NCBI GenBank assembly: GCA_040756035.1
Contig: JBFLZV010000003.1
Location: 11,970 to 75,969, forward strand
Reading direction: 5' to 3'
DNA length: 64,000 bases
Source: Pseudomonadota bacterium
GTDB lineage: Bacteria; Pseudomonadota; Gammaproteobacteria; SURF-13
In this document: one piece after another, positions 1 through 64,000 of the stretch
How positions within the stretch are numbered: position 1 is the first letter of the stretch
Layout: every line of letters begins with the position of its first letter
Position numbers and translations under genes: made by a program
Notes under the pieces: model-generated
The model's input: only the letters and a program-made list of their open reading frames with translations
Databases searched by the model: none
What the model was told of the DNA's origin: nothing

Positions 1-1026
1 ATATCCGACAGCGCATCCGGCTGAAAGGCGAGGTGCGGCACGCGATTTTCCGGATCGGAGGTGAGCGCGCGCACCACGTCCACCAAGTCCGCCACCACCG
101 CGGAGGCGGTCGGCTCGGCGCCCGCGCCGGCGCCGTAATAGAGTGTCGGCCCCACCGCGTCGCCGGTCACCAGCACGGCGTTCATGACGCCGTCGACATT
201 GGCGATCAAGCGCCGGTAGGGAATTAAAGTGGGATGGACGCGCAACTGCACGCCTTGCGGCGTGCGCCGCGCGAACGCCAGATGCTTGATACGGTAGCCG
301 AGCTGTTCCGCGTAATTCACGTCTTCGCGCGTGATGCGCGTGATGCCTTCGGTGTACACCTTGTCGAATTGCAGCGGGATGCCGAAGGCGATGGCGGCGA
401 GAATGGTGAGCTTGTGCGCGGCGTCGACGCCTTCCACGTCGAACGTGGGGTCGGCCTCGGCGTAGCCGAGTTTTTGCGCCTCGGCCAGCACGTCGGCGAA
501 GTCGCGGCCCTTGTCGCGCATCTCGGTGAGAATAAAGTTGCTGGTGCCGTTGACAATGCCGGCCAGCCACTCGATACGGTTGCCGGCCAGGCCCTCGCGG
601 ATGGCTTTGATGATGGGAATGCCGCCCGCCACCGCCGCTTCGAAGGCGACCGTGACGCCGCGCGCGCGCGCCTGCGCGAAAATTTCATTGCCGTGGCGCG
701 CGATCAGCGCCTTGTTGGCGGTGACTACGTGCTTGCCGTTGGCGATCGCCTTACTCACCAGTTCGCGCGCGCGCTGCGTGCCGCCGATCAGTTCGACAAC
801 GATTTCGATATCGGGGTTATCGACCACCTCGTCGGCGTCGGCGGTCAGGCAAATGCTTGTGGTATCGCAGGCGCGCGGCTTGGTTAAATCCTGCGCGGCG
901 GCGTGGATGACTTGGATGCCGCGCCCGGCGCGGCGCGCGATTTCCTGGGCATTGCGCGCCAGCACGCTGACCACGCCGCTGCCCACGGTGCCCAAGCCCA
1001 ACAGACCGACTTTGACGGGGTTCATG
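1..1026 (-). CDS. hom: homoserine dehydrogenase (3' end runs off the window)
   Basis: Minus-strand translation from the ATG at 1026 (MNPVKVGLLGLGTVGSG...NGTSNFIL...) has the Rossmann GxGxxG and the NAD-binding/ACT layout of Hom; the ORF continues to position 1. Confidence 0.85.
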
Positions 1027-1055
1027 AAAATAAAACCTAACGACCCTAAAAACCC

Positions 1056-1194
1056 AACGCCAAGACGCCAAGACGCAAAGAATTAAATGCTACGTCATTT
1101 AACGATCGCTGGTGGAAACACAGCGTAGGGCTCCGGGAAGCGCCTCTGTCCTCATAAATAAAAAGTCTATTCATACTTGGCGTCTTTGCGTTGA
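1056..1194. mobile_element. family A MITE-like copy (139 bp) in the hom-aminotransferase intergenic region
   Basis: Left CAACGCCAAGACGCCAAGACGCAAAG; right CTTGGCGTCTTTGCGTTG. Confidence 0.6.
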
Positions 1195-1253
1195 GGTTTT
1201 ATGTGGTGATCCTTAATGGTATGTGACGGATAGCGAGCGACGGAAGAAATATT

Positions 1254-2459
1254 TTACTTACTGACGACTACGTGCAGCATACCTTCTTTACGGAACATCT
1301 CGCGGATGCCGCGCACCGCTTGGCGCGTGCGGTGTTCATTTTCGATCAAGCCGAAGCGCACGTGGTCGTCGCCGTATTCGCCGAAGCCGATGCCGGGCGA
1401 CACCGCGACCTTGGCCTCTTGCAGCAATTTTTTGGAAAACTCCAGCGAACCCAAATGGCGAAACTGCGGTGGAATAGGCGCCCACACAAACATGGTGCCG
1501 CGCGGTTTTTCCACTTTCCAGCCGATGCTGTTCAAGCCGTCGCACAGCACGTCGCGGCGGCTGCGGTACATCTCGGCGATCTGCTTCACACAATCTTGCG
1601 AGCCTTCCAGCGCGGTGATGGCGGCCACTTGAATGGGCGTGAACATACCGTAGTCGAGATAGGATTTCATGCGCGCCAGCGCGGCCACCAGATGCGCGTT
1701 GCCGCACATGAAACCGATACGCCAGCCCGGCATGTTGTAACTCTTGGACAGAGTGAAAAATTCCACCGCGATGTCCTTGGCGCCGGGCACTTGCAGAATC
1801 GACGGCGCGACGTAGCCGTCGAACACGATGTCGGCGTAGGCGAGATCGTGCACCACCCAGATTTCATTTTCGCGCGCAATGGCCACGACCTTCTTGAAAA
1901 ATTCCAGATCAACGCACTGCGTGGTGGGATTACCGGGGAAATTCAGCACCAGCATTTTCGGGCGCGGCCAGGAATCGCGGATCGCCTTTTCCAGTTCACT
2001 GAAGAAATCCTTGCCAGGCACCAGCGGTACGTGGCGGATGTCGGCGCCGGCGATGACGAAGCCGTAAGGATGAATGGGATACGACGGATTCGGCACCAGC
2101 ACCGCGTCGCCCGGCCCCATGGTGGCGAGCGCCAGATGCGCCAGCCCTTCCTTGGAGCCGATGGTGACGATGGCCTCTTTGTCCGGGTCGAGATCGACGT
2201 CAAAGCGGCGCTTATACCAGCCGCAGATCGCCTTGCGCAGGCGCGGAATGCCGCGCGACATGGAATAGCGGTGTGTGTCGCCGCGCTGCGTGGCCTCGAT
2301 CATTTTATCGACGATGTGCTGCGGCGTGGGCTGGTCGGGATTGCCCATGCCGAAGTCGATGATATCCTCGCCGCGCGCGCGCGCCTGCGCCTTCAACTCT
2401 GTTACAATGTTGAAGACGTAGGGCGGCAACCGCTTGATGCGGGGAAACTCACCGATCAC
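1254..2459 (-). CDS. class I/II PLP-dependent aminotransferase (alanine/aspartate aminotransferase-like)
   Basis: 401 aa; [19 protein letters not shown] (PLP-lysine motif SKS), fold I aminotransferase pattern; typical neighbour of hom. Confidence 0.85.
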
Positions 2460-2675
2460 GTTAGTACTTCTCTATCTCTAAAAATGTCCGTTATGGCGCG
2501 GCACACGAATACGCCTTTTCAAACACATGTGTTCGAAAAGCGAGACAAAGCGGTATCTTGTCTCGCGCAAATATCGAACAATACTGGCGGCGTAGGAAAC
2601 TGTCAACCAAATCAAGCAACAACCGTGCCTTTTAATGTCTGATTCTTAAGATAACGGGCACACCCATAAATCATC

Positions 2676-3065
2676 ATGAAATTCAACCTGGAACTCGGCT
2701 CGGAAGGCACTTATCTCATCCGGTCTTATCAAGCCGGGGAAATCAGCGTGGCTGCGGCACTGGCGCAACCGGAAACCCTCACACACAGCGTCGTCATTAC
2801 TCCGCAGCGGCTGCTGCGCGACTGGCCGCCGCAGCGGTTTGATGAATTGCGGGCCGATCACTTTGCTATGTTAGCCGACCTCCGCCCGGAAGTAGTGCTG
2901 CTCGGCTGCGGCAACCGCCTGCGCTTCCCGCACCCCAGCCTGACTGCGCCGCTCACCGCGCTGGGCATCGCCGTGGAAGCGATGGACACCGGCGCGGCGT
3001 GCCGCACCTACAATATCTTGATCGCCGAAGGCCGCCAGGTCGCCGCCGCGTTGTTGATGATCTAA
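2676..3065 (+). CDS. Mth938-like/DUF498 family small protein
   Basis: 129 aa ORF; resembles Xcc1710/Mth938-like domain proteins; divergent from the aminotransferase. Confidence 0.5.
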   Translation: MKFNLELGSEGTYLIRSYQAGEISVAAALAQPETLTHSVVITPQRLLRDWPPQRFDELRADHFAMLADLRPEVVLLGCGNRLRFPHPSLTAPLTALGIAVEAMDTGAACRTYNILIAEGRQVAAALLMI

Positions 3066-3069
3066 AACG

Positions 3070-3118
3070 GTAATGGGTAAACGATGGTGAGTGATGAGTA
3101 AACCCCGCCCATCACCCA
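3070..3118. repeat. REP-like GGTAATGGGTRA family D unit between convergent gene ends
   Basis: TAATGGGTAAACGATGGTGAGTGATGAGTAAACCCCGCCCATCACCCATCACC; relatives at 35650-35672, 56575-56640 and 59480-59530. Confidence 0.55.
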
Positions 3119-4006
3119 TCACCTTCTCTTAGGCAGATACAGCAACGGATCCACCGGTTTGCCGTCTTTGCGGATTTCGAAGTACAGCATCACGCGCTCC
3201 GCGCCGCTCTTGCCCATTTCCGCGATGGTCTGCCCGGCGGCCACCTTGTCGCCTTCTTTTACGAGTATCTTTTTATTGTGTGCATAAGCACTTATAAACG
3301 ATTTATCATGTTTTACTATAACTAGTTCGCCGAGCCGAACAATGCTGTTGCCGGCATATACCACGCGCCCGGCGGCGGCGGCGCGGATCGGCTGGCGTTC
3401 ATGGCCAGCGATGTTCAGCCCCTTGTCGCCGCCCCCCCCTTGTAATACCTCCCCTTCCGCCGGCCAACCCCAGGTCACCACGGATGGCGCCGCGTCATCC
3501 ATGTCATCCGCGACAGAAGCGGAAGGCTCCGTGGCGGGCGGCGTAGGCTGAGGCTGCTGTGCGAGGACAGGAGAGGCCGGCGGTGACGCAGGAGTGGTCG
3601 GCTGTTGCGCGACGGTAGTAGGCGCGGGGGGCGCAGCCGCGCCGGGCGGCGCGACCAGTAGATTTTGTCCGACGTAAATCCGATACGGCGGACTGATGCG
3701 ATTCCATTGCGCAACGTCCTTGTAGTCGCGTCCGTATTTCCAGGCGATGGAATACAGCGTTTCGCCGCGCTGCACTTGATGGTAGCCGGTCTTGGACACG
3801 ACGCGCGGCGTGTCCGCCGCCGCGCGCGCCGGCCGGTCGCGGTCCGCCACCGGGGCCACGGCGTGACGCCCGCCGCAGGCGCTCAGCAACGCGGCGCAAT
3901 AAAAACCCAACACCAAGACGCCAAGATGCAAGAATGGCCTGGAAAAAAACGAGCACCTTGAAAAGAAATTCTGCAACGTAAGGACACCTATAAAACTTTT
4001 TCTCAT
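3119..4006 (-). CDS. nlpD: LysM + M23 peptidase lipoprotein NlpD
   Basis: Lipobox LLSAC, LysM (YHQVQRGETLYSIAWKY), Pro/Thr-rich linker, M23 domain (ISAYAHN, MLYFEIRKDGKPVDP); its ATG at 4006 overlaps the upstream stop (ATGA); start may be later. Confidence 0.85.
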   Translation of the reverse strand: MRKSFIGVLTLQNFFSRCSFFSRPFLHLGVLVLGFYCAALLSACGGRHAVAPVADRDRPARAAADTPRVVSKTGYHQVQRGETLYSIAWKYGRDYKDVAQWNRISPPYRIYVGQNLLVAPPGAAAPPAPTTVAQQPTTPASPPASPVLAQQPQPTPPATEPSASVADDMDDAAPSVVTWGWPAEGEVLQGGGGDKGLNIAGHERQPIRAAAAGRVVYAGNSIVRLGELVIVKHDKSFISAYAHNKKILVKEGDKVAAGQTIAEMGKSGAERVMLYFEIRKDGKPVDPLLYLPKRR

Positions 4007-4580
4007 TCGTGCAGAAACACATAGCCCAGCACCGCCAGCGTCACCACTATCCAGCCTATGCGGTCGATGTAGCCGCGCAGCATCCGTTCCATGCGCGCGC
4101 CGCCCCACAGCATGGCGCCGGCCACCAGAAAAAAACGCGCGCCGCGCCCGATCAGCGAGGCGAGCACGAACGGCAGCAACGCCATGGAGATTACGCCTGC
4201 CGCGATGGTGAATACCTTATAGGGGATGGGCGTGAACGCGGCGATAAAAATGGTCCAGAAGCCCCAGCGCGCGAACCAGTCGTGCACTTGCAGGTAGAGC
4301 TCCCAGTAACCCGCGCGGTGAATCAGCGGTTCCACCAAGTCAAAAGCGAAGTGGCCGATGAGATAGCCGAACACGCCGCCCAGCACGGAGGTGAGCGTGG
4401 TGAGCGCGGCCAGGCGCCAGGCGCGCGCCGGCGTGGCCAGCGCCATGGGCGCGAGCATGACGTCGGGTGGAATCGGGAAGAACGATGATTCGGCGAAACT
4501 CAACACGCCCAGATACCACGGCGCATGCCGATGACGCGACCATTGCATGACCTTGGCGTACAGCCTGCCGAACATTCCCA
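4003..4580 (-). CDS. DedA/YqaA-family inner membrane protein
   Basis: 192 aa from [10 protein letters not shown]; multi-TM with WGFWTIFIAAFTPIPYKVFTIAAG motif; its ATG overlaps the pcm stop (ATGA); the upstream part of the 445-aa ORF is spurious. Confidence 0.75.
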
Positions 4581-5243
4581 TCAGCTCACGCCTCCGCGCA
4601 ACGGCACGAAACTCACCTTGCCGAGATTTTCCCGCACGTAACCTTCGGATGTGCGCCGCACCAGCAGCAAGTCCTGGCCGCCGCGCTCGCCGAGCGGCAG
4701 CACCAGACGCCCCGCCGGACCCAGTTGTTCGAGCAGCGCCTGCGGAATTTCCGCGGGCGCGGCGGTGACGAGGATGGCGTCGTACGGCGCGTGTTCCGGC
4801 CAGCCGCACGCGCCGTTGCTGTGCTTGACGCGGATGTTGCGCAGTTTCAGATCGCTGAAGCGCCGCCGCGCGACACTGAGCAGCGCGTCGATGCGCTCCA
4901 CGCTGAACAGCTCGTCGACGAATTGCGCGAGCAGCGCGCTTTGATAGCCGGAACCGGTGCCGATCTCCAGCACCTTGCCGAGCGGACCGCTGTTGAGCAG
5001 CGCCTCGGTCATGCGCGCCACCACGTAAGGCTGCGAGATGGTTTGGCCGTGACCGATGGGCAGCGCGGTGTCCTCGTAAGCGCGGCTCGCCAAAGCTTCG
5101 TCGACGAAGATGTGGCGCGGCAGCGCGCGCATTGCTTCCAATAAACCGGCGTGTTGGATGCCCTGCTCGCGCAAGCGCTGCACGAGCCGTTCGCGCGTGC
5201 GCTGCGAGGTCATGCCGATGCCGCGGTGACGTACGCTGTTCAT
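4581..5243 (-). CDS. pcm: protein-L-isoaspartate O-methyltransferase
   Basis: 220 aa; [19 protein letters not shown] motif; canonical surE-pcm-nlpD context. Confidence 0.95.
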
Positions 5244-5251
5244 GAACGGCG

Positions 5252-6022
5252 TTAGGCTTTGTGCGCGGCGGCCGCGCGTAGCGTGCGGCGTTGTAACCAG
5301 CTTGCGACTTTATCCAGGGCGGTATAGCGCGTAAGGTCAACGAGTATCGGCGTGACCGACACGTAATGATTGCGCAGCGCGTGAAAGTCGGTGCCCGGCC
5401 CGGCGTCCTGTTCGGCGCCGGGCGGCCCGACCCAGTAGATGGTGCGTCCGCGCGGATCGGTGTTGCGGATCACCGGCTCGGCCTTGTGGCGGTGCCCCAG
5501 GCGCGTGGCCTCGAAGCCGGCCAGTTGCTCCCACGGCAGGTCCGGCACATTGACGTTGAGGATGGTGTCGGCGGGCAGCGGATCGTCCTGCAGGCAGTCG
5601 ATCAGATGCAGCACCACGCGCGCCGCGGTGTCGAAATGCTGCTGGCCAACCAGCGACACGGCCAGCGCCGGCAGCCCCAGGAAACGCCCCTCCGTGGCGG
5701 CGGCCACGGTGCCGGAATACAACACGTCGTCGCCCAGGTTCGCGCCCAGGTTGATGCCCGACACCACCATGTCCGGCTCCTGTTCGAGCAGGCCGGTGAT
5801 GGCCAAGTGCACGCAGTCGGTGGGCGTGCCGTCGACGCGAATGAAGCCGTTTTCCATGCGCGTGGCGCGTATCGGCGCGTCTAAGGTCAGCGAATTGCTG
5901 GCGCCGCTGCGATCACGGTCGGGGGCCACCACGTCGACGTGCGCGATGCTGCGCAGCGCGTCGGCCAAGCGGATGATGCCGGGGGACTGATAACCGTCGT
6001 CGTTGCTTATTAATATTCGCAT
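5252..6022 (-). CDS. surE: 5'/3'-nucleotidase SurE
   Basis: [16 protein letters not shown]...[21 protein letters not shown]; start taken at MRILISN (the ORF extends upstream spuriously). Confidence 0.95.
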
Positions 6023-6185
6023 AGTGCCGATATCATCCTCATATCCGCATGGATATTCAAGAAACTTCCTGTGTGCCGAATGCCCACGCAGCGCGCTTGC
6101 ACGACGGCGCGGCAGCATTTACCATGCGCAGATTTGCGAATCTGACATGGTTTTTGCATAAGGTCTTTCGAATGCTATTTTAACC

Positions 6186-7277
6186 ATGTCGCACGGAGTA
6201 AGCATAGCCATGCACACAGACTTATGTCGCCGCGGCCTGACGCGCCTCGCCCTATTGGCGGCCTTGCTGCCCGCGCCGGCGCACGCGGAGTTTATCCTGT
6301 TTCCGCAACTCAACCAGGTCGAGCGCCGCGGCGTTGCTCCGGGAATCAACCTGGAAGAGCATGAGTTCAAGCCGGGCGTGGATATTTTTTATTCCTCCGA
6401 CCACGGGCGACTGCGGCTGCTCGGCGAGTTTGAAATCCTGCGGGGCAAGAAACCCAAGGCCGGCACCGTGGAGCGCCTGCAGGCGGGATGGCTGCTGAAC
6501 CCGGACACCACGGTATGGTTAGGCCGACATCATACGCCGTTCGGTTATTGGAATACCGAGTACCATCACGGCAGCTATCTGCAGAGCGCCGTCACGCGTC
6601 CGGGGATCATCGATTTCGGTTCCGGCGCGCCCTTGGCCCGCCATCTCACCGGTTTGCTGCTTGAATCGGCGCACGCCGGCGCCGATGAATCCGGGCTGCG
6701 TTACTCATTCAGCGTGGGAGCCAGCCCAGGAGTCGGTAGCGGTTTAAAGGAATTCGATATACTGGATTTCAATGACGGCAATCACAGTTGGGGAAGTATT
6801 CTGCGCGTCACGCACCACTGGGGAGGCGCGCATCACACCGAGATGGGGGCCTTTGCGGGCTACATGCTGTTGCCCGGCAACAACGCAACGCTGCACGAAG
6901 TCCGCCAAACCGTGCTAGGCGCCCTCGGCAATTGGGAGCACCGGCGCGTGCGCGTGCTCGGCGAGGCATACTGGGTCAATGATATTATCGACCGCCCCGC
7001 CGGAAACGCCAGCGGTTCGTTCATCAACGTCAACTTGCAGGTGGAATATAAACCGCACGAGGATTGGGTGCTCTATGCACGCGCCGAAGACACCTTCGGC
7101 GGCGACGGCGATCCCTACCTTGGCTTTTTTCCCACCTTTATTGAGCAACGCGGTCTGGCGGGAGTCACCTACATGCTTACACCCAACCAGGCCATTAAGC
7201 TGGAGGCCGCCGACGTGCGCCTGCAAAGCGACCGCTTTACCCAAATCAATCTGCAGTGGAGCGCTGCTTTCCCGTGA
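6186..7277 (+). CDS. hypothetical exported protein (signal peptide, Gly/His/Trp-rich)
   Basis: 363 aa ORF; N-terminal LTRLALLAALLPAPAHAEF signal peptide; no recognisable catalytic motif. Confidence 0.5.
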   Translation: MSHGVSIAMHTDLCRRGLTRLALLAALLPAPAHAEFILFPQLNQVERRGVAPGINLEEHEFKPGVDIFYSSDHGRLRLLGEFEILRGKKPKAGTVERLQAGWLLNPDTTVWLGRHHTPFGYWNTEYHHGSYLQSAVTRPGIIDFGSGAPLARHLTGLLLESAHAGADESGLRYSFSVGASPGVGSGLKEFDILDFNDGNHSWGSILRVTHHWGGAHHTEMGAFAGYMLLPGNNATLHEVRQTVLGALGNWEHRRVRVLGEAYWVNDIIDRPAGNASGSFINVNLQVEYKPHEDWVLYARAEDTFGGDGDPYLGFFPTFIEQRGLAGVTYMLTPNQAIKLEAADVRLQSDRFTQINLQWSAAFP

Positions 7278-7726
7278 AACGTAGGCTGTTTTTAGGCATG
7301 ATGATCGTGGTGACGCTCGGCGCCGCACCCGCTTCCGTGCCCGCCGCGCGCCTCGTGCTGGTGACGGACGCCGCCTCCGAAATGCCCGCGATCGGCAGCA
7401 CGGAAGTGCGTAAATTGTTCCTGGGCAAGCCGCTGGTCAAGGACGGCCTGCGTATTCAAGCATTGCGTAACGAGACCAATGATTTATTGCGCGAGGTGTT
7501 CTTGCAAAAGGTCATGTTCATGTCGGCGCGTGACTATGAGCGCCAACTGCTCTCCAACGTGTTCCGCGAAGGCGGAGAACGGCCCGCCGCCTACGATCAG
7601 CCGGCGCCGCTGGTGGAAGCCTTGCGCGCCAAACCCGGCGCGGTGACGTACATGTGGGAAGACGCCGCGCGCGCCACGCCGAACGTGAAGATCGTCAGCG
7701 AGTTATGGCAAGGCTCGCTGGAATAA
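7256..7726 (+). CDS. hypothetical periplasmic protein, solute-binding-like (phosphonate-binding-type fold?), possible sensory partner of the downstream GGDEF-EAL protein
   Basis: 156 aa; N-terminal hydrophobic MMIVVTLGAAPASVPAA; overlaps neighbours at both ends (operonic). Confidence 0.4.
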   Translation: MERCFPVKRRLFLGMMIVVTLGAAPASVPAARLVLVTDAASEMPAIGSTEVRKLFLGKPLVKDGLRIQALRNETNDLLREVFLQKVMFMSARDYERQLLSNVFREGGERPAAYDQPAPLVEALRAKPGAVTYMWEDAARATPNVKIVSELWQGSLE

Positions 7727-9696
7727 AAAACTTTCTCAACAGCCTGATCGGACGCATGGCGCTGGGCGTGCTGTTGATCCACGCGCTGCTCGCGCCGCTG
7801 ATGTTCGGCGGCATGCTGTTCATCGTCAAACAGGCCTACGAGGCGCAGTTCATCAATCATGTGCGTTCCGAGGCGCGCTTGATCGCGACGCTGGCGGAGC
7901 GTGACTTGGACATTCCCGATTTACGCGTGCATCTCGACGACGTGCTGCTCGGCAGCACGATCGTGTACGCGCAGGTCGTGAAGGAGGACGGTTCGATTTA
8001 TTATCAATCCGGAACCGCGCCGGACGAATTCAAGGAGGATTTTTTTTTTGGTGACCACGACGATTCCACGTATTACATCGCCGTCCCGATTCAGCACGAC
8101 GGACGCATGCGCGCCGTGCTGCGCCTCGGCTACGATGAACAGCCGGTCAAGGAGCAAATCAGCAACGCCTATCGGCGCGCCATTAATCTGGGCGTGGTGT
8201 ACGTCATCCTGACGTTGGCCCTGGTGACTTTTTTCGGCTGGCAAATCACGCAATCGCTGCGCCGTTTGCGTGACGCGGCGCATCAAGTGGTGACGGGCGA
8301 CATCGCCCGGCAGCTCGACATAGCCACCGGCATCAGCGAGATAACCAGCCTGGGACGAGACTTGGAGCGCATGCGCTGGAAACTCGTGCATCAAGGCGAA
8401 CTGCTGGAACACCAGGCCCTGCACGACAGCCTTACCGGCCTACCCAACCGCGCCCTGTTGCGCGACCGTTTGCAGCAGGCGTTGAGCGCCGCGCCGCGCA
8501 ACGGTAAGGCCATCGCGCTGCTCATGATCGACCTGGACCGCTTCAAGGAAGTGAACGACACGCTCGGCCATCAGATCGGCGACCTGCTGCTGCAAAATCT
8601 GGCGCTGCGCCTGCGCGGCACGCTGCGCGAATCTGACACCGTGGCGCGCCTGGGCGGCGACGAGTTCGCCGTGCTGCTGCCCGCCGTTGACAACACCCAA
8701 CATGCGGCGATAGCCGCGCAAAAAATTCTGAAGTTATTGGAAACACCGATCGACGCCGGCGAACACAGCCTGCTGGTCGGCGGCAGTATCGGCATTGCGC
8801 TCGCCCCGGAGCACGGCGCGGACATCGAGACGCTCATGCGCCGCGCCGATCTCGCCATGTATTACGCCAAACGTACGCACGGCGGGTACTGCATTTACCA
8901 CGCCGACCTCGATCAACAAATGGCCGGCGAACTCAACTTGCTCGACGAATTGCGTCGAGCCGTCGAGCACCGCCAACTGGCGCTGCACTATCAACCGAAA
9001 ATCGATCTGCGCACCGCAAAAGTGGTGAGCGTCGAGGCGCTGCTGCGCTGGCAGCATCCGCAGCGCGGCCTACTCACGCCCGCCGCGTTCCTGCCGGCGG
9101 CGGAAAAAAGCGGGCTTATCAACGATATTACATATTGGGTGCTGGAAGAAGCGCTGCAGCAGTGCCGGCGCTGGCGCCAAGCGGGTTCGCATCTCCCCGT
9201 GGCGATCAATTTATCGGCGCGCAGTCTGCAAAATCCCGCGTTGCCGGAGCAGATCACTACGCTGCTGCACAAATCCGGCATCGAGCCCGCGGCTCTGGAA
9301 TTAGAAATCAATGAAAGCATCATCTTGATGAACCCGGCCCATACCTTGGAGATGCTCGGGCATTTGCACGACCTGGGTGTGCGCCTGTCCATCGACGACT
9401 ACGGCACCGCCGCCTCATCGCTGCAATATCTTAATCAATTGCCCATGCATCAGATCAAGATCGACAAATCGTTTATCGGCGACCTGGAAAACAAAGGTAA
9501 CGCCCGGGTGGTGCGCGCCGCCATCGACCTCGCCCACGACATGGGACGCACCGCCATCGCCGAGGGAGTGGAAAGCCTAGAAGCGCTGAAACGTTTGCAG
9601 GCGTTGGGCTGCGACATGGCGCAGGGCTATCACGTGAGTCCGCCGCTGCCCGCCGACGAACTCATGCAGTGGCTGCATACCTCGCAGTGGCGCTAG
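7654..9696 (+). CDS. membrane-anchored HAMP-GGDEF-EAL c-di-GMP turnover protein
   Basis: 680 aa; TM segment, HAMP, GGDEF domain with intact RLGGDEF, EAL domain with EALLRW and QPKIDL; start ambiguous (7654-7705). Confidence 0.9.
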   Translation: MGRRRARHAEREDRQRVMARLAGIKNFLNSLIGRMALGVLLIHALLAPLMFGGMLFIVKQAYEAQFINHVRSEARLIATLAERDLDIPDLRVHLDDVLLGSTIVYAQVVKEDGSIYYQSGTAPDEFKEDFFFGDHDDSTYYIAVPIQHDGRMRAVLRLGYDEQPVKEQISNAYRRAINLGVVYVILTLALVTFFGWQITQSLRRLRDAAHQVVTGDIARQLDIATGISEITSLGRDLERMRWKLVHQGELLEHQALHDSLTGLPNRALLRDRLQQALSAAPRNGKAIALLMIDLDRFKEVNDTLGHQIGDLLLQNLALRLRGTLRESDTVARLGGDEFAVLLPAVDNTQHAAIAAQKILKLLETPIDAGEHSLLVGGSIGIALAPEHGADIETLMRRADLAMYYAKRTHGGYCIYHADLDQQMAGELNLLDELRRAVEHRQLALHYQPKIDLRTAKVVSVEALLRWQHPQRGLLTPAAFLPAAEKSGLINDITYWVLEEALQQCRRWRQAGSHLPVAINLSARSLQNPALPEQITTLLHKSGIEPAALELEINESIILMNPAHTLEMLGHLHDLGVRLSIDDYGTAASSLQYLNQLPMHQIKIDKSFIGDLENKGNARVVRAAIDLAHDMGRTAIAEGVESLEALKRLQALGCDMAQGYHVSPPLPADELMQWLHTSQWR

Positions 9697-9733
9697 GCTC
9701 CGCCCGGCGCCTATTGTTGACGCGCGGCGTAAC

Positions 9734-10321
9734 GTGTATCTTGGATGCATCACCGCCCAGCGACCGGCAGCCATGGCCAAGCCCGCTCCGCCCAAACTTT
9801 CCGAGGAAGACCGCGATCTGTTCCGCAGCGCCGTGCAGCGCGTCGCGCCCTTGCGCCACGCCAAGGTAACGCCGCCGCGTAAACGCTCCGCGCCCGTCCC
9901 CCGCCAGACCCGCCTGGAAGAACAGCGCGTCATCCAGGACATGCTCTCGGAGCAACCGGATGTGGCGGAGGTGGAAACCGGCGAGGAACTGCTGTTCAGC
10001 CGTCAAGGATTGCAGCACGGCTTACTGCGCAAACTGCGCCGCGGCCAGTTCAACATCGACGCGCAACTCGACCTGCACGGCATGACGGCGGCGGAGGCGC
10101 GCGCGGCGCTGGCGCAATTTCTCGCGCACTGCCAGGCGTCCAACGCACGTTGCGTGCGCATCATCCACGGCAAAGGCCGCGGCTCGCGCCATCAACAACC
10201 CGTGCTCAAGGGAAAAGTCAATCACTGGCTGCAACAACGCGACGACGTGCTGGCGTTCTGCTCGGCGCGCCCGGCGGACGGCGGCACCGGCGCGGTGTAT
10301 GTGTTGCTGAAACGGCGCTAG
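9734..10321 (+). CDS. Smr-domain protein (SmrA/YdaL-like endonuclease)
   Basis: C-terminal Smr domain: DLHGMTAAEA...VRIIHGKGRGS...LKGKVNHWL; start may be the ATG at 9773. Confidence 0.8.
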   Translation: MYLGCITAQRPAAMAKPAPPKLSEEDRDLFRSAVQRVAPLRHAKVTPPRKRSAPVPRQTRLEEQRVIQDMLSEQPDVAEVETGEELLFSRQGLQHGLLRKLRRGQFNIDAQLDLHGMTAAEARAALAQFLAHCQASNARCVRIIHGKGRGSRHQQPVLKGKVNHWLQQRDDVLAFCSARPADGGTGAVYVLLKRR

Positions 10322-10325
10322 CAGG

Positions 10326-10503
10326 ATGTTGAAAGAGTCCGCCCAGGACTTTTTCAACTACGCAAAGCAAAAATGTCATTTTTGCTTTGCTCCATTTTTC
10401 AAATACTTGCGCATTTGAAAAATGGCGCTACATCCCTATGGCGCAGGAATCTCTGAATAAATCAGAGATTCCTTAATATTTTTCTTTGCGCCTTTGCGTG
10501 AGG
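10326..10503. repeat. structured intergenic repeat, family B copy 1 (nested hairpins), ending in a terminator-like perfect hairpin GAATCTCTGA-ATAA-ATCAGAGATTC plus T-run
   Basis: Near-identical to 51608-51750 over ~90 bp (TTGAAARAGTCCG..TTTTTCAAC..GCAAAGCAAAAATRTCATTTTTGCTT..). Confidence 0.7.
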
Positions 10504-10506
10504 AAA

Positions 10507-10977
10507 TTATTCTTCCAACAACACCACCGCGTACGCGGCGATGCCCTCCGCGCGCCCGATGAAACCCATGCCCTCGGTGGTGGTGGCCTTGATGTTGACG
10601 CGCGATGCGTCGATGCCGAGATCGGCGCTGAGATTCTTTTGCATGGCCGCGAAGTGCGCAGCGAACTTGGGCGCCTGCGCCAGAATGGTAGCGTCAACGT
10701 TGCCAACCGTCAGCTTGTTTTCGCCGAGTAGCGCCGCGATCTTGCGCAATAAAATGCGGCTGTCGATGTTGCGGTATTCGGCCTGGGAATCGGGAAAATG
10801 CCGCCCGATGTCGCCGAGGCCCGCCGCGCCCAGCAAGGCGTCGCAGACGGCATGTATCAGCACGTCGCCGTCGGAATGCGCCAACAATCCCCGCTCATAC
10901 GGAACGTGCACGCCGCCGACGATTAATTTTCGGCCCGGCGCAAAGGCGTGGGCATCGTAGCCGTGTCCTATTTTCAT
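10507..10977 (-). CDS. ispF: 2-C-methyl-D-erythritol 2,4-cyclodiphosphate synthase
   Basis: MKIGHGYDAHAF...HSDGDVLIHA...; 156 aa. Confidence 0.95.
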   Translation of the reverse strand: MKIGHGYDAHAFAPGRKLIVGGVHVPYERGLLAHSDGDVLIHAVCDALLGAAGLGDIGRHFPDSQAEYRNIDSRILLRKIAALLGENKLTVGNVDATILAQAPKFAAHFAAMQKNLSADLGIDASRVNIKATTTEGMGFIGRAEGIAAYAVVLLEE

Positions 10978-11696
10978 AGACCGCGCTCTTGTTGCATAAG
11001 ATAAAATTCCGCGAGCGGCAAATCCTCGGGATAGGTGATTTTAATATTATCGGCGCGTCCTTCCACGAGTGCGGGTTTGGCGCCGAGCAGAATCATGGCG
11101 GAGGCTTCATCGGTGATGGTTTTACCTTGCGCAATAACGCTCTCCAGCGCATCGAGCAACGGCCCGAAGCGAAACATCTGCGGTGTAAACGCGCGCCACA
11201 ATTTTTTTCTGTCCAATACCTTGAGCGCCCCGCCCTCCTCCATCCACATGGTATCGTTCACGCGTCCGGCGAGAAAACCGCCGTGCGCGTGCGCGGACAG
11301 CGTATGGATGAGCTTGTCGATATCGTCGCGGTGCAGGCACGGACGCACGGCGTCGTGCACCAAAACCCAGTCGCGCGCCTGTGCCAAGCCATTTAATTTT
11401 CCGAGCGCGTTTAACACCGAGTACGCGCGCTCCGCGCCGCCCTCGGCGATGAGCAACGGTTTTTCACCCATGCCGCGGACGAACAGTTTCCTTCCCTCGC
11501 CATCGTGCGCGGCCAGCGCCACGACCATTCCGGAAACGGACGGGTGATTATATAAACGCGCGACGCTGTGTTCTATAACGGTGCGGCCGTGCAACGGCAA
11601 ATATTGCTTGGGACGCGCGCCGCCCATGCGCACACCGGCGCCCGCGGCGGGCACCACCGCCCAGTAGCTCACGGGAGTTAAAGGATTCTGTGACAC
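10974..11696 (-). CDS. ispD: 2-C-methyl-D-erythritol 4-phosphate cytidylyltransferase
   Basis: AVVPAAGAGVRMG...KQYL motif; 4-nt overlap with ispF. Confidence 0.95.
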   Translation of the reverse strand: MSQNPLTPVSYWAVVPAAGAGVRMGGARPKQYLPLHGRTVIEHSVARLYNHPSVSGMVVALAAHDGEGRKLFVRGMGEKPLLIAEGGAERAYSVLNALGKLNGLAQARDWVLVHDAVRPCLHRDDIDKLIHTLSAHAHGGFLAGRVNDTMWMEEGGALKVLDRKKLWRAFTPQMFRFGPLLDALESVIAQGKTITDEASAMILLGAKPALVEGRADNIKITYPEDLPLAEFYLMQQERGL

Positions 11697-11801
11697 GGCG
11701 GTCCGTGGAATTTAGGATGGCGGTTTTAGTTGAACTTTTATAATCAAGATTGATTTGACTGCTAATATAGCATATCACTGCGCTCGACCACATTGAGCGG
11801 A

Positions 11802-12617
11802 CTACGCTCCCGCCTGCGCCGCATCGTAGCCATGCACCCACTGCCGGCACTCGACCCTCCGAGCGCGGCCCTGCACGGCCAACGCGGCGGCATAACCGGG
11901 CAAATCAGGCAAGTCATGGAGCGTCCAGCGCTGTTCCTCGGCGGGATCATCTTGCGCGCCGATCACGCGCGGCGCCTCTCCCGGCGCCAGGGTGACGCTG
12001 AATTGATGCAAGGGAAAGCTCAGGCCCTTGCCCAGGGCTTTGATGTACGCCTCCTTGCGCACCCAGCAGGTAAAAAAAGCGCGCTGTCGTTGCGCCGGCG
12101 GCAACGCGCGCAGCGCGGCGATCTCGCGCGCGGAAAAAAATTGCGCGGCGATGTGCTCGTGTTCCGGTTGCGTCTGAACGCGCTCGAGATCGACGCCGAC
12201 TTCGCGCCCGCGCGCCAGCGCGCAGAGCACCACGCCGTGCGAGTGCGCGTAATTAAAGCGCACATCCGACGGATTGCATTGTTCGAGCAAGGCGGGCTTT
12301 CCGTATTCGTTGTAACCAAAGCGCAAGGCGGCGGGCGGCGTGTTTAAATAGCATCCCAGTAGCGTGCGCAGCAGCCCGCGCGCCGCGATGAATTGCGCGC
12401 GGTCTTTTTGAAAGTGAAAGCGCGCGGCCCTGGCTTGCTCATCCGCGCTTAAAAATTCCCGCCAACGCGAAACGTTGATATCACCTATATGCGCGCGCCA
12501 CACGTGCACCGTATCCGTTTCCAACATGAATCGTTGCGGAATGAGCCGCCGGAGCGGCTGTGTTGCCGACATTGTTCCGTTAACCCGCCAGCGATATGGG
12601 TGGACTGAAATCATCAT
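11802..12617 (-). CDS. Sfp-type 4'-phosphopantetheinyl transferase
   Basis: FNYAHSHGVVLCALARGREVGVDLE and WVRKEAYIKALGKG (PPTase motifs 2 and 3); directly downstream of the NRPS; alternative start at 12572. Confidence 0.85.
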   Translation of the reverse strand: MMISVHPYRWRVNGTMSATQPLRRLIPQRFMLETDTVHVWRAHIGDINVSRWREFLSADEQARAARFHFQKDRAQFIAARGLLRTLLGCYLNTPPAALRFGYNEYGKPALLEQCNPSDVRFNYAHSHGVVLCALARGREVGVDLERVQTQPEHEHIAAQFFSAREIAALRALPPAQRQRAFFTCWVRKEAYIKALGKGLSFPLHQFSVTLAPGEAPRVIGAQDDPAEEQRWTLHDLPDLPGYAAALAVQGRARRVECRQWVHGYDAAQAGA

Positions 12618-15600
12618 CGTGCACCGCTGCCGTTTCTTTTGCCTCTTTTTCCGCCTGCGCCCGCGCCGTACTGATGCAATCGCTTAGGTGCTTGGCCAAC
12701 GTACGCACTTGCGGTTCGCGGAAAATGGTAATGTGGTCACAGTCCAGGCTATAGCTTTCCACGCCGCGCGCAGCCAAGCGCTCCCATTCGCGCTGATAAC
12801 GCGCATGGCGGCGCCGCGTGATGCTCTGGCTCGCCCAAAACAAGGTAATGCGCCCGGGATAAGGGCCGGTCCGATACACCTTTTGCGCCCGCACGTCGGC
12901 GTCGAACACGTACTGCGTGCGCACGGCCTCCGGGATGGTCAAGCCCAGGGCGCGAAATAGTTTGTAGATTCCCCGCTTGCTGCTTAACCGCAATTTCTTG
13001 CCGACTTTTTCCGCAAGATACAATGCTTTTCCCTTGCCATCGAGCAAATTTAGATTATCCCAGTGTTCGCGCAATTTACTGCTGTGGGGCGCCGGCGCAG
13101 AATTGCCTTGCACACATGGGCTGGGGCTGTCGATCAGCGCGAGCAGCGCCACCTGCTGACCTTGCGCGTGAAGTTTGCGCGCCAGTTCAAAGGCGATCCA
13201 GGCGCCGAAGCAAGCGCCGCCTAGATAATACGGCCCTTCGGGTTGCAGCGAGCGTATCGCCTTGAGGTAATTTTCCGCCATGTCTTCCACGCGCGTTAAC
13301 GGCGTTTGTTTACCGTCCAGTCCGGGCGGCTGCAATCCGTAAAACGGCTGATCCGCGCCGAGATGGCGCGCCAGTTGGCGCATCCCGAAAAGATTTCCGC
13401 CCGCGCCGGTGATACCGAAGAAAATGGGCTGCGCGCCCGCGGGCTGAATCGCCACCAGCGGCGACCACGCCGGCGCGCAGCCCTCCTGGCGCAGCAGCAT
13501 GGCCAGCTGTTCGACGGTGGGCGCCTTGAATAGATCGGCCACCGGCAAATTTTTCCCGAAAGTTTTTTTGATGTGCGCAACCAAACGCACCGCCAGCAGC
13601 GAGTGTCCGCCGCGCTCGAAGAAATCGTCGCGCACGCCGATATTGCGCACACCCAGCACCTTTTCCCATATTCTCGTGAGCTGCAACTCCAAATCGTCGC
13701 GCGCGGCCATGTACGTGGACCGCTGCCCCGTCTCCTCCGATCCCGGCAAGGCGTGCTTATCGACCTTGCCGTTGGGGGTGAGCGGCAGGGCCGCGAGGGG
13801 CAACAGGTATTGCGGCAACATGTACGCCGGCAGTTTGCTTTGCAGGTAGGCGCGCAGCGCCTCGGTGTCGCACGCGGCGCCGGCGCGGGGTACGACGTAG
13901 GCGGCGAGGTGTTTGTCGCCGGATGGCTCGTGGCGCGCCACCACCACGCTCTCGCGCACCGCCGGATGTTGCGCGAGCACCGCTTCGATTTCGCCGAGCT
14001 CGATGCGGAAGCCGCGGATTTTGACTTGCCGGTCGCGCCGCCCGAGAAACTCGATGACGCCGTCGGGCCGGTAACGCGCCAGGTCGCCGGTTTTGTAGAG
14101 ACGCTGCCCCGGCGCGTAGGGATGCGGGATGAATTTTTCCGCGGTCAAGTCGGGCTGGTTGAGGTAGCCGCGCGCCAGGCCGTCGCCGCCGATGTACAGT
14201 TCGCCGGGCACGCCGAGGGGCACGGGGTGCAGGCACCGGTCGAGGAGGTAGACGTGGGTGTTGGCGATGGGCCGGCCAATGGGGACGCCGCCGGTTAGGG
14301 GTTGGTCGCGCGGGATGCGGTAACAGCAGGTGAAGGTGGTGTTTTCGGTGGGGCCGTAGCCGTTGATGAGCTGGCAATCGGGAAGATGCTGCAACACCTT
14401 TTGGGCGTGCGGGACGGACAAGACGTCGCCGCCGGCCAAGAGTTGACGCACGGGCTTGAGGGCGTCGAGGCGTTCGTCGACCATTAAATGGAACAGGCCG
14501 GCGGTGAGCCAGAGGATGCTGACCTGGTGCCGGCGCAGAGTTTCGCCGAGCAATTCCAGGGACGGGGTTTGATCGGGTAATAGGACTAAGCGGGCGCCGT
14601 TGAGCAGCGCACCCCAGATTTCGAACGTGGAGGCGTCGAAGGTGAGGGGGGCGGCTTGCAGGAATACGTCGGTGGGGCAAATGTGGACATAGTCGGTGTT
14701 TTTCACCAAGCGCACGACGCCGCGCTGGGGGACGAGCACGCCCTTGGGTTGGCCGGTGGAGCCGGAGGTGTAGAGGATGTAGGCGAGGCTGTCGGCGCTG
14801 GCCTGGCTTACCGGGTTGTGGTCGGGGTAGTGCTGCTGCAAGCTCGGCCAGTCGCTGTCGAGACACAGAGTCGGCACGATACTATCGGGAAGGCGCGCAC
14901 GCAGGTGCGCCTGGGTAAGCAGTAATGTAATGCCGGCGTCTTGCAGTATGAAGCGTTGCCGTTCGGCGGGATACGCGGGGTCGAGCGGGACGTAGGCGGC
15001 CCCGGCTTTGAGGATGGCGACGAGGCCGACGAGCAGGTCGAGCGAGCGTTCCAGACACAGGCCGATGCGCACTTCGGGGCCGGCGCCGTGGGCTTGCAGG
15101 TGGTGGGCGAGTGCGTTGGCGCGCTGGTTGAGTTCGGCGTAGGTGAGCTGGGCGTGTTCATGGACGAGGGCCACGTGGTCGGGGGTGGCCGCGGCTTGTT
15201 GTTCGAAGAGTTGCGCGAGCGTGGCGTCGCGCGGGTAGGGGGTGGCCGTGGCGTTCCCATCGTGCAGCAGGGCTTGGCGCTCCTCTTCGGTGAGTAAGGC
15301 CAGTTCGCTTAGGCGCTTGCCGGGGTGGGCGGAGAGGTCGTCCAACAATACACTAAAATGATCGCATAAGCGCGCGATGGTCGCCGTTTCGAACAGATCC
15401 GTGTTGTATTCGAACGTGACGGTCAATTCCGAACCCGCTTCTTCCGCCACGAATAACGTCAGATCGAACTTTGCCGTTTGATTGTTGACGTTCAACGGCG
15501 TCAGCGTCAGACCCGGAAACTGCACCGTTTGCCGGGTATTGCTTTGCAGGACGAACGCCACTTGAAACAGCGGCGTGTGACCGAGGTTGCGTCCCGGCTG

Positions 15601-16740
15601 CATCGCCTCGACCAACTCCTCGAACGGCAATTCTTGATGATCGTAAGCTTCCAGCGCCGTTTCACGCACGCGTTGCAACGCCTCGCTGAAACTCGGGTCG
15701 CCGGAAAGATCGGTGCGCAGCACCAGCGTGTTGAGAAAAAAACCGATCAGCCCCTCGACTTCGAGCGACAGGCGATTGGAAATAGGCGAGCCGACGATGA
15801 TATCGTCTTGGCTCGTATAGCGATGCAACAACACCTTGAACGCCGCGAGCACGGTCATGAACAAGGTTGCGCCATGGCGTTGACTCAACGCGGCGAGCGC
15901 CTTGCCCAGCGCGGCGGGCAGGCGCCGCGTATACACTCCGCCGCGAAAAGTCTGCATGGCGGGGCGCGGGTGATCGGCTGGCAGTTCCAACATCGACAGT
16001 TCACCGCGCAATTTATTTTTCCAGTAGGCAAGCTGCCGCTCGCGCACGCCCTCTTGCAGGCGTCGCCGCTGCCAGCACGCGAAATCGGCATACTGAATGG
16101 GCGGATCGGCGAGCGGCGCGGCGACGCCGCGCCGGTAGGCGTCGTACAGCGCCGCCATTTCGCGCTTGAGAATGTCGCGCGACCACAGGTCGAACACGAT
16201 GTGGTGCACGTTGAGCAGCAGCACGTGTTCCTGCGCGCCGGCGCGCAGCAGCGTGGCGCGCAGCAGCGGGCCGCGCGCCAGGTCGAACGGCCGGGATGCC
16301 TCCTGGGCGGCGCGGCGCTCGATTTCGGCGGCGCGTGTGTTTTCCGGCGCGTGACTCAAATCGATGACGGGCAATGTTATTTCGCGCGGTGGATGGATCA
16401 CTTGCCGCGGTTCGCCGTCCACGTTTTCAAACGTGCTGCGCAGCGTCTCGTGGCGGCGCATAACTTCGCTGAGCGCGCGTTGCAGCGCGGCGACGTCGAG
16501 CGCGCCGTGCAGTTTCCAGGCGTCGAATACGTTGTACAGGGCGCTGTCCGGGTGCCACTGCTCGAGAAACCATAAGCGTCGTTGCGCGAACGACAGCGGT
16601 GCGTCATCGCCCGCTGCGCGCGGCGTAATGCGCGGCGCCGGCGTCGCTGCGACACCCTGCTCTTCCAGTAACAAGGCAAGCAGCTCTTCTTGCGCGCTGT
16701 TCAAATCCGCCGTGCCACTCCCTTTCATCTCCGCACTCAC
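12580..16740 (-). CDS. NRPS termination module C-A-T-TE (TE with GxCxG)
   Basis: C domain (HHIVFDLWS), A domain (LTYAELN, YTSGSTGQPKGV, NGYGPTENTT, YKTGDLARY, GRRDRQVKIRGFRIELGEIE, LPNGKVD), PCP (FFERGGHSLLAVRL), TE (GITGAGGN...LGGACFGAW); likely start MKGSG/GTG ~16728-16740 after an RBS GGAGGAGAG. Confidence 0.9.
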   Translation of the reverse strand: MSAEMKGSGTADLNSAQEELLALLLEEQGVAATPAPRITPRAAGDDAPLSFAQRRLWFLEQWHPDSALYNVFDAWKLHGALDVAALQRALSEVMRRHETLRSTFENVDGEPRQVIHPPREITLPVIDLSHAPENTRAAEIERRAAQEASRPFDLARGPLLRATLLRAGAQEHVLLLNVHHIVFDLWSRDILKREMAALYDAYRRGVAAPLADPPIQYADFACWQRRRLQEGVRERQLAYWKNKLRGELSMLELPADHPRPAMQTFRGGVYTRRLPAALGKALAALSQRHGATLFMTVLAAFKVLLHRYTSQDDIIVGSPISNRLSLEVEGLIGFFLNTLVLRTDLSGDPSFSEALQRVRETALEAYDHQELPFEELVEAMQPGRNLGHTPLFQVAFVLQSNTRQTVQFPGLTLTPLNVNNQTAKFDLTLFVAEEAGSELTVTFEYNTDLFETATIARLCDHFSVLLDDLSAHPGKRLSELALLTEEERQALLHDGNATATPYPRDATLAQLFEQQAAATPDHVALVHEHAQLTYAELNQRANALAHHLQAHGAGPEVRIGLCLERSLDLLVGLVAILKAGAAYVPLDPAYPAERQRFILQDAGITLLLTQAHLRARLPDSIVPTLCLDSDWPSLQQHYPDHNPVSQASADSLAYILYTSGSTGQPKGVLVPQRGVVRLVKNTDYVHICPTDVFLQAAPLTFDASTFEIWGALLNGARLVLLPDQTPSLELLGETLRRHQVSILWLTAGLFHLMVDERLDALKPVRQLLAGGDVLSVPHAQKVLQHLPDCQLINGYGPTENTTFTCCYRIPRDQPLTGGVPIGRPIANTHVYLLDRCLHPVPLGVPGELYIGGDGLARGYLNQPDLTAEKFIPHPYAPGQRLYKTGDLARYRPDGVIEFLGRRDRQVKIRGFRIELGEIEAVLAQHPAVRESVVVARHEPSGDKHLAAYVVPRAGAACDTEALRAYLQSKLPAYMLPQYLLPLAALPLTPNGKVDKHALPGSEETGQRSTYMAARDDLELQLTRIWEKVLGVRNIGVRDDFFERGGHSLLAVRLVAHIKKTFGKNLPVADLFKAPTVEQLAMLLRQEGCAPAWSPLVAIQPAGAQPIFFGITGAGGNLFGMRQLARHLGADQPFYGLQPPGLDGKQTPLTRVEDMAENYLKAIRSLQPEGPYYLGGACFGAWIAFELARKLHAQGQQVALLALIDSPSPCVQGNSAPAPHSSKLREHWDNLNLLDGKGKALYLAEKVGKKLRLSSKRGIYKLFRALGLTIPEAVRTQYVFDADVRAQKVYRTGPYPGRITLFWASQSITRRRHARYQREWERLAARGVESYSLDCDHITIFREPQVRTLAKHLSDCISTARAQAEKEAKETAAVHDDDFSPPISLAG
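14738..15340. repeat. 603-bp direct repeat copy 1 (C-A linker to core A3 of the A domain), 602/603 identical to 18187-18789
   Basis: Base-by-base comparison of the two stretches; identical 150-aa and 118-aa ORFs in the track (14808..15260 = 18257..18709; 14941..15297 = 18390..18746). Confidence 0.95.
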
Positions 16741-16742
16741 GA

Positions 16743-19700
16743 CTACTCTCCTCCAGCCCGTTTGATCGCCCGCCGCTGCGCCAACTGGGCGCGCACCGCT
16801 TCCGGGCTGAGTTGAGCGACCTCGGTATACAAGCGCGCGCGTGCCTCGAGGCGGGCTGGGTCGGAGACCGTCGCGGTGAGCCGCGCGCATAAGGCGCTCA
16901 CGGAGGGAGCCTCAAACAGGGTGCGCACCGGCACGCTCACCCCCAACGCCTCACGCAGCCGCGCCAACACCTGGATGGCCAGCAACGAGTGTCCGCCGAG
17001 CGCGAAGAAGCCGCTGTGGCGGTCGATTTGCCCGCGGCCTAATACTTGCGCATAGAGCATGGCGATGACCTGTTCGATAGGACCCTCGGGGGCCGCGCCG
17101 GGGACGGGCATAACGCTAGCCTCTACAGGCGGGGCCGGTAAGGCGTTGCGGTCGAGTTTGCCGTGACGGGTAAGCGGGAGCTGGGGCAGGCTGACATAAG
17201 CGCTTGGCAGCAAGTACTCGGGCAGGCGCGCGCTAAGGTGAGCGCGCAGGCTCGCCTCGTCCGGCTTGTCGCCGTCGCGCGCGACGATATAAGCCACCAG
17301 ACGCGCGTCGGCTGCTCCCGGACTCTTGCCCTGCGCGATAATCGTGCGTTCCCGCACATCGCCGGGCGCGTCTTCGCGTACGCTGACGGCGGCGGCTTGC
17401 ACGCCCGGGTGGGTCTGAAGGAGAGCCTCGATCTCGCCCAGTTCGATACGGTAGCCTCTGAGTTTGACTTGGCCGTCCAGGCGCCCGAGATATTCCAGCA
17501 TCCCGTCGGAGCGGCGGCGTACGCGGTCGCCGGTTTGGTAAAGCCGTGCCCCCGGCTGGTAGGGGTCAATCACAAAACGCTGGATGGTGAGATCGGGGCG
17601 ATTGAGATAGCCACGTCCGACCCCCGTCCCGCCGATATAGAGTTCGCCCGCCACGCCCACGGGCACGGGCTGGCGCTCTGCGTCAAAAATGCGTAGGCCG
17701 ACATGCGGGAGGGCGTGGCCGAGGTGTGGGGTGCTGCCGGGGGTGAGGCGCGCGAAGGTAGCGTCCACGGTGCATTCGGTGGGACCATAGAGGTTATAGG
17801 CGGCCCAGTCGGGACAGGCGGCAATCGCCTCCCATAGACCGGACACGAGGGCCTCGCCGCCGATGAGCAGGCAGATTGGGCGGTAGGTGTCCGGGGCGAG
17901 CAGGCCGGCCTGGGTGAGCAAGGTAAGCTGGGTCGGCGTGGTATCGAGGACGTCGATGCGCGCCGTGGCAAGGTACTCCAGCAGGGCCGCGCCGTCCGGG
18001 CGGCAGGCCTCGGGCACCAGGCACAGGGTGTGACCGCTCAGCAGTTGCAGCCATTGTTTGACGGAAGTGTCGAAATAGATCGGACCGTTGAGGCTCACGC
18101 GCAGAGGTCGCGCGGGCGCGAGGTCGTGATAGACGGTATCGGCCAGGGCCTGGTGCAAATGAACCAGAGCGCCGTGTTCGATCATGACGCCCTTGGGTTG
18201 GCCGGTGGAGCCGGAGGTGTAGAGGATGTAGGCGAGGCTGTCGGCGCTGGCCTGGCTTACCGGGTTGTGGTCGGGGTAGTGCTGCTGCAAGCTCGGCCAG
18301 TCGCTGTCGAGACACAGAGTCGGCACGATACTATCGGGAAGGCGCGCACGCAGGTGCGCCTGGGTAAGCAGTAATGTAATGCCGGCGTCTTGCAGTATGA
18401 AGCGTTGCCGTTCGGCGGGATACGCGGGGTCGAGCGGGACGTAGGCGGCCCCGGCTTTGAGGATGGCGACGAGGCCGACGAGCAGGTCGAGCGAGCGTTC
18501 CAGACACAGGCCGATGCGCACTTCGGGGCCGGCGCCGTGGGCTTGCAGGTGGTGGGCGAGTGCGTTGGCGCGCTGGTTGAGTTCGGCGTAGGTGAGCTGG
18601 GCGTGTTCATGGACGAGGGCCACGTGGTCGGGGGTGGCCGCGGCTTGTTGTTCGAAGAGTTGCGCGAGCGTGGCGTCGCGCGGGTAGGGGGTGGCCGTGG
18701 CGTTCCCATCGTGCAGCAGGGCTTGGCGCTCCTCTTCGGTGAGTAAGGCCAGTTCGCTTAGGCGTTTGCCGGGGTGGGCGGAGAGGTCGGCGAGCAGCGT
18801 CTGGTAGTGCCGCGCCCAGCGTTCGATGGTCGCGGCGTCGAATAGGTCGGTGTTGTAATCCCATTGTACGCGGAACTCGCTGCCCGTCTCGACGATGTTC
18901 ACCTTGAGATCGAAGTTAATATTCTTTTTCGGATTACTGCGAGCTTCCACGTGCAAGTCGTGGAACATTAGATGATCCTGTGCATAATCCACGTTGAACG
19001 TCACCGTGGTAAGCGGCGTTCTGCCGGGATCGCGCGTGACGTTGAGTTTCTCCAGTAAACTCCCGTACGTGTAGTGTTGATACTCATGAATATCCAGAAC
19101 GGCGGCCTTTATCTCTTTTAGAAAGTCGGCTGCTTTTTTCTCGCCCATCACGGGTCGCCGCAGCGGTAGAAAATTCACGCAGTGGCCGACCAGACTGTCG
19201 CCGCTTACCGGAATTTGCCCGGCGGCGGGAATGCCGACCACGATGTCTTCCTGCCCGCTCATGCGATGCAGGAAAACCTCAAACGCCGCCAGCAACATGC
19301 AGAATAACGTGCAACTATGCCGCATCGCCGCGCGCTTTATATCTTGATAAAGTGGTTGCCCGATACTGAAAACATAGCGCGCGCCGTTATAAGTGAGCAC
19401 GGGAGGACGCGGGCGGTCAGTGGGCAACTCCAGCGCCGCAACCGGTTCGGAAAACTGTTGCACCCAGTAAGTCTCGGCGGCGACGCGCTCCGGGCTTTGC
19501 GCCTGCTCTGCTTGCAGGCGTGCGTACTCGCTGAATTGCATGGGCGGCGCCAGCGCCGCGTCCGTGCCCGTGCACGCCGCCGCGTAAAGCGCGCCGAGAT
19601 CGCGCAGCAGCACGCCCACCGACCAGCCGTCGCACACGATATGATGCGCGGTAATGAGCAAAAAGTGATGCAAATCTTCCAGCTTCACCAAGTGGAAGCG

Positions 19701-22700
19701 CAACAGCGGGCCGGTGGTGAGATCGAATGCGCGCCGCACATCGTGCTCCACCAGTGCGCTCATTTTCTCGGCACGCTGCTCCGCATTCAAATTAGAGAAG
19801 CCTAGAATCGGCACCTCGGCGGTCATCGTCGGCAGAATTTCCTGATAATCGCCCTGCGCGCTGAATACGGTGCGCAACGCCTCGTGGCGCGCGACCAAAT
19901 TTTGCACGGCCTCGCGCAGCGCGGCGTTGTTCAACGGGCCGCGCAGATGCAGCATCAGGGAATCGTTGTAACAACACGATGCCTCCTCGCCCAGCTGCGC
20001 GGCGATCCAAAGTTCCTTCTGAGGTCCGGTCAACGGCAAGCGCACCGGCTCGCGCGCCTCGGCGCTTCGCGCGATCTCGCGCCGCACCGGCTGCGGCGAG
20101 TCGGCCTCCTGCTCCGCGGGCTCGGGGAAAAATCCGCCCGCCTGCATTTCCGCAATGCTTTCCTTGAAGGCGCGGATGATTCGATCGATGTCCTCGTCGC
20201 TGTGCGCGGTGGAAAGAAAGCACGGGCGGCCTTCCCAAATGTGGATACCCTTGTCGCGTAAATGATAAAAAAGCAGGCCGGCGAATTTTTGCTCGCCCTC
20301 GAAGTGCACATAGAACATGGAGCTGAAATGTGTGATGCGCACGGGTGCTTGATGTGCACGGAAATAATCGTTGAGCACCGCGGCCAAAGCCGCCGTTTTG
20401 CGATTCAACTGCTCCTGCAAACCGGGCCCGCTGCGTTTCAAGTGTTCGAGCACCGCGCGCGCCGCGGTCAAAGCGAGAGGATGGCGCACGAAGGTGCCGG
20501 CAAAGAACGTCACGCCGACCTCCGGAAACGAGTTGTCTCCGTAATTCCACGCGCCGCCGTCGAAGGCGTCCAGATAACGCGCCCGCCCCGCCAACGCGCC
20601 GATGGGCATGCCGCCGCCGATCACCTTGCCGTAGGTGGCGAGGTCGGCGCGCACGTCGAACAGCGCCTGCGCGCCGCCGGGATGCGCGCGGAAACCGGTG
20701 ATGACTTCATCGAAGATGAGCGCCGTGTCCGAGGCCGCGGTCAGGCGCCGCACCTCTTGCAGAAATTCCCTGGGTTGCAAATCGGGATGCCGGCTCTGCA
20801 CGGGTTCGACCAGCACGGCGGCGAGTTGCGGGCCGTGCTTTTTCAGCAACGCGAGCGACGCGGGCGCACCGTACTCCAAAACCAGCACGTCCTGCACCAT
20901 GTGTTCCGGTATGCCGGGCGCTATCGGCAGCGGGCGCGAATGTCCGCCGCGCGTGGACGCGCGCACCAGCACTTCGTCGAAAATGCCGTGATAAGAGCCG
21001 GCGAACAACGCGATTTTGTCGCGCCCGCTGACGGTGCGCGCCGCACGCAGCGCCGCCATCACCGCCTCGGAACCGGTGTTGCAAAAAATCGCGCGCTCCA
21101 TGCCGGTGAACGCGCACAGCGCTTCCGCGACTTTGCCGGCCAGCGGCGAAGTCGGCCCGATTTCCATGCCCGACTCGAGCTGATCCTGCAACGCCTCGGT
21201 GACGAAAGGCGGCGCATGGCCGAATAGATTGACGCCGAAGCCCATGGTCAAGTCGATATACTCATTGCCGTCCACGTCCCAAATTTTGGAGCCGGACGAA
21301 CGCGCGGCGACGATCGGATAAACCATTTCCTTCCATTGCAAACGAAATCCAGAAACCGCGCGCGGGTCGCAAAAATGCGCGCGGTGCGCCTTGGTGTAGC
21401 GCTTGGACTCCGCGGTGCGCCGCGTATAGCGCCCGATCAACGCCCCCAAGTGTTTTTGCTGACGCGCGTTGAGGCCGCCGCCGATTCCTTTTTCAATGGG
21501 CTTGTAAGGGCCAAAGGGCTTACTCTCCGCGCGCGCTTCCCGCACCGTGTGCCGCGCCATGCTCGCCGGCGCGCCCACGTCGGGCGCCGCAGCCTCGGCG
21601 TTTCCGGCCTTGCCCCAGAGTGCGGCGCTGCGGCGCAACTCCTCCAATTGTTTTTCAATGAGCGCCAATTGCCGCGCCACGGCGTCGGCCTGCGGTTGCG
21701 CGGGAGCGGTTTTCTCCGAGGCGGAATCGGATACTTCATCCTCGCGCAACGCCTCGGTCGGCAAGGAACGATCCAGGTAGCCCGCCAGCGCTTCCAGCGT
21801 GGCGGATTCCTCCAGCAGTTGGCGGAACGGAACTTTCACGTTGAATTTTTTTTGCAGCGCGTGGCTGATCTGCGTGAGAAACAGAGAATCAAAGCCCATT
21901 TCCAAAAACGTCGTGGTGGCGCCGATGGCGGTTATGTCCAACCCCGACAATTCGCTCAAAGCCTCTTGCAGCATCGGCAGCAGCTTTTCCCGCCGGCTGA
22001 ACGACTTTTTTACACTCGTTTCAATCATTTGTTCCTCAAGCATGACGCCCTCCTCGCACTCTTCTCCCTTAATGATTTTTTGTGCAACTCTATTTTTTGC
22101 GCGCGGCGGTTCCACCCAGTAATGTTTCCGCTCGAACGCGTAACCGGGCAATGGCACGCGCCGCCGCCGCTCATGCGCGTGAAATTGCGTCCAATTAACC
22201 GTCGCGCCGGTCAACCACAACCGGCCCACGGCATCCAGCAAACAAGCGATGTCCGACCGATTATCCTGTGCGGCGCGTGCCGAGGTGATAACGGATTGCT
22301 CGGCGCGCTTGGCGGGATGCTGGCGCGCCAGCGTGCTCAGTGTTTGTCCGGGGCCGACTTCCAAAAGAACGTGTTCGGTTTTGTTCAGCAGCGTTTGCAA
22401 GCCGGCGGCGAAACGCACGGTGTGGCGCATGTGCCGCACCCAGTACTGCGGATCGGTCGCCTGCGCGGCGTCGATCCACGTTCCGGTGACGTTGGAGACG
22501 TAGGGAATCTGCGGGGGATGCAGGGCAACTTTGCGCAGTTGTTCGAGAAACGGCGCGAGGATCGGCTCCACCATCATGGAGTGGAAGGCGTGCGAGGTGT
22601 GCAGGCGCCGGTGCACGATTTCTTCCTTGGTGAGCCGCTCTTCCAGCGCCTCGATCGCGGCGTTCGGACCGGACACGACGCACAGCGCGGACCCGTTCAC

Positions 22701-24740
22701 CGCCGCCAGGCACAGTTCGCCGCCCAGCAACGGCTGCACCGTCTCTTCGTTCACACGCACGGCGAGCATGGCGCCGCCGGGCAAACTTTGGACGAGCCGC
22801 GCCCGCTCCGCCAGCAAGTTGAGCGCGTCGTGCAGCGTAAGCACGCCCGCCAGGCAAGCCGCCGTGTATTCGCCGAGGCTGTGTCCGATCATGGCCTGCG
22901 GCCGCACGCCCCACGCCATCCATAGTTTGGCGAGCGCGTATTCCACCGTGAACAGCGCCGGCTGCGTGATCCAGGTTTGTCCTAGCAGCTTCCGCGCCTG
23001 TTCCGTTTGCTCGGCGGATGGATACAATACGCTGCGCAGGTCGAGGCCCAGCAACGGTTGTAATAATTCCGCGCAGGCGTTGACGTGTTCCTGGAACACC
23101 GGCTCGCTCTCGTACAGCTCGCGGCACATATCGACGTGCTGCGCGCCCTGTCCAGGAAACATGAAGACCACCGGCGCCTGATCGTGCACGGCGACGTGCG
23201 TGGCCATGCGCGCGGCGTCATCCGCGCGCAAGATTCGTAGCGCGTCCGCCGCGTCTTGGCACACCAACATGCGCCGATGCGCATAGTGCTTGCGTCCGGC
23301 GTGTAACGTAAACGCGGCGTCGGCAAGATTAACTTCGGGTTGGCGCTCCAAATGTTCGGCCAGGGCGTCGGTCGTCGCATTCAGCGCGGCGGCGGTTTTC
23401 GCGGACAAGGTCAACACTTGCCAGGGCCGCGTCGCCTGCGCCGCGGCCGGCGCGGGCGCCTCTTCCAGCACTACGTGCACATTGGTGCCGCCGATGCCGA
23501 ACGAACTCACGCCGGCGCGGCGCGGCAATTTATCCGTGCGCCACTCGCGCAGTTCGGAGTTGACGTAGAACGGACTGTTGGCGAAATCGATTTTCGGATT
23601 AGGCTGCTCGAAGTGCAGGCTGGGCGGCAACATTTTGTGATGCAGCATCAAGGCGGTTTTAACCAATCCGGCGACGCCCGCCGCGATGTCCAAATGCCCG
23701 ATGTTGGTTTTCACCGAGCCGATGGCGCAAAAGTTTTTCTCCTGCGTCGCAACACGGAAGGCCTGTGTGAGACCGGCGATTTCTATGGGATCACCGAGCG
23801 GCGTGCCGGTGCCGTGCGCCTCCACGTAGGTGACGGTGTCGGGCTCGACGCCGGCCACGGCCTGCGCCATCGTGATCACCCGCGCCTGGCCGTCGATGCT
23901 CGGCGCTGTGTAGCCGGCCTTGAGCGCACCGTCATTGTTGACGGCGCCGCCCTTGATGACGGCCCAGATATGATCGCCGTCGGCCATGGCGTCGTCCAAT
24001 CTCTTCAGCACCACCGCCGCGGCGCCCTGCCCGCCCACCATGCCCTGCGCCTTGGCGTCGAACGCGCGGCAGTGACCATCGCCGGAATAGATGCCGCCTT
24101 CCTGGTACAAGTGGCCGCGCTTTTGCGGAAACGATATGGAGACGCCGCCGGCCAACGCCATGTCGCACTGGTAATCGAGCAGACTTTGGCAAGCGCTGTA
24201 CACCGCCACCAGCGACGTGGAGCACGCGGTCTGCACCGTCATGCTCGGACCTTGCAAATTCAACTTATAGGAAACGCGCGTGGCGAGAAAATCCTTGTCG
24301 TTGGCGATGATGGGCGCCAATCCGGTCAGGCTCCGGAATTTCGGATGCGGATACAGATTATGCAGCAAGTAGCTGTTCGTGCCGGCGCCCGCGTACACGC
24401 CTATCAATCCGGGGTAAGTATCCGGATCGTAACCGGCATTCTCCAAGGCATGCCAGCAGCATTCCAAAAATACGCGCTGCTGCGGATCGATGATCTCCGC
24501 TTCCCGGGGTTGATAGCCGAAGAACGCCGCGTCGAATGCGATGGCGTCGTCCAGCACGGCGCGCGCGCGCACGTAGTTCGGATCATGAATGAGCGCGTCA
24601 TCCACGCCGGATTCTTCCAGCTCCTGCGCAGTAAAAAATCTTACAGATTCCTTGCCGCCTTGCAGGTTGCGCCAGAATTCCTCAATATCGTTCGCGCCGG
24701 GAAATCGTCCGGCCATGCCGATAATGGCTATCCCTTCCAT
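16743..24740 (-). CDS. hybrid PKS-NRPS: KS-AT-ACP-aminotransferase(AMT)-C-A-T
   Basis: KS (TACSTSLVA, EAHGTGT, HLDIAAG-type), AT (GHSLGEY, HAFH = malonyl-specific), ACP (LEMGFDSLF), class-III aminotransferase domain (GSEAVMAALRAAR, KVIGGGMP; the PLP Lys lies in the latter), C (HHIVCDGWS), A, PCP (FFALGGHSLLAI). Confidence 0.9.
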   Translation of the reverse strand: MEGIAIIGMAGRFPGANDIEEFWRNLQGGKESVRFFTAQELEESGVDDALIHDPNYVRARAVLDDAIAFDAAFFGYQPREAEIIDPQQRVFLECCWHALENAGYDPDTYPGLIGVYAGAGTNSYLLHNLYPHPKFRSLTGLAPIIANDKDFLATRVSYKLNLQGPSMTVQTACSTSLVAVYSACQSLLDYQCDMALAGGVSISFPQKRGHLYQEGGIYSGDGHCRAFDAKAQGMVGGQGAAAVVLKRLDDAMADGDHIWAVIKGGAVNNDGALKAGYTAPSIDGQARVITMAQAVAGVEPDTVTYVEAHGTGTPLGDPIEIAGLTQAFRVATQEKNFCAIGSVKTNIGHLDIAAGVAGLVKTALMLHHKMLPPSLHFEQPNPKIDFANSPFYVNSELREWRTDKLPRRAGVSSFGIGGTNVHVVLEEAPAPAAAQATRPWQVLTLSAKTAAALNATTDALAEHLERQPEVNLADAAFTLHAGRKHYAHRRMLVCQDAADALRILRADDAARMATHVAVHDQAPVVFMFPGQGAQHVDMCRELYESEPVFQEHVNACAELLQPLLGLDLRSVLYPSAEQTEQARKLLGQTWITQPALFTVEYALAKLWMAWGVRPQAMIGHSLGEYTAACLAGVLTLHDALNLLAERARLVQSLPGGAMLAVRVNEETVQPLLGGELCLAAVNGSALCVVSGPNAAIEALEERLTKEEIVHRRLHTSHAFHSMMVEPILAPFLEQLRKVALHPPQIPYVSNVTGTWIDAAQATDPQYWVRHMRHTVRFAAGLQTLLNKTEHVLLEVGPGQTLSTLARQHPAKRAEQSVITSARAAQDNRSDIACLLDAVGRLWLTGATVNWTQFHAHERRRRVPLPGYAFERKHYWVEPPRAKNRVAQKIIKGEECEEGVMLEEQMIETSVKKSFSRREKLLPMLQEALSELSGLDITAIGATTTFLEMGFDSLFLTQISHALQKKFNVKVPFRQLLEESATLEALAGYLDRSLPTEALREDEVSDSASEKTAPAQPQADAVARQLALIEKQLEELRRSAALWGKAGNAEAAAPDVGAPASMARHTVREARAESKPFGPYKPIEKGIGGGLNARQQKHLGALIGRYTRRTAESKRYTKAHRAHFCDPRAVSGFRLQWKEMVYPIVAARSSGSKIWDVDGNEYIDLTMGFGVNLFGHAPPFVTEALQDQLESGMEIGPTSPLAGKVAEALCAFTGMERAIFCNTGSEAVMAALRAARTVSGRDKIALFAGSYHGIFDEVLVRASTRGGHSRPLPIAPGIPEHMVQDVLVLEYGAPASLALLKKHGPQLAAVLVEPVQSRHPDLQPREFLQEVRRLTAASDTALIFDEVITGFRAHPGGAQALFDVRADLATYGKVIGGGMPIGALAGRARYLDAFDGGAWNYGDNSFPEVGVTFFAGTFVRHPLALTAARAVLEHLKRSGPGLQEQLNRKTAALAAVLNDYFRAHQAPVRITHFSSMFYVHFEGEQKFAGLLFYHLRDKGIHIWEGRPCFLSTAHSDEDIDRIIRAFKESIAEMQAGGFFPEPAEQEADSPQPVRREIARSAEAREPVRLPLTGPQKELWIAAQLGEEASCCYNDSLMLHLRGPLNNAALREAVQNLVARHEALRTVFSAQGDYQEILPTMTAEVPILGFSNLNAEQRAEKMSALVEHDVRRAFDLTTGPLLRFHLVKLEDLHHFLLITAHHIVCDGWSVGVLLRDLGALYAAACTGTDAALAPPMQFSEYARLQAEQAQSPERVAAETYWVQQFSEPVAALELPTDRPRPPVLTYNGARYVFSIGQPLYQDIKRAAMRHSCTLFCMLLAAFEVFLHRMSGQEDIVVGIPAAGQIPVSGDSLVGHCVNFLPLRRPVMGEKKAADFLKEIKAAVLDIHEYQHYTYGSLLEKLNVTRDPGRTPLTTVTFNVDYAQDHLMFHDLHVEARSNPKKNINFDLKVNIVETGSEFRVQWDYNTDLFDAATIERWARHYQTLLADLSAHPGKRLSELALLTEEERQALLHDGNATATPYPRDATLAQLFEQQAAATPDHVALVHEHAQLTYAELNQRANALAHHLQAHGAGPEVRIGLCLERSLDLLVGLVAILKAGAAYVPLDPAYPAERQRFILQDAGITLLLTQAHLRARLPDSIVPTLCLDSDWPSLQQHYPDHNPVSQASADSLAYILYTSGSTGQPKGVMIEHGALVHLHQALADTVYHDLAPARPLRVSLNGPIYFDTSVKQWLQLLSGHTLCLVPEACRPDGAALLEYLATARIDVLDTTPTQLTLLTQAGLLAPDTYRPICLLIGGEALVSGLWEAIAACPDWAAYNLYGPTECTVDATFARLTPGSTPHLGHALPHVGLRIFDAERQPVPVGVAGELYIGGTGVGRGYLNRPDLTIQRFVIDPYQPGARLYQTGDRVRRRSDGMLEYLGRLDGQVKLRGYRIELGEIEALLQTHPGVQAAAVSVREDAPGDVRERTIIAQGKSPGAADARLVAYIVARDGDKPDEASLRAHLSARLPEYLLPSAYVSLPQLPLTRHGKLDRNALPAPPVEASVMPVPGAAPEGPIEQVIAMLYAQVLGRGQIDRHSGFFALGGHSLLAIQVLARLREALGVSVPVRTLFEAPSVSALCARLTATVSDPARLEARARLYTEVAQLSPEAVRAQLAQRRAIKRAGGE
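18187..18789. repeat. 603-bp direct repeat copy 2 (inside the A domain of the hybrid gene)
   Basis: See copy 1; single mismatch near the 3' end. Confidence 0.95.
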
Positions 24741-24774
24741 GTTATTCTCCCTGTCCGACTCGTATTCTACCTAC

Positions 24775-30192
<5,418 letters not shown>

Positions 30193-30276
30193 TAAACCCT
30201 CCTCCCTGAGGTTCACCGATGTTTTAATTAATCCCGCATTAACTCGCGGCGCGCATAATGCACGCGGCGCCCGCAA

Positions 30277-30649
30277 AGTCGGGCGCGGACAAAACTAACG
30301 GGGAGGAAATCGACGTTACAGCCGCTGGTTGATTCATGGCGCTCCTTGTCCGTTGTTATTGGCGCTCGTCAAACCTGCCGTCCGAAAATATTCGCAAACA
30401 GATCTCCGCGCCTTGCGTTCCTGCTTACACCTTTTTTGCAAAAGTGTAACAAGCGAGATACACACGCTCTTTCCTGCAAATACAATCAAATACTTGCAAG
30501 TAATAAAGAAAAGCAAAGATTCGGGCTTTGCTTTTCGTGCTCCGAGAAGCCGGGAACGGGCTTCAAGGTTCCTCTATAAATATAGTAAATTTTAAACAAA
30601 AGCAAGAGCTTTTTCCGCCGGACGGCCACGGGCGCGCCGGTCCGCGCAA
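30277..30649 (-). promoter_or_regulatory. AT-rich (~40% GC) internal intergenic region of the NRPS island. It carries the perfect palindrome TACTTGCAAGTA (30491-30502), the near-palindrome TACACCTTTTTTGCAAAAGTGTAA (30428-30451) and the hairpin AAGCAAAG/CTTTGCTT
   Basis: GC drop relative to flanks; palindromes read directly in the sequence; sits immediately upstream of the FkbH-NRPS start. Confidence 0.5.
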
Positions 30650-33600
30650 TCAGCGCGTTCGTTCATTGCGCGCAACCGCCTCCGGATGTTCGCGGCGCGC
30701 CCGCAAGGCCGCGTCGATACGGCGCGCCAGATCGGCCAGCGTAGGCGTTTCAAAAAACGTGCGTAACGGAATTTCCACGCGCAGCGCGGCGCGCAGCCGC
30801 GAGATAATTTGCGCGGCGTGCAGGGAATGGCCGCCTAATTCGAAGAAATTATCGTGCCTGTCAATGTGCGCCAAGCCCAGCACATCCTTCCAAATTTCTC
30901 CCAGTGCGTTTTCCAGCGCGCCCTCTAGAAAATAGTCGGAAGCTCGATGCTGTTTGGGGGGTGGCAAAGCGTGATAATCCACTTTACCGTTGGGCAGACG
31001 CGGCAAGGCGTCCAGCACCACGAACAACGGCGGCACCATGTGTTCGGGCAGCGCGCGCCGCGCGAAACTGCGCAACTGCGCAACCAGCAAATGGCGGCTG
31101 TCATCGACGACGCCGGACGTTGCCGGTTTGTTGGCGTAGTCACTCCAATTTTTACGGCGCACCGCTTCCGGCTCGAATCGGAACACCGGCCGCCGGACGT
31201 ACTGCATTCTCTTGCGCTGCAACAGCACGTCGAAGCAGTCGAGATGCGCGTCGCCCGACCATGTAATGCTCGCCTGATAACCTAATTCTTCACCCAGCGC
31301 CCATAAGTCTCCGGGCTCCACGCCGATCTCACGCGGCGACTCCTGTAATATTTTGCGCAATTCGCCCGCGTTCGCGGTGATGGCGTCCGCCTCCAATAAT
31401 TCCAAGGCCTTCACCTCACTTAGCAGACGTGCATTGGGAACATGCTTGATGCCCAGGGTGTCTGTACTATTTTCCGCCAGCAGCCGGCGCAACGCCGCAA
31501 TCGTCAAACCATGTTTCCGCCAGTCCAGCCACGTGATATACAACGCGTGGGAGGACGATGCCCCGATGTGCAGCATCACATCATATTTGAAGCGCGTGAT
31601 TTCATTGTGGCAGCGCCCGCCTTTGAGCTGCATCTCCACGTGGCTAATCTTGGGCAGACGCTCGGCCAGTGCATTAAACAAGGCGGGGTCGACGGCCAAG
31701 TCCTTTTCGCGCGCCAAGTGTTCCTGTACGAGTTTACATAGATCGGCCTTGGTCGTTGCAGGCGGGGCAAGCCGCATCTGCACCGAGGCGTGAAACACTT
31801 TCAGCAACGGCAAACTGCGAATGCCGCCGAGAAACACCACGCCGCCGGGCTTGACGTGTTCAACGGCGTTTTCCAAGACGTTGATAAGATATTCCACGCC
31901 GGGGAAGTGCTGCACGACCTCATTGATAACGACGACGTCAAACTTCTCGACCCCGCACGCCACCGCTTCATGCGCCGCCTCGTGCAGCAGTGTCAACGTA
32001 GCGAATTTGGCGGGACGCGTCGCCATACGCCGCTGCAGGCGCTCGATGGCCACGGAGGAAATGTCCGTGCCGCAATAATGTTTACAATGCGGACCGATTC
32101 TGTCCAGCAGTAAACCAGAGCCGCAGCCGATCTCCATAACGCGCGCGGGTTGCAGCGCCAGAATACGCCGCGCGGTATCGTCCACGCATTCGGTAATCTC
32201 CTCCAGCGGCAGCGCCTCGCGCGTATAACTACTGATCCAAATTTTTAAATTAATCGCCGCGTCCGTTTGCAAAAAGTCCTGGTCCTGACCGTAAAGATCG
32301 TCATACATGGCGCGATATTGTTCGACGTGGCGCACGTCCTCGCCACCCTTGTATTTCGGTTCGTCCACGGCATCGGCGCACAGCGGGAACTTCGGCGCCA
32401 CGTATGCCACCAAGCGCTTGTCGCCGAGCGTATCCTCGCGCACCATCACCGCGGCCTCGCGCACCGCGTCGTGTTCATGCAGCACGGCCTCGATCTCGCC
32501 CGGCTCGATCCGATAACCGCGCAGCTTTACCTGGCGGTCCATGCGGCCTATAAACTCCAGATCGCCGCTCGGCAAGTAGCGCGCCAGATCGCCCGTTGCA
32601 TACAAACGCGCGTCCGGTGCGGAGCTGAACGGATCGGCGATGAATTTCTGCGCGGTCAAATTGGGCTGGTTAAGATAACCGCGCGCCACGCCCGGCCCGC
32701 CGATGCACAGTTCGCCCGCCGCACCCTCCGTCACCGGGCGGTGTTGTGCGTCCAGCAAATAAATGCGCGTGCCGGCCGGCGCGCGGCCGATGGGCACCGG
32801 CGTCTTGGCATCGTGCCGACGGCAGTCATACACACTGCACCACACCGTGCCCTCGGTGGGCCCATATTCATTGAACAACGGCGTTGCGCCCAACGCCGCG
32901 CGGTGCCGCTCCACCAATTTGATCGGGCAGACTTCCCCCGCCACGACCACCGTGCGCAGCGAAGTTAGTGCGTACGTCTCCGCATGTTCTAAAATGTGCT
33001 CATAGAAAACCGGCAGGCACAGCAGGTGCGTAATCCGGCTCTGTTCGATTGTGCGCGCAACATACGCGGGATCACGTTGCAGATCGGGAGTCAGTAGGAA
33101 CAGCGTCCCACCTTGGCACAGTGTCCAGTAAATGCCTGCCACCGAACTATCGAAAGCGAATTGCGAGAGCAACAGGAAGCGCGCGACCGGGATTTTGTAA
33201 TAATCCAACCGCGCGCGCGTGGAGTATGCAAGGTTCTTGCGCGTGATTAGCACGCCCTTGGCGCGCCCCGTCGATCCGGACGTGTAAATAACATAGGCGA
33301 GATTTTGCGCGTGCGCGGCGTCGGAAATATTTTCCGCGCTCTCGCGATTGATTGCGGACATCGCGGCGTCGAGTTGCACGATGCATCCACCGAAACGCGG
33401 GAAGCGCCCGCTCATGGCCGCGCCGGTGAGCAACAGCGATGCGCGCGCGTCTTCCAGCATCCAAGCCAGACGCTCATGCGGATATGCCATATCCAGAGGC
33501 AAATAGGCCGCGCCGCTTTTTAGAACGCCGAGCATACCGAGCAGCATATCCAGCGGGCTATTCAAGTAAAGCGCCACCAGCACATCTGGGCCGGCGCCCG

Positions 33601-33757
33601 CCTTACGCAAGTGGCGTGCAATTTGATTGGCGCGCCGGTTCAACGCGCCGTAACTGACGGATTCTTGTTCGAATACTAAGGCGATAGCATCGGGTGCGCG
33701 CGTCGCCCGCGCCTCGAACCAACGCAGCACGCATTGATTTTCCTCATCGGCGCTCAT
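30650..33757 (-). CDS. free-standing NRPS initiation didomain A(N-methyltransferase inserted)-T
   Basis: A domain core motifs (LSYGALNRRAN, YTSGSTGRAKGV, NEYGPTEGTV, GRMDRQVKLRGYRIEPGEIE ... LPNGKVD) with a ~500-aa insertion between A8 and A10 containing the SAM motif VMEIGCGSGLLLD; C-terminal PCP FFELGGHSLHAAQI; no C domain. Confidence 0.9.
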   Translation of the reverse strand: MSADEENQCVLRWFEARATRAPDAIALVFEQESVSYGALNRRANQIARHLRKAGAGPDVLVALYLNSPLDMLLGMLGVLKSGAAYLPLDMAYPHERLAWMLEDARASLLLTGAAMSGRFPRFGGCIVQLDAAMSAINRESAENISDAAHAQNLAYVIYTSGSTGRAKGVLITRKNLAYSTRARLDYYKIPVARFLLLSQFAFDSSVAGIYWTLCQGGTLFLLTPDLQRDPAYVARTIEQSRITHLLCLPVFYEHILEHAETYALTSLRTVVVAGEVCPIKLVERHRAALGATPLFNEYGPTEGTVWCSVYDCRRHDAKTPVPIGRAPAGTRIYLLDAQHRPVTEGAAGELCIGGPGVARGYLNQPNLTAQKFIADPFSSAPDARLYATGDLARYLPSGDLEFIGRMDRQVKLRGYRIEPGEIEAVLHEHDAVREAAVMVREDTLGDKRLVAYVAPKFPLCADAVDEPKYKGGEDVRHVEQYRAMYDDLYGQDQDFLQTDAAINLKIWISSYTREALPLEEITECVDDTARRILALQPARVMEIGCGSGLLLDRIGPHCKHYCGTDISSVAIERLQRRMATRPAKFATLTLLHEAAHEAVACGVEKFDVVVINEVVQHFPGVEYLINVLENAVEHVKPGGVVFLGGIRSLPLLKVFHASVQMRLAPPATTKADLCKLVQEHLAREKDLAVDPALFNALAERLPKISHVEMQLKGGRCHNEITRFKYDVMLHIGASSSHALYITWLDWRKHGLTIAALRRLLAENSTDTLGIKHVPNARLLSEVKALELLEADAITANAGELRKILQESPREIGVEPGDLWALGEELGYQASITWSGDAHLDCFDVLLQRKRMQYVRRPVFRFEPEAVRRKNWSDYANKPATSGVVDDSRHLLVAQLRSFARRALPEHMVPPLFVVLDALPRLPNGKVDYHALPPPKQHRASDYFLEGALENALGEIWKDVLGLAHIDRHDNFFELGGHSLHAAQIISRLRAALRVEIPLRTFFETPTLADLARRIDAALRARREHPEAVARNERTR

Positions 33758-34079
33758 GCGTCACCCTATTTATTCGTGCGAGGCGGCTTCTTGTCGAAGA
33801 ACGGCCGCAGCGATACCCGTATGCGGCACGATCGCAAAATTTTACTGCACGAGGGTGGGGGCTGGAGACAAGCCGGCCAAGCCGACACGGTGAAGAAGTA
33901 CAGCACGATGCGTCGTCCATAACGCTCCTTATTCTGTTATAAAATGTTACCGCTAGTTTTTTACTTGCATCGAAAAATATCTCAAAAAATTTAAAAGAGC
34001 AAGTATTTTATTTTTTGAAAAGTTCGTGCCCAAAAATAAAACCGCGCGGCACAGACAAGGGCGCTCAAGAAATTTACAG
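33758..34079 (-). promoter_or_regulatory. AT-rich (~35% GC) region upstream of the NRPS island, downstream of ftsB; it has the half-sites TACTTGC (33962-33968) and GCAAGTA (33999-34005)
   Basis: Strong local GC drop; motif shared with the 30491-30502 palindrome. Confidence 0.5.
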
Positions 34080-35653
<1,574 letters not shown>

Positions 35654-35710
35654 TTATTATTCGGGTAATGGGTAAACAGTTTTCCCGTGAGCACAAACAG
35701 CGCGCCCACC

Positions 35711-38262
<2,552 letters not shown>

Positions 38263-38353
38263 TCAGCACAATAAAAACCGCGCAATAAAGGCACAGGCGC
38301 GCCGCTAAGCGCTTGTTTCACGGCTAGGTTTCCGTTAGCTCAGCCGGAAACAC

Positions 38354-39688
38354 CTAGTACTCCCACCTTACCACCCGCCCCGCCTCCCCGTCCGACGCCT
38401 GATAAGGCGCGCACACCCATAAATCCCCTACCATCGCCAGTTGATCGTTAATGTAAATCAGCGGCACGCGCGCGCGCCGCCAGGGTGGGATACCGCGCTC
38501 CTGGAATAATTTTTTTAATTCGTGCGTGTGCGCGCGGCCCGCGGGTTGGCAGCGTTCGCCGCCGTGACGGAAGCGCACGGTGATCGCGCCGTTGAGCAGA
38601 GATTCTTTGATGCCCGCGCCGTGCGTGCGCAGCGCTTCGAGCCGGCCCACGCCGGGCAGTTCCAGCGGCGCGCGCATGTCCCAGGGGATGATCCGGCGCG
38701 CGTCGTGCGGCGCGAGTTCCGGCATGGCGTACAGCGCGTCGCGGTAACGCCGCACCTCGGCGCCCGGCCAGTGCACGCGCGGCGTTTTGTCGCGGGCGGC
38801 GTCGATGACGTCGTGTAGGATGTGCTCGATATGCGCGGCGTTGGGCAGCGGCAGACTCAGCCTGTGTAACCAGTAACGTAACACGTTACGCTGGCGTGTT
38901 TCGTCCAGCGCGCGCAGCGCGGTAACGGATAAGGCATCGCACGCCGCGGTATGCGCAACGGTATGAAAATCGATGTCCGCCAGCGCATCCAAAAGCCGCG
39001 CCGCCTGCGCCGCGTGGGAGGCGGAACGCGCCAGCGTGCGCGCGGCGGCGGGCCAGCGCGCGCGCAGGCGCGGCATGATTTCGTGACGCAGATAATTGCG
39101 GTCGAATCCGGTATCGAAGTTGCTTTGATCATCGATCCACGTGAGACCTTGCTGCGTAGCGTAAGCATGCAGGTCGGCGCGCGTGAACTCCAACAACGGA
39201 CGCGCGTGCCAGCCGCGCGCGAACGGCGCGCGTTGCGGCATCGCGGCCAGGCCGCGCGGGCCGGCGCCGCGCAGTAATTGCAGCAACAGCGTTTCGGCCT
39301 GGTCGTCTTGGTGATGCGCGGTGAGCAGGCAATCGCCCTCTTGAATAAGCTCGGCGAGCGCCGCGTAACGCGCGCGCCGCGCGGCGTCTTCGGGGCTTTC
39401 GCCCGGCCGCGGCGCGGCGTGCACGGCCAGCACGGTGCAGGGAACGTGCAACGCCGCGCACGTCTCCACGCAGCGCTGCGACCACTGCTTGGACTGTGCT
39501 TGCAGTCCGTGATCGACGTGCACCGCGTGCAGCGCCATTGCGTTCCGCCGCAGCGCGGCCAAGGCATGGAGCAATACATGCGAATCCAAGCCGCCGCTGT
39601 AGGCGATCCAATAGCGCGCGGCCGCGGGGAGGTTAGACAGCGCGCGTAGCAAGCGCGCCGTGGAAGAATTATTCGTTGTAGCTTCCAA
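38354..39688 (-). CDS. tilS: tRNA(Ile)-lysidine synthetase
   Basis: PP-loop [13 protein letters not shown]; 444 aa. Confidence 0.9.
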
Positions 39689-40625
39689 AGCGCATCAGGC
39701 GCTCGTGCCGCATTGCCAACAACTTATCGAGCGGGAATTTGGCGAGGTGATCGAGATTTTCCAGCAGGGTTTCTTTCAGGCGTTGCGCCATGGCATCGAC
39801 ATTGCGGTGCGCGCCGCCAAGCGGCTCTTGCACGACTTGATCCACCAAGCCGAATTTGATGAGGCGGTCGGAAGTCACGCCCATGGCCTCCGCAGCCTCT
39901 TGCGCCTGATCGGCGCTCTTCCACAGGATCGACGCGCAGCCTTCCGGCGAAATCACCGAGTAGATGCTGTACTCCAGCATGATGATGCGGTCGCCCACGC
40001 CGATGGCGAGCGCGCCGCCGGAACCGCCCTCGCCGGTGATGGTGCAAACGATGGGCGTTTTCAAATCGGACATCACGAACAGATTGCGCGCGATGGCCTC
40101 GCTCTGGCCGCGCTCCTCGGCGTCGACGCCGGGATAGGCGCCGGGCGTATCGATGAAGGTGAGCACCGGCATTTTGAAGCGCTCCGCCATGCGCATGAGA
40201 CGCAGCGCCTTGCGGTAGCCTTCGGGGCGCGGCATACCGAAATTGCGCCGCACTTTTTCCTTGGTGTCCGAACCCTTTTGCGTACCGATCAGCATCACGG
40301 AACGCCCGTCGAGGCGCGCCACGCCGCCGATGATCGCGGCGTCGTCGGCGAAGTAACGGTCGCCGTGCAGCTCCTCGAAGTCGGTGAAGATGCGCTCCAC
40401 GTAGCGCGCCATGCCGGGACGCTGTGGATGGCGGGCTAACTGCGCGACTTGCCAGGCGCTGAGTTTAGCGAAGATGGATTCGGTGAGCGCCTTGCTCTTC
40501 GCCTCCAGGCGCGCGATTTCCTCGCTGACGTTGATCTCGTTGTCGTTACACACGTAACGCAACTCTTCGATTTTCGCTTCTAATTCGGCGATGGGTTGTT
40601 CGAAGTCGAGAAAATTCAGGTTCAT
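39669..40625 (-). CDS. accA: acetyl-CoA carboxylase carboxyltransferase alpha subunit
   Basis: [23 protein letters not shown]...; 318 aa. Confidence 0.95.
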
Positions 40626-40673
40626 GATGGTTAAGATACAGGAGAAAGTGGGCAGAATTCAAGAAAAAACTAT

Positions 40674-40859
40674 CAACGCAAAGACGCCAAGACGCAAAGA
40701 GATCAAATCAAAAAATATCATTCTGAGCGCAGTGCAGAATCTCTTCTACCATATTGGGTAAGAGATTCTTCGGTCGCTGACACTTCCTCAGAATGACAAT
40801 ATTATAAGATGATTTAATCACCTTTGTTTTTTCTTTGCGTCTTGGCATCTTTGCGTTGG
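40674..40859. mobile_element. MITE-like element, family A (186 bp) with 26-bp terminal inverted repeats CAACGCAAAGACGCCAAGACGCAAAG and nested internal hairpins
   Basis: Left arm 40674-40699 equals the reverse complement of the right arm 40834-40859; internal IRs TCATTCTGAG/CTCAGAATGA and GAATCTCTT/AAGAGATTC; related copies elsewhere in the window. Confidence 0.7.
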
Positions 40860-40893
40860 GCTTTGTTTATTTCTGGTTATATTTTATGCAAAA

Positions 40894-43800
40894 CTAATAC
40901 ACAATCCGCACCCGCTCCTTGCCCGCCAAGTCCCGCAAACGCTGCAACAGCGCGTCGTTCAAACGCACGCGCCATTCCGGTCCGAGCGCCAGTTGCGCGC
41001 GCGCGTTGATTGCGCCGTTGGCGCGATAGTCGATCCACACCGGGCACGGGCCGTTGCGGTGCGGCGTGAGCGCCTCCGCCAGATCCGTTACGAAGCCGTT
41101 GCCGGCGCGCCCGGAGTCGACGTTGATGAGTAATCGCTTAGCGTACGCCGCGCGTGCCTGGTCGATGTCGTAGATACGCTCGGCGCTCATTTTGTAACCG
41201 CCGGAATAGTCATCGACGCTGACCGGGCCTTCCACCACCAGCAGCTTGTCCTTGACCAGCAAATCACGATAGCGCTGATACGCCTCGGCGAACACCGCGA
41301 TTTCGATGCGCGCGCTGCGATCGTCGAGCGTGAGAAACGCGATACGTTCGCCGCGCTTGCTGTGCATAGCGCGCAATGCCATCACTTGTCCGGCGATGAC
41401 CACGTTTTGATCCTGCGACGGTTTTAGTGCGGCGATGGGGCCGCTGGTAAATTCAGCCAGTTCCTCTTGGTAATGTGTAATGGGATGGCCGGTGAGGTAC
41501 AAACCCAGCGTCTCTTTTTCATGCGCCAGGCGCTGCGCCTCGTCCCATTCCTTGACGTGCGTGAAGTGCACCGGGGTTTGCGCATGCGCCGCCGCGCCGA
41601 ACATGTCGTTTTGGCCGACGGCGTGGTCGCGCGAATGTTGTTCGGCGAGCGTCAGCGCGGTGGGCAGCGACGCGAGCAGCGTGGCGCGTCCTGGTCCCAA
41701 CCCGTCCAACGCGCCGGCGCGGATCAGCGCCTCCAGCACGCGCCGGTTGGCCTTGCGCAGATCGATGCGCCGGCAAAAATCGAACAGATCGCGGAATGCG
41801 CCGTGCGCCTCGCGCTCGGCGACCATGCCTTCGAGCGCCGCCTGGCCTGCACCTTTGATCGCACCCAGGCCGTAGTGAATGGTTTTATCGTCCTTGACGG
41901 TGAAGGCGTAGGCGCAGGTGTTGATATCGGGCGGCAGCACGGTGAGCTGCATGGCGCGGCACTCGTCGATGAGCATGACGACCTTGTCGGTGTTGTCCAT
42001 GTCCGACGACAGTACCGCGGCCATGAACGCCGCCGGATAATGCGCCTTGAGATACGCGGTTTGATAGGCGATCAGCGCATACGCCACCGAGTGCGATTTA
42101 TTGAAGCCGTACTCGGCGAATTTCTCCATGAGATCGAAAATGGCGGTGGCGGTGCGTTCCGCCACGCCGCGCGCGCGCGCGCCCTCGATGAACACCGCGC
42201 GCTGCTTGGCCATCTCCTCGGGTTTTTTCTTGCCCATGGCGCGGCGCAGCAAATCCGCGCCGCCCAAGCTATAACCGGCCAACACCTGGGCGATCTGCAT
42301 GACCTGTTCCTGATAAACGATGACGCCGTAGGTCGGCTGCAAAATGGACGCGAGGTCTGGGTGCGGATAATTCACCTTGGCGCGCCCGTGCTTGCGCGCA
42401 ATGAAATCCTCCACCATGCCGGATTGCAGCGGGCCGGGGCGGAACAGCGCCACCAGCGCCACGATGTCCTCGAAGCAATCGGGTTGCAGGCGCTTGACCA
42501 AGTCGCGCATGCCGCGCGACTCGAGCTGGAAAATGGCTGTAGTGGAGCTGCTCTTCAATAAATCGAACGTGGCCGCATCGTCCGTGGGCAATTGCGTGAT
42601 GTCGAGCGTGACGCCGTTGCGCCTCAGCGTTTCCACCGCCCAATGAATGATGGTGAGCGTGCGCAGCCCCAGGAAATCGAACTTGACCAGCCCCACGGCC
42701 TCCACGTCGTCCTTGTCGAATTGCGTCACCACGCCGGTTGCGCCTTGCTCGCAATACAGCGGCGTGAAATCGGTGAGCTTGGACGGCGCGATCACCAGCC
42801 CGCCGGCGTGCTTGCCGGCGTTGCGTGTGATGCCCTCCAGCGAGCGCGCCAGGTCGATGAGCGCGCGCACCTCTTCTTCCTGCTCGTAACGGCTCTTGAG
42901 CAGCGGTTCCTGCTCCAGCGCCTTGTCCAGCGTCATGCCCAACTCGAAAGGCACGAGCTTAGCGATGCCGTCGACGAAGCCGTACGGCAAACCCAGCACG
43001 CGCCCCACATCGCGCACCACCGCCTTGGCGGCCATGCTGCCGTAGGTGATGATTTGCGAGACGCGCTCGCGCCCGTAGCGGTTCGCCACGTAGTCGATAA
43101 CCTCGTCGCGACGCTCCATGCAGAAATCGATGTCGAAGTCGGGCAACGACACGCGTTCGGGATTAAGAAAACGCTCGAACAGCAAGCCGTGATGAATCGG
43201 GTCGAGGTCGGTGATGCCGAGCGCGTACGCCACCAGCGAACCCGCGCCGGAACCGCGCCCCGGCCCCACCGGAATGCCCTGGTCTTTCGCCCATTGCACG
43301 AAATCGGCGACGATCAAAAAATACCCGGCGAAACCCATGTTGAGAATGACGTCGAGTTCGGCGTCCAGACGTTGCTCATATAACGGCTGTTGCGTTTGCC
43401 GCGCCGCAACATCCGGGAATAATTTTTCCAAGCGTTTTTGCAAACCCGTGTGCGCCTGCGCGCGGCAATAACCTTCCAGAGTTTGGCCTGCGGCCACCGG
43501 GAAATCCGGCAGATAATTTTGTCCGAGACGCAGTTGTAGATTGCAGCGGCGCGCGATCTCGACGGTGTTTTCCAGCGCCTCGGGCAGATCGGCGAACAGC
43601 TCCGCCATGTGCGTGGGGCTACGCAAATATTGCTGCTCACTATAGAGGCGCGGGCGGCGCGGATCGGCCAAGGTGCGACCTTCGTGGATGCATACACGCG
43701 CCTCGTGCGCCTCGAAGTCCTCCGGGTGCAGAAAGCGCACATCGTTATCGGCGACCACCGGCGTGTCGGTGGCCGCGGCCAGTTGCACCGCCGCATGCAG

Positions 43801-44355
43801 ATAGTCCTCTTCGCCGGGCCGCCCGGTACGCTGCACGCTCAGATAAAAACGCCCGGGAAAAAGATTTTTCCAATCACCCAGCCAACGCGCGGCCTGTTCG
43901 GTCTGGCCGGCCAGCAGCGCCTGTCCCACGTCGCCCGCGTGGCCGCCCGACAAAGCGATCAAGCCATCCGTCGCGCCGCTTAGCCACTCCTTGCGCACGC
44001 TCGGCACGCCGCGCTGCTGGCCTTCGATATAACTGCGCGACACCAGGCGCGTGAGATTACGGTAACCTTCTTCGTTCTGACACAACAGCACCAAGCGGCT
44101 CAACGGCTGCGCCTCGCCATTCCCCGGCTGGACCTTAGTCCCGGCTTGCACCCACAGCTCCACGCCGATGATCGGCTTGATACCCTGCTGCAAAGCGGCG
44201 CGGTAAAACTTCACCATGGCGAACAGATTGCACTGGTCGGTAACCGCCAGCGCCGGCATCCCCATACGCGCCGCCGCCTCGACCAGCGGCTCGATGCGCA
44301 CGATGCCGTCGACCAGGGAATACTCGGTGTGCAGGTGCAGGTGAACGAAACTCAT
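40894..44355 (-). CDS. dnaE: DNA polymerase III alpha subunit
   Basis: MSFVHLHLHTEYSLVDG (PHP domain)...; 1153 aa. Confidence 0.97.
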   Translation of the reverse strand: MSFVHLHLHTEYSLVDGIVRIEPLVEAAARMGMPALAVTDQCNLFAMVKFYRAALQQGIKPIIGVELWVQAGTKVQPGNGEAQPLSRLVLLCQNEEGYRNLTRLVSRSYIEGQQRGVPSVRKEWLSGATDGLIALSGGHAGDVGQALLAGQTEQAARWLGDWKNLFPGRFYLSVQRTGRPGEEDYLHAAVQLAAATDTPVVADNDVRFLHPEDFEAHEARVCIHEGRTLADPRRPRLYSEQQYLRSPTHMAELFADLPEALENTVEIARRCNLQLRLGQNYLPDFPVAAGQTLEGYCRAQAHTGLQKRLEKLFPDVAARQTQQPLYEQRLDAELDVILNMGFAGYFLIVADFVQWAKDQGIPVGPGRGSGAGSLVAYALGITDLDPIHHGLLFERFLNPERVSLPDFDIDFCMERRDEVIDYVANRYGRERVSQIITYGSMAAKAVVRDVGRVLGLPYGFVDGIAKLVPFELGMTLDKALEQEPLLKSRYEQEEEVRALIDLARSLEGITRNAGKHAGGLVIAPSKLTDFTPLYCEQGATGVVTQFDKDDVEAVGLVKFDFLGLRTLTIIHWAVETLRRNGVTLDITQLPTDDAATFDLLKSSSTTAIFQLESRGMRDLVKRLQPDCFEDIVALVALFRPGPLQSGMVEDFIARKHGRAKVNYPHPDLASILQPTYGVIVYQEQVMQIAQVLAGYSLGGADLLRRAMGKKKPEEMAKQRAVFIEGARARGVAERTATAIFDLMEKFAEYGFNKSHSVAYALIAYQTAYLKAHYPAAFMAAVLSSDMDNTDKVVMLIDECRAMQLTVLPPDINTCAYAFTVKDDKTIHYGLGAIKGAGQAALEGMVAEREAHGAFRDLFDFCRRIDLRKANRRVLEALIRAGALDGLGPGRATLLASLPTALTLAEQHSRDHAVGQNDMFGAAAHAQTPVHFTHVKEWDEAQRLAHEKETLGLYLTGHPITHYQEELAEFTSGPIAALKPSQDQNVVIAGQVMALRAMHSKRGERIAFLTLDDRSARIEIAVFAEAYQRYRDLLVKDKLLVVEGPVSVDDYSGGYKMSAERIYDIDQARAAYAKRLLINVDSGRAGNGFVTDLAEALTPHRNGPCPVWIDYRANGAINARAQLALGPEWRVRLNDALLQRLRDLAGKERVRIVY

Positions 44356-44409
44356 GGCGCTATTTTCACCCCAATCGGGCAGAGGTGGAAGAGGTTAATT
44401 TTGGAAAAA

Positions 44410-44536
44410 CCAACCGCCAAAAAGCCAAGATCACGAAGACTATGATTTTTAACGACCCCGTTTGATTTCGCGTTCACTCCGACTCTAAACGAAGAGAATG
44501 AAAATCTTCAAAATCTTGGCGTTCTTGGCGGTGTGG
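44410..44536. mobile_element. degenerate family A-like IR element overlapping the 3' end of rnhB
   Basis: Left CCAACCGCCAAAAAGCCAAGAT vs right ATCTTGGCGTTCTTGGCGGTGTGG (reverse-complementary). Confidence 0.45.
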
Positions 44537-45100
44537 TCTCTCCAAACAGCGCCGCACAGGCGCGAAGGAACGCCGATGGATAGGACATGCGCCCAACGCC
44601 TGCAAGGCGCGCAGGTGCGCGGGGGTGGAATAACCCTTGTGGCCGGCAAAGCCGTAGCCCGGATAAATACCATCCAACTCAATCATTTGCCGGTCGCGCG
44701 CCACCTTGGCGATGATCGACGCGGCGCTGATGGCCGGTACCGTCATGTCGCCCTTGACGATGGCCTGTGCCGGGCAATCGAGAACGGGACAGTGTAAACC
44801 GTCGATCAGCACGCGCCGCAGCGGCTGCGGCAAACCCAACACCGCGCGCCGCATGGCCAGCAGACTCGCCTGTAAAATATTAAGACTATCGATCTCTTCC
44901 ACCGATGCGACGCCCAGCGCCCAGGCCAACGCGCGGCCGCGGATCAAACCGTCCAGCGCCTCGCGCTGCGCGGCGCTGAGCAGCTTGGAATCGGCCAAGC
45001 CCTTGATGCGGCGGCGCGGATGTAAAATCACCGCGGCGGCATACACCGGCCCCGCCAGCGGCCCGCAGCCTACCGCATCTACCCCTGCTGTAAGATTCAT
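44474..45100 (-). CDS. rnhB: ribonuclease HII
   Basis: [26 protein letters not shown]...[10 protein letters not shown]...; start taken at the internal ATG 45100 (the upstream ORF extension is spurious). Confidence 0.9.
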
Positions 45101-45128
45101 CGAATTATTCCGTATTAATAAAAACATC

Positions 45129-45239
45129 CAACGCAAAGACGCAAAGGCGCAAAGAAAACCTATTAAAATCGTAATGCACCACGCAGCTTGATCTGCATTA
45201 CTTATAAGACTTTGTATTCTTGGCGTCTTGGTGTTAGGT
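45129..45239. mobile_element. family A MITE-like copy between rnhB and lpxB
   Basis: Left CCAACGCAAAGACGCAAAGGCGCAAAG; right CTTGGCGTCTTGGTGTTAGG. Confidence 0.6.
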
Positions 45240-46391
45240 TTTCCAATTGCCAACCAACTCCACCACCGCCTGCGCCGCGCGCGCGCTGGCGTTCTGCGCC
45301 AGGGCATGGTGAATCGCGGCAAAATTTTCGCACAGCGTGTGCACGGTGTCCGGCTGCTCAAGGAAGCGCAGCAGCGCCGCGCCCAGATTTTCCGCGTTCA
45401 CGTCGTCCTGGCTGTATTCTTCCACGATACGCCGTCCGGCCAGCAAATTGGGCAGCGAATAATACGGCGTCTTGAGCAAGCGGCGCGCGATCTGCGCGGT
45501 GAGCCAGGCCATGCGGTAAGCCACCACCATGGGACGGTTGAGCAGCAGCGCCTCCAGCGTCGCCGTGCCGGACGCCGCCAGCACCGCGTCGGCGGCTTGC
45601 ATAGCCTCGTGCGCGCGGCCGTCCACCAGCGTTACAGGCACATGCGGCGCATGACGCGCTAGAGCATCTTCAAATAGCGCGCGCGTCGCCGGCGCCGCCT
45701 GCGGCGCGACGAAATGTAAACCGGGCCGGCGCGCCGCGCACCAAGCGGCGGTTTGCGCGAAGGGCTCCGCCAAATAGCGCAGCTCACTAACGCGGCTGCC
45801 GGGCAACAGTGCAATCACCTCGCCGTGCGCGGGCACACCGAGCCGCGCACGCGCCGCGGCCTTGTCTTCCTGCGCCGCCACGGGAATCATATCCGCCAGC
45901 GGATGCCCCACAAAGCGCACCGGCACGCGGTGTTTTTTTTGCGCCGCGTAAAACGCCGCCTCGAAAGGGAATAGCGTGAGCATCAAATCCACCGACGCGG
46001 CGATTTTTTTCACGCGGTACTGCCGCCACGCCCACACCGACGGGCTGACGTAGTGCACGGTAGGAATGCCCGCCGCCTTGAGCCTGCGCTCCAAACCTAA
46101 ATTGAAATCCGGAGCGTCGATGCCGATGAACACGTCGGGTGGATCGGCGAGAAAGTGTTGCAGCAACTGCGCGCGAATGCCGAGCAGTTCACGGTAATGC
46201 GCCAGCACCTCGACCAGGCCCATCACCGCGAGTTTTTCCATGGGAAACAGCGCGCGGCAGCCCTGCTCCACCATGCGCGGCCCGGCGATGCCCTCGAACG
46301 TCGCGCCCGGCGCGCGCTCCTTGAGCGCGCCGATGAGCCCGGCCCCCAGCAAATCTCCCGATGCTTCCCCTGCTACGATGCCGATGCGCAT
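45234..46391 (-). CDS. lpxB: lipid-A-disaccharide synthase
   Basis: [20 protein letters not shown]...; 385 aa. Confidence 0.95.
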
Positions 46392-46401
46392 TTAACAAAA
46401 T

Positions 46402-46486
46402 AGGGAAAAGGGGAAAGGGCAAAGAGAAAAGGGAAAAACAAAAACGAATTTATCCCCTTGCCCCTTTTCCCTTGTCCCTTTCCCCT
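46402..46486. repeat. GA-rich/CT-rich long imperfect hairpin (family C) filling the lpxA-lpxB spacer
   Basis: AGGGAAAAGGGGAAAGGGCAAAGAGAAAAGGGAAAAAC ... CCCCTTGCCCCTTTTCCCTTGTCCCTTTCCCCTT. Confidence 0.7.
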
Positions 46487-47257
46487 TCATCGCACAATCC
46501 CGCGCGTGACCTTTTGCAAAAAATTCACCAGCACGCCGACCTCGGCGTGGTCGTGCGCCAGCGCCTGGAGTTGTTCGATGGCCTGCGCCAGGGTGAGTTG
46601 CGATTTATAAATAATTTTGTAGGCGTCGCGCAGCGCGCGCAGCGCGTTGTTGTCGAGGCCGCGGCGCTTGAGTCCTTCGCTGTTGATGCCGTGCGGCTTG
46701 GCGGGGTGGCCGGAGATCATGACGTACGGCGGAACGTCCATGGAGATCACGCTGCCCATGCCGCAAAAACAGTGCGCGCCGATGGCGCAGAATTGGTGCA
46801 CCAGGGTGAATCCGCCCAGGATGGCGTAATCGCCCACCGTGACGTGGCCGGCGAGCGAAGCGGCGTTGGCGAAGATGGTTTGGTTGCCGATCTGGCAATC
46901 GTGCGCGATGTGCACGTAGGCCATGATCCAATTGTCGTCGCCGATGCGCGTGACGCCTTGGTCTTGCACGGTGCCGCGGTTGATGGTGCAGTATTCGCGG
47001 ATCACGTTGCGGTCGCCGATTTCCAAGCGCGTCGGTTCGCCCGCGTATTTTTTGTCCTGCGGCGCATCGCCGATGGAGGCGAATTGATAAATTTGATTGT
47101 CGCGGCCGATGCGCGTCGGCCCATTGATGACCACGTGCGGGCCGACGCGGGTACCTACGCCGATTTCCACGTCGGGGCCGATGATGGAAAACGCCCCGAC
47201 GCTTACCCCTTCGTGCAGCGTCGCGGCGGGATCGATAATGGCGCGCGGGTCGATCAA
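46487..47257 (-). CDS. lpxA: UDP-N-acetylglucosamine O-acyltransferase
   Basis: Hexapeptide repeats; MIDPRAIIDPAATL...; 256 aa. Confidence 0.95.
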   Translation of the reverse strand: MIDPRAIIDPAATLHEGVSVGAFSIIGPDVEIGVGTRVGPHVVINGPTRIGRDNQIYQFASIGDAPQDKKYAGEPTRLEIGDRNVIREYCTINRGTVQDQGVTRIGDDNWIMAYVHIAHDCQIGNQTIFANAASLAGHVTVGDYAILGGFTLVHQFCAIGAHCFCGMGSVISMDVPPYVMISGHPAKPHGINSEGLKRRGLDNNALRALRDAYKIIYKSQLTLAQAIEQLQALAHDHAEVGVLVNFLQKVTRGIVR

Positions 47258-47273
47258 GGCCGGATATCCTTGG

Positions 47274-47717
47274 TTAGATATCTTTGCGTGCGCACATGAG
47301 GTCGGCGCTGGCGACCAGCTTGTCCTGCACCTTGGCCTGCGCGGTGAATTTCCAGATGTCGCGCATACTGCGCGTCAATTCCACTTCGAGTATGAGTTGA
47401 TCGCCCGGCTCCACCGGCTGCTTGAAGCGCGCGTTGTCGATGCCGACGAAATAATACAGTACGTGCTCGGAGGGCCGCGTGCCGGTGGTCTGGAACGCCA
47501 GGATGCCGGTCGCCTGCGCTAAGGCCTCCAGGATCAGCACGCCCGGCATCACCGGGCGTTGTGGGAAGTGGCCTTGGAAATACGGTTCGTTGATGCTGAC
47601 GTTCTTCAGCGCGGTCAACGATTTGCCGGGAATGCATTCGATGACGCGGTCGATGAGCAAAAACGGATAGCGATGCGGCAGGTGCTTGAGCACCTCGTGA
47701 ATGTCTAGCGTGTTCAA
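47274..47717 (-). CDS. fabZ: 3-hydroxyacyl-ACP dehydratase
   Basis: [13 protein letters not shown]...[12 protein letters not shown]. Confidence 0.95.
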
Positions 47718-48742
47718 GATTTTTTTCCTTCGGCGATGCGTTTTTCTAATTCCTGGAGGCGGCGCGCCATGTCGTCCAAATGCCGGAAGCGCGCGAAATT
47801 TTTATTCCATACGGCGTTGGGCTGCGCGGGCGCGCCGGATGAATACACGCCGGATTCGGTGATGGATTTGCTCACCAACGTCATGCCGGTGATCTGCACA
47901 TCGTCGGCGATCTCCAGATGCCCGGCGATGCCCACACCGCCTCCGATCTGGCAGCGCTTACCGATTTTGGCGCTGCCGGCGATGCCCACGCAGCCGGCGA
48001 TGGCGGTGTGCGCGCCGATGCGCACGTTGTGCGCCACTTGTATTTGATTGTCCAGCTTTACGCCGTCTTCGATCACGGTGTCTTCCAGCGCGCCGCGGTC
48101 GATGGTGGTGTTGGCGCCGATCTCCACGTCGTCGCCGATCACCGCCCTGCCGAGCTGCGGAATCTTGAGCCACGCGCCTTGGTGCGGCGCTAATCCGAAA
48201 CCGTCGCTGCCGATCACCGCGCCGGGATGAATGAGCGCGCGTCGTCCGATGCGCGTGCCGTGGCAAATCGTGACGTGCGCCACCAGGCGGCTGTTCGCGC
48301 CGATCACGCTGTCACGCCCGATCACGCAGCCCGGCCCCACCGTGACGCCGGCGTCGATGCGCGCGCCCGCCTCGATGACGCAGTGCGGGCCGATGGACGC
48401 GGTGTCATGAATGATCGCGGCGGCGTCGACGTGCGCGCTGGCGTGCACGCCCGGTTCCGCATGCGGCAGCGGATGCAGCAGCGCCGCGGCGCGCGCGTAG
48501 GCAAGCGCGGGGTTGTCCACCACCCAGGGAATAACCGGGCACGCATCGCGCTCGGCGGCGGACAGGATCACCGCCGTGGCGCGCGTGGCGCCGAGGTATT
48601 TGCGGTAGCGCGCGTTGGCGAGAAAGCTCAGTTCGCCGGGTTGCGCGTTTTGCAGCGTGGCGACGCCGCTGATCAAACAATCGGCGTCGCCGTGCACAGC
48701 GCCGCCCACTTGTCGCGCCAACTCTCCCAGGCTCAGCGGCAC
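47714..48742 (-). CDS. lpxD: UDP-3-O-acylglucosamine N-acyltransferase
   Basis: 342 aa, hexapeptide repeats; overlaps fabZ by 4 nt. Confidence 0.95.
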
Positions 48743-48751
48743 CGCTGTGTC

Positions 48752-49300
48752 TTAGGGTTTCGCCGGCGCGGCGGAATCGGCGGCGGGTTCGCTCTTGCCG
48801 CCCTTGAGACGCTCCAGCACCTTGTCGGTGATGTCCACGCGATCGCTGGCGTAAATAGCGCCGTCGCCCACGATCAAGTCATAGTTCTCCTGCTTGGCCA
48901 GCGCTACGATGGCTTCATAGACTAGCTTCTGCAGCTTGCCGAATTCTTCGTTGCGGCGGATATTGAAGTCTTCGCGGAATTCATCCTGGGCGCGCTTCAA
49001 ATCGCGCTTTTGCGTAAGCACGTCGCGCTCCGCCTTACGCCGCTCGCTTTCGCTCTGGATGGCGCCGTCTTTGGCGAGCTTATCCTCCAGGGACTTGATT
49101 TCCTTCTGCGTGGCGACCAGCGCTTTATCGCGCGGCGCGAACTCTTTCTCCAGCTTGCTGCGCGCGGCCTCGGCCTGCGGAGCTTCTTCGAGTATCTTGG
49201 CGGCGTTGACGAAGCCGAGCTTCATTTCCGCGGCGGACGCGCTGAACGTCGCGCCGAGCAGCGTGAAGCAGACTATGTATAAAATTTTCTTCAAGACCAT
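48752..49300 (-). CDS. skp: periplasmic chaperone Skp (OmpH)
   Basis: 182 aa, signal peptide, coiled-coil Lys/Glu-rich. Confidence 0.9.
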   Translation of the reverse strand: MVLKKILYIVCFTLLGATFSASAAEMKLGFVNAAKILEEAPQAEAARSKLEKEFAPRDKALVATQKEIKSLEDKLAKDGAIQSESERRKAERDVLTQKRDLKRAQDEFREDFNIRRNEEFGKLQKLVYEAIVALAKQENYDLIVGDGAIYASDRVDITDKVLERLKGGKSEPAADSAAPAKP

Positions 49301-49309
49301 CCTCCTACG

Positions 49310-51589
49310 TTAAAAAGTCGTACCCAGCGTAAACTGGAAACGTTGCCGGTCATCCGTTTCTTTTTCGTTCAGCGGTTCCGCGTAACTCACGCCCAGCGCG
49401 CCCAGCGGCGACAACCACACCGCGGAAATACCCGCCGAGTAGCGCAACGTGCCGGTGTCGATGTCTTCATTGGTGCCGAACACGTTGCCGATGTCCAGGA
49501 ACGTGCCGAGGCGCACGGTTTTGGTTTCTTTAACGAACGGCACCGGGAAAAACAGCTCAGCGTTCGCCACCACTCGGCGGTTGCCGCCCAGCGGGCGATC
49601 CGTGGAGACCGAGCGCGGCCCCAGCGTATTATCCTTGAATCCGCGCACCGAGCGGCTGCCGCCAGCTAAAAAGTTTTCGAAGAACGGCAGCTCGGTGGTA
49701 TCACCGTAACTGTCGCCGTAGCCCACTTCGCCGTTCAGCGACAAGGTCCAATCCTTGGCCAGCGCATAGAGCAACTGATGCCGGTAGCTGAACTTGTAAT
49801 ATTCCAGTCCGACGCCCGGCAAGGCCACGTCCGCGGCCAAGTTCTGGAATTGGCCTTCGTCCGCGAAAATGGCGCGGTTGCGCGTGTCGTGCGACCAGCC
49901 GGCGGTAAGCTTAATTGTATCAAAAGTCCGGCCGTTGGCGTTCAGGAAATTCAGATATTCGGTGGGCGTGTTGATCGTGGTTTTCAGATCGGTGTTTTCA
50001 TAACCCAGGCCGACGCGCACCGTGTCGAATTCGTTCACCGGGATGCCGTAGTTCACCGATCCGCCGAGGGCGTCGGTGGTGTAGTTGGCGATGTTGGCGT
50101 TGCCGGCGTCGGTGCTGCGCGAGAATAGATTGAAGCCGCGGCTCACGCCGTCCACGGTGTAGTAGGGGTTGGTGTAGGCGAGGTTATACAAGGTATTAAC
50201 GTCGCTGTTGTTGAACGCCGCGGTGATGCGCTTGCCGCTGCCCAGGAAGTTTTCCTGGCTGATGCTGGTGTTGAAAATGATGCCCTGCGACTGCGAGAAG
50301 CCGAGGCCGGCGAGCAGATTGCCGGATGGTTTTTCCACGACCGTGAAATTGACGTCAACCTGGTCGGTGCTGCCGGGCACGGCGGGGGTTTCCACGTTGA
50401 CGCTCTCGAAGTAGCCGAGCTTTTCCAGGCGCGTGCGTGAGCGCTTGACCTTTTCGGTGTCGATCCAGCCGCCCTCGATCTGGCGCATCTCGCGGCGCAG
50501 CACCTCGTCGCGCGTCTTGGTGTTGCCGGCCATGTTGATGCGGCGCACGTACACGCGCTTGCCGGGGTCGACGAAAAACGTCAGCGACACTTGCTTGTTC
50601 TGCTGATCGATCTCGGGGATGGTGTTGATGTTGGCGAACGCGTAGCCCTCTTGCCCCAGGCGCTCGGAAATCTTGGTGGCGGTCTCGGTGGCGGCCTTGC
50701 GCGAGAACGTCGAGCCGCTTTGCACGCTGATGAGTTTGGTCAGCTCCGGCTCCGGCACCACCAAATCGCCGGCCAGCTTGACGTCCTTGACGGTGAACTT
50801 CTCGCCTTCTGTGATGTTGATGGTGATGTAAATGTCTTTCTTGTCCGGCGTGATCGACACCTGCGTGGAGTCGATGTTGAAATTGATGTAGCCGCGATCC
50901 AAATAATAGGAGCGCAGCGTTTCCAGATCGGCGGTGAGTTTTTGCTTGGAGTATTGGTCGGCTCCGGTGTAGAACGACAGCAGCGTCGGCGTGCTGAGCT
51001 GGAATTCGTCGAGCAGGTCTTCGTCGTCGAAGGTTTGGTTGCCGACGATGTTGATCTCGCGAATGCGCGCGGCGCGGCCTTCGGAGATGTCGATGTTGAT
51101 GCCCACGCGATTACGCTCCAGCGGCGTGACGGTGGTCTGGATTTTCACCGCGTATTTACCGCGGCTGAAGTATTGGCGATTGAGTTCCTGCTCGATCTTG
51201 GCGAGCAGCGAACGGTCGAACACGCGGCCCTCCGCCAGGCCTTGATCCTTGAGCGCCTGCATCAACTGCTCGGTTTCGATGTCCTTGTTGCCGGAAATTT
51301 TCACGCTGCCGATGGCCGGGCGCTCCACCACCGTCACCACCAAGATGTCGCCCTCGCGCTCCATCTGCACATCCTTGAAAAAGCCGGTTTTGAACAGGGC
51401 GCGGATCGCCTCCGCGGAGCGCGCGTCGTCGAAGGTGTCACCGACTTTGACCGGCAGGTAACTGAACACCGTGCCGGCTGAGATGCGTTGCAAGCCTTCC
51501 ACGCGGATGTCTTTAATGACAAACGGTTCGACCGCCGGTGCTTGCGCCGCCAACACGAGCAGGAGCGCTGCTAGAAAAATTCTGTTCAT
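49310..51589 (-). CDS. bamA: outer membrane protein assembly factor BamA
   Basis: 759 aa; POTRA repeats plus C-terminal beta-barrel ending ...FQFTLGTTF. Confidence 0.95.
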
Positions 51590-51607
51590 TAATTAATCCG
51601 CGGCATA

Positions 51608-51750
51608 GTTAATTAGAAGTTGAAAAAGTCCGTCCGGGATTTTTTCAACCATACGAAGCAAAAATATCATTTTTGCTTCGTTCCATCTTTCAAGCACCTA
51701 GGTGCTTGAAAGATGGTGCGGCGCATCCCTGCGGCGCACAGGGTGTTTTC
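51608..51750. repeat. structured intergenic repeat family B copy 2. It contains the perfect 18-bp palindrome CAAGCACCTAGGTGCTTG and the terminator-like CAGGGTGTT-TTC-AACACCCTG
   Basis: Homologous to 10326-10440; lies between the rseP stop and the bamA start. Confidence 0.7.
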
Positions 51751-51760
51751 AACACCCTGC

Positions 51761-53137
51761 TTAAGAATGCGCGCCAAACAGGCGCACCAGATCATTATAA
51801 AAAGCTAAAATCGTGAGCCCCAACAACATGATAATGCCCAACTGTTGCCCGATCATCTGCGCCTTGGCCGACACCGGGCTGCCCTTCACAGCCTCTATAA
51901 GATAATACATCAGATGGCCGCCATCCAGTAGCGGCACGGGTAAAAGGTTGAGTATTCCCAGGCTGATGCTGACGATGGCGAGGAAGCGCAGGAACGGCGC
52001 CAGCCCATCGCTGGCCGAGTCGCCGGCGAATTGGGCGATGCTGATCGGCCCGCTCACGTTGTCCAGCGCGGCCTGGCCGATGACCATCTTGCCCAGCATG
52101 TTCACGGTGAGCGCCGCTACTTCCCAGCTCTGCGCAAAGGCCTGCCCCAGCGCCGCGACCGGCCCGTAACGCAGCTCGGTGAACATGGTCTCCGGTAAAG
52201 CCTGGGGAATGGCCGGAGCGGCGCCGATGCGGCCGATCACCGCGCCGTCCGGCGTGGTGTGGGGGGCGGGGCGGAGTTCCAGACCGATGGTGCGGCCGGC
52301 GCGCTCGACTTCCACCCGCATGACCTGCCCGGCATGCTCGCGCACGTAGGCCGCCCAGGCATTCCAGTCATCGAATGGCTGCCCATCGGCGGCGACTATC
52401 CTATCACCCACGGCCAGCCCGGCGCGCTCTGCCGCTCCGCCGCCCTCCAGTTGCCCGATCACCGGCGCAAGGGTCGGGCGCAGCGGACGCAACCCCAGGT
52501 TTTCCAGAACGTTGCCGCGGTCCAGCCCGGCAGGGCTATCGGCCAAGTCCAGCGTGACCGTATGTTCGACCTGCTCTTGGTCGCGCACCGTCAACGTCAC
52601 CGGCTCGCGCTCCAGCACCTTATCGATCAGGGCGAACACCGCGGCTTCCCAAGTCGGCGTGGGTTGTCGATCCACGGCCACGATCTCGTCGCCGCTACGC
52701 AGCCCCGCCTGTGCGGCGATGGAACCCTCGGTCACTTCGCCCACCAACGGCTTGAGTCCTTGCACGCCGACCACGAACATCAGCCAATAGGCGAGTATGG
52801 CGAACAGGAAATTGAACAACGGCCCGGCGAATACAATGGCGGAGCGCGCCGCCAGTTTTTGACGGTTGAAGGCGCGCGGCAGCTCGGCCTGGGGCACCGC
52901 GCCCTCCTGCTCGTCGAGCATTTTCACGTAACCGCCCAGCGGCAGCGCCGCGACGGCGTATTCGGTGTTGTCCGGCCCGGCGCGGCGCGACCACAGGATT
53001 TTGCCGAAGCCTATCGAGAAGCGCAGCACTTTCACGCCCATCTTGCGCGCCACCCAATAGTGCCCGAACTCGTGCACGGTGATAAGCAGGCCGAGCGTGA
53101 CGATAAAGAATATAATGGATTGCAGCAGACCGCTCAT
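51761..53137 (-). CDS. rseP: RIP metalloprotease RseP
   Basis: [14 protein letters not shown] zinc motif, two PDZ domains, LDGG motif. Confidence 0.95.
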
Positions 53138-54339
53138 AGGCTCATTCCCGCGGCGCGCGCCGTGGCGCCCGCGCCGATCATCTCCAAGGCTGCGGTACGC
53201 GCCGCGGCGTCATCTTGCAAAATAGCATCCAGCGTATCCGCCGGGCGCGCGTCGAGGCGCGTCAGCACCGCCTCGATCACGCGCGCGATGCCGGTGAAGG
53301 CCAGGCGGCCTTCCAAAAACGCCTGCACGGCGATCTCGTTGGCGGCGTTCAATAGAGCGCTGGCGGTGCCACCGCGCCGCAGCGCCTCGAAGGCCAGGCG
53401 CAAACAGGGGAAGCGGCGCTCATCCACCGCCTCGAAATCCAGGCGCGCCACGCTCAGCAAATCCAGGCGCGGCGCGCCCGAAGCGACGCGCTGCGGCCAC
53501 GCCAAGGCGTGGGCGATGGGCGTGCGCATGTCGGGACTACCGAGCTGCGCCAGCACCGAACCGTCTTCGTATTCGACCATGGAATGCATCACGCTTTGCG
53601 GATGCAGCAGCACTTGTATGCGCTCCGGCGTGGTGTCGAACAGCCAACACGCCTCGATCACCTCCAAGCCTTTGTTCATCATGGTCGCGGAATCGACCGA
53701 GATTTTGCGCCCCATCACCCAATTGGGGTGCGCGCACGCCTGCTTGGGCGTGACGTGTTCCAGATCAGCCAGCGGCAGCGTGCGGAACGGCCCGCCCGAC
53801 GCGGTGAGTAGGATGCGCCGCACGCCGGCCTGCTGTAAATCCACGTCGGGCCTGTGCGGTAGACACTGGAATATCGCGTTGTGTTCGCTGTCGATGGGGA
53901 TCAGTTGCGCGCCGTGCGCGCGCACCTCGTCCATGAACAGCCGTCCGGCCATCACCAGCGCCTCTTTATTGGCCAGCAGCACGCGCTTACCGGCGCGCGC
54001 CGCCGCCAGTGTGGGCAGCAGTCCGGCGGCGCCGACGATGGCGGCCACCACGCAATCGGTCTGCGGCAGGGCGGCGATGGTTTGCAGCGCCTCCGCGCCG
54101 GCCAGCACTTCGATGTCCGGGTTGGCGCGCTTAAGCCGCGCGCGCAACTGTTCCGCGGCGCGCGCGTCGGCCATTACCGCGTATGCGGGCCGGTGCGCCA
54201 CGCATAGCGCAAACAGCCGCTCCACCTCGGTGTTGGCGCTCAGCGCCGTCACGCGGAAACGCTCCGGATGGCGCGCCAGCACGTCCAGCGTGCTGGCGCC
54301 GATGGAGCCGGTGGCGCCGAGAATGGTCACGCCCATCAT
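53134..54339 (-). CDS. dxr: 1-deoxy-D-xylulose 5-phosphate reductoisomerase
   Basis: [15 protein letters not shown]...LANKEALV...[10 protein letters not shown]. Confidence 0.95.
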
Positions 54340-55133
54340 GCGCGTTGCCCCAGCAGCAGCAATCCCGCCAGAAACACCGGCGCGGCGGCGGTAAGGCTGT
54401 CGATGCGGTCCAAAATGCCGCCGTGCCCCGGCAGCAGGTGGCCACTATCCTTCACCCCGGCGTGGCGCTTGAACATACTTTTGAACAAATCTCCGATGAC
54501 GGAAACGAGCAGAGTCAACAGACACAGCAGCGCGAACATCCACGGAGGGCTATGCGGCGCCAGCCACGGCTGCACCGCCAGCGCGTAGATCACTACTGCA
54601 ACCACCGCGCCGTATACGCCCTCCCAGGTCTTGCCCGGGCTGATCCGCGCCGCGAGCTTGGTCTTACCCCAGCGGCGCCCCGCGAAATACGCGGCGCTGT
54701 CGCCCAGCCAGATAAAGCTGAGCAAAAAGAGCACCATGTAAGGCGTCATCATATCACGCATCGCCAGCAACGCGACCCACGAGGGAACCAAAACCAATAG
54801 CCCCAGCAGCGCCGCCACGGCGGGCGCGCTCCACACGCTTTTACCGAAGGGAAAGCCGATCACCCACGCCGCGGCCAACGCCCAGCCAAGCAAGGCGGGT
54901 GCAACAATCCACAAGATGGGTGCGTGATACACACCGACTAAAATCGCACACAGGAACACGACGTACGCCGCGCGCAACGGCGCGCTCCACTTCAGCAAAC
55001 CCGCCCACTCCCACGCGGCGAGCGCGACCACCAGACCCACTGCCAGCGCGAAATAAGTATCGGGCAGCAACAACACGCCCAACACCACCAGCGGGATCAG
55101 CAGCGCGGCGGTGAGCAGGCGTTGCTTAAGCAC
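54336..55133 (-). CDS. cdsA: phosphatidate cytidylyltransferase
   Basis: 265 aa polytopic membrane protein; CTP-transferase signature SxxKRxxxxKDxxxxxPGHGGxxDRxD ([27 protein letters not shown]) near the C-terminus. Confidence 0.9.
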
Positions 55134-55893
55134 CTTTTAGAGGTTCCGCGAGTTGCTCGATTTGTTCGCCGGTGTAGCCGAAACGGCGTTGACGCCGCGC
55201 GAAATCGGCGAGCGCCGCGTCCAGGGCCGCCGCATCGAAGTCCGGCCACAGCACGTCGGTGAAATAGAGTTCGGTATAGGCCAATTGCCACAACAGGAAA
55301 TTACTGATGCGCCGTTCGCCGCCGGTGCGGATGAACAGATCGGGCTCGGGCAAATCCGGCGCGGAAAGGTGTGACGCGAGGGTGGAGGCGTCGACGTCGG
55401 CGGCGCGCAATGTCCCCTGCTCCACCCGCTCGGCCAGCGTGCGCGCGGCCTGCGCGATGTCCCAGCGCCCGCCGTAATTGGCGGCGACGGCGAGTTGAAT
55501 GCCGGTGTTGGCATGCGTCAACGCCTCGGCGCGCGCCATGTACTGTTGCAGCGTGGCGGAAAACGCGGCGCGCGCGCCGATGAAACGCAGCCGCACGTTA
55601 TTCCGGTGCAGCTCGTCGATTTGATCTTGCAGGGCGTTGAGGAACAACTCCAGCAGCGGCCCGACCTCGGTGGGCGGACGCCGCCAGTTTTCGCTGCTGA
55701 ACGCGAACAGCGTAAGCGCCGCCACGCCGCGCTCGCCGCACGCCTGCACCGCCGCGCGCGCCGCCTGCATACCGGCCTTGTGCCCGGCGATGCGCGGCAG
55801 ACCGCGCCGCTTGGCCCAGCGCCCGTTGCCGTCCATGACGATGGCAACATGCCTGGGAAGAGCACCGTTGGCAGATTTAAGTGTATGGTCCAT
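55126..55893 (-). CDS. uppS: undecaprenyl diphosphate synthase
   Basis: HVAIVMDGNGRWA...LTLFAFSSENWRRP. Confidence 0.95.
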   Translation of the reverse strand: MDHTLKSANGALPRHVAIVMDGNGRWAKRRGLPRIAGHKAGMQAARAAVQACGERGVAALTLFAFSSENWRRPPTEVGPLLELFLNALQDQIDELHRNNVRLRFIGARAAFSATLQQYMARAEALTHANTGIQLAVAANYGGRWDIAQAARTLAERVEQGTLRAADVDASTLASHLSAPDLPEPDLFIRTGGERRISNFLLWQLAYTELYFTDVLWPDFDAAALDAALADFARRQRRFGYTGEQIEQLAEPLKGA

Positions 55894-55902
55894 TATTTAT
55901 CA

Positions 55903-55990
55903 GGGTAAAGGGAAAAGATACAAGGGAAAAGGAGGAAGGCAGGGGAGGTGCTTTTCCCTTTTCCCTTTTCCCTTTTCCCTTTTCCCTTGA
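55903..55990. repeat. GA/CT-rich hairpin (family C) with a (CTTTTCC)x5 tandem heptamer in the uppS-frr spacer
   Basis: AAGGGAAAAGGAGGAAGGCAGGGGAGG ... CTTTTCCCTTTTCCCTTTTCCCTTTTCCCTTTTCCCTT. Confidence 0.7.
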
Positions 55991-56002
55991 CTCTGCTTTA
56001 TA

Positions 56003-56560
56003 TCATACCTCCATCAACTCCCTCTCCTTGGCCTCCAGCAGCTTGTCTATTTCGGCGATGTATTTATCCGTCAGCTTTTGAATGTCGTCTTGTGCGCGGC
56101 GTTCGTCGTCCTCGGAGATTTTTTTCTCCTTGAGCAGCGCTTTCAATTCGTTGTTCGCGTCGCGGCGGATATTACGCACCGCCACGCGCCCACCCTCCGC
56201 CTCGTGACGCACCACTTTAATCATGTCGCGGCGGCGCTCTTCGGTGAGCGGCGGCAGCGGGATGCGGATCACCGTGCCGGCGGTGTTCGGGTTGAGGCCG
56301 AGGTCGGAGGTGAGTATGGCCTTTTCTATCGCCTGCACCATGTTTTTATCCCACGGCGTGACCGTGAGCATACGCGCGTCGGCGACCGTGACGTTGGCGA
56401 CTTGGCTGAGCGGCACGTCGCTGCCGTAATAGGACACCGTGATGTGATCGAGCAAACTGGTGTGCGCGCGCCCGGTGCGCAGCTTGACGAATTCCTGCTT
56501 CAGGGATTCCAGGCTCTTCTGCATGCGCGCCGTGGCGTTTTTCTTGATGTCGTTAATCAT
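56003..56560 (-). CDS. frr: ribosome recycling factor
   Basis: 185 aa; [16 protein letters not shown]... Confidence 0.95.
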
Positions 56561-56642
56561 GCGGCCTCCTAAAACGGTGATGAGTAAACGGTGATGAGTG
56601 AACGGTAAAACCCATTACTCATTACCCATCACTCATCACCCA

Positions 56643-57380
56643 TTACTTGTTACTTACCAGCGTCCCCTCGTCCTCGCCCATCACGATGCGTTTGAGCGCG
56701 CCGGGTTTGTTCATGTTGAACACGCGCAGCGGCATGTGGTGATCGCGGCACAGGGCGATGGCGGCGGTGTCCATGACTTCCAGTTTGCGATCCAGCACTT
56801 CGTCATAAGTCAGACGCGAATAATAGCGCGCGTCGGCGTGCTTCATCGGGTCCGCGGAGTAAACGCCGTCCACCTTGGTGGCCTTGAGCACCAGTTGCGC
56901 GCCGAGTTCGATGCCGCGCAGGCTGGCCGCCGAGTCGGTGGTGAAAAACGGATTGCCGGTGCCCGCCGCGAGTATCACCAAGCGCCCTTTTTCCAAGTGG
57001 CGCACCGCGCGCCGGCGGATGTAGTCTTCGCAGATTTGATTGATCTTGAGCGCCGACATCACGCGCACCTGCACGCCCAAACGCTCCAGCGCATCTTGCA
57101 TGGCGAGCGCGTTCATCACCGTCGCCAGCATGCCCATTTGGTCGCCGGTGACGCGGTCGATGCCGTTGGAGGCGAGGCCCGCGCCGCGAAAGATGTTGCC
57201 GCCGCCCACCACCACCGCCACCTGCACGCCGAGGTTGACCAGTTCGCACACTTCCTTGGCCACGCGCGCGAGCACGGCGGGGTCGATGCCGTAGTCGGTC
57301 TGCCCCATGAGCGCCTCGCCGGAGAGCTTTAATAAGATACGCGTGTAAACCGGTTTATCTTTAGAATTTTTCGCAGTCAT
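56643..57380 (-). CDS. pyrH: UMP kinase
   Basis: [10 protein letters not shown]...[11 protein letters not shown]. Confidence 0.95.
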
Positions 57381-57500
57381 TTTCAGGTCGCGCTTTACTC
57401 AGTAGACTTACATTGCATCTTCGCCGCCCCTGGCGCAACTTCGGTTTTCTGTTAAACCTCAGCCATACCATCCATGGTGTAGCCTGCGCCGCTTCGCGGC

Positions 57501-58385
57501 TCAGCCTCCACGCACCTGCGCCATCACCTCTTCGGCGAAATTCTCCGTCTTCTTCTCTATGCCTTCACCGACCTCGAAACGCTGGAAGCGCATCACTTTG
57601 GCTTTGGCGTCTTGCAGCAGTTTTTCCACGCTGACGTCGGGATTTTTCACGAACGGCTGGCCCAACAGCGTGATTTCGGAGAGGAATTTTCTGATGCGCC
57701 CTTCCACCATTTTTTCGATGATGGCGGCTGGCTTGCCGCTCTCGGCGGCCTGCGCCGCGAAAATTTCCCTCTCCTTGGCGACCAATTCCGCGGGAACGTC
57801 TTGCGCGGTCACGCACACCGGCTTGCTGGCCGCCACGTGCATGGCGATATCGCGCGCCAGATTCATGTCGCCGCCTTCCAGCTCCACCAGCACGCCGATG
57901 CGGCTGCCGTGCAAATAGCTGCCGACGACGCCGCGTGTGGTTTGGAAATGCGCCAAACGGCGCACCGCGATGTTTTCGCCGATCTTCGCCACCAACGTTT
58001 GGCGCACGTGGTTGATCGACTCACCGCCGTCCTTGAGCGGCAGCGCCATGAGCGCCTCCACGTCGGTGGCACGGCTGTGCAACGCACGGTTCGCCACGTC
58101 GTGAGCGAAATTTTTGAAATCATCGCCTTTGGCGACGAAATCGGTTTCGCAGTTCACCTCGACCATGGCGGCTTGCTTGCCGTCCGCGCTCGACTGGATG
58201 ACGATCACGCCTTCCGCCGCGGTGCGTCCGGCCTTCTTGTCGGCCTTGGCCAGACCGCTCTTGCGCATGATTTCGACGGCGGCCTCGATATCGCCCTTGG
58301 CTTCGGTCAGGGCCTTCTTGCATTCCATCATGCCCGACCCGGTGCGTTCGCGCAGTTCCTTCACCAGCGCCGCTGTAATCTCCAT
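57501..58385 (-). CDS. tsf: elongation factor Ts
   Basis: [26 protein letters not shown]... Confidence 0.95.
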
Positions 58386-58496
58386 TGATTGCTCCTCGAT
58401 CTAAATAATCAATTTCCTTCGTCCTCCCCCATTTCGGGGGAAGGGGATGGGATGGGTGCTAAGCGCGCGGCTTAACGGTCCTAATCTTCCTACTAC

Positions 58497-59381
58497 TTAC
58501 TCAGCCGCCGCCTTCTTCGGCTTTGCCGCCGCGCGCTTCTTGGTAGTCACCGCGGCGTCTTTCTTAGCGGCAGCAGGCTTTTTCGCCGCGCCGCGCGCCG
58601 GCTTGGCGGCGGCTGTTTTCTTGGTGGGCTTCTCGGCGGTCACCACGCCGCCCTCGCCGAGCTCCACGAACTCGTCCTTGGCGCCGACCAGTTGCGGCAC
58701 CGAGCCGCGCCCTTCGATCACGGCGTCGGCGGCGCCCTGCGCATAGAGCTGAATGGCGCGGATGGCGTCATCGTTGCCGGGAATCACGTAATCGATGCCG
58801 TCCGGATTGTTGTTGCTGTCGACCACACCCACCACCGGGATACCGAGCTTGCCCGCCTCGCTCACCGCGATTTTTTCATAACCCACGTCGATCACGAACA
58901 ACGCGTCGGGCAGGCCGTTCATGTCCTTGATGCCGCCCAGACTGCGCTCCAGCTTGGCCATCTCGCGCATCAGCATCAGTCCTTCCTTTTTATTCATGCG
59001 CTCCAAACTGCCGTCCTGGGCCATGGTCTCCAGCTCCTTGAGGCGTTTGATGGACTGGCGCACGGTCTTGAAATTGGTGAGCATACCACCCGTCCAACGG
59101 TGGTTGACGTAGGGCATGCCGCAGCGCTTGGCTTGTTCGGCGATAATATCCTGCGCGGCGCGCTTGGTGCCGACGAACAGGATGGTGCCTCTATTGGCCG
59201 CCAGGCTGCTGATGAAATTCATCGCCTCGGTGTAGAGAGGCAGGGTCTTTTCGAGATTGATGATGTGAATCTTGGCGCGCTGTCCGAAGATGTACGGCGC
59301 CATTTTGGGGTTCCAGTAGCGGGTCTGGTGACCGAAGTGCACGCCCGCCTCCAGCATTTGACGCATGGATATCGTTGCCAT
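58497..59381 (-). CDS. rpsB: 30S ribosomal protein S2 with Lys/Ala-rich C-terminal extension
   Basis: [27 protein letters not shown]...; start at the internal ATG 59381; ~55-aa AKKPAAAKK-type tail. Confidence 0.92.
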
Positions 59382-59645
59382 TTCTATACTCCAATAGTGG
59401 GTTGAGCCTCCATACACCTTCTGTATCTACTACCCAGCTTATGGCAAGATGGGCACCCCGATACTCATAAATGGTGTATGTGTGTAGTGGCGGTAATGGG
59501 TGATGGGCTTTGTTTACCCCCATCATGAACTCCCACCCCCGCTAATTGCTTATTCAGCGCGCGCTTTATACCATAAATAGCCCTCCCCCGGCAATCGCCA
59601 ACCTTTATAATAAGCTTCACAAACCCCACGGCTAGCCTTATATAT

Positions 59646-60413
59646 ATGAGCGTCACCATTAAAACCCCTGACGAGATCGCCAAAATGCGCGTGGCCGGGC
59701 GCCTGGCCGCCGATGTGCTGCACATGATCCGCCCGCACGTGCGCGCCGGGGTGACTACCGGCGAACTAGACCGCATCTGCCATGACTATATCGTCAACGT
59801 ACAGCAGGCCGTGCCCGCGCCGCTCAACTATCACGGCTTCCCCAAATCCATCTGCACCTCGGTGAATCATCAGGTGTGCCACGGCATCCCCGGCGAGCGT
59901 GTGCTGAAGGACGGCGACATCATCAATATCGACGTGACGGTCATCAAGGACGACTTCCACGGCGACACCAGCAAAATGTTTTTCGTCGGCGAGCCCTCGG
60001 TAATCGCCAAGCGCGTGACGCGCGTGAGCTACGAATGCATGCGCATCGGCATCGAAATGGTCAAGCCAGGCGTGCGCCTGGGCGACATCGGCCACGCCAT
60101 CCAACGTCATGCCGAGTCCAACAACTGCTCGGTGGTGCGCGAATACTGCGGGCACGGCATCGGGCGCGTGTTTCATGAGGAGCCGCAAATCCTCCACTAC
60201 GGCACGCCCGGCACCGGCATGGCACTGGAAGCCGGCATGACCTTCACCATCGAACCGATGATCAACGCCGGCAAGCGCCACGTGAAACTGCTGCCGGATA
60301 AATGGACGGTGGTCACCAAGGATCACAGCCTATCCGCGCAATGGGAACACACTATATTAGTCACCGATACGGGCTTCGAGGTGCTGACCAAGCGCCCGGA
60401 GGATGACATTTGA
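59646..60413 (+). CDS. map: type I methionine aminopeptidase
   Basis: 255 aa; metal ligands D(97)/D(108) (DGDIINIDVT), H(171) (CGHGIG), E(204), E(235). Confidence 0.95.
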   Translation: MSVTIKTPDEIAKMRVAGRLAADVLHMIRPHVRAGVTTGELDRICHDYIVNVQQAVPAPLNYHGFPKSICTSVNHQVCHGIPGERVLKDGDIINIDVTVIKDDFHGDTSKMFFVGEPSVIAKRVTRVSYECMRIGIEMVKPGVRLGDIGHAIQRHAESNNCSVVREYCGHGIGRVFHEEPQILHYGTPGTGMALEAGMTFTIEPMINAGKRHVKLLPDKWTVVTKDHSLSAQWEHTILVTDTGFEVLTKRPEDDI

Positions 60414-63094
60414 CGATCGGCCACGGCGTGGCGCCGGAAACGGGCGGCAGCCGGCAAACTCTTTTCGAGAGCAGCCCCGCCTGGCCTCCCGTCGATCACC
60501 ACGCCGCCACGCTCAAGCGTTATCGCGACCTGCTGCACGAGGCCAACCAAACGCTGCGCCGCCGATTCCTCGACGGCGCGCCCATCGCCGCGCTGGTGCA
60601 CGGCCGCGCGCGGCTCATCGACCATCTGCTCAAACACGTGTGGACGGAAATCTGCTCCGCGCCGCCCGGCGACATCGCCCTGATCGCGGTGGGCGGCTAC
60701 GGACGCGGCGAGCTGCATCCCGGCTCGGACGTCGATCTGCTGATCTTACTTGCCGATGATACACATGCGGCGACACAGAAAAACGTCGAGCGCTTCATTA
60801 CGTTTTTGTGGGACATCGGGCTGGAGGTCGGCCACAGCGTGCGCTCGCCGGCGGAGTGCGTGCGCGAGGCCGACGCCGACATCACCGTCGCCACCAATTT
60901 GATGGAAGCGCGTTTACTCATCGGCCCATCCGCGCTGTTCCGCGCCATGCAGGACAGCACCGGCCCGCAACACATCTGGCCCAGCCGTCGATTCTTCGAG
61001 GCCAAATGGCGCGAGCAAATCCAGCGCCACCATAAATATCATGACACCGCCTACAACCTCGAGCCCAATATCAAAGAAGGCCCCGGCGGCCTGCGCGACA
61101 TCCAAATGATCGGCTGGGTGGCCAAGCGCCACTTCGGCGCCGCCACGCTGCACGACTTGGTCGGACACGGCTTCCTCACCGAGCAGGAATTCGCCGCGCT
61201 CGACGCCGGTCAAAATTTTCTCTGGCAAATCCGCTTCGGCCTGCACACCCTGGCGCAGCGCCGCGAAGATCGTTTATTACTTGATTACCAGCGCAGCCTG
61301 GCCCAGCAGTTCGGCTATCAAGACGACGCCCATCATCTGGCCGTCGAACAGTTCATGAAGCGCTACTACCGCACCGTCATGGAACTGAGCCGCTTGAACG
61401 AAATGCTGCTGCAATTATTTCAAGAAGCCATCCTGCTGGCCGACGAGCCGCACGCACCGGTGGCGCTCAACAAGCGCTTTCAGGCGCGCAACCAGTTCAT
61501 CGAAGTTACGCACGAAAAAGTTTTTCAGCATTACCCGTTTGCATTATTGGAAATCTTTCTGCTGCTTGCGCAACACCGCGAACTGCAAGGCGTGCGCGCA
61601 TCCACCATACGCCTGATCCGCAACCACCGTCATCTGATCGATGACAAATTCCGCGCCGATCTGCGTTGCCGCGCGCTGTTCATGGAACTGCTGCGCCAAC
61701 CCTCCGGCATCGCCCACGAACTGCAACGCATGAACCGCTACGGCGTGCTCGGCGCCTACCTGCCGGCGTTCGGCGACATCGTCGGCCAAATGCAGCATGA
61801 TTTATTCCACGTCTACACCGTGGACGAACACACGCTGTTTTTACTACGCAACCTGCGCCGCTTCGCGCTGGAAAAATTCGCCCATGAATTTCCGTTGTGC
61901 AGCGAAATTTTCCAGCGCCTGCCCAAACCCGAAATTCTTTATCTGGCCGGCTTGTTTCACGACATCGCCAAAGGCCGCGGCGGCGACCATTCCGAACTCG
62001 GCGCGCACGAGGCGCTGGCGTTTTGCCTGCATCACGGCATGAGCCGCTACGACGCCAATCTCGTCGCCTGGCTGGTGCAGTATCACCTCATCATGTCCGC
62101 CACCGCGCAGCGCCAGGACATCGGCGATCCGGCGGTCATCAACGCCTTCGCCGCGCGCGTGCGCGATCAAACACATTTGGATTATCTCTACCTGCTCACC
62201 GTAGCCGACATCCGCGCCACCAATCCCACGCTGTGGAATGACTGGAAAAATTCGCTGCTCATGGAACTCTACGCGGCAACCACGCGCGCGCTCGCGCGCG
62301 GCCTGGAAAATCCCTTGGAACGCGCCGAACGCATCCGTGAAACGCAAGCGCAGGCGCAGGAATTATTGCAACGCCAAGGCGTGGAACATGACGCGACCCG
62401 CAAACTCTGGAACGAGTTGGGCGACGATTATTTTTTGCGTTACGCGCCGGACGAAATCGCCTGGCACGCGCAGGCCATTTTGGCCGCGCGCGACGCACCG
62501 CTCATCCTCATGCGCCAGCGCGGCCAACGCGGCGGCACCGAACTATTCATTTACGCGCCGGACCGGGACTATTTATTCGCCGCCATCACCGGCGCGCTCG
62601 ATCAACTGGGACTCAACGTGCACGACGCCCGCATCGTTACCGCGCGCAACGGCTACACGCTCAACAGCTTCATCATCCTCGAAGAATCCGGCGCGGCCAT
62701 CGAAGGCGTACAGCGCAACGCGGAAATCGCCGCCGCGCTCAAACGCCAACTGCTCGAACCCGGCGCGCCCGGCACGCACGTCACCCGCCGCGTGCGCCGC
62801 CAACTCAAACACTTCCCCATCGCCACGCAAGTCTCCTTCGATCAAGACACGCGCAATCAACGCACCATCATGGAAGTCGTCACCGCCGACCGCCCCGGCC
62901 TGCTGGCCAAAGTGGGCAAGGCGTTCGTGGAATGCGGCGTGCGCCTGCAAACCGCCAAAATCGCCACCCTCGGCGCCCGCGCCGAAGACATCTTCTTCAT
63001 CACCGACGCCCACAACCGCCCCCTCACCGATATATCTCAACTCACGCGCCTACGTAAGGCGATCGTCAAATACTTGGACACGGCGTCCGGTTAG
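60410..63094 (+). CDS. glnD: [protein-PII] uridylyltransferase/uridylyl-removing enzyme GlnD
   Basis: NT domain GGYGRGELHPGSDVDLL, HD domain, two C-terminal ACT domains; TTG/GTG start overlapping the map stop. Confidence 0.92.
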   Translation: MTIGHGVAPETGGSRQTLFESSPAWPPVDHHAATLKRYRDLLHEANQTLRRRFLDGAPIAALVHGRARLIDHLLKHVWTEICSAPPGDIALIAVGGYGRGELHPGSDVDLLILLADDTHAATQKNVERFITFLWDIGLEVGHSVRSPAECVREADADITVATNLMEARLLIGPSALFRAMQDSTGPQHIWPSRRFFEAKWREQIQRHHKYHDTAYNLEPNIKEGPGGLRDIQMIGWVAKRHFGAATLHDLVGHGFLTEQEFAALDAGQNFLWQIRFGLHTLAQRREDRLLLDYQRSLAQQFGYQDDAHHLAVEQFMKRYYRTVMELSRLNEMLLQLFQEAILLADEPHAPVALNKRFQARNQFIEVTHEKVFQHYPFALLEIFLLLAQHRELQGVRASTIRLIRNHRHLIDDKFRADLRCRALFMELLRQPSGIAHELQRMNRYGVLGAYLPAFGDIVGQMQHDLFHVYTVDEHTLFLLRNLRRFALEKFAHEFPLCSEIFQRLPKPEILYLAGLFHDIAKGRGGDHSELGAHEALAFCLHHGMSRYDANLVAWLVQYHLIMSATAQRQDIGDPAVINAFAARVRDQTHLDYLYLLTVADIRATNPTLWNDWKNSLLMELYAATTRALARGLENPLERAERIRETQAQAQELLQRQGVEHDATRKLWNELGDDYFLRYAPDEIAWHAQAILAARDAPLILMRQRGQRGGTELFIYAPDRDYLFAAITGALDQLGLNVHDARIVTARNGYTLNSFIILEESGAAIEGVQRNAEIAAALKRQLLEPGAPGTHVTRRVRRQLKHFPIATQVSFDQDTRNQRTIMEVVTADRPGLLAKVGKAFVECGVRLQTAKIATLGARAEDIFFITDAHNRPLTDISQLTRLRKAIVKYLDTASG

Positions 63095-63966
63095 TACTTC
63101 ATCTCGCGCGCCGCGAGGTAGGCCGCGGCGATGACCAGCGCGCCGCCCAGCCATTCTTGCGGGAGTATCGTTTCGTCGCTGAGCAGTTGCGCGGACACCG
63201 CGCCGGCCACGAGTTCGAACAGTAGAATTACCGCCGAGCGGTGCACCGGCATGTGCGTGACGCCGTACTGCACGGCGAGCGTCATGATGGTGATGCCGAA
63301 CCAGCCCAGCGCGATCGCGCCGGTGAAATTCGCCAGCGTCCACGCGGGCATGGGCGTATGAGCCGCGGCGATCCATAGCGCGGCCAGCAGCGCCCCGCCC
63401 CACCACACCGCGATGGTCTTGATCGGCACGGAGACTTCCTGCCCCTTGCGCACCAGCACGTTGGACAGCGCAAAGGTCAACCCCGCGCCGATGGCCAGCC
63501 AATCCGCGCGCGACGCCGGCCAGGGCGCACCGGCGTCTGCGTCCCACAGCATGATGAGCGCGCCGCTCATGGCCAGGGCGACATGCAGCCAGGCGCGTCT
63601 GGACAAATGCTCGCGCAGCAATAACCATCCCAACAACGCGGCCCACACCGGCGAAAGATAGAACAGCAGCAACACCCGCACCACGTGGCCTTCGATCACC
63701 GCCAGGATGAACGTCACGTTGCACCAGCCAGCCGTCAGGCCCAGCGCGAACAGCAGCCACGGATGCCGCCGCATCTCGCCGCGTCGCCGCCATAGCCACG
63801 GCAGGCTGATGAGCGTTACGGCAAGGTACATCACCAGCGAAGACCACAGGCCGCCGACGCCACCCTGCTCCAACAGGCGCAGCGGATACCAGAACACGCC
63901 CCACAGCGTAGCGCCGAGCAGCAAGCTGAAAACCGGCAACATGGCGGATGGATGATTGGATGGCAT
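63091..63966 (-). CDS. DMT-superfamily (EamA-like) transporter
   Basis: 291 aa, ~10 TM segments, two EamA-like halves. Confidence 0.75.
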   Translation of the reverse strand: MPSNHPSAMLPVFSLLLGATLWGVFWYPLRLLEQGGVGGLWSSLVMYLAVTLISLPWLWRRRGEMRRHPWLLFALGLTAGWCNVTFILAVIEGHVVRVLLLFYLSPVWAALLGWLLLREHLSRRAWLHVALAMSGALIMLWDADAGAPWPASRADWLAIGAGLTFALSNVLVRKGQEVSVPIKTIAVWWGGALLAALWIAAAHTPMPAWTLANFTGAIALGWFGITIMTLAVQYGVTHMPVHRSAVILLFELVAGAVSAQLLSDETILPQEWLGGALVIAAAYLAAREMKY

Positions 63967-64000
63967 GCAAGAAGGGCTTATAATGGCGCTTTTCTATTAA

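What the first reader, a model, noticed from the sequence alone, without database searches (positions are those of the whole stretch)
11802..34079. 22-kb hybrid NRPS-PKS island inserted into the conserved ftsB-ispD-ispF operon
The flanks are pyrG-kdsA-eno-ftsB and ispD-ispF (all minus). In most gammaproteobacteria ftsB is immediately followed by ispD; here they are separated by about 22 kb that encodes only secondary-metabolite enzymes. From upstream to downstream these are an A(MT)-T, an FkbH-T-C-A-T, a KS-AT-ACP-AMT-C-A-T, a C-A-T-TE and an Sfp-type PPTase. The island is bounded on the ftsB side by a ~320-bp AT-rich (~35% GC) stretch, against ~65% for the window. It contains no transporter, regulator, MbtH-like or type II thioesterase gene. 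The predicted scaffold is a glycerate-primed short lipodepsi/peptide-like product with one beta-aminated ketide unit, which matches no named compound I can assign from the sequence. The island also probably sets transcription of the essential ispDF genes.
Basis: partly seen in the sequence, partly recalled or inferred. Interest (0 to 1): 0.88.

Follow-up and report, generated by a model that had tools for sequence, protein, structure and literature searches.

The report
Orphan NRPS-PKS cluster between ftsB and ispD
An intact 22-kb gene cluster for an unknown small peptide-polyketide sits between two housekeeping genes that are adjacent in nearly all related bacteria, and it is an old, inherited feature of a small uncultured bacterial lineage rather than a recently acquired mobile island.

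Summary
Five intact minus-strand genes fill the 22.4 kb between ftsB (34080-34352) and ispD (10974-11696): A(MT)-T, FkbH-T-C-A-T, KS-AT-ACP-AMT-C-A-T, C-A-T-TE and an Sfp-type PPTase. All catalytic motifs checked are present. In 141 of 160 other gammaproteobacterial loci ftsB lies within 400 bp of ispD, and none carries NRPS genes there.

"Recently inserted island" is not supported. GC and codon usage match the core genome. There are no repeats, tRNA or mobility genes. The few closest relatives found carry NRPS genes at the same junctions: L173 and L174-176 after ftsB, L170 before ispD. The layouts differ, but the first A domain's specificity code is conserved.

Predicted building blocks:
- (methyl-)His
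- glycerate
- Thr
- one malonate unit aminated at the beta carbon
- Glu (less certain)
- Val

Release is by a thioesterase with a cysteine nucleophile. No lipid-loading domain exists, so "lipo" is unfounded. The A(MT)-T has no cognate C domain; in relatives it docks onto the next C-A-T as a starter, and in L173 it is a second loader beside FkbH-T.

No characterised close homologue or described product was found. This is a new member of a known kind, in an unusual, stably inherited location. Control of ispDF transcription is untested.

The parts
34080..34352 (-). ftsB (90 aa), upstream boundary gene
   Evidence: NCBIfam FtsB NF002058, 116 bits against a cutoff of 101. Its start overlaps the eno stop.
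33758..34079 (-). ftsB|A(MT)-T spacer (322 bp, 46% GC). It holds a terminator-like hairpin at 34042-34054, a promoter-like site at 34005-34032 and an AT-rich core at 33930-34079 (33% GC).
   Evidence: The equivalent spacers in L173 and L174 also hold a hairpin after ftsB and an AT-rich tract (the hairpins there were read by eye).
30650..33757 (-). Stand-alone A(MT)-T, 1035 aa. Domains: A 32390-33718; MT 31817-32167, inserted between A8 and A9; T about 30716-31015. Specificity code DSALVAEVWK (His).
   Evidence: Pfam. Aligns end to end with the interrupted A-MT domain structure 5WMM. Code. DSALIAEVWK is listed as a His code in PMC12283262. The code is conserved in L173 and L174.
30193..30649 (-). 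457-bp spacer (50% GC) with an 11-bp-stem terminator-like hairpin at 30508-30536 after the A(MT)-T gene, and a 32-aa ORF at 30239-30337
24775..30192 (-). FkbH-T-C-A-T, 1805 aa from the ATG behind GGGAGGAGGG. Domains: FkbH 28567-29529, T 28087-28275, C1 26680-28017, A2 25156-26622 (code DFWNIGMVHK, Thr), T 24877-25074.
   Evidence: TIGR01686 FkbH, 282 bits. HAD motif DCDQT, HHTVYDG and both carrier serines present. Code; Thr assignment. 1805-aa gene call in L087.
16743..24740 (-). KS-AT-ACP-AMT-C-A-T, 2665 aa. Domains: KS 23607-24737, AT 22206-23168 (GHSLG/HAFH, malonyl), ACP 21771-21968, AMT 20226-21320, C2 18714-20039, A3 17157-18656 (code DTKDLGLVDK, Glu-like), T 16878-17069.
   Evidence: Pfam and NCBIfam. 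KS Cys (TACSTS), HGTGT and NIGH; AMT DEVITGFR and KVIGGG. No KR, DH or ER domain.
12580..16728 (-). C-A-T-TE, about 1382 aa. Domains: C3 15265-16608 (HHIVFDL), A4 13765-15207 (code DAFWLGGTFK, Val), T 13501-13680, TE 12682-13380 with a Cys nucleophile (GACFG, codon 13210-13212), Asp 27 residues after it, and His in the CDH motif.
   Evidence: Val code in PMC9113097. The best solved relative, AB3403 (4ZXH), has GWCFG at the same position. The sibling cluster's TE has GYCNG.
11802..12527 (-). Sfp/HetI-type 4'-phosphopantetheinyl transferase (241-aa gene call; the ORF extends to 12617)
   Evidence: PF01648 and PF22624. HetI model at 197 bits, below the equivalog cutoff. Gene calls in L001-L004.
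11697..11801 (-). PPTase|ispD spacer (105 bp, 43% GC). No terminator-like site on the coding strand. Possible promoter TTAGCA-17-TATAAA.
   Evidence: The promoter was read by eye and was not reported by the scan.
10507..11696 (-). ispD (10974-11696) and ispF (10507-10977), downstream boundary genes with overlapping stop and start
   Evidence: PF01128 at 208 bits and PF02542 at 228 bits

Best explanation
This is a functional, chromosomally fixed hybrid NRPS-PKS biosynthetic gene cluster. It entered the ftsB|ispD junction in the ancestor of a small, sparsely sampled, uncultured gammaproteobacterial lineage. Since then it has been inherited with the core genome and remodelled in place.

Inferred assembly line:
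1. The PPTase primes six carrier domains.
2. FkbH takes a glyceryl unit from 1,3-bisphosphoglycerate and puts it on its T domain.
3. C1 joins the glyceryl unit to Thr.
4. KS and a malonyl-specific AT extend the chain by two carbons. No KR is present, so the beta-keto group is kept.
5. The AMT domain converts the beta-keto group to a beta-amine. This gives a 3,4-diamino-5-hydroxyhexanoyl unit.
6. C2 adds Glu and C3 adds Val.
7. A thioesterase with a Cys-Asp-His triad releases the chain, by hydrolysis or by cyclisation onto the free beta-amine or a hydroxyl.

The separate His-activating A(MT)-T has no C domain of its own. It most likely supplies methyl-His as an alternative, or second, acyl donor to one of the existing C domains.

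What is shown: gene and domain content, motif integrity, specificity codes, and conservation of the locus. What is inferred: the order of chemistry, the release mode, the role of the His loader, and the product.
For: - Domains and motifs are intact.
- Specificity codes: His, Thr and Val match published codes. The GrsA numbering was self-validated.
- Composition is native. GC is 62.0% against 61.2% and 61.8%, and the RSCU correlation is 0.98.
- There are no repeats, tRNA or mobility genes.
- L173 (pyrG 87%, kdsA 88%, eno 80% identity) has the same site and order: ftsB, A-MT-T, FkbH-T, TubC_N-C-A(Thr)-T, KS-AT-ACP-AMT.
- L174-176 (eno 84%) have ftsB, A-MT-T, docking-domain-C-A(Val-like).
- L170 (ispD 80%) has TE-PPTase-ispD.
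- The nearest genomes without the cluster are more distant (pyrG 80-81%, eno 72%) and have ftsB 77-112 bp from ispD.
- Selection is purifying. dN/dS is 0.25 for the PPTase gene and 0.24 for ispD. The His code is kept although the protein is only 50% identical.
- Role of the His loader. In L173 the T domains of A-MT-T and FkbH-T are 95.6% identical in DNA, and both proteins end in RIQGEI. The next protein starts with a TubC_N docking domain. In L174 and L177, A-MT-T is followed directly by docking-domain-C-A-T.
- The sibling two-gene cluster (54% and 51% identity) has the same core and also a Cys thioesterase.
Against: - No product, expression or chemistry data exist.
- The Glu assignment for A3 rests on an 8/10 match to a code recalled from memory.
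- In the window the His loader has no docking tail like RIQGEI, and no C domain carries a beta-hairpin docking domain. How it feeds the line here is therefore open. C-domain and T-domain identities do not discriminate between C1 and C3 as its partner.
- No single relative shows both junctions, because their contigs are short. 'Whole cluster conserved at both ends' is assembled from different contigs.
- The TE end is much more similar between the window and L170 (dS 0.16) than the neighbouring genes are (dS 0.53-0.69). This hints at recombination between lineages rather than purely vertical descent.
- No exporter or regulator is nearby.
Confidence: 0.72

Rival explanations
1. A recently acquired horizontal genomic island, mobile or phage/ICE-borne, that happened to land in the ftsB-ispD operon of this one genome.
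For: The ftsB-ispD junction is uninterrupted in 141 of 160 other loci. An AT-rich tract lies at the ftsB side. Small accessory insertions occur at the same junction in two unrelated MAGs, L052 and L037. The low dS of the TE end against L170 would fit exchange between lineages.
Against: Composition and codon usage cannot be told apart from the core genome. There are no direct repeats, tRNA, integrase or transposase. Three to four diverged lineages carry NRPS genes at the same junctions, with only 50-60% protein identity, which implies long residence. AT-rich promoter-like spacers are present at the same place in L173 and L174.
Confidence: 0.08
2. Two products rather than one. The His loader and the terminal C-A(Val)-T-TE form an older, separate dipeptide line producing methyl-His-Val. 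The FkbH and PKS genes were inserted between them later, so the terminal module serves two upstream donors.
For: In L174-176 the A-MT-T gene is translationally coupled to a C-A protein whose A domain has the Val-like code and is 55% identical to the window's C-A-T-TE. In the window a terminator-like hairpin and a 457-bp spacer separate A-MT-T from the FkbH gene. The C-termini of both A-MT-T and the PKS-NRPS protein are basic, and the N-terminus of C-A-T-TE is acidic (inference).
Against: The L174 contigs end inside the second gene, so FkbH and PKS genes may follow there too. In L173 the His loader shares its docking tail with FkbH-T and so points at C1, not C3. C-domain identities do not resolve orthology.
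Confidence: 0.15
3. A decaying or silent relic cluster, or an assembly or binning chimera.
For: There is no transporter, regulator or MbtH gene. The third C domain has HHxxxDL instead of HHxxxDG. The source is a MAG.
Against: All five ORFs are uninterrupted, with complete catalytic motifs. dN/dS is 0.14-0.25. Specificity codes are conserved across lineages. Both junctions are reproduced at 99.8-100% identity in independent assemblies from several sequencing runs.
Confidence: 0.03

Closest known systems
FkbH-primed NRPS lines: OciA of the Planktothrix cyanopeptolin/oscillapeptin cluster, and the vioprolide and corramycin loading modules
   Same: An FkbH (HAD-type) domain and T domain ahead of C-A-T supply a glycerate-derived N-terminal unit. 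OciA is 52% identical over 57% of the FkbH protein. Corramycin combines an FkbH unit with an MT-containing His module (PMC10099666).
   Different: OciA carries FkbM methyltransferase and sulfotransferase domains. Vioprolide and corramycin start with FAAL-ACP-C-FkbH-T. None has a KS-AT-ACP-AMT module next, and none is a close homologue. Corramycin is a 12-module line in a myxobacterium.
PKS modules with an aminotransferase domain: McyE/NdaF of microcystin/nodularin, and MycA/ItuA of mycosubtilin/iturin (architecture recalled from memory)
   Same: KS-AT-ACP-AMT-C-A-T makes a beta-amino acyl unit that is passed to an amino acid. In McyE this amino acid is Glu, as predicted here.
   Different: Here the KS extends a glyceryl-Thr intermediate, which would give a vicinal 3,4-diamine rather than a beta-amino fatty or aryl acid. 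No sequence comparison with McyE was made here.
Thioesterases with a Cys nucleophile (GxCxG): AB3403 of Acinetobacter baumannii (4ZXH) and ObiF of obafluorin
   Same: GACFG aligns with GWCFG of AB3403, the best solved match. The Asp sits 27 residues after the nucleophile, on the canonical strand as in AB3403 and EntF. The GxCxG motif is discussed as favouring acyl transfer and strained-ring closure (PMC6668435).
   Different: ObiF closes a beta-lactone on a C-terminal beta-hydroxy residue and has a shifted Asp. Here the C-terminal residue is Val. The AB3403 product is uncharacterised.
Uncultured sibling cluster L088/L089 (JGI 3300017789; ENA ERZ27252430)
   Same: PPTase, FkbH-T-C-A(Thr)-T (54% identity) and KS-AT-ACP-AMT-C-A-T-TE (51% identity), with a Cys thioesterase.
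   Different: It has two genes only, with the TE fused. The last A domain's code is DAFFLGVTFK. There is no His loader and no extra Val module. It lies in a polysaccharide-biosynthesis locus, not at ftsB-ispD.
Alternative starter modules and beta-hairpin (TubC_N-type) docking: the two anabaenopeptin starter modules in Anabaena (recalled from memory)
   Same: In L173 two separate loader proteins carry the same carrier domain and C-terminal tail, upstream of one docking-domain-C-A-T protein.
   Different: The window genome has fused FkbH-T to C-A-T and lost the docking domain. Whether two starters are still used here is unknown.

Membership tests
Hybrid type I PKS / NRPS assembly-line gene cluster | Multidomain proteins with C, A and T domains and with KS, AT and ACP domains, each with catalytic motifs | tested here: met
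   Pfam and NCBIfam hits are far above cutoffs. Motifs present: HHxxxD in all three C domains, A3 and A10 motifs, six carrier serines, KS Cys/His/His and AT GHSLG.
Hybrid type I PKS / NRPS assembly-line gene cluster | A chain-release domain and a cognate PPTase | tested here: met
   TE PF00975 at 90 bits with a Cys/Asp/His triad. PPTase PF01648 and PF22624.
Hybrid type I PKS / NRPS assembly-line gene cluster | Collinear donor-acceptor logic for every module | tested here: not met
   The A(MT)-T has no downstream C domain of its own and, in this genome, no recognisable docking partner. The other four loading and extension steps are collinear.
FkbH-type glyceryl-loading starter | FkbH (TIGR01686) domain with the HAD DxDxT motif, directly followed by a carrier domain | tested here: met
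   TIGR01686 at 282 bits against a cutoff of 147. VLDCDQTL and a T domain with GGDSL.
FkbH-type glyceryl-loading starter | Uses 1,3-bisphosphoglycerate and yields glyceryl-S-carrier | not testable with these tools
   Biochemical property. Inferred from family knowledge and PMC10099666.
Beta-amino-forming PKS module (McyE/MycA type) | KS-AT-ACP, then a class-III aminotransferase domain with a PLP lysine, with no KR | tested here: met
   PF00202 at 182 bits at aa 1141-1505. DEVITGFR and YGKVIGGG present. No KR, DH or ER hit.
Mobile genomic island (integrative element) | Integrase or transposase, a tRNA or repeat-flanked attachment site, and atypical composition | tested here: not met
   No such genes. 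No tRNA. No junction repeats of 9 bp or more in direct orientation. Composition equals the core genome.
Mobile genomic island (integrative element) | Patchy presence among close relatives, with empty sites | tested here: inconclusive
   All contigs found from the nearest lineages (L170, L173, L174-176) are occupied. Empty sites are seen only in more distant genomes. Sampling of the lineage is very thin.
Known, named natural-product cluster | A close homologue (above about 60-70% identity, same architecture) with an assigned product | tested here: not met
   The best non-self hits are unnamed metagenomic proteins at 54% (FkbH protein) and 50% (A-MT-T). Named hits are at most 52% identical over partial length. 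No paper combines the features. MIBiG and antiSMASH were not available.

The most novel reading that the evidence does not exclude
The cluster may be a lineage-defining part of the core genome that has taken over the ftsB-ispDF operon. The essential MEP-pathway genes would then be transcribed from the tail of the biosynthetic operon. The product, rich in metal-binding groups (imidazole, carboxylate, vicinal diamine, diol), would be a physiological molecule such as a metallophore or an envelope-associated factor. It would be made in two N-capped series, glyceryl or methyl-His, by two loader modules competing for one condensation domain.
Probability: 0.12. Interest if true: 0.6.

Novelty: new member of a known kind. 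Interest (0 to 1): 0.4.

Why it matters
- It adds an uncharacterised hybrid NRPS-PKS family, from an uncultured gammaproteobacterial lineage, with a concrete prediction of building blocks that can guide heterologous expression. The family is defined by a glycerate starter, Thr, a beta-aminated ketide and a Cys thioesterase.
- It shows that a large biosynthetic cluster can sit stably inside one of the most conserved gene junctions of Gammaproteobacteria. There it diversifies in place by gene fission and fusion, module gain, and carrier-domain gene conversion. This is a useful natural example of assembly-line evolution and of loader and docking exchange.
- It is not a new kind of system, and nothing here bears on a long-standing open question.

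Tried and rejected
- **Searching for close relatives with ispD.** They were useful only as a synteny background. The protein-database search found one relative at 80%.
- **Exact look-up of the 271-aa PPTase ORF.** It failed because the called start differs.
- **Acidobacterial FkbH-T-C-A-T homologues of about 1800 aa.** Tested as possible members of the same cluster family and rejected. They sit with sulfotransferase, TauD and Wzt-type transporter genes and have no PKS-AMT partner.
- **Deciding which C domain the His loader feeds.** Neither C-domain nor T-domain identity matrices resolved it.
- **Intergenic features.** I looked for MbtH-like genes, docking motifs, riboswitches, tRNAs and Pfam hits for small intergenic ORFs. 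Nothing was found.
- **Literature.** Searches for ftsB/ispD with NRPS, for FkbH with AMT and His, and for the accession numbers found nothing.
- **Glu code.** It could not be confirmed from the held papers.
- **Not used.** Structure prediction, fold search and the representative-protein search, because no open question depended on them.

Full report
**What is there.** The window comes from contig JBMOPP010000001.1 of a MAG labelled only 'Pseudomonadota bacterium' (GCA_049322975.1). On the minus strand the order is pyrG, kdsA, eno, ftsB (34080-34352), five biosynthetic genes, ispD (10974-11696) and ispF. The five genes are:
- A with an embedded methyltransferase, then T (30650-33757).
- FkbH-T-C-A-T (24775-30192, from the ATG behind a strong ribosome-binding site).
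- KS-AT-ACP-AMT-C-A-T (16743-24740).
- C-A-T-TE (12580-16728).
- An Sfp/HetI-type PPTase (11802-12527).

The rest of the window is ordinary core chromosome: tilS, accA, dnaE, lpxB, fabZ, lpxD, skp, bamA, cdsA, uppS, map and glnD on one side, and Smr and GGDEF-EAL genes on the other. It holds no transporter, regulator, integrase or transposase that could belong to the cluster. It also has no tRNA or Rfam RNA.

**Is the position unusual?** Yes. I collected 160 gammaproteobacterial loci around ispD from genome and metagenome collections. In 141 of them ftsB lies less than 400 bp upstream (median gap 51 bp). None has NRPS, PKS or PPTase genes there. Only two have anything in the gap: 4 kb including a PIN-domain ORF in L052, and 1 kb including a DUF4325 ORF in L037. 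The arrangement is not an assembly artefact. Independent assemblies from other sequencing runs reproduce both junctions at 99.8-100% identity.

**Is it a recent island?** No.
- The cluster is 62.0% GC, against 61.2% and 61.8% in the flanks. Its codon usage correlates with core genes as well as core genes correlate with each other (r = 0.98).
- The junctions share no direct repeats.
- The few relatives that exist carry NRPS genes at the same junctions.
  - L173 (pyrG 87%, kdsA 88%, eno 80%, ftsB 76% identical) has ftsB, A-MT-T (50%), FkbH-T as a separate 726-aa protein, TubC_N-C-A-T (58%) and KS-AT-ACP-AMT (60%).
  - L174-176 (eno 84%) have ftsB, A-MT-T (50%) and then a docking-domain-C-A protein.
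  - L170 (ispD 80%) has the end of the TE, the PPTase (69%) and ispD.
- The nearest genomes without the cluster are more distant (pyrG 80-81%, eno 72%) and have the usual tight ftsB-ispD junction.

The simplest reading is one acquisition in the ancestor of these lineages, followed by long residence and rearrangement in place. One complication is that the last 80 codons of the TE are far more alike between the window and L170 (dS 0.16) than the PPTase gene (0.69) or ispD (0.53) are. Some exchange by recombination between lineages is therefore likely. dN/dS values of 0.14-0.25 show purifying selection.

**Is it functional?** As far as sequence can tell, yes. All ORFs are uninterrupted. The following motifs are present:
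- C domains: HHTVYDG, HHIVCDG and HHIVFDL.
- All four A domains: the A10 lysine motif. A3 is the standard TSGSTGQPK in A2-A4 and a variant, TSGSTGRAKG, in A1.
- All six carrier serines.
- KS: the Cys/His/His set (TACSTS, HGTGT, NIGH).
- AT: GHSLG with HAFH, the malonyl type.
- AMT: DEVITGFR and the PLP lysine (YGKVIGGG).
- FkbH: the HAD motif DCDQT.
- MT: the SAM-binding motif VMEIGCGSG.

The thioesterase has a cysteine nucleophile, GACFG, with Asp 27 residues later and a C-terminal His. Its best solved relative, AB3403 (4ZXH), has GWCFG at the same position. The sibling cluster has GYCNG. Cys thioesterases are a known minority type (PMC6668435).

**What does it make?** I extracted Stachelhaus codes against GrsA. 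My recalled GrsA sequence returned the expected DAWTIAAICK at the canonical positions, which validates the numbering. The codes are:

| A domain | Code | Assignment | Basis |
|---|---|---|---|
| A1 | DSALVAEVWK | His | 9/10 match to DSALIAEVWK, listed as a His code in PMC12283262; 10/10 in L174 |
| A2 | DFWNIGMVHK | Thr | Same paper |
| A3 | DTKDLGLVDK | Glu-like | 8/10 match to the SrfA-A Glu code DAKDLGVVDK, recalled from memory |
| A4 | DAFWLGGTFK | Val | PMC9113097 |

The collinear part gives glyceryl-Thr, then one malonate extension whose beta-keto group is aminated, then Glu, then Val, then release by the TE. The Thr-derived ketide would be a 3,4-diamino-5-hydroxyhexanoyl unit. There is no fatty-acid loading function, so 'lipo' is unfounded. 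Cyclisation through the free beta-amine or a hydroxyl is possible, but that is only inference.

**The odd piece.** The His-activating A(MT)-T has no condensation domain to hand its substrate to. In the window it is set off by a terminator-like hairpin (30508-30536) and a 457-bp spacer.

Its MT is inserted between A8 and A9, and the protein aligns end to end with the TioS interrupted A-MT structure 5WMM. It has N-methyltransferase-like motifs (NEITRFKYD, VPNARL, compared with motifs recalled from memory). Corramycin offers a precedent for an MT-containing His module proposed to methylate the imidazole (PMC10099666). The methylation site here is therefore open.

Relatives explain the loader's origin. 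In L174 and in the unrelated L177, A-MT-T is directly followed by a TubC_N-docking-domain-C-A-T protein, so there it is a normal starter module. In L173 the T domains of A-MT-T and FkbH-T are 95.6% identical in DNA over 136 nt. Both proteins end in RIQGEI, and the next protein begins with a TubC_N docking domain. So two loaders appear to serve one C domain.

In the window FkbH-T is fused to C-A-T, the docking domain is gone, and the His loader's tail is different. Whether it still feeds C1, feeds C3 (the rival two-product model), or acts otherwise cannot be settled. T-domain and C-domain similarity does not discriminate.

**Transcription.** Each ftsB-side spacer has a hairpin after ftsB and then an AT-rich tract, in the window, L173 and L174 alike. 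This fits termination of ftsB transcription followed by a cluster promoter. Between the PPTase gene and ispD there is no terminator-like site. The spacer is 105 bp at 43% GC in the window and 49 bp and very AT-rich in L170. Read-through from the cluster into ispDF is possible, and so is an independent promoter.

**Comparison with known systems.** Every element has precedent:
- FkbH-primed NRPS lines: OciA at 52% identity over 57% of the protein, and vioprolide and corramycin.
- PKS-AMT modules of the McyE and MycA type (from memory).
- Cys thioesterases.
- Interrupted A-MT domains.
- Docking-mediated alternative starters.

The closest relative of the core is an unnamed two-gene metagenomic cluster (54% and 51% identity) lying in a polysaccharide locus. 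No named protein exceeds 52% identity over partial length. No paper links these features or this locus. MIBiG and antiSMASH were not available.

**Verdict.** The 'inserted island' interpretation is only partly right. The cluster is an insertion relative to the gammaproteobacterial norm, but an old one fixed in the lineage. It is an orphan member of a well-known class, with an uncommon combination of domains and an unusual, stable chromosomal address. It is of moderate interest for natural-product discovery and for studying how assembly lines evolve, and it is not a new kind of system.

Noticed in passing
window 33744-33920 (-) and 30239-30337 (-): Two short ORFs (58 aa, Cys-rich, MDDASCCTSSPC...; and 32 aa) lie in the two large spacers of the cluster. 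Each sits behind an AAGGAGCG-NN-ATG ribosome-binding site. The first overlaps the A(MT)-T start. Neither has a Pfam hit, and neither is conserved in sequence in L173 or L174.
   Followed up: partly
window 12583-12822 vs L170 3-242: The last 80 codons of the thioesterase are 95% identical in protein, with dS 0.16, between the window and L170. The adjacent PPTase gene and ispD have dS 0.69 and 0.53. This suggests recent recombination of the NRPS end between lineages.
   Followed up: partly
L173 12990-13213 and 15970-16194: The carrier domains of the His loader and of FkbH-T are 95.6% identical in DNA over 136 nt, and both proteins end in RIQGEI. This looks like gene conversion that keeps two loaders compatible with one docking-domain-C-A-T protein.
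   Followed up: partly
L052 385-4456; L037 9004-10001: Two unrelated methanotroph MAGs also have something in the ftsB|ispD gap: 4 kb including a PIN-domain ORF, and 1 kb including a DUF4325 ORF. The junction is occasionally invaded elsewhere.
   Followed up: partly
L171 and L172 (Acidobacteriota-type contigs): FkbH-T-C-A-T homologues of about 1800 aa (47-49% identical) sit in a different, recurrent cluster type. It has a sulfotransferase, a C-TauD protein, SDR genes and a Wzm/Wzt-type ABC transporter.
   Followed up: no
L088 1-4200 and 19179-19613: The closest sibling cluster is embedded among polysaccharide export and synthesis genes (SLBB, Bac_transf, Polysacc_synt). Its PPTase gene appears split into two calls (118 and 158 aa), possibly by a frameshift.
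   Followed up: no
window 52259-54394 (+): A 711-aa plus-strand ORF with no Pfam hit lies where other genes (for example rseP and dxr) would be expected on the minus strand, between bamA and cdsA. It is probably a spurious GC-rich shadow ORF.
   Followed up: no
window 1-7300: Several ORFs at the left end (234-887, 1272-2642, 3504-4022, 5439-5990, 6186-7277) have no Pfam family. They lie next to a DUF498 gene and a VTT-domain membrane protein.
   Followed up: no

What the first reader, a model, noticed from the sequence alone, without database searches (positions are those of the whole stretch)
13203..13217. Terminal thioesterase has Cys in the nucleophile position (G-A-C-F-G instead of GxSxG)
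In the TE domain of the C-A-T-TE protein, the nucleophile elbow reads LGGACFGAWIAFE, encoded on the minus strand at 13203-13217 (GGC GCT TGC TTC GGC). Canonical NRPS/PKS TEs have Ser there. Cys-TEs are rare and are associated with unusual release chemistry, for example beta-lactone formation in obafluorin ObiF, or altered macrocyclisation kinetics. Together with a glycerate or hydroxy starter, this suggests lactone or strained-ring release.
Basis: seen in the sequence. Interest (0 to 1): 0.7.

Follow-up and report, generated by a model that had tools for sequence, protein, structure and literature searches.

The report
Cysteine-type thioesterase ending an NRPS-PKS line

Summary
G-A-C-F-G is encoded on the minus strand at 13218..13204, one base off the stated range, and the Cys codon TGC is at 13212..13210. 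It is the nucleophile elbow of the terminal TE of a C-A-T-TE protein (12580..16728). Sequence, profile and structure comparisons all put this Cys on the catalytic Ser of other TEs, with Asp116 after the next strand and His248 downstream. The TGC codon is identical in four assemblies, one of them with two SNPs elsewhere, so it is not a sequencing error. Cys is also kept in syntenic relatives that are 46-54% identical.

It is not exceptional in its own clade. Cys fills this position in 63 of 121 aligned sequences (120 homologue clusters plus the query), in 24 of 93 TE matches in species-representative genomes, and in 66 of 184 TE domains from an unbiased search. The closest solved structure, A. 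baumannii AB3403, has the same Cys with Asp in the same place.

The beta-lactone or strained-ring idea is not supported. The ObiF/SulM hallmarks are absent, and the last module is predicted to load valine. The TE most likely forms an acyl-thioester intermediate. That intermediate is resolved by an amine (the beta-amino group made by the in-line aminotransferase), a hydroxyl, or water. This is a new member of a known kind.

The parts
13204..13218 (-). Nucleophile elbow G-A-C-F-G (GGC GCT TGC TTC GGC). The Cys codon TGC is at 13210-13212, which is Cys89 of the TE domain and Cys1173 of the 1382-aa protein.
   Evidence: Aligned to the catalytic Ser/Cys of solved TEs. Lies between strand 83-88 and helix 90-104 in the AF2 model.
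13129..13131 (-). Asp116 (Asp1200) in ALIDSPSP, the triad acid in the ordinary 'position I' directly after strand 109-115.
   Evidence: This column is D in 101 of 121 aligned sequences. It aligns to the MIDTRAP Asp of AB3403.
12733..12735 (-). His248 (His1332) in LDCDHITIF, the triad histidine after strand 239-244.
   Evidence: (H248 is nearly invariant). It aligns to GDHSSIM of AB3403.
12583..13476 (-). Thioesterase domain (298 aa including its C-terminal helix).
12580..16728 (-). Gene for C-A(Val)-T-TE, 1382 aa. The mechanical ORF runs on to 16890, but the likely start is the ATG at 16728, which gives the 1382-aa length of the gene called in GCA_049322975.1.
   Evidence: Stachelhaus code DAFWLGGTFK.
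16743..24740 (-). Hybrid PKS-NRPS: KS, AT (GHSLGE...HAFH, malonyl type), ACP, class-III aminotransferase, C, A (code DTKDLGLVDK, Glu/Gln-like), T.
24775..30276 (-). FkbH-ACP-C-A(Thr, DFWNIGMVHK)-T. The start codon is uncertain.
   Evidence: (TIGR01686 FkbH, 7e-84).
30650..33757 (-). A-T module with a methyltransferase inserted in the A domain. It has no C domain, and its code DSACVAEVW- is unassigned.
11802..12617 (-). Sfp-type 4'-phosphopantetheinyl transferase. It is called as 241 aa in the NCBI record.
14738..15315 (.). One copy of a 578-nt exact direct repeat (the partner is 18187-18764). It covers the C-A linker and the N-terminal half of the A domains of the Val and Glu-like modules.

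Best explanation
The Cys is the genuine catalytic nucleophile of a canonical type I chain-release thioesterase with a Cys89-Asp116-His248 triad. This is the same arrangement as in the solved A. baumannii AB3403 TE and in the polymyxin/macolacin cyclases.

Shown here:
- position, register and fold of the residue;
- its conservation in syntenic relatives and in its subclade;
- that the TE belongs to a populous clade in which a quarter to a half of members use Cys.

Inferred mechanism. The Val-terminated chain on the last T domain is passed to the Cys thiolate by energy-neutral transthioesterification. This gives an acyl-S-enzyme, which is more reactive towards amines than an oxoester.

How the acyl-enzyme is then resolved is inferred only:
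- Intramolecular aminolysis by the beta-amino group installed by the in-line aminotransferase domain, giving a small macrolactam. I put this at about 0.35-0.4. The analogy is with iturin and microcystin lines, and with MacB-TE, where Cys to Ser abolishes lactam closure.
- Hydrolysis to a linear acid, about 0.3.
- Lactonisation through the Thr or glycerate hydroxyls, about 0.2.
- A four-membered lactone or lactam, under 0.05.
For: Register and triad:
- phmmer and profile alignments to EntF, Skyxy-TE and AB3403;
- a 121-sequence alignment with D at the acid column in 101 and H at the histidine column in 74;
- the AF2 model (pLDDT 93.7) with Cys89, Asp116 and His248 each at the end of the expected strand;

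Not an error: the TGC codon is identical in four assemblies.

Selection:
- L001 carries KS-AT-ACP-AMT-C-A(Val)-T-TE, 50% identical over 1312 aa to the window's C-A-T-TE, and keeps Cys (TGC);
- L001's second TE has Cys (TGT);
- L088 has the same TE-PPTase-ispD-ispF-smr-GGDEF synteny and keeps Cys;
- the query's NJ subclade is 17/17 Cys.

Clade frequency of Cys: 63/121, 24/93 and 66/184.

Substrate: A-domain codes were read against a GrsA control that returned DAWTIAAICK correctly. They give Thr, Glu-like and Val. The aminotransferase domain is in line.

Literature:
- AB3403 has Cys with Asp at position I (PMC11298585);
- MacB-TE has Cys89/Asp116/His218, and its C89S variant hydrolyses but cannot cyclise (PMC13288461);
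- Ser-to-Cys substitution improves McyC-TE and Pik-TE (PMC13288461).
Against: - No biochemical data exist for this enzyme or for AB3403's TE.
- The release mode is argued by analogy only.
- None of the 150 nearest representative TE proteins contains an aminotransferase domain, so Cys in this clade is not generally tied to beta-amine substrates.
- Ser and Cys have exchanged at least 9 times among 120 relatives, so the two may often be functionally interchangeable.
- The role of the C-less A-MT-T module is unexplained, so the substrate on the TE is not fully known.
- The A-domain codes are assigned from remembered Stachelhaus tables, not from a predictor.
- A 578-nt exact repeat between two modules leaves some doubt about module order in a MAG assembly.
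Confidence: 0.8

Rival explanations
1. This is an ObiF/SulM-like Cys-TE that closes a beta-lactone, beta-lactam or other strained ring during release.
For: The nucleophile is Cys. Both characterised four-membered-ring-forming TEs use Cys (PMC6668435, PMC11298585). The chain contains hydroxyl groups (FkbH glycerate, Thr) and an amine.
Against: - The triad Asp is in position I (Asp116), and no acidic residue follows strand 210-215. ObiF1 and SulM have the Asp relocated, and ObiF1 has Gly at position I (PMC6668435, PMC11298585).
- The SulM motif Gln-Cys-Asn is absent; here it reads Ala-Cys-Phe.
- The predicted C-terminal residue is Val, which has no beta nucleophile.
- No hydroxylase is present in the five-gene cluster.
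Confidence: 0.04
2. Cys is a functionally neutral alternative to Ser in this clade. The TE simply hydrolyses, or cyclises, exactly as a Ser-TE would, and the residue carries no special chemical meaning.
For: A quarter to a half of the nearest relatives have Cys and the rest mostly have Ser. At least 9 Ser/Cys changes are needed on the NJ tree. A single base change converts TGC to AGC or TCC. The contexts of Cys-TEs are diverse: docking-domain stand-alone TEs, tandem TEs, NRPS and PKS termini.
Against: - Cys is fixed in the query's 17-member subclade and in the syntenic relatives at 46-54% identity. This argues for constraint rather than drift.
- In the Cys-TEs that have been tested, Cys to Ser changes the outcome: MacB-TE only hydrolyses (PMC13288461), and ObiF requires its Cys for beta-lactone formation (PMC6668435).
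Confidence: 0.25
3. The Cys-TE releases the chain by intermolecular attack of a free or carrier-bound amine. The model is the Cys-TEs of sorangibactin (SrbD), anthrochelin (AntB) and bulbichelin (BbchF), which are proposed to use homocysteine. The amine here could be the amino acid loaded on the orphan A-MT-T module.
For: SrbD, AntB and BbchF share a catalytic Cys and are proposed to off-load with homocysteine (PMC13573596). The window has an A-MT-T module with no C domain of its own, and its place in the line is unexplained.
Against: No sequence comparison with SrbD, AntB or BbchF was possible here. There is no precedent for a TE using a T-bound amino acid as acceptor. Whether L001 has the A-MT-T module is unknown, because its contig starts inside the FkbH gene.
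Confidence: 0.08
4. The Cys codon is a sequencing or assembly error for Ser (TGC versus AGC/TCC), or the true elbow lies elsewhere.
For: None was found. The source is a metagenome-assembled genome.
Against: The TGC codon is identical in four assemblies, including one with two SNPs nearby. The syntenic relatives also encode Cys with TGC or TGT. The only GxS/CxG elbow after the right strand in the AF2 model is this one.
Confidence: 0.01

Closest known systems
AB3403 (ABBFA_003403) C-A-T-TE termination module of Acinetobacter baumannii, PDB 4ZXH/4ZXI
   Same: - C-A-T-TE architecture.
- Elbow GWCFG with Cys.
- Asp directly after the next strand (position I), and His in GDH.
- PMC11298585 states that it is the only other structurally characterised NRPS TE with a nucleophilic Cys and Asp at position I.
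   Different: - About 23-25% identity in structure-based alignment.
- The PDB title records it bound to AMP and glycine, so its A domain takes Gly, against the predicted Val here.
- It sits in a quorum-sensing-linked lipopeptide cluster (A1S_0112-0119, PMC5376624), not downstream of a PKS-aminotransferase hybrid.
- The function of its TE is also untested.
MacB-TE / PmxB-TE, the Cys-dependent macrolactam cyclases of macolacin and polymyxin (PMC13288461)
   Same: - Cys-His-Asp triad with the acid 27 residues after the Cys (Cys89/Asp116 in both numberings).
- They are phylogenetically among the Ser-type type I cyclases rather than the type II-like TEs.
- An amine nucleophile is available in the substrate.
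   Different: - No sequence was available for direct comparison.
- Their substrates are lipodecapeptides cyclised through a Dab side chain, whereas here the chain is short and glycerate-primed, with a backbone beta-amine.
- Cyclisation here is only inferred.
ObiF (obafluorin beta-lactone) and SulM (sulfazecin beta-lactam) TEs
   Same: Cys nucleophile, and an acyl-thioester enzyme intermediate.
   Different: - In those enzymes the triad Asp is relocated (position II, RifR-like), and ObiF1 has Gly at position I.
- SulM has a Gln-Cys-Asn motif.
- They group with type II TEs (PMC6668435, PMC11298585).
- Their substrates end in a beta-hydroxy or beta-amino residue.
- None of these features holds here.
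McyE / MycA-type KS-(AT)-ACP-aminotransferase-C-A-T hybrid modules (microcystin, iturin family)
   Same: The same domain order, with a class-III aminotransferase converting the beta-keto group to a beta-amine. In those pathways the beta-amine is the nucleophile that the terminal TE uses for ring closure (own knowledge). McyE also pairs the aminotransferase with a Glu-activating A domain (own knowledge).
   Different: Those TEs use Ser. Their chains are long (Adda, or a C14-C17 beta-amino fatty acid), whereas here the starter is FkbH-loaded glycerate plus Thr.
SrbD / AntB / BbchF Cys-TEs (sorangibactin, anthrochelin, bulbichelin)
   Same: A conserved catalytic Cys in place of Ser (PMC13573596).
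   Different: They are proposed to release with free homocysteine in aryl-thiazoline siderophore lines. The assembly-line context here is unrelated, and they were not compared by sequence.

Membership tests
Type I NRPS/PKS chain-release thioesterase (Pfam PF00975, alpha/beta hydrolase) | Significant match to the Thioesterase family model, located directly after the last carrier domain | tested here: met
   PF00975 gives 90.5 bits against a cut-off of 26.4, at residues 1171-1403 of the 1436-aa ORF. PP-binding is at 1071-1130.
Type I NRPS/PKS chain-release thioesterase (Pfam PF00975, alpha/beta hydrolase) | Nucleophile elbow G-x-(S/C)-x-G between a strand and a helix | tested here: met
   GACFG, with Cys89 between strand 83-88 and helix 90-104. 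It aligns to the Ser of EntF and Skyxy-TE.
Type I NRPS/PKS chain-release thioesterase (Pfam PF00975, alpha/beta hydrolase) | Triad Asp after the following strand and His near the C-terminus | tested here: met
   Asp116 follows strand 109-115 and His248 follows strand 239-244. The columns are D in 101/121 and H in 74/121 sequences.
AB3403-like Cys-TE (Cys nucleophile with Asp at position I) | Cys at the elbow together with Asp in the ordinary position, and closest similarity to AB3403 | tested here: met
ObiF/SulM-type beta-lactone/beta-lactam-forming Cys-TE | Cys nucleophile | tested here: met
ObiF/SulM-type beta-lactone/beta-lactam-forming Cys-TE | Triad Asp relocated to position II, with no Asp at position I (Gly in ObiF1); PMC6668435, PMC11298585 | tested here: not met
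   Asp116 is at position I. The loop after strand 210-215 reads SQSIT, with no acidic residue.
ObiF/SulM-type beta-lactone/beta-lactam-forming Cys-TE | Closest to type II TEs (RifR/RedJ-like) in structure and phylogeny | tested here: not met
ObiF/SulM-type beta-lactone/beta-lactam-forming Cys-TE | Last module loads a residue with a beta-hydroxyl or beta-amino group | tested here: not met
   The Stachelhaus code of the last A domain is DAFWLGGTFK, the Val code by remembered tables. This is a prediction, not an assay.
ObiF/SulM-type beta-lactone/beta-lactam-forming Cys-TE | SulM-specific Gln-Cys-Asn motif | tested here: not met
   The sequence reads Ala-Cys-Phe.
MacB/PmxB-type Cys-dependent macrolactam cyclase | Cys-His-Asp triad in a type I cyclase scaffold | tested here: met
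   The Cys-to-Asp spacing is 27 residues, as in MacB-TE Cys89/Asp116 (PMC13288461).
MacB/PmxB-type Cys-dependent macrolactam cyclase | Substrate offers an intramolecular amine, and the product is a macrolactam | tested here: inconclusive
   An in-line aminotransferase domain should leave a free beta-amine, but the product is unknown.
MacB/PmxB-type Cys-dependent macrolactam cyclase | Sequence relatedness to MacB-TE/PmxB-TE | not tested
   No sequence was available: no supplement is held and there is no PDB entry.

The most novel reading that the evidence does not exclude
The Cys-TE is required to close a small (roughly 10-12-membered) lactam between the C-terminal Val and the beta-amine made by the in-line aminotransferase, on a glycerate-primed Thr/Glu/Val hybrid chain. 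That would be an undescribed compound class from uncultivated Gammaproteobacteria. Its cluster has been kept next to ispD-ispF, which in the window means between ftsB and ispD, in at least three divergent lineages. That placement hints at a conserved physiological role rather than an accessory antibiotic.
Probability: 0.25. Interest if true: 0.5.

Novelty: new member of a known kind. Interest (0 to 1): 0.3.

Why it matters
- For genome mining, a Cys in the TE elbow should not by itself be read as a flag for beta-lactone or beta-lactam chemistry. The position of the triad Asp and the identity of the last residue separate the ObiF/SulM type from the far more common AB3403/MacB type.
- The tallies suggest that Cys-TEs are much more frequent in environmental NRPS/PKS lines of this clade (26-52%) than the ~2% quoted for known TEs. 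The thiol variant therefore looks under-studied.
- This cluster, with its syntenic relatives, offers a compact five-gene system in which to test what the thiol does.

Tried and rejected
- Sequencing error: rejected. The codon is identical in four assemblies.
- Alternative elbow with Ser: rejected by alignments and the AF2 model.
- ObiF/SulM-type strained-ring release: rejected on Asp position, motif, structural neighbours and the predicted Val terminus.
- General link between Cys-TEs of this clade and aminotransferase domains: none of the 150 nearest representative proteins has such a domain, so the idea is not supported beyond this cluster family.
- Recent horizontal acquisition: GC content is flat at about 0.57-0.67 across cluster and flanks, so there is no compositional signal.
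- Exact look-up of the 1382-aa protein found nothing. The genome was reached through IspF instead.
- The single scan of species-representative genomes did not contain the source genome. The best relative was 54% identical.
- Supplementary sequences for MacB-TE are not held, so no direct comparison could be made.
- A first regular-expression tally of the elbow failed and was replaced by a MAFFT column count.
- Product identity: the FkbH and aminotransferase literature search gave no matching known cluster.
Full report
**1. The observation**

On the minus strand the window reads cta ggc ggc gct tgc ttc ggc gcc. The ORF ends at 12580 and translates to ...EGPYYLGGACFGAWIAFELARKL.... In that frame G-A-C-F-G is encoded at 13218..13204, with the Cys codon TGC at 13212..13210. 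Otherwise the description is exact.

The protein is C-A-T-TE by Pfam: Condensation 4e-121, AMP-binding 2e-91, PP-binding 2e-15 and Thioesterase PF00975 2.5e-25. The mechanical ORF starts at 16890 and overlaps the upstream gene. The likely start is the ATG at 16728, which gives the 1382-aa length of the gene called in the public record.

**2. Register**

- A phmmer search of the 298-aa TE against all PDB chains aligns the Cys to the catalytic Ser of EntF (GYSLG) and Skyxy-TE (GWSLG; its deposited mutant reads GWALG). It aligns to a Cys in AB3403 (GWCFG).
- A profile built from 52 homologues matches AB3403 over the whole TE at 9.1e-96. LIDSPSP falls on MIDTRAP and CDHITIF on GDHSSIM.
- An AlphaFold2 model from that alignment has mean pLDDT 93.7.
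- In the model, Cys89 sits between strand 83-88 and helix 90-104, Asp116 directly follows strand 109-115, and His248 follows strand 239-244.

The elbow is therefore the real one, and the triad is Cys89-Asp116-His248. In the 1382-aa protein these are Cys1173, Asp1200 and His1332.

**3. Not an error, and conserved**

An exact look-up of the neighbouring IspF protein found the same locus in NCBI MAG GCA_049322975.1, labelled 'Pseudomonadota bacterium', and in Logan assemblies of three other sequencing runs. All four carry GGC GCT TGC TTC GGC. One of them differs from the window by two SNPs elsewhere in the TE, so it is an independent variant.

Two more divergent Gammaproteobacteria MAGs carry related clusters next to PPTase-ispD-ispF.

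- L001 encodes FkbH-ACP, then KS-AT-ACP-aminotransferase-C-A-T-TE, then C-A-T-TE.
- L088 carries TE-PPTase-ispD-ispF-smr-GGDEF.
- The C-A-T-TE part of the L001 hybrid is 50% identical to the window protein over 1312 residues. It has the same A-domain code, DAFWLGGTFK, and keeps Cys (GGGCFGG, codon TGC).
- L001's second TE (GGWCLGA, TGT) and the L088 TE (GGDCIGG, TGC) also have Cys.

In a rough NJ tree of 120 TEs, the query lies in a subclade whose 17 members all have Cys.

**4. How unusual is it?**

Within this TE clade it is not unusual.

| Sample | Cys | Ser | Other |
|---|---|---|---|
| 121 aligned sequences: 120 closest homologue clusters (word-indexed search of 5.8 billion proteins) plus the query | 63 | 57 | 1 Thr |
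| 93 TE matches in 80 loci from species-representative genomes | 24 | 69 | 0 |
| 184 TE domains in the 150 best representatives (full HMMER scan of 1.84 billion cluster representatives) | 66 | 108 | 10 non-nucleophilic |

Parsimony on the NJ tree needs at least 9 Ser/Cys changes.

The literature calls Cys-TEs rare, 'about 2% of known TEs' (PMC13288461). That figure may reflect which TEs have been characterised. It does not describe this clade.

**5. What kind of Cys-TE?**

Papers on ObiF1 and SulM define what sets the four-membered-ring-forming Cys-TEs apart.

- The triad Asp is moved to a second position, as in the type II TE RifR.
- ObiF1 has Gly where EntF and AB3403 have Asp.
- SulM has a Gln-Cys-Asn motif.
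- Both group with type II TEs (PMC6668435, PMC11298585).

PMC11298585 also notes that AB3403 is the only other structurally characterised protein with a nucleophilic Cys, and that it keeps Asp at position I.

The window TE is different on each point.

- It has Asp at position I.
- It has no acidic residue in the loop after strand 210-215 (SQSIT).
- It reads Ala-Cys-Phe at the elbow.

It is an AB3403-type Cys-TE, not an ObiF/SulM-type one.

A recent study of MacB-TE (macolacin; 90.6% identical to polymyxin PmxB-TE) is also relevant. It shows that a Cys89-His218-Asp116 TE clustering with Ser-type cyclases performs macrolactamisation. Its C89S variant still acylates but only hydrolyses (PMC13288461).

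**6. The assembly line and the substrate on the TE**

All genes are on the minus strand, in this order.

| Coordinates | Domains |
|---|---|
| 30650..33757 | A-T with a methyltransferase inserted in the A domain; no C domain |
| 24775..30276 | FkbH-ACP-C-A-T (TIGR01686 FkbH, 7e-84) |
| 16743..24740 | KS, AT, ACP, class-III aminotransferase, C, A, T |
| 12580..16728 | C-A-T-TE |
| 11802..12617 | Sfp-type PPTase |

- The AT domain has GHSLGE and HAFH, which by established motifs is the malonyl type.
- The flanks are housekeeping genes. On one side are ispD, ispF, smr, surE and nlpD. On the other are ftsB, eno, kdsA, pyrG, tilS, accA, dnaE, rnhB and lpxB.
- No hydroxylase, MbtH-like protein or transporter gene lies inside the cluster.
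- GC content is flat across the region.

Stachelhaus residues were read by alignment to GrsA-PheA. The control returned the known DAWTIAAICK.

| A domain | Code | Assignment |
|---|---|---|
| A-MT-T module | DSACVAEVW- | none |
| FkbH protein | DFWNIGMVHK | Thr |
| Hybrid protein | DTKDLGLVDK | closest to the Glu/Gln codes |
| TE protein | DAFWLGGTFK | Val |

- The Val code is the ungapped reading of YGPTENTTF.
- The assignments rest on my recollection of the published code tables, not on a predictor.
- The chain reaching the TE is therefore predicted to be glyceroyl-Thr-(C2-extended, beta-aminated)-Glx-Val.

A C-terminal Val cannot form a beta-lactone or a beta-lactam.

**7. Most likely mechanism**

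- Shown: a Cys-Asp-His type I TE of the AB3403 kind, under constraint in its lineage.
- Inferred: the peptidyl thioester on the last T domain is exchanged onto Cys1173. The resulting acyl-thioester enzyme is then resolved.

In the aminotransferase-containing hybrid lines I know of (iturin/mycosubtilin, microcystin/nodularin), the beta-amine is the ring-closing nucleophile. MacB-TE needs its thiol for aminolysis, and McyC-TE is reported to gain activity on Ser-to-Cys substitution (PMC13288461). On that basis I rank the release modes as follows.

| Release mode | Rough probability |
|---|---|
| Lactam closure by the beta-amine | 0.35-0.4 |
| Hydrolysis | 0.3 |
| Lactonisation through Thr or glycerate hydroxyls | 0.2 |
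| Intermolecular amine capture | under 0.1 |
| Four-membered ring | under 0.05 |

One caution applies. None of the 150 nearest representative TE proteins contains an aminotransferase domain. The Cys in this clade is therefore not generally coupled to such substrates.

**8. Verdict**

- The claim of rarity does not hold in this clade, and the strained-ring inference fails the tests that could be run.
- This is a new member of a known kind (AB3403/MacB-like Cys-TEs) in an uncharacterised, compact PKS-NRPS cluster of uncultivated Gammaproteobacteria. Interest is modest.

Noticed in passing
window 14738-15315 and 18187-18764: A 578-nt exact direct repeat covers the C-A linker and the N-terminal half of the A domains of the Val module and the Glu-like module. 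A third copy, about 81% identical over the 300 nt compared, starts at 26153 in the Thr module. This suggests recent module duplication or gene conversion. The short Logan contigs are about 4.3 kb and carry about 717-727 codons of the NRPS gene, which by arithmetic puts their end close to this repeat; I did not check the contig ends directly. The repeat is also a possible source of MAG misassembly of module order.
   Followed up: partly
L001 1874-10855 and 10980-15167: The related cluster in another Gammaproteobacteria MAG has two Cys-TEs. One is KS-AT-ACP-aminotransferase-C-A(Val)-T-TE. It is followed by a separate C-A(DILALGMVWK, Gly-like)-T-TE, which recalls the Gly-binding AB3403. Compared with this, the window has an extra Glu-like module and no TE on the hybrid protein.
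   Followed up: partly
proteins P0008, P0011, P0015 and others; loci L005, L011, L021, L033, L045 and others: A large group of ~375-aa ACP-TE proteins, mostly from Acidobacteriota, has Cys in the elbow (GGYC[LM]GG). Where the catalytic His should align it has Pro or Ala (..LPVYPAGML..). Either the His lies elsewhere or these are His-less Cys enzymes.
   Followed up: no
proteins P0132-P0135, P0140, P0141, P0170, P0172: Among the nearest representatives are tandem TE-TE proteins. The first TE has Cys in most of them. The other TE has Gly, Ala or Asp at the nucleophile position, so it looks like a degenerate, probably non-catalytic partner.
   Followed up: no
window 10507-12617 and 33757-35644; L001 15211-17280; L088 949-4983: In the window the five-gene cluster sits between ftsB and ispD, splitting the usual eno-ftsB-ispD-ispF row. 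In all three MAG lineages examined the TE is followed directly by PPTase-ispD-ispF, at 46-54% TE identity. The ftsB side was seen only in the window. GC content is the same as the flanks, so the placement looks old rather than a recent island.
   Followed up: partly
window 30650-33757: An A-T module with a ~450-aa methyltransferase insertion in the A subdomain has no C domain and an unassigned specificity code (DSACVAEVW-). With three C domains serving four A domains plus the FkbH loader, its place in the assembly line is unexplained.
   Followed up: no
window 16729-16890: The long ORF of the TE protein begins at 16890, 148 nt inside the upstream gene. The ATG at 16728 lies 14 nt after the upstream stop, is the likely start, and gives the 1382-aa length of the gene called in the NCBI record.
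   Followed up: yes

What the first reader, a model, noticed from the sequence alone, without database searches (positions are those of the whole stretch)
14738..18789. 603-bp near-identical direct repeat shared by two A domains, with a third diverged copy
The positions 14738-15340 (A domain of the C-A-T-TE gene) and 18187-18789 (second A domain of the hybrid gene) are identical except for one base (15316 C vs T). Both cover the C-A linker through core A3 (SGSTGQPKGV). Identity stops abruptly immediately after A3, before the specificity-conferring region. A third copy in the FkbH-NRPS A domain (~26150-26760) is ~90% similar. This is a signature of recent intragenic gene conversion or subdomain recombination that homogenises A-domain N-terminal subdomains while specificity pockets diverge. 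The repeats are also an instability hotspot, since a recombination would delete about 3.4 kb in frame and fuse modules.
Basis: seen in the sequence. Interest (0 to 1): 0.6.

Follow-up and report, generated by a model that had tools for sequence, protein, structure and literature searches.

The report
Gene-conversion tract shared by two NRPS modules
Two neighbouring peptide-synthetase genes carry the same 603-base stretch because one copy was recently pasted over the other, which is a well-known way these enzyme genes evolve, so the finding is real but ordinary.

Summary
Window 14738-15340 and 18187-18789 are identical except at 15316. Both copies lie on the minus strand in the same codon phase, and both run from the end of the C domain and the C-A linker through core motif A3. 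Two details are wrong: the hybrid gene has only one A domain, and the third copy (26153-26755) is 79.8% identical, not ~90%.

The repeat is not an assembly invention. A second MAG carries it, and short-read contigs from six independent sequencing runs stop 30 nt (k-1) past the point where sequence becomes shared: four runs at the copy A/copy B edges, the others at runs shared with copy C. Interior identity cannot be phased and may be slightly overstated.

The best explanation is ongoing gene conversion (concerted evolution) between paralogous modules. The tract is bounded by two published NRPS recombination hotspots, the C/A junction and A2-A4. Strains differ at 15316 in copy A only. The two MAGs differ at two tract sites, and the change is the same in both copies.

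In 258 unrelated multimodular NRPSs, 27 module pairs in 6 proteins show the same pattern, with a break 0-10 residues after A3. The tract also meets the formal GRINS definition.

Verdict: a new member of a known kind, of low to moderate interest.

The parts
14738..15340 (-). Copy A of the 603-nt tract, in g1 (C-A-T-TE). ORF codons 517-718, or aa 463-664 of the annotated 1382-aa protein. Covers the end of the C domain, the C-A linker and A1-A3.
   Evidence: The edges are confirmed by Logan contigs ending at 14764 and at 15286/15311.
18187..18789 (-). Copy B of the tract, in g2 (KS-AT-T-AmT-C-A-T), codons 1984-2185. Same codon phase and the same 201 residues as copy A.
   Evidence: Logan contigs from four or more runs start at 18216, which is 18186+30.
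26153..26755 (-). Copy C in g3 (FkbH-T-C-A-T). It is 79.8% identical overall and patchy (69-95% per 75 nt). Perfect runs lie at 26465-26550 (86 nt), 26392-26433 (42 nt) and 26149-26189 (41 nt). Similarity ends at the same A3 boundary.
   Evidence: The 86-nt run exceeded all 20,000 shuffles, whose maximum was 58. Logan contigs L083 and L084 end at 26521, 30 nt into the 86-nt run.
15316..15316 (.). The only A/B difference (A has C, B has T at 18765). It is synonymous and lies 24 nt from the tract edge. It is polymorphic between strains: copy A carries T in run ERR2851114.
14880..14917 (.). Two sites that differ between the two MAGs, and the change is the same in both copies (paired with 18329 and 18366). 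The window has T and A. The other MAG and copy C have C and G. Site 14880 is Ile/Val and 14917 is synonymous.
   Evidence: Only one other difference (33885) was found in 59 kb compared.
12580..16728 (-). g1: C-A-T-TE NRPS. The annotated protein is 1382 aa (MEW6352920.1). The longer ORF reaches 16890.
16743..24740 (-). g2: hybrid KS-AT-T-aminotransferase-C-A-T, 2665 aa, with a single A domain.
24775..30192 (-). g3: FkbH-T-C-A-T, 1805 aa.
   Evidence: FkbH domain TIGR01686 scores 284 bits against a cut-off of 146.65.
13864..15342 (-). Island in g1 where C dominates third codon positions (C3 302 vs G3 109, skew -0.47). It starts exactly at the tract's upstream edge and ends at the end of the A domain.
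16989..18917 (-). Matching C3-rich island in g2 (skew -0.38). It starts 42 codons upstream of the tract and ends at the T-domain core motif GGHS.
25375..26601 (-). Weaker C3-rich island in g3 (skew -0.34), from A1 to A8.

Best explanation
The tract is a product of recent, and probably still ongoing, non-reciprocal homologous recombination (gene conversion) between paralogous C-A-T modules of one hybrid PKS-NRPS gene cluster.

**What is shown.**
- Two otherwise diverged modules share 603 nt that are identical even at synonymous sites.
- The tract's edges sit at the C/A junction and just after core A3.
- A third module shares shorter perfect patches and the same A3 edge.
- Strains differ in the copy-specific states inside the tract.

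**What is inferred.**
- Strand exchange starts in the block that the modules already share. It stops where homology ends, at the diverged C domain upstream and the diverged specificity-determining core downstream. The same block is therefore repeatedly re-homogenised (concerted evolution), while the substrate pockets stay different.
- The tract carries no specificity residue, so conversion is close to neutral for the product. It keeps one common C-A linker and A1-A3 scaffold under three different pockets, predicted as Val-like, Glu-like and Thr.
- Parsimony weakly favours g2 as donor and g1 as recipient. The g2-g3 similarity (84%) runs uninterrupted for ~25 codons beyond the tract's upstream edge, whereas g1 is at background there.
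- As a by-product, the two direct copies could recombine to delete 3449 bp. That would fuse g2 and g1 in frame into a 2903-aa enzyme lacking one module.
For: - **Identity pattern.** Identity is 602/603 with abrupt edges. On the codon alignment, M1-M2 third-position identity is 1.00 in the tract against ~0.4 in both flanks.
- **Third module.** Copy C has perfect runs of 86, 42 and 41 nt inside 79.8% overall identity. The 86-nt run exceeded all 20,000 shuffles. All three pairs lose similarity at the same point after A3.
- **Independent assemblies.** A second MAG (GCA_049322975.1, 632-kb contig) has the same two copies, the same edges and the same 15316 phase.
- **Short-read contigs.** Logan k=31 contigs from runs SRR32167793, ERR2851114, ERR2841089, ERR2851113, ERR2841088 and SRR28401805 end at 18216, 15286/15311, 14764 and 26521. 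Each of these is a copy-specific base plus or minus 30 nt.
- **Strain polymorphism of copy-specific states.** In ERR2851114, copy A carries the copy B allele at 15316 and the contig ends 25 nt earlier, as expected if the copies are identical there.
- **Paired changes.** The two MAGs differ at only 5 positions in 59 kb. Four of them are the same two tract sites changed in both copies.
- **Generality.** Among 1,749 intra-protein module pairs from 258 NRPSs, 52 are >=95% identical in the 180 aa before A3. Of these, 27 are <50% identical after it, with the break 0-10 aa past A3. The reverse pattern occurs once. At DNA level the pre-A3 540 nt are 97-100% identical among 4-5 modules in three unrelated loci, one from a closed genome, CP152001.1.
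- **Literature.**
  - Recombination hotspots lie between the C and A domains and between A2 and A4 (PMC7486941).
  - Acore swaps keep the C-A linker (PMC8097286).
  - Concerted evolution is documented in NRPS clusters (PMC4256081).
Against: - **No close relative.** No orthologous cluster from a more distant relative was found. The best hit was 62% aa in GTDB representatives, and g1's next-best hit was 53%. A phylogenetic test of paralogues against orthologues was therefore not possible.
- **Paired changes are ambiguous.** The paired differences at 14880 and 14917 lie 143-180 nt from the nearest unique base. A short-read assembler that threads one collapsed repeat node twice would produce the same picture from two copies that really differ there.
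- **Unknown methods.** The sequencing and assembly methods of both MAGs are unknown to me.
- **Weak direction call.** The direction of transfer rests on parsimony alone.
- **Skew beyond the repeat.** The C3-rich composition also covers the non-repeated A cores. Part of the shared sequence could therefore have arrived already identical (see the rivals).
Confidence: 0.8

Rival explanations
1. Assembly artefact. The two segments are only similar in the real genome, and a collapsed or mis-polished repeat made them look identical.
For: - Both sources are MAGs.
- The only A/B difference (15316) lies 24 nt from an edge, where short reads can phase it.
- The two MAGs disagree only at interior tract sites, and both copies change together. 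That is what bubble-popping in a collapsed repeat would give.
Against: - Two independent MAGs share the same edges.
- k=31 contigs from six runs stop exactly 30 nt past the last copy-specific base at all four A/B edges and at the run shared with copy C. At least the outer parts of the repeat are therefore identical in raw-read graphs.
- Polishing cannot turn flanks of ~50% identity into a sharp 603-nt block.
- With one discordant bubble between two assemblies, at most a few hidden differences are expected, so identity would still be about 99% or more.
- The same pattern exists in a closed genome elsewhere.
Confidence: 0.04
2. Inherited identity. Each A domain was imported separately from a foreign NRPS whose modules already shared an identical pre-A3 block, so no conversion happened in this genome.
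For: - The tract and the adjacent non-repeated A cores share an atypical codon usage (CTC/GCC/CCC/ACC rather than CTG/GCG/CCG/ACG). Their third-position GC skew is -0.36 to -0.50, against 0 to +0.16 in the rest of the cluster and a mean of -0.09 in 26 host genes.
- The g1 island starts exactly at the tract edge.
- Candidate donors with fully homogenised pre-A3 blocks are common.
Against: - It needs two recent imports that are still 99.8% identical.
- It does not explain copy-specific states changing between very close strains (15316, and the paired sites).
- It does not explain the short perfect patches shared with copy C.
- No donor-like sequence above 60% aa identity was found. Both of those searches were poorly suited to finding one.
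- This rival is compatible with the best explanation as an account of where the block first came from.
Confidence: 0.12
3. A recent duplication of a whole C-A-T module, followed by replacement or rapid divergence of everything except the 603 nt.
For: Module duplication is a common origin of NRPS repeats (PMC4256081). M1 and M3 do look like old sister modules, with similarity also in C-domain parts and in A8-A10.
Against: Both flanks of the M1-M2 tract are at background identity, including synonymous sites. At least two further replacement events would have to end exactly at the tract edges. One conversion event is far simpler.
Confidence: 0.03

Closest known systems
Recombination hotspots and Acore subdomain swaps in NRPS adenylation domains (Calcott et al. 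2020, PMC7486941; Baunach et al. 2021, PMC8097286; Booth et al. 2022, PMC9205934)
   Same: [quoted passage not shown] The C-A linker stays with the conserved block. The pocket-bearing core differs between modules. The exchange is intragenomic.
   Different: The published cases describe the swapped core as the exchanged unit. Here the exchanged or homogenised unit is the complementary piece, from the linker to A3. The P-loop (A3) stays with the N-terminal block rather than travelling with the pocket, as Booth et al. suggested is favoured.
[quoted passage not shown] 2021, PMC8256042)
   Same: The tract is >500 bp and >80% identical to another region of the same cluster. Mean |GC skew| is 0.278 and mean |TA skew| is 0.177 in 150/30-nt windows, with correlation r=0.79. 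The skew is strongest at third codon positions. The encoded peptide is enriched in Pro/Thr/His/Gln (25%), as described for negatively skewed GRINS.
   Different: - It lies in NRPS modules of a Pseudomonadota genome, where the paper reports GRINS to be rare.
- The TA skew passes only narrowly, at the 83rd percentile of the window.
- The GC skew continues into the non-duplicated A cores, so skew and repetition are not co-extensive here.
Concerted evolution of NRPS/PKS modules (Medema et al. 2014, PMC4256081) and mcyB1/mcyC adenylation-domain recombination in microcystin synthetase (Fewer et al. 2007, PMC2174460)
   Same: Paralogous modules within one cluster are kept alike by internal recombination. 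The conversion occurs between A domains of neighbouring genes of the same cluster.
   Different: In the mcy case the conversion changes the specificity region and the product. Here the tract stops short of every specificity residue, so no change in product is expected.

Membership tests
Gene-conversion tract between paralogues (concerted evolution) | A segment near-identical at synonymous sites, flanked on both sides by diverged homologous sequence | tested here: met
   Third-position identity is 1.00 in the tract and ~0.4 in both flanks. Identity is 602/603 nt.
Gene-conversion tract between paralogues (concerted evolution) | The repeat is real in the genome and not produced by assembly | tested here: met
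   A second MAG has the same copies and edges. k=31 contigs from six runs end 30 nt past the last copy-specific base. Interior identity is not phaseable.
Gene-conversion tract between paralogues (concerted evolution) | Paralogues within a genome are more alike than orthologues between genomes, with substitutions shared by both copies within a lineage | tested here: inconclusive
   The two MAGs differ at 14880 and 14917 in both copies, as expected. The same result would arise from a collapsed repeat. No more distant orthologous cluster was found.
Gene-conversion tract between paralogues (concerted evolution) | Copy-specific states gained or lost between close strains | tested here: met
   Site 15316 in copy A is C in the window, in the 632-kb MAG and in SRR32167793. 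It is T (the copy B state) in ERR2851114, where the contig ends at 15311 instead of 15286. This site is phaseable at k=31.
Gene-conversion tract between paralogues (concerted evolution) | Known donor and recipient | tested here: inconclusive
   Parsimony favours g2 to g1, because g2-g3 similarity of 0.84 continues ~25 codons beyond the tract edge. No outgroup is available.
GRINS (Nivina et al. 2021) | Duplicated region longer than 500 bp | tested here: met
   603 bp.
GRINS (Nivina et al. 2021) | More than 80% DNA identity to another region of the same cluster | tested here: met
   99.8%.
GRINS (Nivina et al. 2021) | Mean absolute GC skew above 0.15 (150-nt windows, step 30) | tested here: met
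   0.278 and 0.277 for the two copies, in the top 0.4% of 603-nt regions of the window.
GRINS (Nivina et al. 2021) | Mean absolute TA skew above 0.15 | tested here: met
   0.177 and 0.178, a narrow pass at the 83rd percentile of the window.
GRINS (Nivina et al. 2021) | GC and TA skews are correlated and most marked at third codon positions | tested here: met
   r is 0.79 and 0.76. GC skew by codon position is -0.05, -0.31 and -0.49.
GRINS (Nivina et al. 2021) | Skew is confined to the repeated regions as opposed to the non-repeated parts of the cluster | tested here: not met
   The non-duplicated A cores of g1 and g2 have third-position skews of -0.48 and -0.36. This is a described property of GRINS, not part of the formal definition.
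Natural Acore subdomain swap (Baunach et al. 2021) | A divergent stretch inside Acore lies between conserved flanks, and the native C-A linker and Asub are retained | tested here: met
   For M1 vs M3, nt identity is 0.69-0.95 from linker to A3 and 0.76-0.89 in A8-A10, but 0.43-0.56 (aa 0.22-0.43) in between. For M1 vs M2 only the N-terminal flank is shared.
Natural Acore subdomain swap (Baunach et al. 2021) | [quoted passage not shown] | not testable with these tools
   Codes read by hand from the alignment (DAFWLGGTFK, DTKDLGLVDK, DFWNIGMVHK) predict different substrates. The product is unknown.

The most novel reading that the evidence does not exclude
The tract would be a working GRINS-type element in a proteobacterial NRPS, caught in the act. 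Closely related strains, differing by about 1 in 10,000 bases or less elsewhere, have exchanged or co-changed copy-specific bases inside the tract. The tract also forms the leading edge of synonymous-site compositional islands (C-ending codons) that outline whole A-domain exchange units. Those units have three different right-hand ends: the end of Asub in g1, the T-core GGHS in g2, and A8 in g3. If so, strand-skewed recoding and conversion are linked in NRPS as they are in Streptomyces PKS, and public read sets of this population could give a direct estimate of conversion rate.
Probability: 0.35. Interest if true: 0.5.

Novelty: new member of a known kind. Interest (0 to 1): 0.3.

Why it matters
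**For annotation.** The two A domains must not be assumed to have the same substrate because their first 200 residues match. Short-read assemblies of this cluster will break at the tract or thread it ambiguously.

**For NRPS evolution and engineering.** This is one more natural example showing that the interval from the C/A junction to A3 can be exchanged between modules with very different C domains and pockets. It supports fusion points that have already been published.

**As a natural experiment.** The same organism occurs in at least nine public runs with slightly different strains. It offers a cheap case for measuring conversion frequency, tract length and deletion variants from existing reads.

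None of this changes current understanding.

Tried and rejected
- **GTDB representative genomes, using the aminotransferase region of g2.** There is no orthologous cluster. The best hit is 62% aa and the rest are unrelated class-III aminotransferases, so no comparative test was possible.
- **Homologue search with the 200-aa tract.** Only proteins up to ~1.75x the query length were returned, and g1 and g2 themselves were missing. It says nothing about copies inside large NRPSs.
- **Representative-library search.** The ranking is dominated by summed scores of many-module proteins, and top identities are 37-54%. It gave no evidence for or against a near-identical copy elsewhere. I reused the hits as a survey set.
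- **Two exact-pattern scans of JGI metagenome contigs with interior tract sequence.** Nothing was found.
- **Look-ups of the window's own MAG proteins P0391 and P0392.** They are not on record, so the assembly name and method of the window's source remain unknown.
- **Interior phasing.** The collapsed repeat contig in Logan cannot be looked up, because its gene fragment has no stop codon. The interior sites 14880 and 14917 therefore could not be phased.
- **Skew caused by amino-acid composition.** Rejected, because the skew is strongest at third positions and reflects synonymous codon choice.
- **Skew as a general property of A domains.** Rejected, because the g4 A domain has none (-0.03).
- **Test for a link between homogenised blocks and skew in three other NRPS loci.** The result was mixed. 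The link is present in L093 and L094, and weak in L092.
- **One script mis-anchored a contig and printed noise.** It was redone.

Full report
**Observation**

A repeat search, a three-way alignment and a base-by-base comparison in register agree. Window 14738-15340 and 18187-18789 (offset 3449) are identical over 603 nt, except for 15316 (C) against 18765 (T). Identity drops to 25-40% in register immediately outside both ends. Even at a generous 60% background identity, the chance of this is about 1e-131.

**Gene context**

All relevant genes are on the minus strand:

| Gene | Window coordinates | Domains |
|---|---|---|
| g4 | 30650-33757 | A-MT-T |
| g3 | 24775-30192 | FkbH-T-C-A-T (FkbH domain TIGR01686, 284 bits) |
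| g2 | 16743-24740 | KS-AT-T-aminotransferase-C-A-T |
| g1 | 12580-16728 | C-A-T-TE |
| PPTase | 11802-12527 | phosphopantetheinyl transferase |

g2 has one A domain, not two. Both tract copies sit in the same codon phase (g1 codons 517-718, g2 codons 1984-2185). They encode the same 201 residues, from DLSAHPGKRLSELALLTEEER to SGSTGQPKGV. That is the last ~25 residues of the C-domain envelope, the C-A linker, and A1 through A3.

**Mosaic structure**

I built a codon alignment of the three C-A-T modules.

- **M1 vs M2.** Identity is 1.00 in the tract, including third positions. In both flanks it is ~0.5 overall and ~0.4 at third positions.
- **Copy C (26153-26755).** It is 79.8% identical, not ~90%. 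Identity is patchy, from 0.69 to 0.95 per 25 codons. Perfect runs of 86, 42 and 41 nt are present, and the 86-nt run exceeded all 20,000 shuffles.
- **Shared downstream edge.** All three pairs lose similarity at the same point, just after A3.
- **M2 vs M3.** Similarity of 0.84 extends ~25 codons upstream of the tract.
- **M1 vs M3.** These modules are also alike in parts of the C domain and in A8-A10 (0.76-0.89).
- **A3-to-A8 cores.** These share only 20-40% aa identity.

Stachelhaus codes read by hand from the alignment are DAFWLGGTFK for M1, DTKDLGLVDK for M2 and DFWNIGMVHK for M3. From my knowledge of published codes, these look Val-like, Glu-like and Thr. This is an inference and was not run through a predictor.

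**Is the repeat real?**

The window comes from a MAG. Its proteins are MEW6352920.1 and MEW6352921.1, on an 84-kb contig.

A second MAG (GCA_049322975.1, 632-kb contig) could be compared over window 2580-61589. It has both copies, the same edges and the same phase at 15316.

Logan short-read assemblies (k=31) of independent runs behave exactly as a true repeat predicts:

| Contigs | Runs | Where they end, in window coordinates |
|---|---|---|
| Inter-repeat segment (L088-L091) | SRR32167793, ERR2851114, ERR2841089, ERR2851113 | All start at 18216 (18186+30). The two full-length ones end at 15286 (15316-30) or 15311 (15341-30) |
| g1 3' part (L095, L096) | ERR2841089, ERR2841088 | 14764 |
| g4-g3 (L083, L084) | ERR2841089, SRR28401805 | 26521, which is 30 nt into the 86-nt run shared with copy C |

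I predicted two of these end points before looking them up.

The existence and edges of the repeat are therefore not assembly products. What cannot be checked is the interior, because sites more than ~130 nt from both edges cannot be phased by short reads.

**Evidence of ongoing exchange**

- **Site 15316.** In ERR2851114, a strain with three other SNPs in 2.9 kb, copy A carries T at 15316. That is the copy B allele, and the contig ends 25 nt earlier, as expected if the copies are identical there.
- **Paired sites.** The two MAGs differ at only five positions in 59 kb. One is 33885. The other four are 14880/14917 in copy A and the matching 18329/18366 in copy B. The window has T and A in both copies. 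The other MAG has C and G in both, which is also the copy C state. The first site changes Ile to Val and the second is synonymous.
- **Two readings of the paired sites.** Either two linked changes spread to both copies after the strains split, which is concerted evolution observed directly. Or the copies differ there within a strain, and each assembler threaded one collapsed allele through both positions. I cannot separate these readings. In the worse case the true identity is still about 99.5%.

**How general is the pattern?**

I used the multimodular NRPSs returned as a survey set. It has 258 proteins with two or more usable modules, 993 modules in total and 1,749 intra-protein pairs.

- 52 pairs are >=95% identical in the 180 residues before A3.
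- Of these, 27 pairs, in six proteins, are <50% identical in the 180 residues after it, with similarity ending 0-10 residues past A3.
- The reverse pattern occurs once.
- Upstream edges cluster 164-205 residues before A3, or run on through the C and T domains. Measured the same way, this window gives 195 and 0.

DNA fetched for three of these proteins shows the pre-A3 540 nt at 97-100% identity among four or five modules, with unrelated sequence after A3. One of the three is from a closed 6.7-Mb genome.

The survey set was chosen by similarity to the tract summed over modules, so these frequencies are inflated. The recurrence of the pattern is the result, not its rate.

**Literature**

- Calcott et al. 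found breakpoint hotspots between the C and A domains, between A2 and A4, and after A5 (PMC7486941). The tract spans exactly the interval between the first two.
- Baunach et al. describe Acore swaps that keep the C-A linker, and they suggest the conserved core motifs act as recombination points (PMC8097286).
- Booth et al. report intragenomic A-domain recombination (PMC9205934).
- Medema et al. describe cycles of divergence and internal recombination in NRPS and PKS modules (PMC4256081).

**Nucleotide skews**

The tract meets the formal GRINS definition of Nivina et al. (PMC8256042):

| Criterion | Value here |
|---|---|
| Length >500 bp | 603 bp |
| Identity >80% | 99.8% |
| Mean abs. GC skew >0.15 | 0.278 |
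| Mean abs. TA skew >0.15 | 0.177 |
| Skews correlated | r = 0.79 |

The GC skew is in the top 0.4% of the window. On the coding strand it is -0.05, -0.31 and -0.49 at codon positions 1, 2 and 3. It reflects synonymous choice: CTC, GCC, CCC, ACC and GTC in the tract, against CTG, GCG, CCG, ACG and GTG in the rest of the cluster.

That paper reports some GRINS in NRPS modules and says they are rare in Proteobacteria.

The skew is not confined to the repeat. Maximal C3-over-G3 segments are listed below.

| Gene | Codons | Left end | Right end |
|---|---|---|---|
| g1 | 517-1009 | exactly at the tract edge | end of the A domain |
| g2 | 1942-2584 | 42 codons upstream of the tract | T-core motif GGHS |
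| g3 | 1226-1634 | A1 | A8 |

Their third-position skews are -0.47, -0.38 and -0.34. Twenty-six host genes have a mean of -0.09 and a range of -0.32 to +0.23. The A domain of g4 has no skew.

These islands look like A-domain-sized exchange units with a composition of their own. Whether that reflects foreign origin or GRINS-type recoding is open.

**Mechanism and consequences**

The most likely account is RecA-type conversion. It starts within a block the modules already share and ends where homology ends. The block from linker to A3 is therefore re-homogenised repeatedly, while the pocket-bearing cores stay distinct. This account is an inference.

No specificity residue lies in the tract, so no change in product is expected.

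Direction is weakly inferred as g2 to g1. Two events suffice under that direction, and three are needed for the opposite.

A crossover between the two direct copies would remove 3449 bp. It would leave one in-frame 2903-aa ORF, g2[1-2185]+g1[719-1436], lacking the A-core and T of module 2 and the C domain of g1. No such variant was seen, and minor variants cannot be excluded.

**Verdict**

What it describes is a clean example of a documented process in NRPS evolution. The added value lies in three points:

- read-graph confirmation of the repeat in independent samples;
- the strain-level changes inside the tract;
- the formal GRINS match together with the A-domain compositional islands.

These are of modest interest and worth a note, not a new kind of system.

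Noticed in passing
window 11802-33757: The ~22-kb cluster (g4, g3, g2, g1 and a PPTase) sits between ftsB/DivIC (34080-34352) and ispD-ispF (10507-11696). From my knowledge, these genes are normally adjacent in Gammaproteobacteria, in the order eno-ftsB-ispDF-surE-pcm-nlpD. The cluster therefore looks like an insertion into a conserved housekeeping block.
   Followed up: partly
window 13864-15342, 16989-18917, 25375-26601: Third-codon-position C-over-G islands coincide with the A domains of the three C-A-T modules. They have different right-hand ends: the end of Asub, the T-core motif GGHS, and A8. The rest of the cluster, the g4 A domain and the host genes lack this bias.
   Followed up: partly
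window 13915-14291 vs 25303-25685; also 15636-15786 vs the g3 C domain: g1 and g3 share further similar stretches (76-89% nt) in A8-A10 and in part of the C domain. g2 is at background there. The three modules are therefore a patchwork of several exchanges, not one.
   Followed up: partly
window 14734, 15985, 16188, 16293, 31763, 32039, 33885, 33968, 50141: These are strain-level SNPs between the window, the second MAG and the Logan contigs. The organism occurs in at least nine public runs (ERR2841088, ERR2841089, ERR2851113, ERR2851114, SRR28401805, SRR32167793, SRR12901032 and others). Polymorphic sites seem denser in and next to the tract (14734, 14880, 14917, 15316) than in the flanking unique sequence.
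   Followed up: partly
L092 (ERZ25067474 contig_4), L093 (JGI 3300063414), L094 (CP152001.1): Three unrelated five-module NRPS genes have the 540 nt before A3 at 97-100% identity in four or five modules, with unrelated sequence after A3. In L093 and L094 the homogenised parts also have stronger third-position GC skew than the divergent cores.
   Followed up: partly
window 16743-24740 and 24775-30192: The g2 architecture KS-AT-T-aminotransferase-C-A-T should install a beta-amino group on a polyketide extension, as in iturin-type synthetases (my knowledge). It is combined with an FkbH glyceryl-loading module and an A-MT-T starter. No characterised close relative was found, and the product is unknown.
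   Followed up: no
window 62551-63153: This is a second region of the window with strong skews of the opposite sign (mean |GC| 0.246, |TA| 0.233). It lies at the 3' end of glnD, where ORFs on the other strand overlap, and it is not repeated within the window.
   Followed up: no

Follow-up and report, generated by a model that had tools for sequence, protein, structure and literature searches.

A KS-first hybrid PKS-NRPS gene carrying a MycA-type aminotransferase domain, in a five-gene cluster of an uncultured Pseudomonadota

Within the window, by which we mean the whole 64,000-nucleotide stretch of DNA that was analysed, five genes form a cluster of about 22 kb, which, in the uncultured Pseudomonadota MAG that is its source, is inserted between ftsB and ispD. 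The genes and the basis for each assignment are as follows:

30650..33757, minus strand: stand-alone A(nMT)-PCP, with the His-like code DSALVAEVWK (Pfam, translation)
24775..30192, minus strand: upstream gene, FkbH(DCDQT)-PCP-C-A(Thr, DFWNIGMVHK)-PCP (TIGR01686, Pfam, A code, tail)
16743..24740, minus strand: hybrid PKS-NRPS gene, KS-AT-ACP-AMT-C-A-PCP, 2,665 aa (ORF, translation, Pfam, NCBIfam)
12580..16728, minus strand: downstream gene, C-A(Val, DAFWLGGTFK)-PCP-TE (Pfam, translation, Cys position)
11802..12617, minus strand: Sfp-type phosphopantetheinyl transferase, the last gene of the cluster (PF01648 and PF22624)

Two of these limits depend upon the choice of start codon. For the FkbH gene, the ATG at 30192 is a more probable start than the TTG at 30276, and a near-identical public locus (L081) has this gene called at 1,805 aa. 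The downstream open reading frame is listed as 12580..16890, and its true start is most likely the ATG at 16728 (MKGSG...); thus it does not overlap the PKS-NRPS gene. In base composition the island does not stand apart from its flanks, tRNA or integration marks sought at its borders were not found, and no transporter gene lies in the cluster.

The PKS-NRPS gene consists of 2,665 uninterrupted codons from an ATG start, and the protein begins directly with the KS domain (MEGIAIIGMAGRFPG), a stop codon closing the frame upstream. The sequence-only reading had described the order KS-AT-ACP-AMT-C-A-T without reductive domains and without an acyl-ligase/ACP front end, and the Pfam annotation agrees on each of these points. 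It places the two halves of ketoacyl-synt at residues 2-378 (6e-74 and 3e-42), the KS-AT linker families at 380-507, Acyl_transf_1 at 525-845 (1.6e-53), two copies of PP-binding, Aminotran_3 (PF00202) at 1141-1505 (2.4e-53), Condensation at 1568-2009 (6e-100), AMP-binding with AMP-binding_C at 2029-2528, and a further PP-binding at 2558-2621. No KR, DH or ER family was matched by Pfam anywhere in the protein; nor is there space for these domains, since the distance from the AT to the ACP serine is only about 100 aa. The individual domains are listed here, all on the minus strand:

23607..24737, minus strand: KS domain, aa 2-378 (PF00109/PF02801; Cys173, His309, His349)
22206..23168, minus strand: AT domain, aa 525-845 (PF00698; malonyl-type motifs GHSLGE and HAFH)
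21777..21977, minus strand: ACP, about aa 922-988, limits approximate (second PP-binding stretch; S951)
20121..21464, minus strand: AMT domain, aa 1093-1540 (PF00202 and the match to PDB 6KFM; K1372, D1344)
18714..20039, minus strand: C domain, aa 1568-2009 (PF00668; HHIVCDG at 1699-1705)
17157..18656, minus strand: A domain, aa 2029-2528 (PF00501/PF13193; Glu-like code DTKDLGLVDK)
16878..17069, minus strand: PCP, aa 2558-2621 (PF00550; GGHSL at 2582), followed by a C-terminal tail of about 45 aa

A motif search found all catalytic motifs of the protein intact. In the KS these are TACSTSL (C173), EAHGTGT (H309) and NIGHL (H349); the phosphopantetheine serine of the ACP, S951, lies in GFDSL at 949-953, and the A domain has YTSGSTGQPKG at 2174. 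In the AT we located GHSLGE at 619-624 and HAFH at 717-720, the pair on which the malonyl-type assignment had been based. A GHSxGE active site together with HAFH, instead of YASH, is an established mark of a malonyl-specific AT, and the domain is therefore predicted to be malonyl-specific and to act in cis. The gene is confirmed as a real, intact hybrid polyketide/peptide synthetase.

We turn to the region between the ACP and the C domain, which had been read as an inserted class III (GSA-like) aminotransferase. It might instead be a structural spacer, or an aminomutase resembling glutamate-1-semialdehyde aminomutase (GSAM), in which case the beta-keto group would be kept; the Aminotran_3 and hemL families do also include aminomutases. 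The region is a fold-type I, class III (GSAM-like) PLP domain whose matches to hemL-type NCBIfam models fall below the equivalog cutoffs. Against the crystallised MycA AMT (PDB 6KFM) it scores 516 bits (E = 9e-154, 52% identity over 451 aa), compared with about 193 bits for its best GSAM match. The alignment to MycA, a check that had been set beforehand, retains the PLP lysine, K1372 (codon 20625-20627), in YGKVIGGG at 1370-1377, in register with the lysines of MycA (TYGKIIGGG) and GSAM (TLGKILGGG). The pyridine-binding aspartate, D1344, in FDEVITGF at 1343-1350, is likewise aligned with that of MycA. Moreover, the region shares with MycA an insertion of about 12 residues (GGAWNYGDNSFP), at which a gap opens in GSAM; an insertion of about 12-14 residues is reported to be characteristic of AMT domains that form part of an assembly line (PMC3870968). 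Finally, its position, after the ACP of a KS-AT-ACP unit without KR, DH or ER and before a C domain, is exactly that of the AMT in MycA. A spacer or an aminomutase is thus very improbable, and the aminotransferase reading holds, with the domain being of the MycA type. In MycA, biochemistry has shown that an ACP-bound beta-ketothioester is transaminated with Gln as the donor (PMC3870968). By analogy, the present AMT should convert a two-carbon-extended peptide intermediate to a beta-amino acid.

Another question is whether the number of modules in the cluster can be trusted, given that its source is a MAG and that it contains a perfect repeat:

14738..15315 and 18187..18764: perfect direct repeat of 578 nt, in the A domains of the PKS-NRPS gene and the next gene

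The repeat spans the stretch from the C-A linker to the A3 core motif, extends to 603 nt with one mismatch, and has a copy in the FkbH gene that is 81% identical. Because of the MAG source and this repeat, the module number could be an assembly artefact. That is, the module may be as annotated while the cluster was misassembled at the repeat, with a module duplicated, dropped or swapped, or the cluster is perhaps silent or decayed. At 578 nt, the perfect repeat exceeds short-read k-mers in length, and the exact 2,665-aa protein is absent from the contig index, though a 100% identical cluster representative exists. Against this, the four large ORFs are uninterrupted with all their catalytic motifs intact, and another public assembly, GCA_049322975.1, has the same upstream genes, with an unchanged domain order and 100% identity between the domains, and a PKS-NRPS gene called at 2,665 aa. 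Near-identical N-terminal segments of A domains are, in addition, a common outcome of NRPS recombination. We consider misassembly, silence or decay of the cluster improbable.

The identity of the gene upstream of the KS, an FkbH-NRPS ending in a PCP, bears out the sequence-only reading. The FkbH domain scores 281.7 bits against TIGR01686 (cutoff 146.65), has the HAD DxDxT motif as DCDQT at aa 255, and is followed directly by a carrier whose serine lies in GGDSL at aa 692; the protein terminates in a PCP. Among the upstream genes, which are NRPS and FkbH, Pfam and NCBIfam show no FAAL. The stand-alone A(nMT)-PCP has its methyltransferase domain inserted between A8 and A9. With A(nMT)-PCP and FkbH-PCP, the cluster thus has two units that could load a starter, against no more than three C domains, so that strict collinearity cannot cover every carrier.

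Which carrier, then, primes the KS? The claim had been that the KS takes its chain from the PCP of the FkbH-NRPS, and several observations favour this. Only 34 nt separate the FkbH-NRPS stop from the start of the KS gene. At its C-terminus the FkbH-NRPS has a tail (RDRAQRQRAALAARR) that conforms to DRAR(K/R)Q(R/Q)xALAxRR, the motif that in four homologous clusters ends the A-PCP loader directly upstream of the KS gene; this loader-type tail therefore supports peptidyl priming. In many relatives, an A-T unit is fused directly to KS-AT-T-AMT. The KS itself is 53-68% identical to those KS domains of relatives that stand directly behind a PCP or T domain, and 43-47% identical to those behind an acyl-ligase/ACP or PKS modules. 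The loaders of sister clusters carry amino-acid codes as well (Val, DALWLGGTFK; Ala-like, DLFNNALVYK). With the support of the spacing, the tail motif and the A-T-KS fusions, we infer that the KS is primed by the FkbH-NRPS PCP with a peptidyl chain.

The same architecture could, however, be read with the other loading unit in first place. The A(nMT)-PCP would then prime the KS with an N-methylated His-like residue, and the FkbH-NRPS would make a separate glyceryl-Thr chain to be joined elsewhere, for example to the new beta-amine. This arrangement would resemble the closest family, [stand-alone A-PCP][KS-AT-ACP-AMT-C-A-PCP][C-A-PCP-TE]; it would give the stand-alone A-PCP a role that is otherwise missing, and a free beta-amine is a plausible acceptor for a second chain. 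But the loader tail motif is on the FkbH-NRPS, and the tail of the A(nMT)-PCP does not fit it. The gene is, moreover, set off from the FkbH gene by a spacer of 373 nt (457 nt if the FkbH start is at 30192), of about 50% GC and holding a terminator-like hairpin, as against 34 nt for the FkbH-NRPS. Nor does the cluster have a spare C domain with which to join a second chain, and the spacer (30277-30649), when searched for small genes (MbtH-like or other) and for a decayed C domain, showed neither. Priming by the A(nMT)-PCP is thus unlikely, and in what follows we retain the FkbH-NRPS as the donor to the KS.

The substrates of the A domains were assigned from their codes, read by hand on GrsA numbering and partly by script, with three of the code positions placed by hand from two conserved anchors, Pro281 and NxYGPTE. 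The Thr and Val codes of the cluster match exactly what we take to be the classical signatures for these residues; the Glu-like code agrees at 8/10 positions, and the His-like code at 7/10, with the signatures presumed for them. In pairwise BLASTP comparisons the C domain after the AMT is 37-40% identical to the cluster's other two C domains, which are 53% identical to each other. Its place as an outlier fits a donor that would be delivered by a PKS carrier.

At the end of the line, the TE of the downstream gene has a Cys nucleophile (GGACFG, codon 13210-13212), and its best PDB match is 4ZXH (E = 4e-19), the structure of AB3403. This C-A-PCP-TE protein of Acinetobacter baumannii is similar in having a Cys nucleophile, within GGWCFGG, although it belongs to a different pathway. 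Criteria have been described for the Cys-TEs that form beta-lactones and beta-lactams, with SulM having a Gln-Cys-Asn motif (PMC11298585). We considered and rejected the TE as a four-membered-ring former of the ObiF1 or SulM type: its closest solved relative is AB3403, its motif (GACFG) differs, and neither ObiF1 nor SulM is among its 37 PDB matches.

Taken together, we judge it probable (at roughly 0.7) that the protein would serve as a fusion of a single PKS module with a single NRPS module, placed midway along a short assembly line, its KS primed by the FkbH-NRPS and its AMT performing an amination, with a Glu-like residue and Val added thereafter and release by the Cys-TE. Under this model, the FkbH domain would load a glyceryl unit onto its own PCP, and the C-A(Thr)-PCP of the same protein would build glyceryl-Thr-S-PCP. 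The KS would condense this chain with malonyl-ACP to a beta-keto thioester, whose keto group should survive because there is no KR, DH or ER. The cis AMT would then turn the keto group to an amine, the probable donor being glutamine by analogy with MycA, to leave on the ACP a 3-amino-4-(glyceramido)-5-hydroxyhexanoyl group with a vicinal 3,4-diamino unit. Subsequently, the divergent C domain would join the carboxyl of this unit to the Glu-like residue on the PCP, and the C-A(Val)-PCP-TE protein would add Val. The Cys-nucleophile TE may release the product by hydrolysis, or may cyclise it via the free beta-amine or a hydroxyl. Activation of the six carrier domains would fall to the Sfp-type PPTase that the cluster encodes. 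In short, we predict a 3-amino-4-(acylamino)-5-hydroxyhexanoate unit, after which come a Glu-like residue and Val; the handoff partner, amine donor, stereochemistry and release mode are all inferred.

The KS-AT-ACP-AMT-C-A-PCP architecture belongs to a well-known enzyme type and is common in public data: of the 120 best database matches, about half are proteins of full length that share its domain set. The AMT region, searched against 185,579 species-representative genomes, had a best match that was only 63% identical, in a Pedosphaera MAG, and the search thus turned up neither a known producer nor a close relative with a name. Among full-length proteins, the nearest homologues (48-51% identity across 98-100% of the length; 2,650-2,691 aa) belong to a conserved orphan family of clusters, [A-PCP][KS-AT-ACP-AMT-C-A-PCP][C-A-PCP(-C-A-PCP)-TE], examples of which are those of Pedosphaera parvula Ellin514 (L083) and of the metagenomic loci L082 and L085-L087. 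The family shares with the present cluster the three-gene core and the loader-tail motif upstream of the KS gene, and the Cys nucleophile of the TE recurs in L001, L082 and L083. Its loader, however, is a plain A-PCP of about 660 aa in the place where the present cluster has FkbH-PCP-C-A(Thr)-PCP; the code of the A domain that follows its AMT is Gly-like, not Glu-like; three of the five loci (L085-L087) have MFS_3 and DUF6714 genes upstream, in contrast to the transporter-free present cluster; and the additional A(nMT)-PCP gene is a feature of the present cluster and not of the family. The KS of these sister clusters receives its substrate from a stand-alone A-PCP, a kind of protein that the present cluster also contains. 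We found no report of a product for these clusters.

More tentatively, and at somewhat less than even odds, the present gene and this widespread family may together represent a cis AMT acting on an amino-acid- or peptide-derived beta-keto thioester, to give small 3,4-diamino-acid peptides that are released by a cysteine TE and are possibly small, strained macrolactams or metal-binding; metal binding is suggested because three of the sister clusters (L085-L087) have an EntS-like MFS gene. The searchable literature yielded no characterised case in which a cis AMT works on an amino-acid-primed chain; searches for FkbH+AMT clusters, amino-acid-primed AMTs and PKS-made vicinal diamines returned only fatty-acid- or polyketide-primed cases. 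If the prediction is true, the product would be a short glycerate-capped peptide containing a 3,4-diamino-5-hydroxyhexanoate unit, a residue type for which we found no description as the product of such a route. It would also be a first handle on many related orphan clusters, which span Verrucomicrobiota, Bacteroidota, Acidobacteriota, cyanobacteria and Pseudomonadota. There is no conceptual surprise in this, since each catalytic step has a well-studied precedent, and the cluster is a candidate for heterologous expression.

Among characterised systems, MycA of the Bacillus subtilis mycosubtilin synthetase (AMT structures 6KFM/6KFU) has the same KS-AT-ACP-AMT-C-A-PCP series without reductive domains. 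The two AMTs have the same PLP lysine, aspartate and insertion relative to GSAM, and the same chemistry is expected of them. MycA, however, begins with an acyl ligase and an ACP, and its KS extends a fatty acid, whereas the present protein begins at the KS; the KS is about 47% identical to that of MycA-like loci (L006, L008), and the A domain after the AMT is for Asn in MycA and Glu-like here. An orthologue of MycA/ItuA, the A subunit of the iturin family, was ruled out by the lack of the N-terminal acyl-ligase/ACP.

McyE of microcystin biosynthesis, like its nodularin counterpart, starts at the KS, continues as KS-AT-ACP-AMT-C-A-PCP and then adds a glutamate-type residue; its KS takes a polyketide, the Adda precursor, from a PKS ACP, and it has an extra C-terminal C domain. 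As judged from this general description, the present protein is like McyE in its KS start, its layout and its glutamate-type residue, and differs from it in lacking the polyketide-fed KS and the extra C domain of McyE. The upstream gene finds its parallel in FkbH glycerate loading, in which an FkbH/HAD domain, a carrier and a C domain stand at the start of an NRPS, and an N-terminal glyceric acid would be expected. The vioprolide and corramycin lines are ordered FAAL-ACP-C-FkbH-T, with the glycerate being acylated through an ester bond by a C domain (PMC10099666); this C domain before the FkbH has no counterpart in the present cluster. In another Pseudomonadota MAG (L007), by comparison, an FkbH-T unit is fused directly to KS-AT-T-AMT.

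The gene under study is an uninterrupted open reading frame of 2,665 amino acids on the minus strand (16743..24740), whose product, a PKS-NRPS protein, carries the following domains.

Pfam matches in the PKS-NRPS protein, by residue
2-378: KS
380-507: KS-AT linker families
525-845: AT
between AT and Aminotran_3: first carrier domain (ACP)
1141-1505: Aminotran_3 (AMT)
1568-2009: Condensation (C)
2029-2528: AMP-binding and AMP-binding_C (A)
2558-2621: second carrier domain (PCP)

A motif scan found all catalytic motifs in this protein: C173/H309/H349 in the KS, GHSLGE and HAFH in the AT, GFDSL in the ACP, FDEVITGF and YGKVIGGG in the AMT, HHIVCDG in the C domain, the core motifs of the A domain, and GGHSL in the PCP. 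No KR, DH or ER family was matched by Pfam in the protein, and AT and ACP lie too close together to accommodate one. The sequence-only reading, which had described such a module lacking reductive domains, was right in its description and coordinates; we add to it the strand and the probable starts of both neighbouring genes.

That reading also staked its case on the AMT region having a PLP lysine and being more than a linker. When the region is searched against all PDB sequences, the top match by far is the AMT crystal structure of MycA, the mycosubtilin synthase (6KFM/6KFU; E = 9e-154, 516 bits), aligned across the whole domain with 52% identity over 451 residues (BLASTP), whereas the best glutamate-1-semialdehyde aminomutases (GSAM) reach only about 193 bits. 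K1372 falls at the position of the Schiff-base lysine in both MycA and GSAM, and D1344 at that of the conserved aspartate. The GSAM alignment has a 12-residue gap opposite GGAWNYGDNSFP of the AMT, which we equate with the insertion reported for this subfamily in a survey of assembly-line-embedded PLP domains (PMC3870968). In MycA itself, the amine of Gln is passed via PLP to an ACP-bound beta-ketothioester (PMC3870968). Taken together, the MycA match, the lysine and aspartate, and the insertion mark the region as a bona fide MycA-type aminotransferase domain; by every criterion testable at the sequence level, the protein is a MycA/McyE-type AMT module.

The gene belongs to a cluster of five genes that share one orientation and span about 22 kb.

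Genes of the cluster (all minus strand)
30650-33757: A(nMT)-PCP, an A-PCP whose A domain holds a methyltransferase insert between core motifs A8 and A9 (domain A1)
24775-30192: FkbH-PCP-C-A-PCP (FkbH-NRPS; domain A2); TIGR01686, 281.7 bits (cutoff 146.65), with a DCDQT HAD motif
16743..24740: the PKS-NRPS gene (domain A3)
12580-16728: C-A-PCP-TE (domain A4)
11802-12617: Sfp-type PPTase

The ORF calls of the two neighbouring NRPS genes (12580-16890, 24775-30276) probably begin too far upstream; translation more likely starts at ATG 16728 (MKGSG...) and ATG 30192 (MKTEG...), the latter also called in a near-identical public locus. We extracted the A-domain codes by hand in GrsA numbering, with a script as a partial check, and compared them with reference signatures for His, Thr, Glu and Val. 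On this basis, A1 (DSALVAEVWK) matches the His code DSELTAEVCK at 7 of 10 positions and A3 (DTKDLGLVDK) the Glu code DAKDLGVVDK at 8 of 10, while A2 (DFWNIGMVHK) points to Thr and A4 (DAFWLGGTFK) to Val.

The cluster (11802-33757) lies between ftsB (34080-34352) and ispD (10974-11696), oriented like the canonical gammaproteobacterial-type housekeeping row around it: bamA, lpxD, lpxB, rnhB, dnaE, accA, tilS, pyrG, kdsA, eno and ftsB on one flank, and ispD, ispF, then surE and an M23/LysM peptidase on the other. Since ftsB, ispD and ispF are usually adjacent, the cluster appears to have been inserted between ftsB and ispD. A search of its borders for a tRNA, an integrase or a shift in composition or GC found none of these. 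In the collection, the only relative above 90% identity to housekeeping proteins of the source MAG is a partial Logan fragment (206 aa, enolase cluster). Just past ispF are a HAMP-GGDEF-EAL gene for cyclic-di-GMP turnover (7654-9696, plus strand) and an Smr-domain gene (9734-10321), both, as far as can be told, unconnected with the cluster.

Two donors could prime the KS: the C-terminal PCP of the FkbH-NRPS protein, as the sequence-only reading proposed, or the stand-alone A(nMT)-PCP. Only 34 nt separate the FkbH-NRPS stop codon from the KS start, whereas the A(nMT)-PCP gene is set apart by a terminator-like hairpin and a spacer. The FkbH-NRPS tail after its PCP, ...VRDRAQRQRAALAARRAEGRL, fits the end motif of loaders (the A-PCP proteins upstream of the KS gene) in sister clusters (ERARQQKEALARRK, DRARRQQEVLARQR, DRARKQREALANRR, DRARKQRQALASRR); the tail of the A(nMT)-PCP, ALRARREHPEAVARNERTR, departs from it. 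Relatives' KS domains placed right after a PCP share 53-68% identity with the KS, and KS domains that follow acyl-ligase/ACP or PKS modules share 43-47%, a comparison confounded by phylogeny. Given the spacing, the tail motif and the KS identities, we accept with moderate confidence a collinear line in which the FkbH-NRPS PCP would hand its chain to the KS.

Along this collinear line, glyceryl-Thr would form on the FkbH-NRPS protein, malonyl extension would yield a beta-keto thioester, which transamination would turn into 3-amino-4-(glyceramido)-5-hydroxyhexanoyl-ACP, to be coupled to a Glu-like residue and then Val. The C domain after the AMT is the outlier of the three (37-40% identical to the other two, which share 53%), and its divergence would fit a donor supplied by a PKS ACP. 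Release would fall to a TE with a Cys nucleophile (GGACFG, codon 13210-13212) in place of Ser. L001, L082 and L083, the nearest members of the family, also have this Cys, whereas Bacteroidota and Acidobacteriota relatives have Ser; the best solved match, AB3403 of Acinetobacter (PDB 4ZXH), is likewise a Cys-TE. Neither ObiF1 nor SulM, Cys-TEs that make beta-lactone and beta-lactam rings, is among the PDB matches, so we make no case for four-membered-ring chemistry. By analogy with iturin, one might speculate that a macrolactam is closed through the free beta-amine.

Two potential starter units stand against only three C domains in the cluster, which leaves one carrier-bound unit without a condensation partner: no C domain of the cluster matches the A(nMT)-PCP, with its His-like code. 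In vioprolide and corramycin, a C domain ahead of FkbH esterifies an acyl group onto glycerate (PMC10099666); the window's cluster contains neither such a domain nor a remnant of one. A terminator-like hairpin (30536-30508, minus strand) follows the A(nMT)-PCP gene, within a spacer of about 49% GC (30277-30649) before FkbH-NRPS, so the A(nMT)-PCP gene may be transcribed on its own or have been acquired separately.

The module count also calls for caution. A perfect direct repeat of 578 nt (14738-15315 = 18187-18764; 603 nt with one mismatch) reaches from the linker between C and A as far as the A3 core motif in the A domains of the PKS-NRPS and TE proteins, and a third copy in FkbH-NRPS (26153-26452) is 81% identical. 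The two A domains sharing it differ in specificity code, and the repeat looks like the trace of recent recombination or gene conversion between A domains in which the specificity-conferring part was left untouched. For a MAG, such a repeat is also an assembly risk that bears on the number of modules; a second public assembly agrees with this one on the order of the upstream part.

A search of 5.8 billion proteins returned one identical entry (P0001), from the MAG itself. By hand count, about 59 of the best 120 matches align over 92% or more of the query and have its full domain set, AMT included, at 44-54% identity, and many of these are 2,600-2,700 aa long. The neighbourhoods of five define a conserved orphan family: a stand-alone A-PCP (~660 aa), a KS-AT-ACP-AMT-C-A-PCP protein, and C-A-PCP(-C-A-PCP)-TE, with one member having a C-PCP-TE without an A domain. 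Sister loader codes are amino-acid codes that keep Asp235, for Val in L082 (a metagenomic cluster) and Ala-like in L083 (Pedosphaera parvula). In the L083 loader (6981-10004), A-PCP is fused with a sulfotransferase domain (PF13469), an uncommon combination in loading modules. In three metagenomic sister clusters, DUF6714 and MFS_3 (EntS-like) transporter genes lie directly upstream of the loader (L085 4789-6610; L086 4895-6698; L087 4942-6772), hinting that the product is exported and may bind metal; the window's cluster has neither gene.

Among species-representative genomes, many further loci, for example in Nostoc, Acidobacteriaceae, Spirosoma, Pedobacter and Polyangiaceae, have A-T fused straight to KS-AT-T-AMT-C-A-T. 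In another Pseudomonadota MAG (L007, 4380-14443), FkbH-T is joined directly to KS-AT-T-AMT-C-A-T, and there the glyceryl unit itself would undergo extension and transamination. Judging by the abundance of such loci, AMT modules predicted to take an amino acid or peptide as primer are a common genomic layout rather than something peculiar to the window.

The observation and the interpretation of the sequence-only reading are both supported. The logic of the gene is textbook and its architecture abundant in public data; what remains of interest is an uncharacterised family, a predicted vicinal diamine unit, a cysteine TE, and an extra starter module. The literature searched yielded no characterised pathway whose cis AMT works on a beta-keto thioester derived from an amino acid; one may exist beyond that literature. 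The protein is not a MycA orthologue, because, as had been noted from the sequence, it has no acyl-ligase front end. McyE has the same layout, but its incoming chain is a polyketide, whereas the chain predicted here is peptidyl.

Follow-up and report, generated by a model that had tools for sequence, protein, structure and literature searches.

The gene g1 at positions 30650–33757 (minus strand) of the window, by which we mean the whole 64-kb stretch of DNA that was analysed, encodes a stand-alone A(MT)-T protein of 1035 amino acids, which, judged by its adenylation motifs, SAM motif and carrier serine, all of them present, is an intact initiation (loading) module with neither a C domain nor an N-terminal extension. 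The reading that we favour, tentatively and at slightly less than even odds, is that the N-methyl-histidine predicted for this module and the glycerate loaded by the FkbH unit of the following gene g2 are alternative starters for one condensation domain, C1. This reading is supported by the preservation of an apparently intact g1 with a conserved specificity code at the ftsB/ispD site in three lineages, by a window that seems to offer neither a further C domain nor a shuttle enzyme nor a defective A domain to complement, and by a starter position that appears to vary among related assembly lines.

Anatomy and predicted substrate of the loading module

The Pfam search divides g1 into AMP-binding (residues 14–362), AMP-binding_C (421–456), Methyltransf_12/23/25 (approximately 531–647) and PP-binding (951–1014) matches, with Condensation absent, and nothing resembling a C domain was found by a six-frame HMM scan, either inside the gene or ahead of it. 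The A domain begins at approximately residue 10 (TIGR01733, E 2e-129) and its motifs A2 to A10 were all located, while A1 failed the strict pattern; the adenylation core A2–A8 spans residues 14–423 (32489–33718, minus strand, by motif search), and the Asp (FDSS) and Lys (NGKVD) of the specificity pocket are both present. As A8, GRMDRQVKLRGYRIEPGEIE, occupies residues 404–423 and A9, LPEHMVP, residues 903–909, the methyltransferase insertion, delimited by Pfam, motifs and homology to TioS, comprises 479 amino acids between A8 and A9 (residues 424–902; 31052–32488, minus strand), with A10, NGKVD, at residue 923. An A domain with a methyltransferase insert of about 500 amino acids and a PCP in a protein lacking a C domain had been described in the initial annotation, and Pfam and motifs confirm this architecture; the insertion, which had been placed between A8 and A10, can be assigned more exactly to the A8/A9 boundary.

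The insert matches Methyltransf_12 (E 5e-19) and contains the class I SAM-binding motif VMEIGCGSG (in the translation, VMEIGCGSGLLLD, residues 539–551; 32105–32143, minus strand), of which E541, G543, G545 and G547 are invariant in an alignment of four sequences. The interrupted A domain TioS A4-M4 (PDB 5wmm) aligns in a single stretch to residues 14–933 (E 2e-135). The carrier T0 follows at residues 951–1014 (30716–30907, minus strand; PP-binding, E 1e-16), with the phosphopantetheine serine Ser978 in a GGHS motif (30824–30826). A8-M-A9 interrupted domains are the N-methylating modules of many NRPSs and g1 has this layout; it resembles TioS A4-M4-A4 in the methyltransferase between A8 and A9, the intact SAM motif and the full-length homology, but differs in its predicted substrate, His versus Val, and in being free-standing with its own carrier and no C domain. 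Methylation on the alpha-nitrogen is plausible, being compatible with the homology to the backbone N-methyltransferase of TioS; side-chain-methylating inserts are homologous to backbone N-methyltransferase inserts as well.

With respect to the substrate, which had been left open before, histidine is predicted, as the specificity code of g1, DSALVAEVWK, is identical in 9 of 10 positions to the code listed for His, DSALIAEVWK (PMC12283262), to which the orthologues of g1 correspond in 10 of 10 positions, so that DSAL[VI]AEVWK is conserved. The codes were read by hand from motif anchors, a procedure which, applied to g2 and g4, yielded the textbook codes for Thr and Val, respectively.

Domain inventory of the island and its entry point

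The island consists of five genes, g1 to g5, all on the minus strand and flanked by housekeeping genes on the same strand, with ftsB (34080–34352; an ORF, with the DivIC family in the same position in the orthologous islands L001 and L002) as upstream and ispD (10974–11696; Pfam IspD, E 2e-61) as downstream border. According to Pfam, g2 (24775–30195) is FkbH-T1-C1-A(Thr)-T2 with the code DFWNIGMVHK, g3 (16743–24740) is KS-AT-ACP-aminotransferase-C2-A(Glu-like)-T3 with the code DTKDLGLVDK, g4 (12580–16728) is C3-A(Val)-T4-TE and g5 (11802–12617; ACPS, AASDHPPT_N), the last gene of the island, encodes an Sfp-type phosphopantetheinyl transferase. The true start of g4 is M55 of a long ORF, in agreement with the NCBI protein P0126 (1382 amino acids); the nucleophile of its TE is a Cys (GACFG, 13210–13212), and an HHIVFDL motif is also found in g4. 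Mycosubtilin MycA and microcystin McyE contain KS-AT-ACP-aminotransferase-C-A-T hybrid modules; the domain order of g3 is the same, so that g3 is predicted to form a beta-amino acid from malonate and the residue before it.

Six carrier serines (S978 in g1, two in g2, the ACP and one T in g3, one in g4) are found in the island together with three C domains and one KS in the Pfam search. A profile HMM derived from 15 C-domain sequences and run on every stop-to-stop fragment of the 64-kb window in all six frames returned only C1, C2 and C3 (E 1e-179 to 1e-192), which rules out a hidden condensing catalyst. The earlier count of six carriers against four condensing catalysts is hence borne out, no spare C domain being left for the carrier of g1, and the additional C domain which would have overturned that count did not turn up in the 64 kb. 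The N-terminal part of g2 (approximately 220 amino acids), considered as a C domain, is too small and has no family match; the FkbH-like PDB 3slr matches g2 at the same residue offset, so that this region is apparently comparably long in 3slr, and an AlphaFold2 model computed without alignment reached a mean pLDDT of 43.6.

The A domains of the main line are present in three of three modules (g2 to g4), each with A2–A5, A8 and A10, while A6, A7 and A9 of g3 and A9 of g4 were missed by strict patterns, and their codes are textbook Thr, textbook Val and, for the third, Glu-like. A defective main-line A domain in need of complementation is contradicted by these motifs. A stand-alone A-T didomain harbouring a tailoring insert is a hallmark of systems of the SyrB1, albicidin Alb04 and cystobactamid CysH type (PMC8949500), in which a modified residue is supplied in trans to a module without a working A domain; for g1 such a role appears very improbable, as each module of g2 to g4 has its own A domain with a Thr, Val or Glu-like code, no SyrC/CmaE-type shuttle acyltransferase was found in the island and the docking tails of the orthologues aim at a C domain and not at a carrier. 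An MbtH-like gene was not found by signature search.

The glycerate branch enters through the FkbH glyceryl-loading domain of g2 (28567–29529, minus strand; NCBIfam TIGR01686, E 7e-84 for g2 and 1.2e-84 over residues 223–543) and its carrier T1 (28087–28275, minus strand, Pfam), which is joined by a Pro/Ala-rich linker of approximately 23 amino acids, without a docking domain, to C1 (26680–28017, minus strand; Pfam E 2e-112, HHTVYDG motif). Cyanopeptolins carry glyceric-acid caps and are made by FkbH-primed NRPS lines. In the FkbH-primed vioprolide and cystomanamide systems, as is presumed here, FkbH-T hands a glyceryl-S-carrier to a C domain. Plausibly, judging from the domain content of the window, C1 is the only acceptor-side catalyst for a starter unit. 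It is covalently joined to FkbH-T1, and the subunit after g1 opens with FkbH-T.

Neither half of a docking pair was found in the window. The C-terminal tail of g1, ...RRIDAALRARREHPEAVARNERTR (30653–30715, minus strand), closes with ...ARNERTR and lacks the [IV]QGE[IL] end which the alignment reveals in P0002, P0004 and the FkbH-T of L001, and this motif is absent from every frame downstream of g1. On the other hand, g2, g3 and g4 have no Pfam match to the docking domain TubC_N (PF18563), and an HMM made from the corresponding domains of L001 and L002 gave a best E of 0.1 in a six-frame scan of the window; the subunit after g1 does not begin with an accepting C domain, and no docking element towards one was found. 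The two window carriers T0 and T1 share only 44% identity, without the gene conversion seen in L001.

Between the two genes, a terminator-like hairpin with an 11-bp stem followed by UUUAUUACUU (30508–30536, minus strand; consensus scan) is located approximately 110 nt past the stop of g1 inside a 454-nt AT-rich spacer, folding with -18.3 kcal/mol (z -2.5), and the probable start of g2, the ATG at 30195, is preceded by a strong Shine-Dalgarno sequence, GGGAGGAGGG; the two spacers had no Rfam match. Hairpin, as a consensus match only, and spacer weakly suggest that g1 may be transcribed separately from g2, which leans slightly towards the case, named in the initial annotation as counting against its own reading, that g1 is not co-transcribed with the rest.

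Docking tails and a converted carrier in the orthologous islands

Two orthologous islands, L001 and L002, occupy the same ftsB/ispD site in related uncultured Pseudomonadota. Among the three lineages, housekeeping proteins are 80–88% identical, while g1 is approximately 50% identical in every pair and nowhere disrupted. The A(MT)-T of L002 has the C-terminus YVQGEL, and its gene overlaps by 4 nt with the next one, whose product opens with a beta-hairpin docking domain of the TubC_N type (E 1e-19) followed by C-A. No FkbH lies between these two genes; as the contigs stop after 7.4 kb, approximately 2.7 kb downstream, an FkbH gene possibly is located beyond the contig end. The second gene of L002 is overall nearer to g4 (55%) than to the C1 module (47%) because of the Val-type A domain common to both, and its C domain alone is equidistant from the two (47–49%).

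In L001, the FkbH-T is free-standing; like the A(MT)-T, it ends with ...PLTDR..IQGEI, and the two share a 133-nt carrier core with 96% identical DNA between diverged flanks. The protein that follows them has the order TubC_N (E 4e-15)-C-A(Thr)-T. The same duplication is present in L089, an independently assembled contig 99.97% identical to L001. The FkbH carrier of L001 is 51–56% identical to A(MT)-T carriers, 71% to its own neighbour and 42% to the FkbH carrier of the window, from which we infer that the FkbH unit received the carrier and docking tail of the A(MT)-T. We found no published description of an FkbH-T and an A(MT)-T sharing one tail for one docking domain as in L001.

The tails and the matching TubC_N-C subunits in L001 and L002 indicate that modules of this family have their cognate partner in the C domain that comes first in the line and is homologous to C1; C1 is 54% identical to its L001 counterpart and 47% to the C domain of L002. 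The designation of g1 as an orphan is therefore valid in so far as no partner C domain is left in the window, but it does not extend to the orthologues with their tail and the matching TubC_N on the next C-A. Similar junctions are known from TubB-TubC of tubulysin, rhabdopeptide Kj12 and enacyloxin Bamb_5915 (PMC9113145); L001 and L002 are alike in the five-residue strand-like tail with a conserved Glu and in the TubC_N on the downstream C-A, whereas the proteins of the window carry neither the tail motif nor TubC_N.

The comparison with L001 covers its contig up to the last 8 kb, which hold the terminal module, and homology searches with g3 and g4 did not return L001 orthologues of these genes. 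Among GTDB representative genomes nothing closer than 45% was found, an exhaustive search of representatives was dominated by giant NRPSs with summed scores, and a JGI metagenome scan retrieved only L089, again the organism of L001, so that the A(MT)-T island is represented by three lineages in the databases searched.

Related KS-AT-ACP-aminotransferase lines differ in how they begin: L086 opens with an N-terminal C domain and L087 with a fused FkbH-T-C. There is no A(MT)-T near L087, from which it follows that the fused start is self-sufficient. As this fused FkbH-T-C occurs in a more distant line, both fusion first and splitting first would be compatible with the data.

The start of L087 also speaks for a decoupled module, according to which g1 would no longer feed the line after fusion of FkbH-T to C1 and loss of docking and would be an intact relic, a partner of a protein encoded outside the 64 kb or the source of a separate small molecule, for instance free methyl-histidine. 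The missing tail and docking domain in the window and the hairpin, the 454-nt spacer and the Shine-Dalgarno sequence of g2 point in the same direction. However, a 3.1-kb ORF has retained its catalytic motifs and code through approximately 50% protein divergence in three lineages, where a neutral relic is expected to show stops or frameshifts; g1 has diverged between the window and L001 about as far as the FkbH unit (50% versus 52% identity), and apart from the line's own TE nothing in the island is able to release an amino acid bound to T0. We consider the decoupled state unlikely, though worth keeping in mind.

Two loading units and one donor site

Two loading units and the single donor site of C1 would most likely give rise to two product series. 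The A domain of g1 would activate L-histidine, the embedded methyltransferase would add a methyl group, most likely to the alpha-amine, and the thioester would reside on T0. The natural partner of the module would be the first condensation domain of the line, which in the window also has the fused FkbH-T1. With the predicted His, Thr, Glu-like and Val specificities, the major series, primed in cis, would be glyceroyl-Thr-(malonate-extended, beta-aminated)-Glu-Val, and a second series, primed in trans, would start with N-methyl-His-Thr-.... In this model, T0 of the window would still have access to C1 in spite of the missing docking pair. Of the possibilities raised at the outset for g1, the comparative evidence favours priming by g1 as an alternative to FkbH, and the behaviour of docking elements fits, as the last five residues alone bind the beta-hairpin docking domain and such tail/beta-hairpin pairs are promiscuous, with several partners per site supported (PMC9113145). 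Against alternative starters may be held that, the docking pair being gone, an untethered T0 would be in competition with the covalently tethered T1, that the two carriers are only 44% identical and that a putative terminator hairpin and a long spacer lie between g1 and g2.

Anabaenopeptins (AptA1/AptA2) and puwainaphycins are documented cases of alternative starter modules (PMC8402340). AptA1/AptA2 and the puwainaphycin FAAL pair are alike in that two separately encoded starters serve one line and yield product variants; there, the starters are paralogues of the same type, whereas here a HAD/FkbH glycerate loader, fused in cis, stands beside an A(MT)-T amino-acid loader, with a proposed dual use.

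Instead of two series, one branched molecule might hold both units, with N-methyl-His attached to a glycerate or Thr hydroxyl as ester or to the aminotransferase-derived beta-amine as amide. Free nucleophiles would be available in the two glycerate hydroxyls, the Thr hydroxyl and this beta-amine, and one docking domain-C subunit of L001 faces two carriers that bear identical tail ends, an arrangement which would also allow successive use. As the bonds would outnumber the condensing domains, C1 or C2 would be needed a second time, or the Cys-TE, which would presuppose iterative use. Vioprolide provides a known case of ester-forming C domains that use glycerate derived from FkbH (PMC8949500); there, however, FkbH belongs to an extension module and is preceded by the ester-forming C domain, an extra domain upstream of it, whereas the FkbH of the window is N-terminal with no C domain before it, and C1 is an ordinary C domain, 47–54% identical to C3 and the L001 and L002 C domains. 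The Cys-TE and the aminotransferase are common to single-starter relatives and hence did not arise for the sake of a second acyl unit. A branched product is in our view improbable, to about the same degree as decoupling, and a single depsipeptide with both loaders, in which C1, C2 or the Cys-TE would be used twice while the L001 carriers alternate, appears somewhat more doubtful still.

The Cys-TE was present in three of three related lines examined, two of them without a nearby A(MT)-T and the third on a contig that starts too near the gene for this to be judged; the proposed delivery of the g1 residue to the Cys-TE consequently lacks support.

If g1 is merely decoupled, it would be an ordinary leftover. 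If N-methyl-His and glycerate are indeed alternative starters, the three uncultured relatives would keep successive states of a starter change in one assembly line, with a docked amino-acid loader in L002, both loaders with the same gene-converted carrier and tail in L001 and, in the window, a glycerate loader fused in cis with the amino-acid loader left undocked. A pair of products differing by 63.06 Da, with N-methyl-His in place of glycerate, would be predicted. The family would then provide a natural example of how short docking tails and carrier gene conversion let an assembly line try a new starter, which would bear on the re-engineering of NRPS/PKS lines with SLiM/beta-hairpin docking pairs.

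Domain content of the island

The window belongs to the metagenome-assembled genome of a Pseudomonadota bacterium; Eno, PyrG, KdsA and AccA encoded in it are identical to MAG proteins at NCBI from a 632-kb contig. Five minus-strand genes, g1 to g5, are bracketed by the housekeeping genes ftsB (34080-34352) and ispD (10974-11696) and encode a stand-alone A(MT)-T protein (g1, 30650-33757), FkbH-T1-C1-A-T2 (g2, 24775-30195), KS-AT-ACP-aminotransferase-C2-A-T3 (g3, 16743-24740), C3-A-T4-TE (g4, 12580-16728) and an Sfp-type PPTase (g5, 11802-12617). For g2, the most likely start codon is the ATG at 30195, with the Shine-Dalgarno sequence GGGAGGAGGG upstream. The real start of g4 is the ATG at 16728, which lies 15 nt past the stop of g3 and is also used in the NCBI protein; the mechanically called g4 ORF (12580-16890) begins 54 codons too early and runs into the g3 end.

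The g1 protein possesses neither a C domain nor an N-terminal extension. The methyltransferase, 479 aa long, is inserted between motifs A8 (residues 404-423) and A9 (903-909) and has its SAM motif at residues 539-551; an end-to-end alignment links the protein to the interrupted A domain of TioS (5wmm; E 2e-135). g1 belongs to the methylating modules with an interrupted A domain and is by architecture a loading module, but it lacks the one loading-module trait that would tie it to a downstream C domain. As to the balance of the island, the six carrier serines face three C domains and one KS, and domain count and motif reading agree with the initial annotation on six carriers against four condensing catalysts and on a g1 without a C domain. 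Nor had a C domain been overlooked: an HMM built from 15 C domains and applied to every stop-to-stop fragment in six frames of the 64-kb window recovered C1, C2 and C3 and no further one.

The catalytic motifs of C1 (HHTVYDG) and C2 (HHIVCDG) are canonical, and C3 (within 15265-16608) reads HHIVFDL, with Leu instead of the usual Gly after Asp. The N-terminal A-domain parts of g4 (14738-15340) and g3 (18187-18789) share a 603-nt stretch of 99.8% identity, the corresponding g2 stretch (26149-26745) being 81% identical, which indicates recent gene conversion among the island modules or possibly an effect of MAG assembly.

Orthologous islands and the docking partner of g1

The g1 protein is rare: besides itself, the best database matches are a pair of free-standing A(MT)-T proteins of approximately 50% identity, encoded in islands of related uncultured Pseudomonadota (L001 from ENA and L002, four Logan contigs). 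Both orthologues sit directly after eno-ftsB, the same chromosomal site as g1, and the gene is intact in all three organisms with approximately 50% identity in every pair, whereas Eno is 80-84% identical across the three and PyrG and KdsA are 87% and 88% identical between the window and L001. The shared site and the divergence of the island against conserved housekeeping genes therefore mark the island as old, fast-evolving and inherited in place. At the ftsB-ispD junction as a whole (window 10974-34352, L001, L002-L005), island proteins are approximately 50-62% identical and flanking housekeeping proteins 80-88%.

In L002, the A(MT)-T protein ends in ...YVQGEL, and its gene shares 4 nt with the next gene, which encodes TubC_N (E 1e-19)-C-A, with no FkbH gene between the two. 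In L001, the A(MT)-T protein ends in ...NRIQGEI and is followed, after an 800-nt spacer, by a free-standing 726-aa FkbH-T with the C-terminus ...DRIQGEI, TubC_N (E 4e-15)-C-A(Thr code)-T and a g3 homologue. Such C-terminal motifs are bound by the beta-hairpin docking domain, here TubC_N, through their last five residues only (PMC9113145). The cognate partner in the g1 family is thus the first C domain of the line, and the module is not an orphan by design; what stands of the orphan status initially assigned to g1 is that the window holds no spare C domain.

The A(MT)-T and FkbH-T carriers of L001 share a 133-nt core (12972-13104 and 15971-16103) with 96% DNA identity between diverged flanks. 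An assembly artefact is ruled out by the same duplication (5926-6058 and 8925-9057) in L089, an independently assembled JGI contig 99.97% identical to L001. The L001 FkbH carrier is 51-56% identical to A(MT)-T carriers, 71% to its neighbour and 42% to the window FkbH carrier; evidently, the FkbH unit received the carrier of the A(MT)-T together with its tail.

Proposed alternative starters at C1

The window departs from this organization. A Pro/Ala-rich linker of approximately 23 aa fuses FkbH-T1 to C1, TubC_N is absent from every frame and the docking motif is missing from the g1 tail (...ARNERTR) and all downstream frames, so that g1 lacks both defining features of the SLiM/beta-hairpin docking pair which its orthologues possess. 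Between g1 and g2 lies a 454-nt AT-rich spacer (30196-30649), the counterpart of the L001 spacer and the L002 gene overlap, with a terminator-like hairpin at 30508-30536 (-18.3 kcal/mol, z -2.5) and a strong Shine-Dalgarno sequence ahead of g2; spacer and hairpin are weak evidence that g1 may be transcribed separately.

The missing docking elements and the hairpin and spacer 3' of g1 would fit a g1 decoupled from the line or working elsewhere, but this is unlikely with a gene still intact at approximately 50% divergence. We tentatively favour g1 and FkbH-T1 as alternative starters, where C1 would take either the g1-loaded or the FkbH-loaded unit. The docking logic of the orthologues and the long retention of an intact g1 support alternative starters, against which stands the docking pair missing in the window. 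Anabaenopeptin AptA1/AptA2 provides a precedent (PMC8402340), and docking pairs of the SLiM/beta-hairpin type are promiscuous, systems with multiple tails and docking domains making product mixtures (PMC9113145).

The chain offers free hydroxyls and a beta-amine, through which both starter units could enter one branched product; this is equally doubtful as decoupling, since C1, 47-54% identical to C3 and orthologous C domains, is of the ordinary type and AmT and Cys-TE are common to single-starter relatives. Highly improbable is the trans-complementation of a dead main-line A domain by g1, as its likeness to SyrB1/Alb04 is superficial, every main-line A domain looks functional from its code (Thr, Val or Glu-like) and its motifs A2-A5, A8 and A10, and a shuttle enzyme is absent from the island. 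Some weight was reserved for readings beyond these four.

Among more distantly related lines, L086 opens with a divergent N-terminal C domain and L087 with FkbH-T-C-A-T; both go on as KS-AT-ACP-AmT-C-A-T-C-A-T-TE, with no A(MT)-T nearby. As judged from these gene architectures, lines of this kind vary in their starter position, and a fused FkbH-T-C can suffice as a start by itself. In L087 (forest soil), one protein (1614-10004) reads FkbH-T-C-A-T-C-x-T, its second C-like domain being highly divergent (approximately 19% identity to the remaining C domains), with a Cupin_8/JmjC gene upstream. The g4 TE carries a Cys nucleophile (13210-13212, GACFG), and G-x-C-F-G recurs in the terminal TEs of all three related KS-AT-ACP-AmT-...-TE lines examined (L086, L087, L088); this common Cys-TE may form a macrolactam via the beta-amine.

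We found no description of an arrangement in which a single C domain would be served by loaders of unrelated chemistry, here HAD-type FkbH and A(MT)-T. The arrangement is read from the sequences of three lineages, in one of which a gene-converted carrier and tail are common to both loaders.

A predicted methylhistidine module

Ten specificity residues per A domain were read by hand from motif anchors. The procedure is validated by g2 (DFWNIGMVHK) and g4 (DAFWLGGTFK), which give exactly the textbook Thr and Val codes and are so predicted; g3 (DTKDLGLVDK) is predicted to be Glu/Gln-like and g1 (DSALVAEVWK) to activate His. Both g1 orthologues carry DSALIAEVWK, which is among the codes of His-activating domains in a 2025 survey (PMC12283262). 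More distant homologues (P0006, P0011, P0043; 44-47% identity) combine the His-type code DSALIAE[VI]WK and the A8-A9 methyltransferase insertion in three further architectures, C-A(MT)-T-TE, A(MT)-T-KS, and A(MT)-T-R behind an N-terminal C-like region, which makes the predicted His-plus-methyltransferase module a building block that recurs. N-methylhistidine is found in the cyclic depsipeptide evybactin (PMC13609607). As a building block, the predicted methyl-His module appears mobile across phyla.
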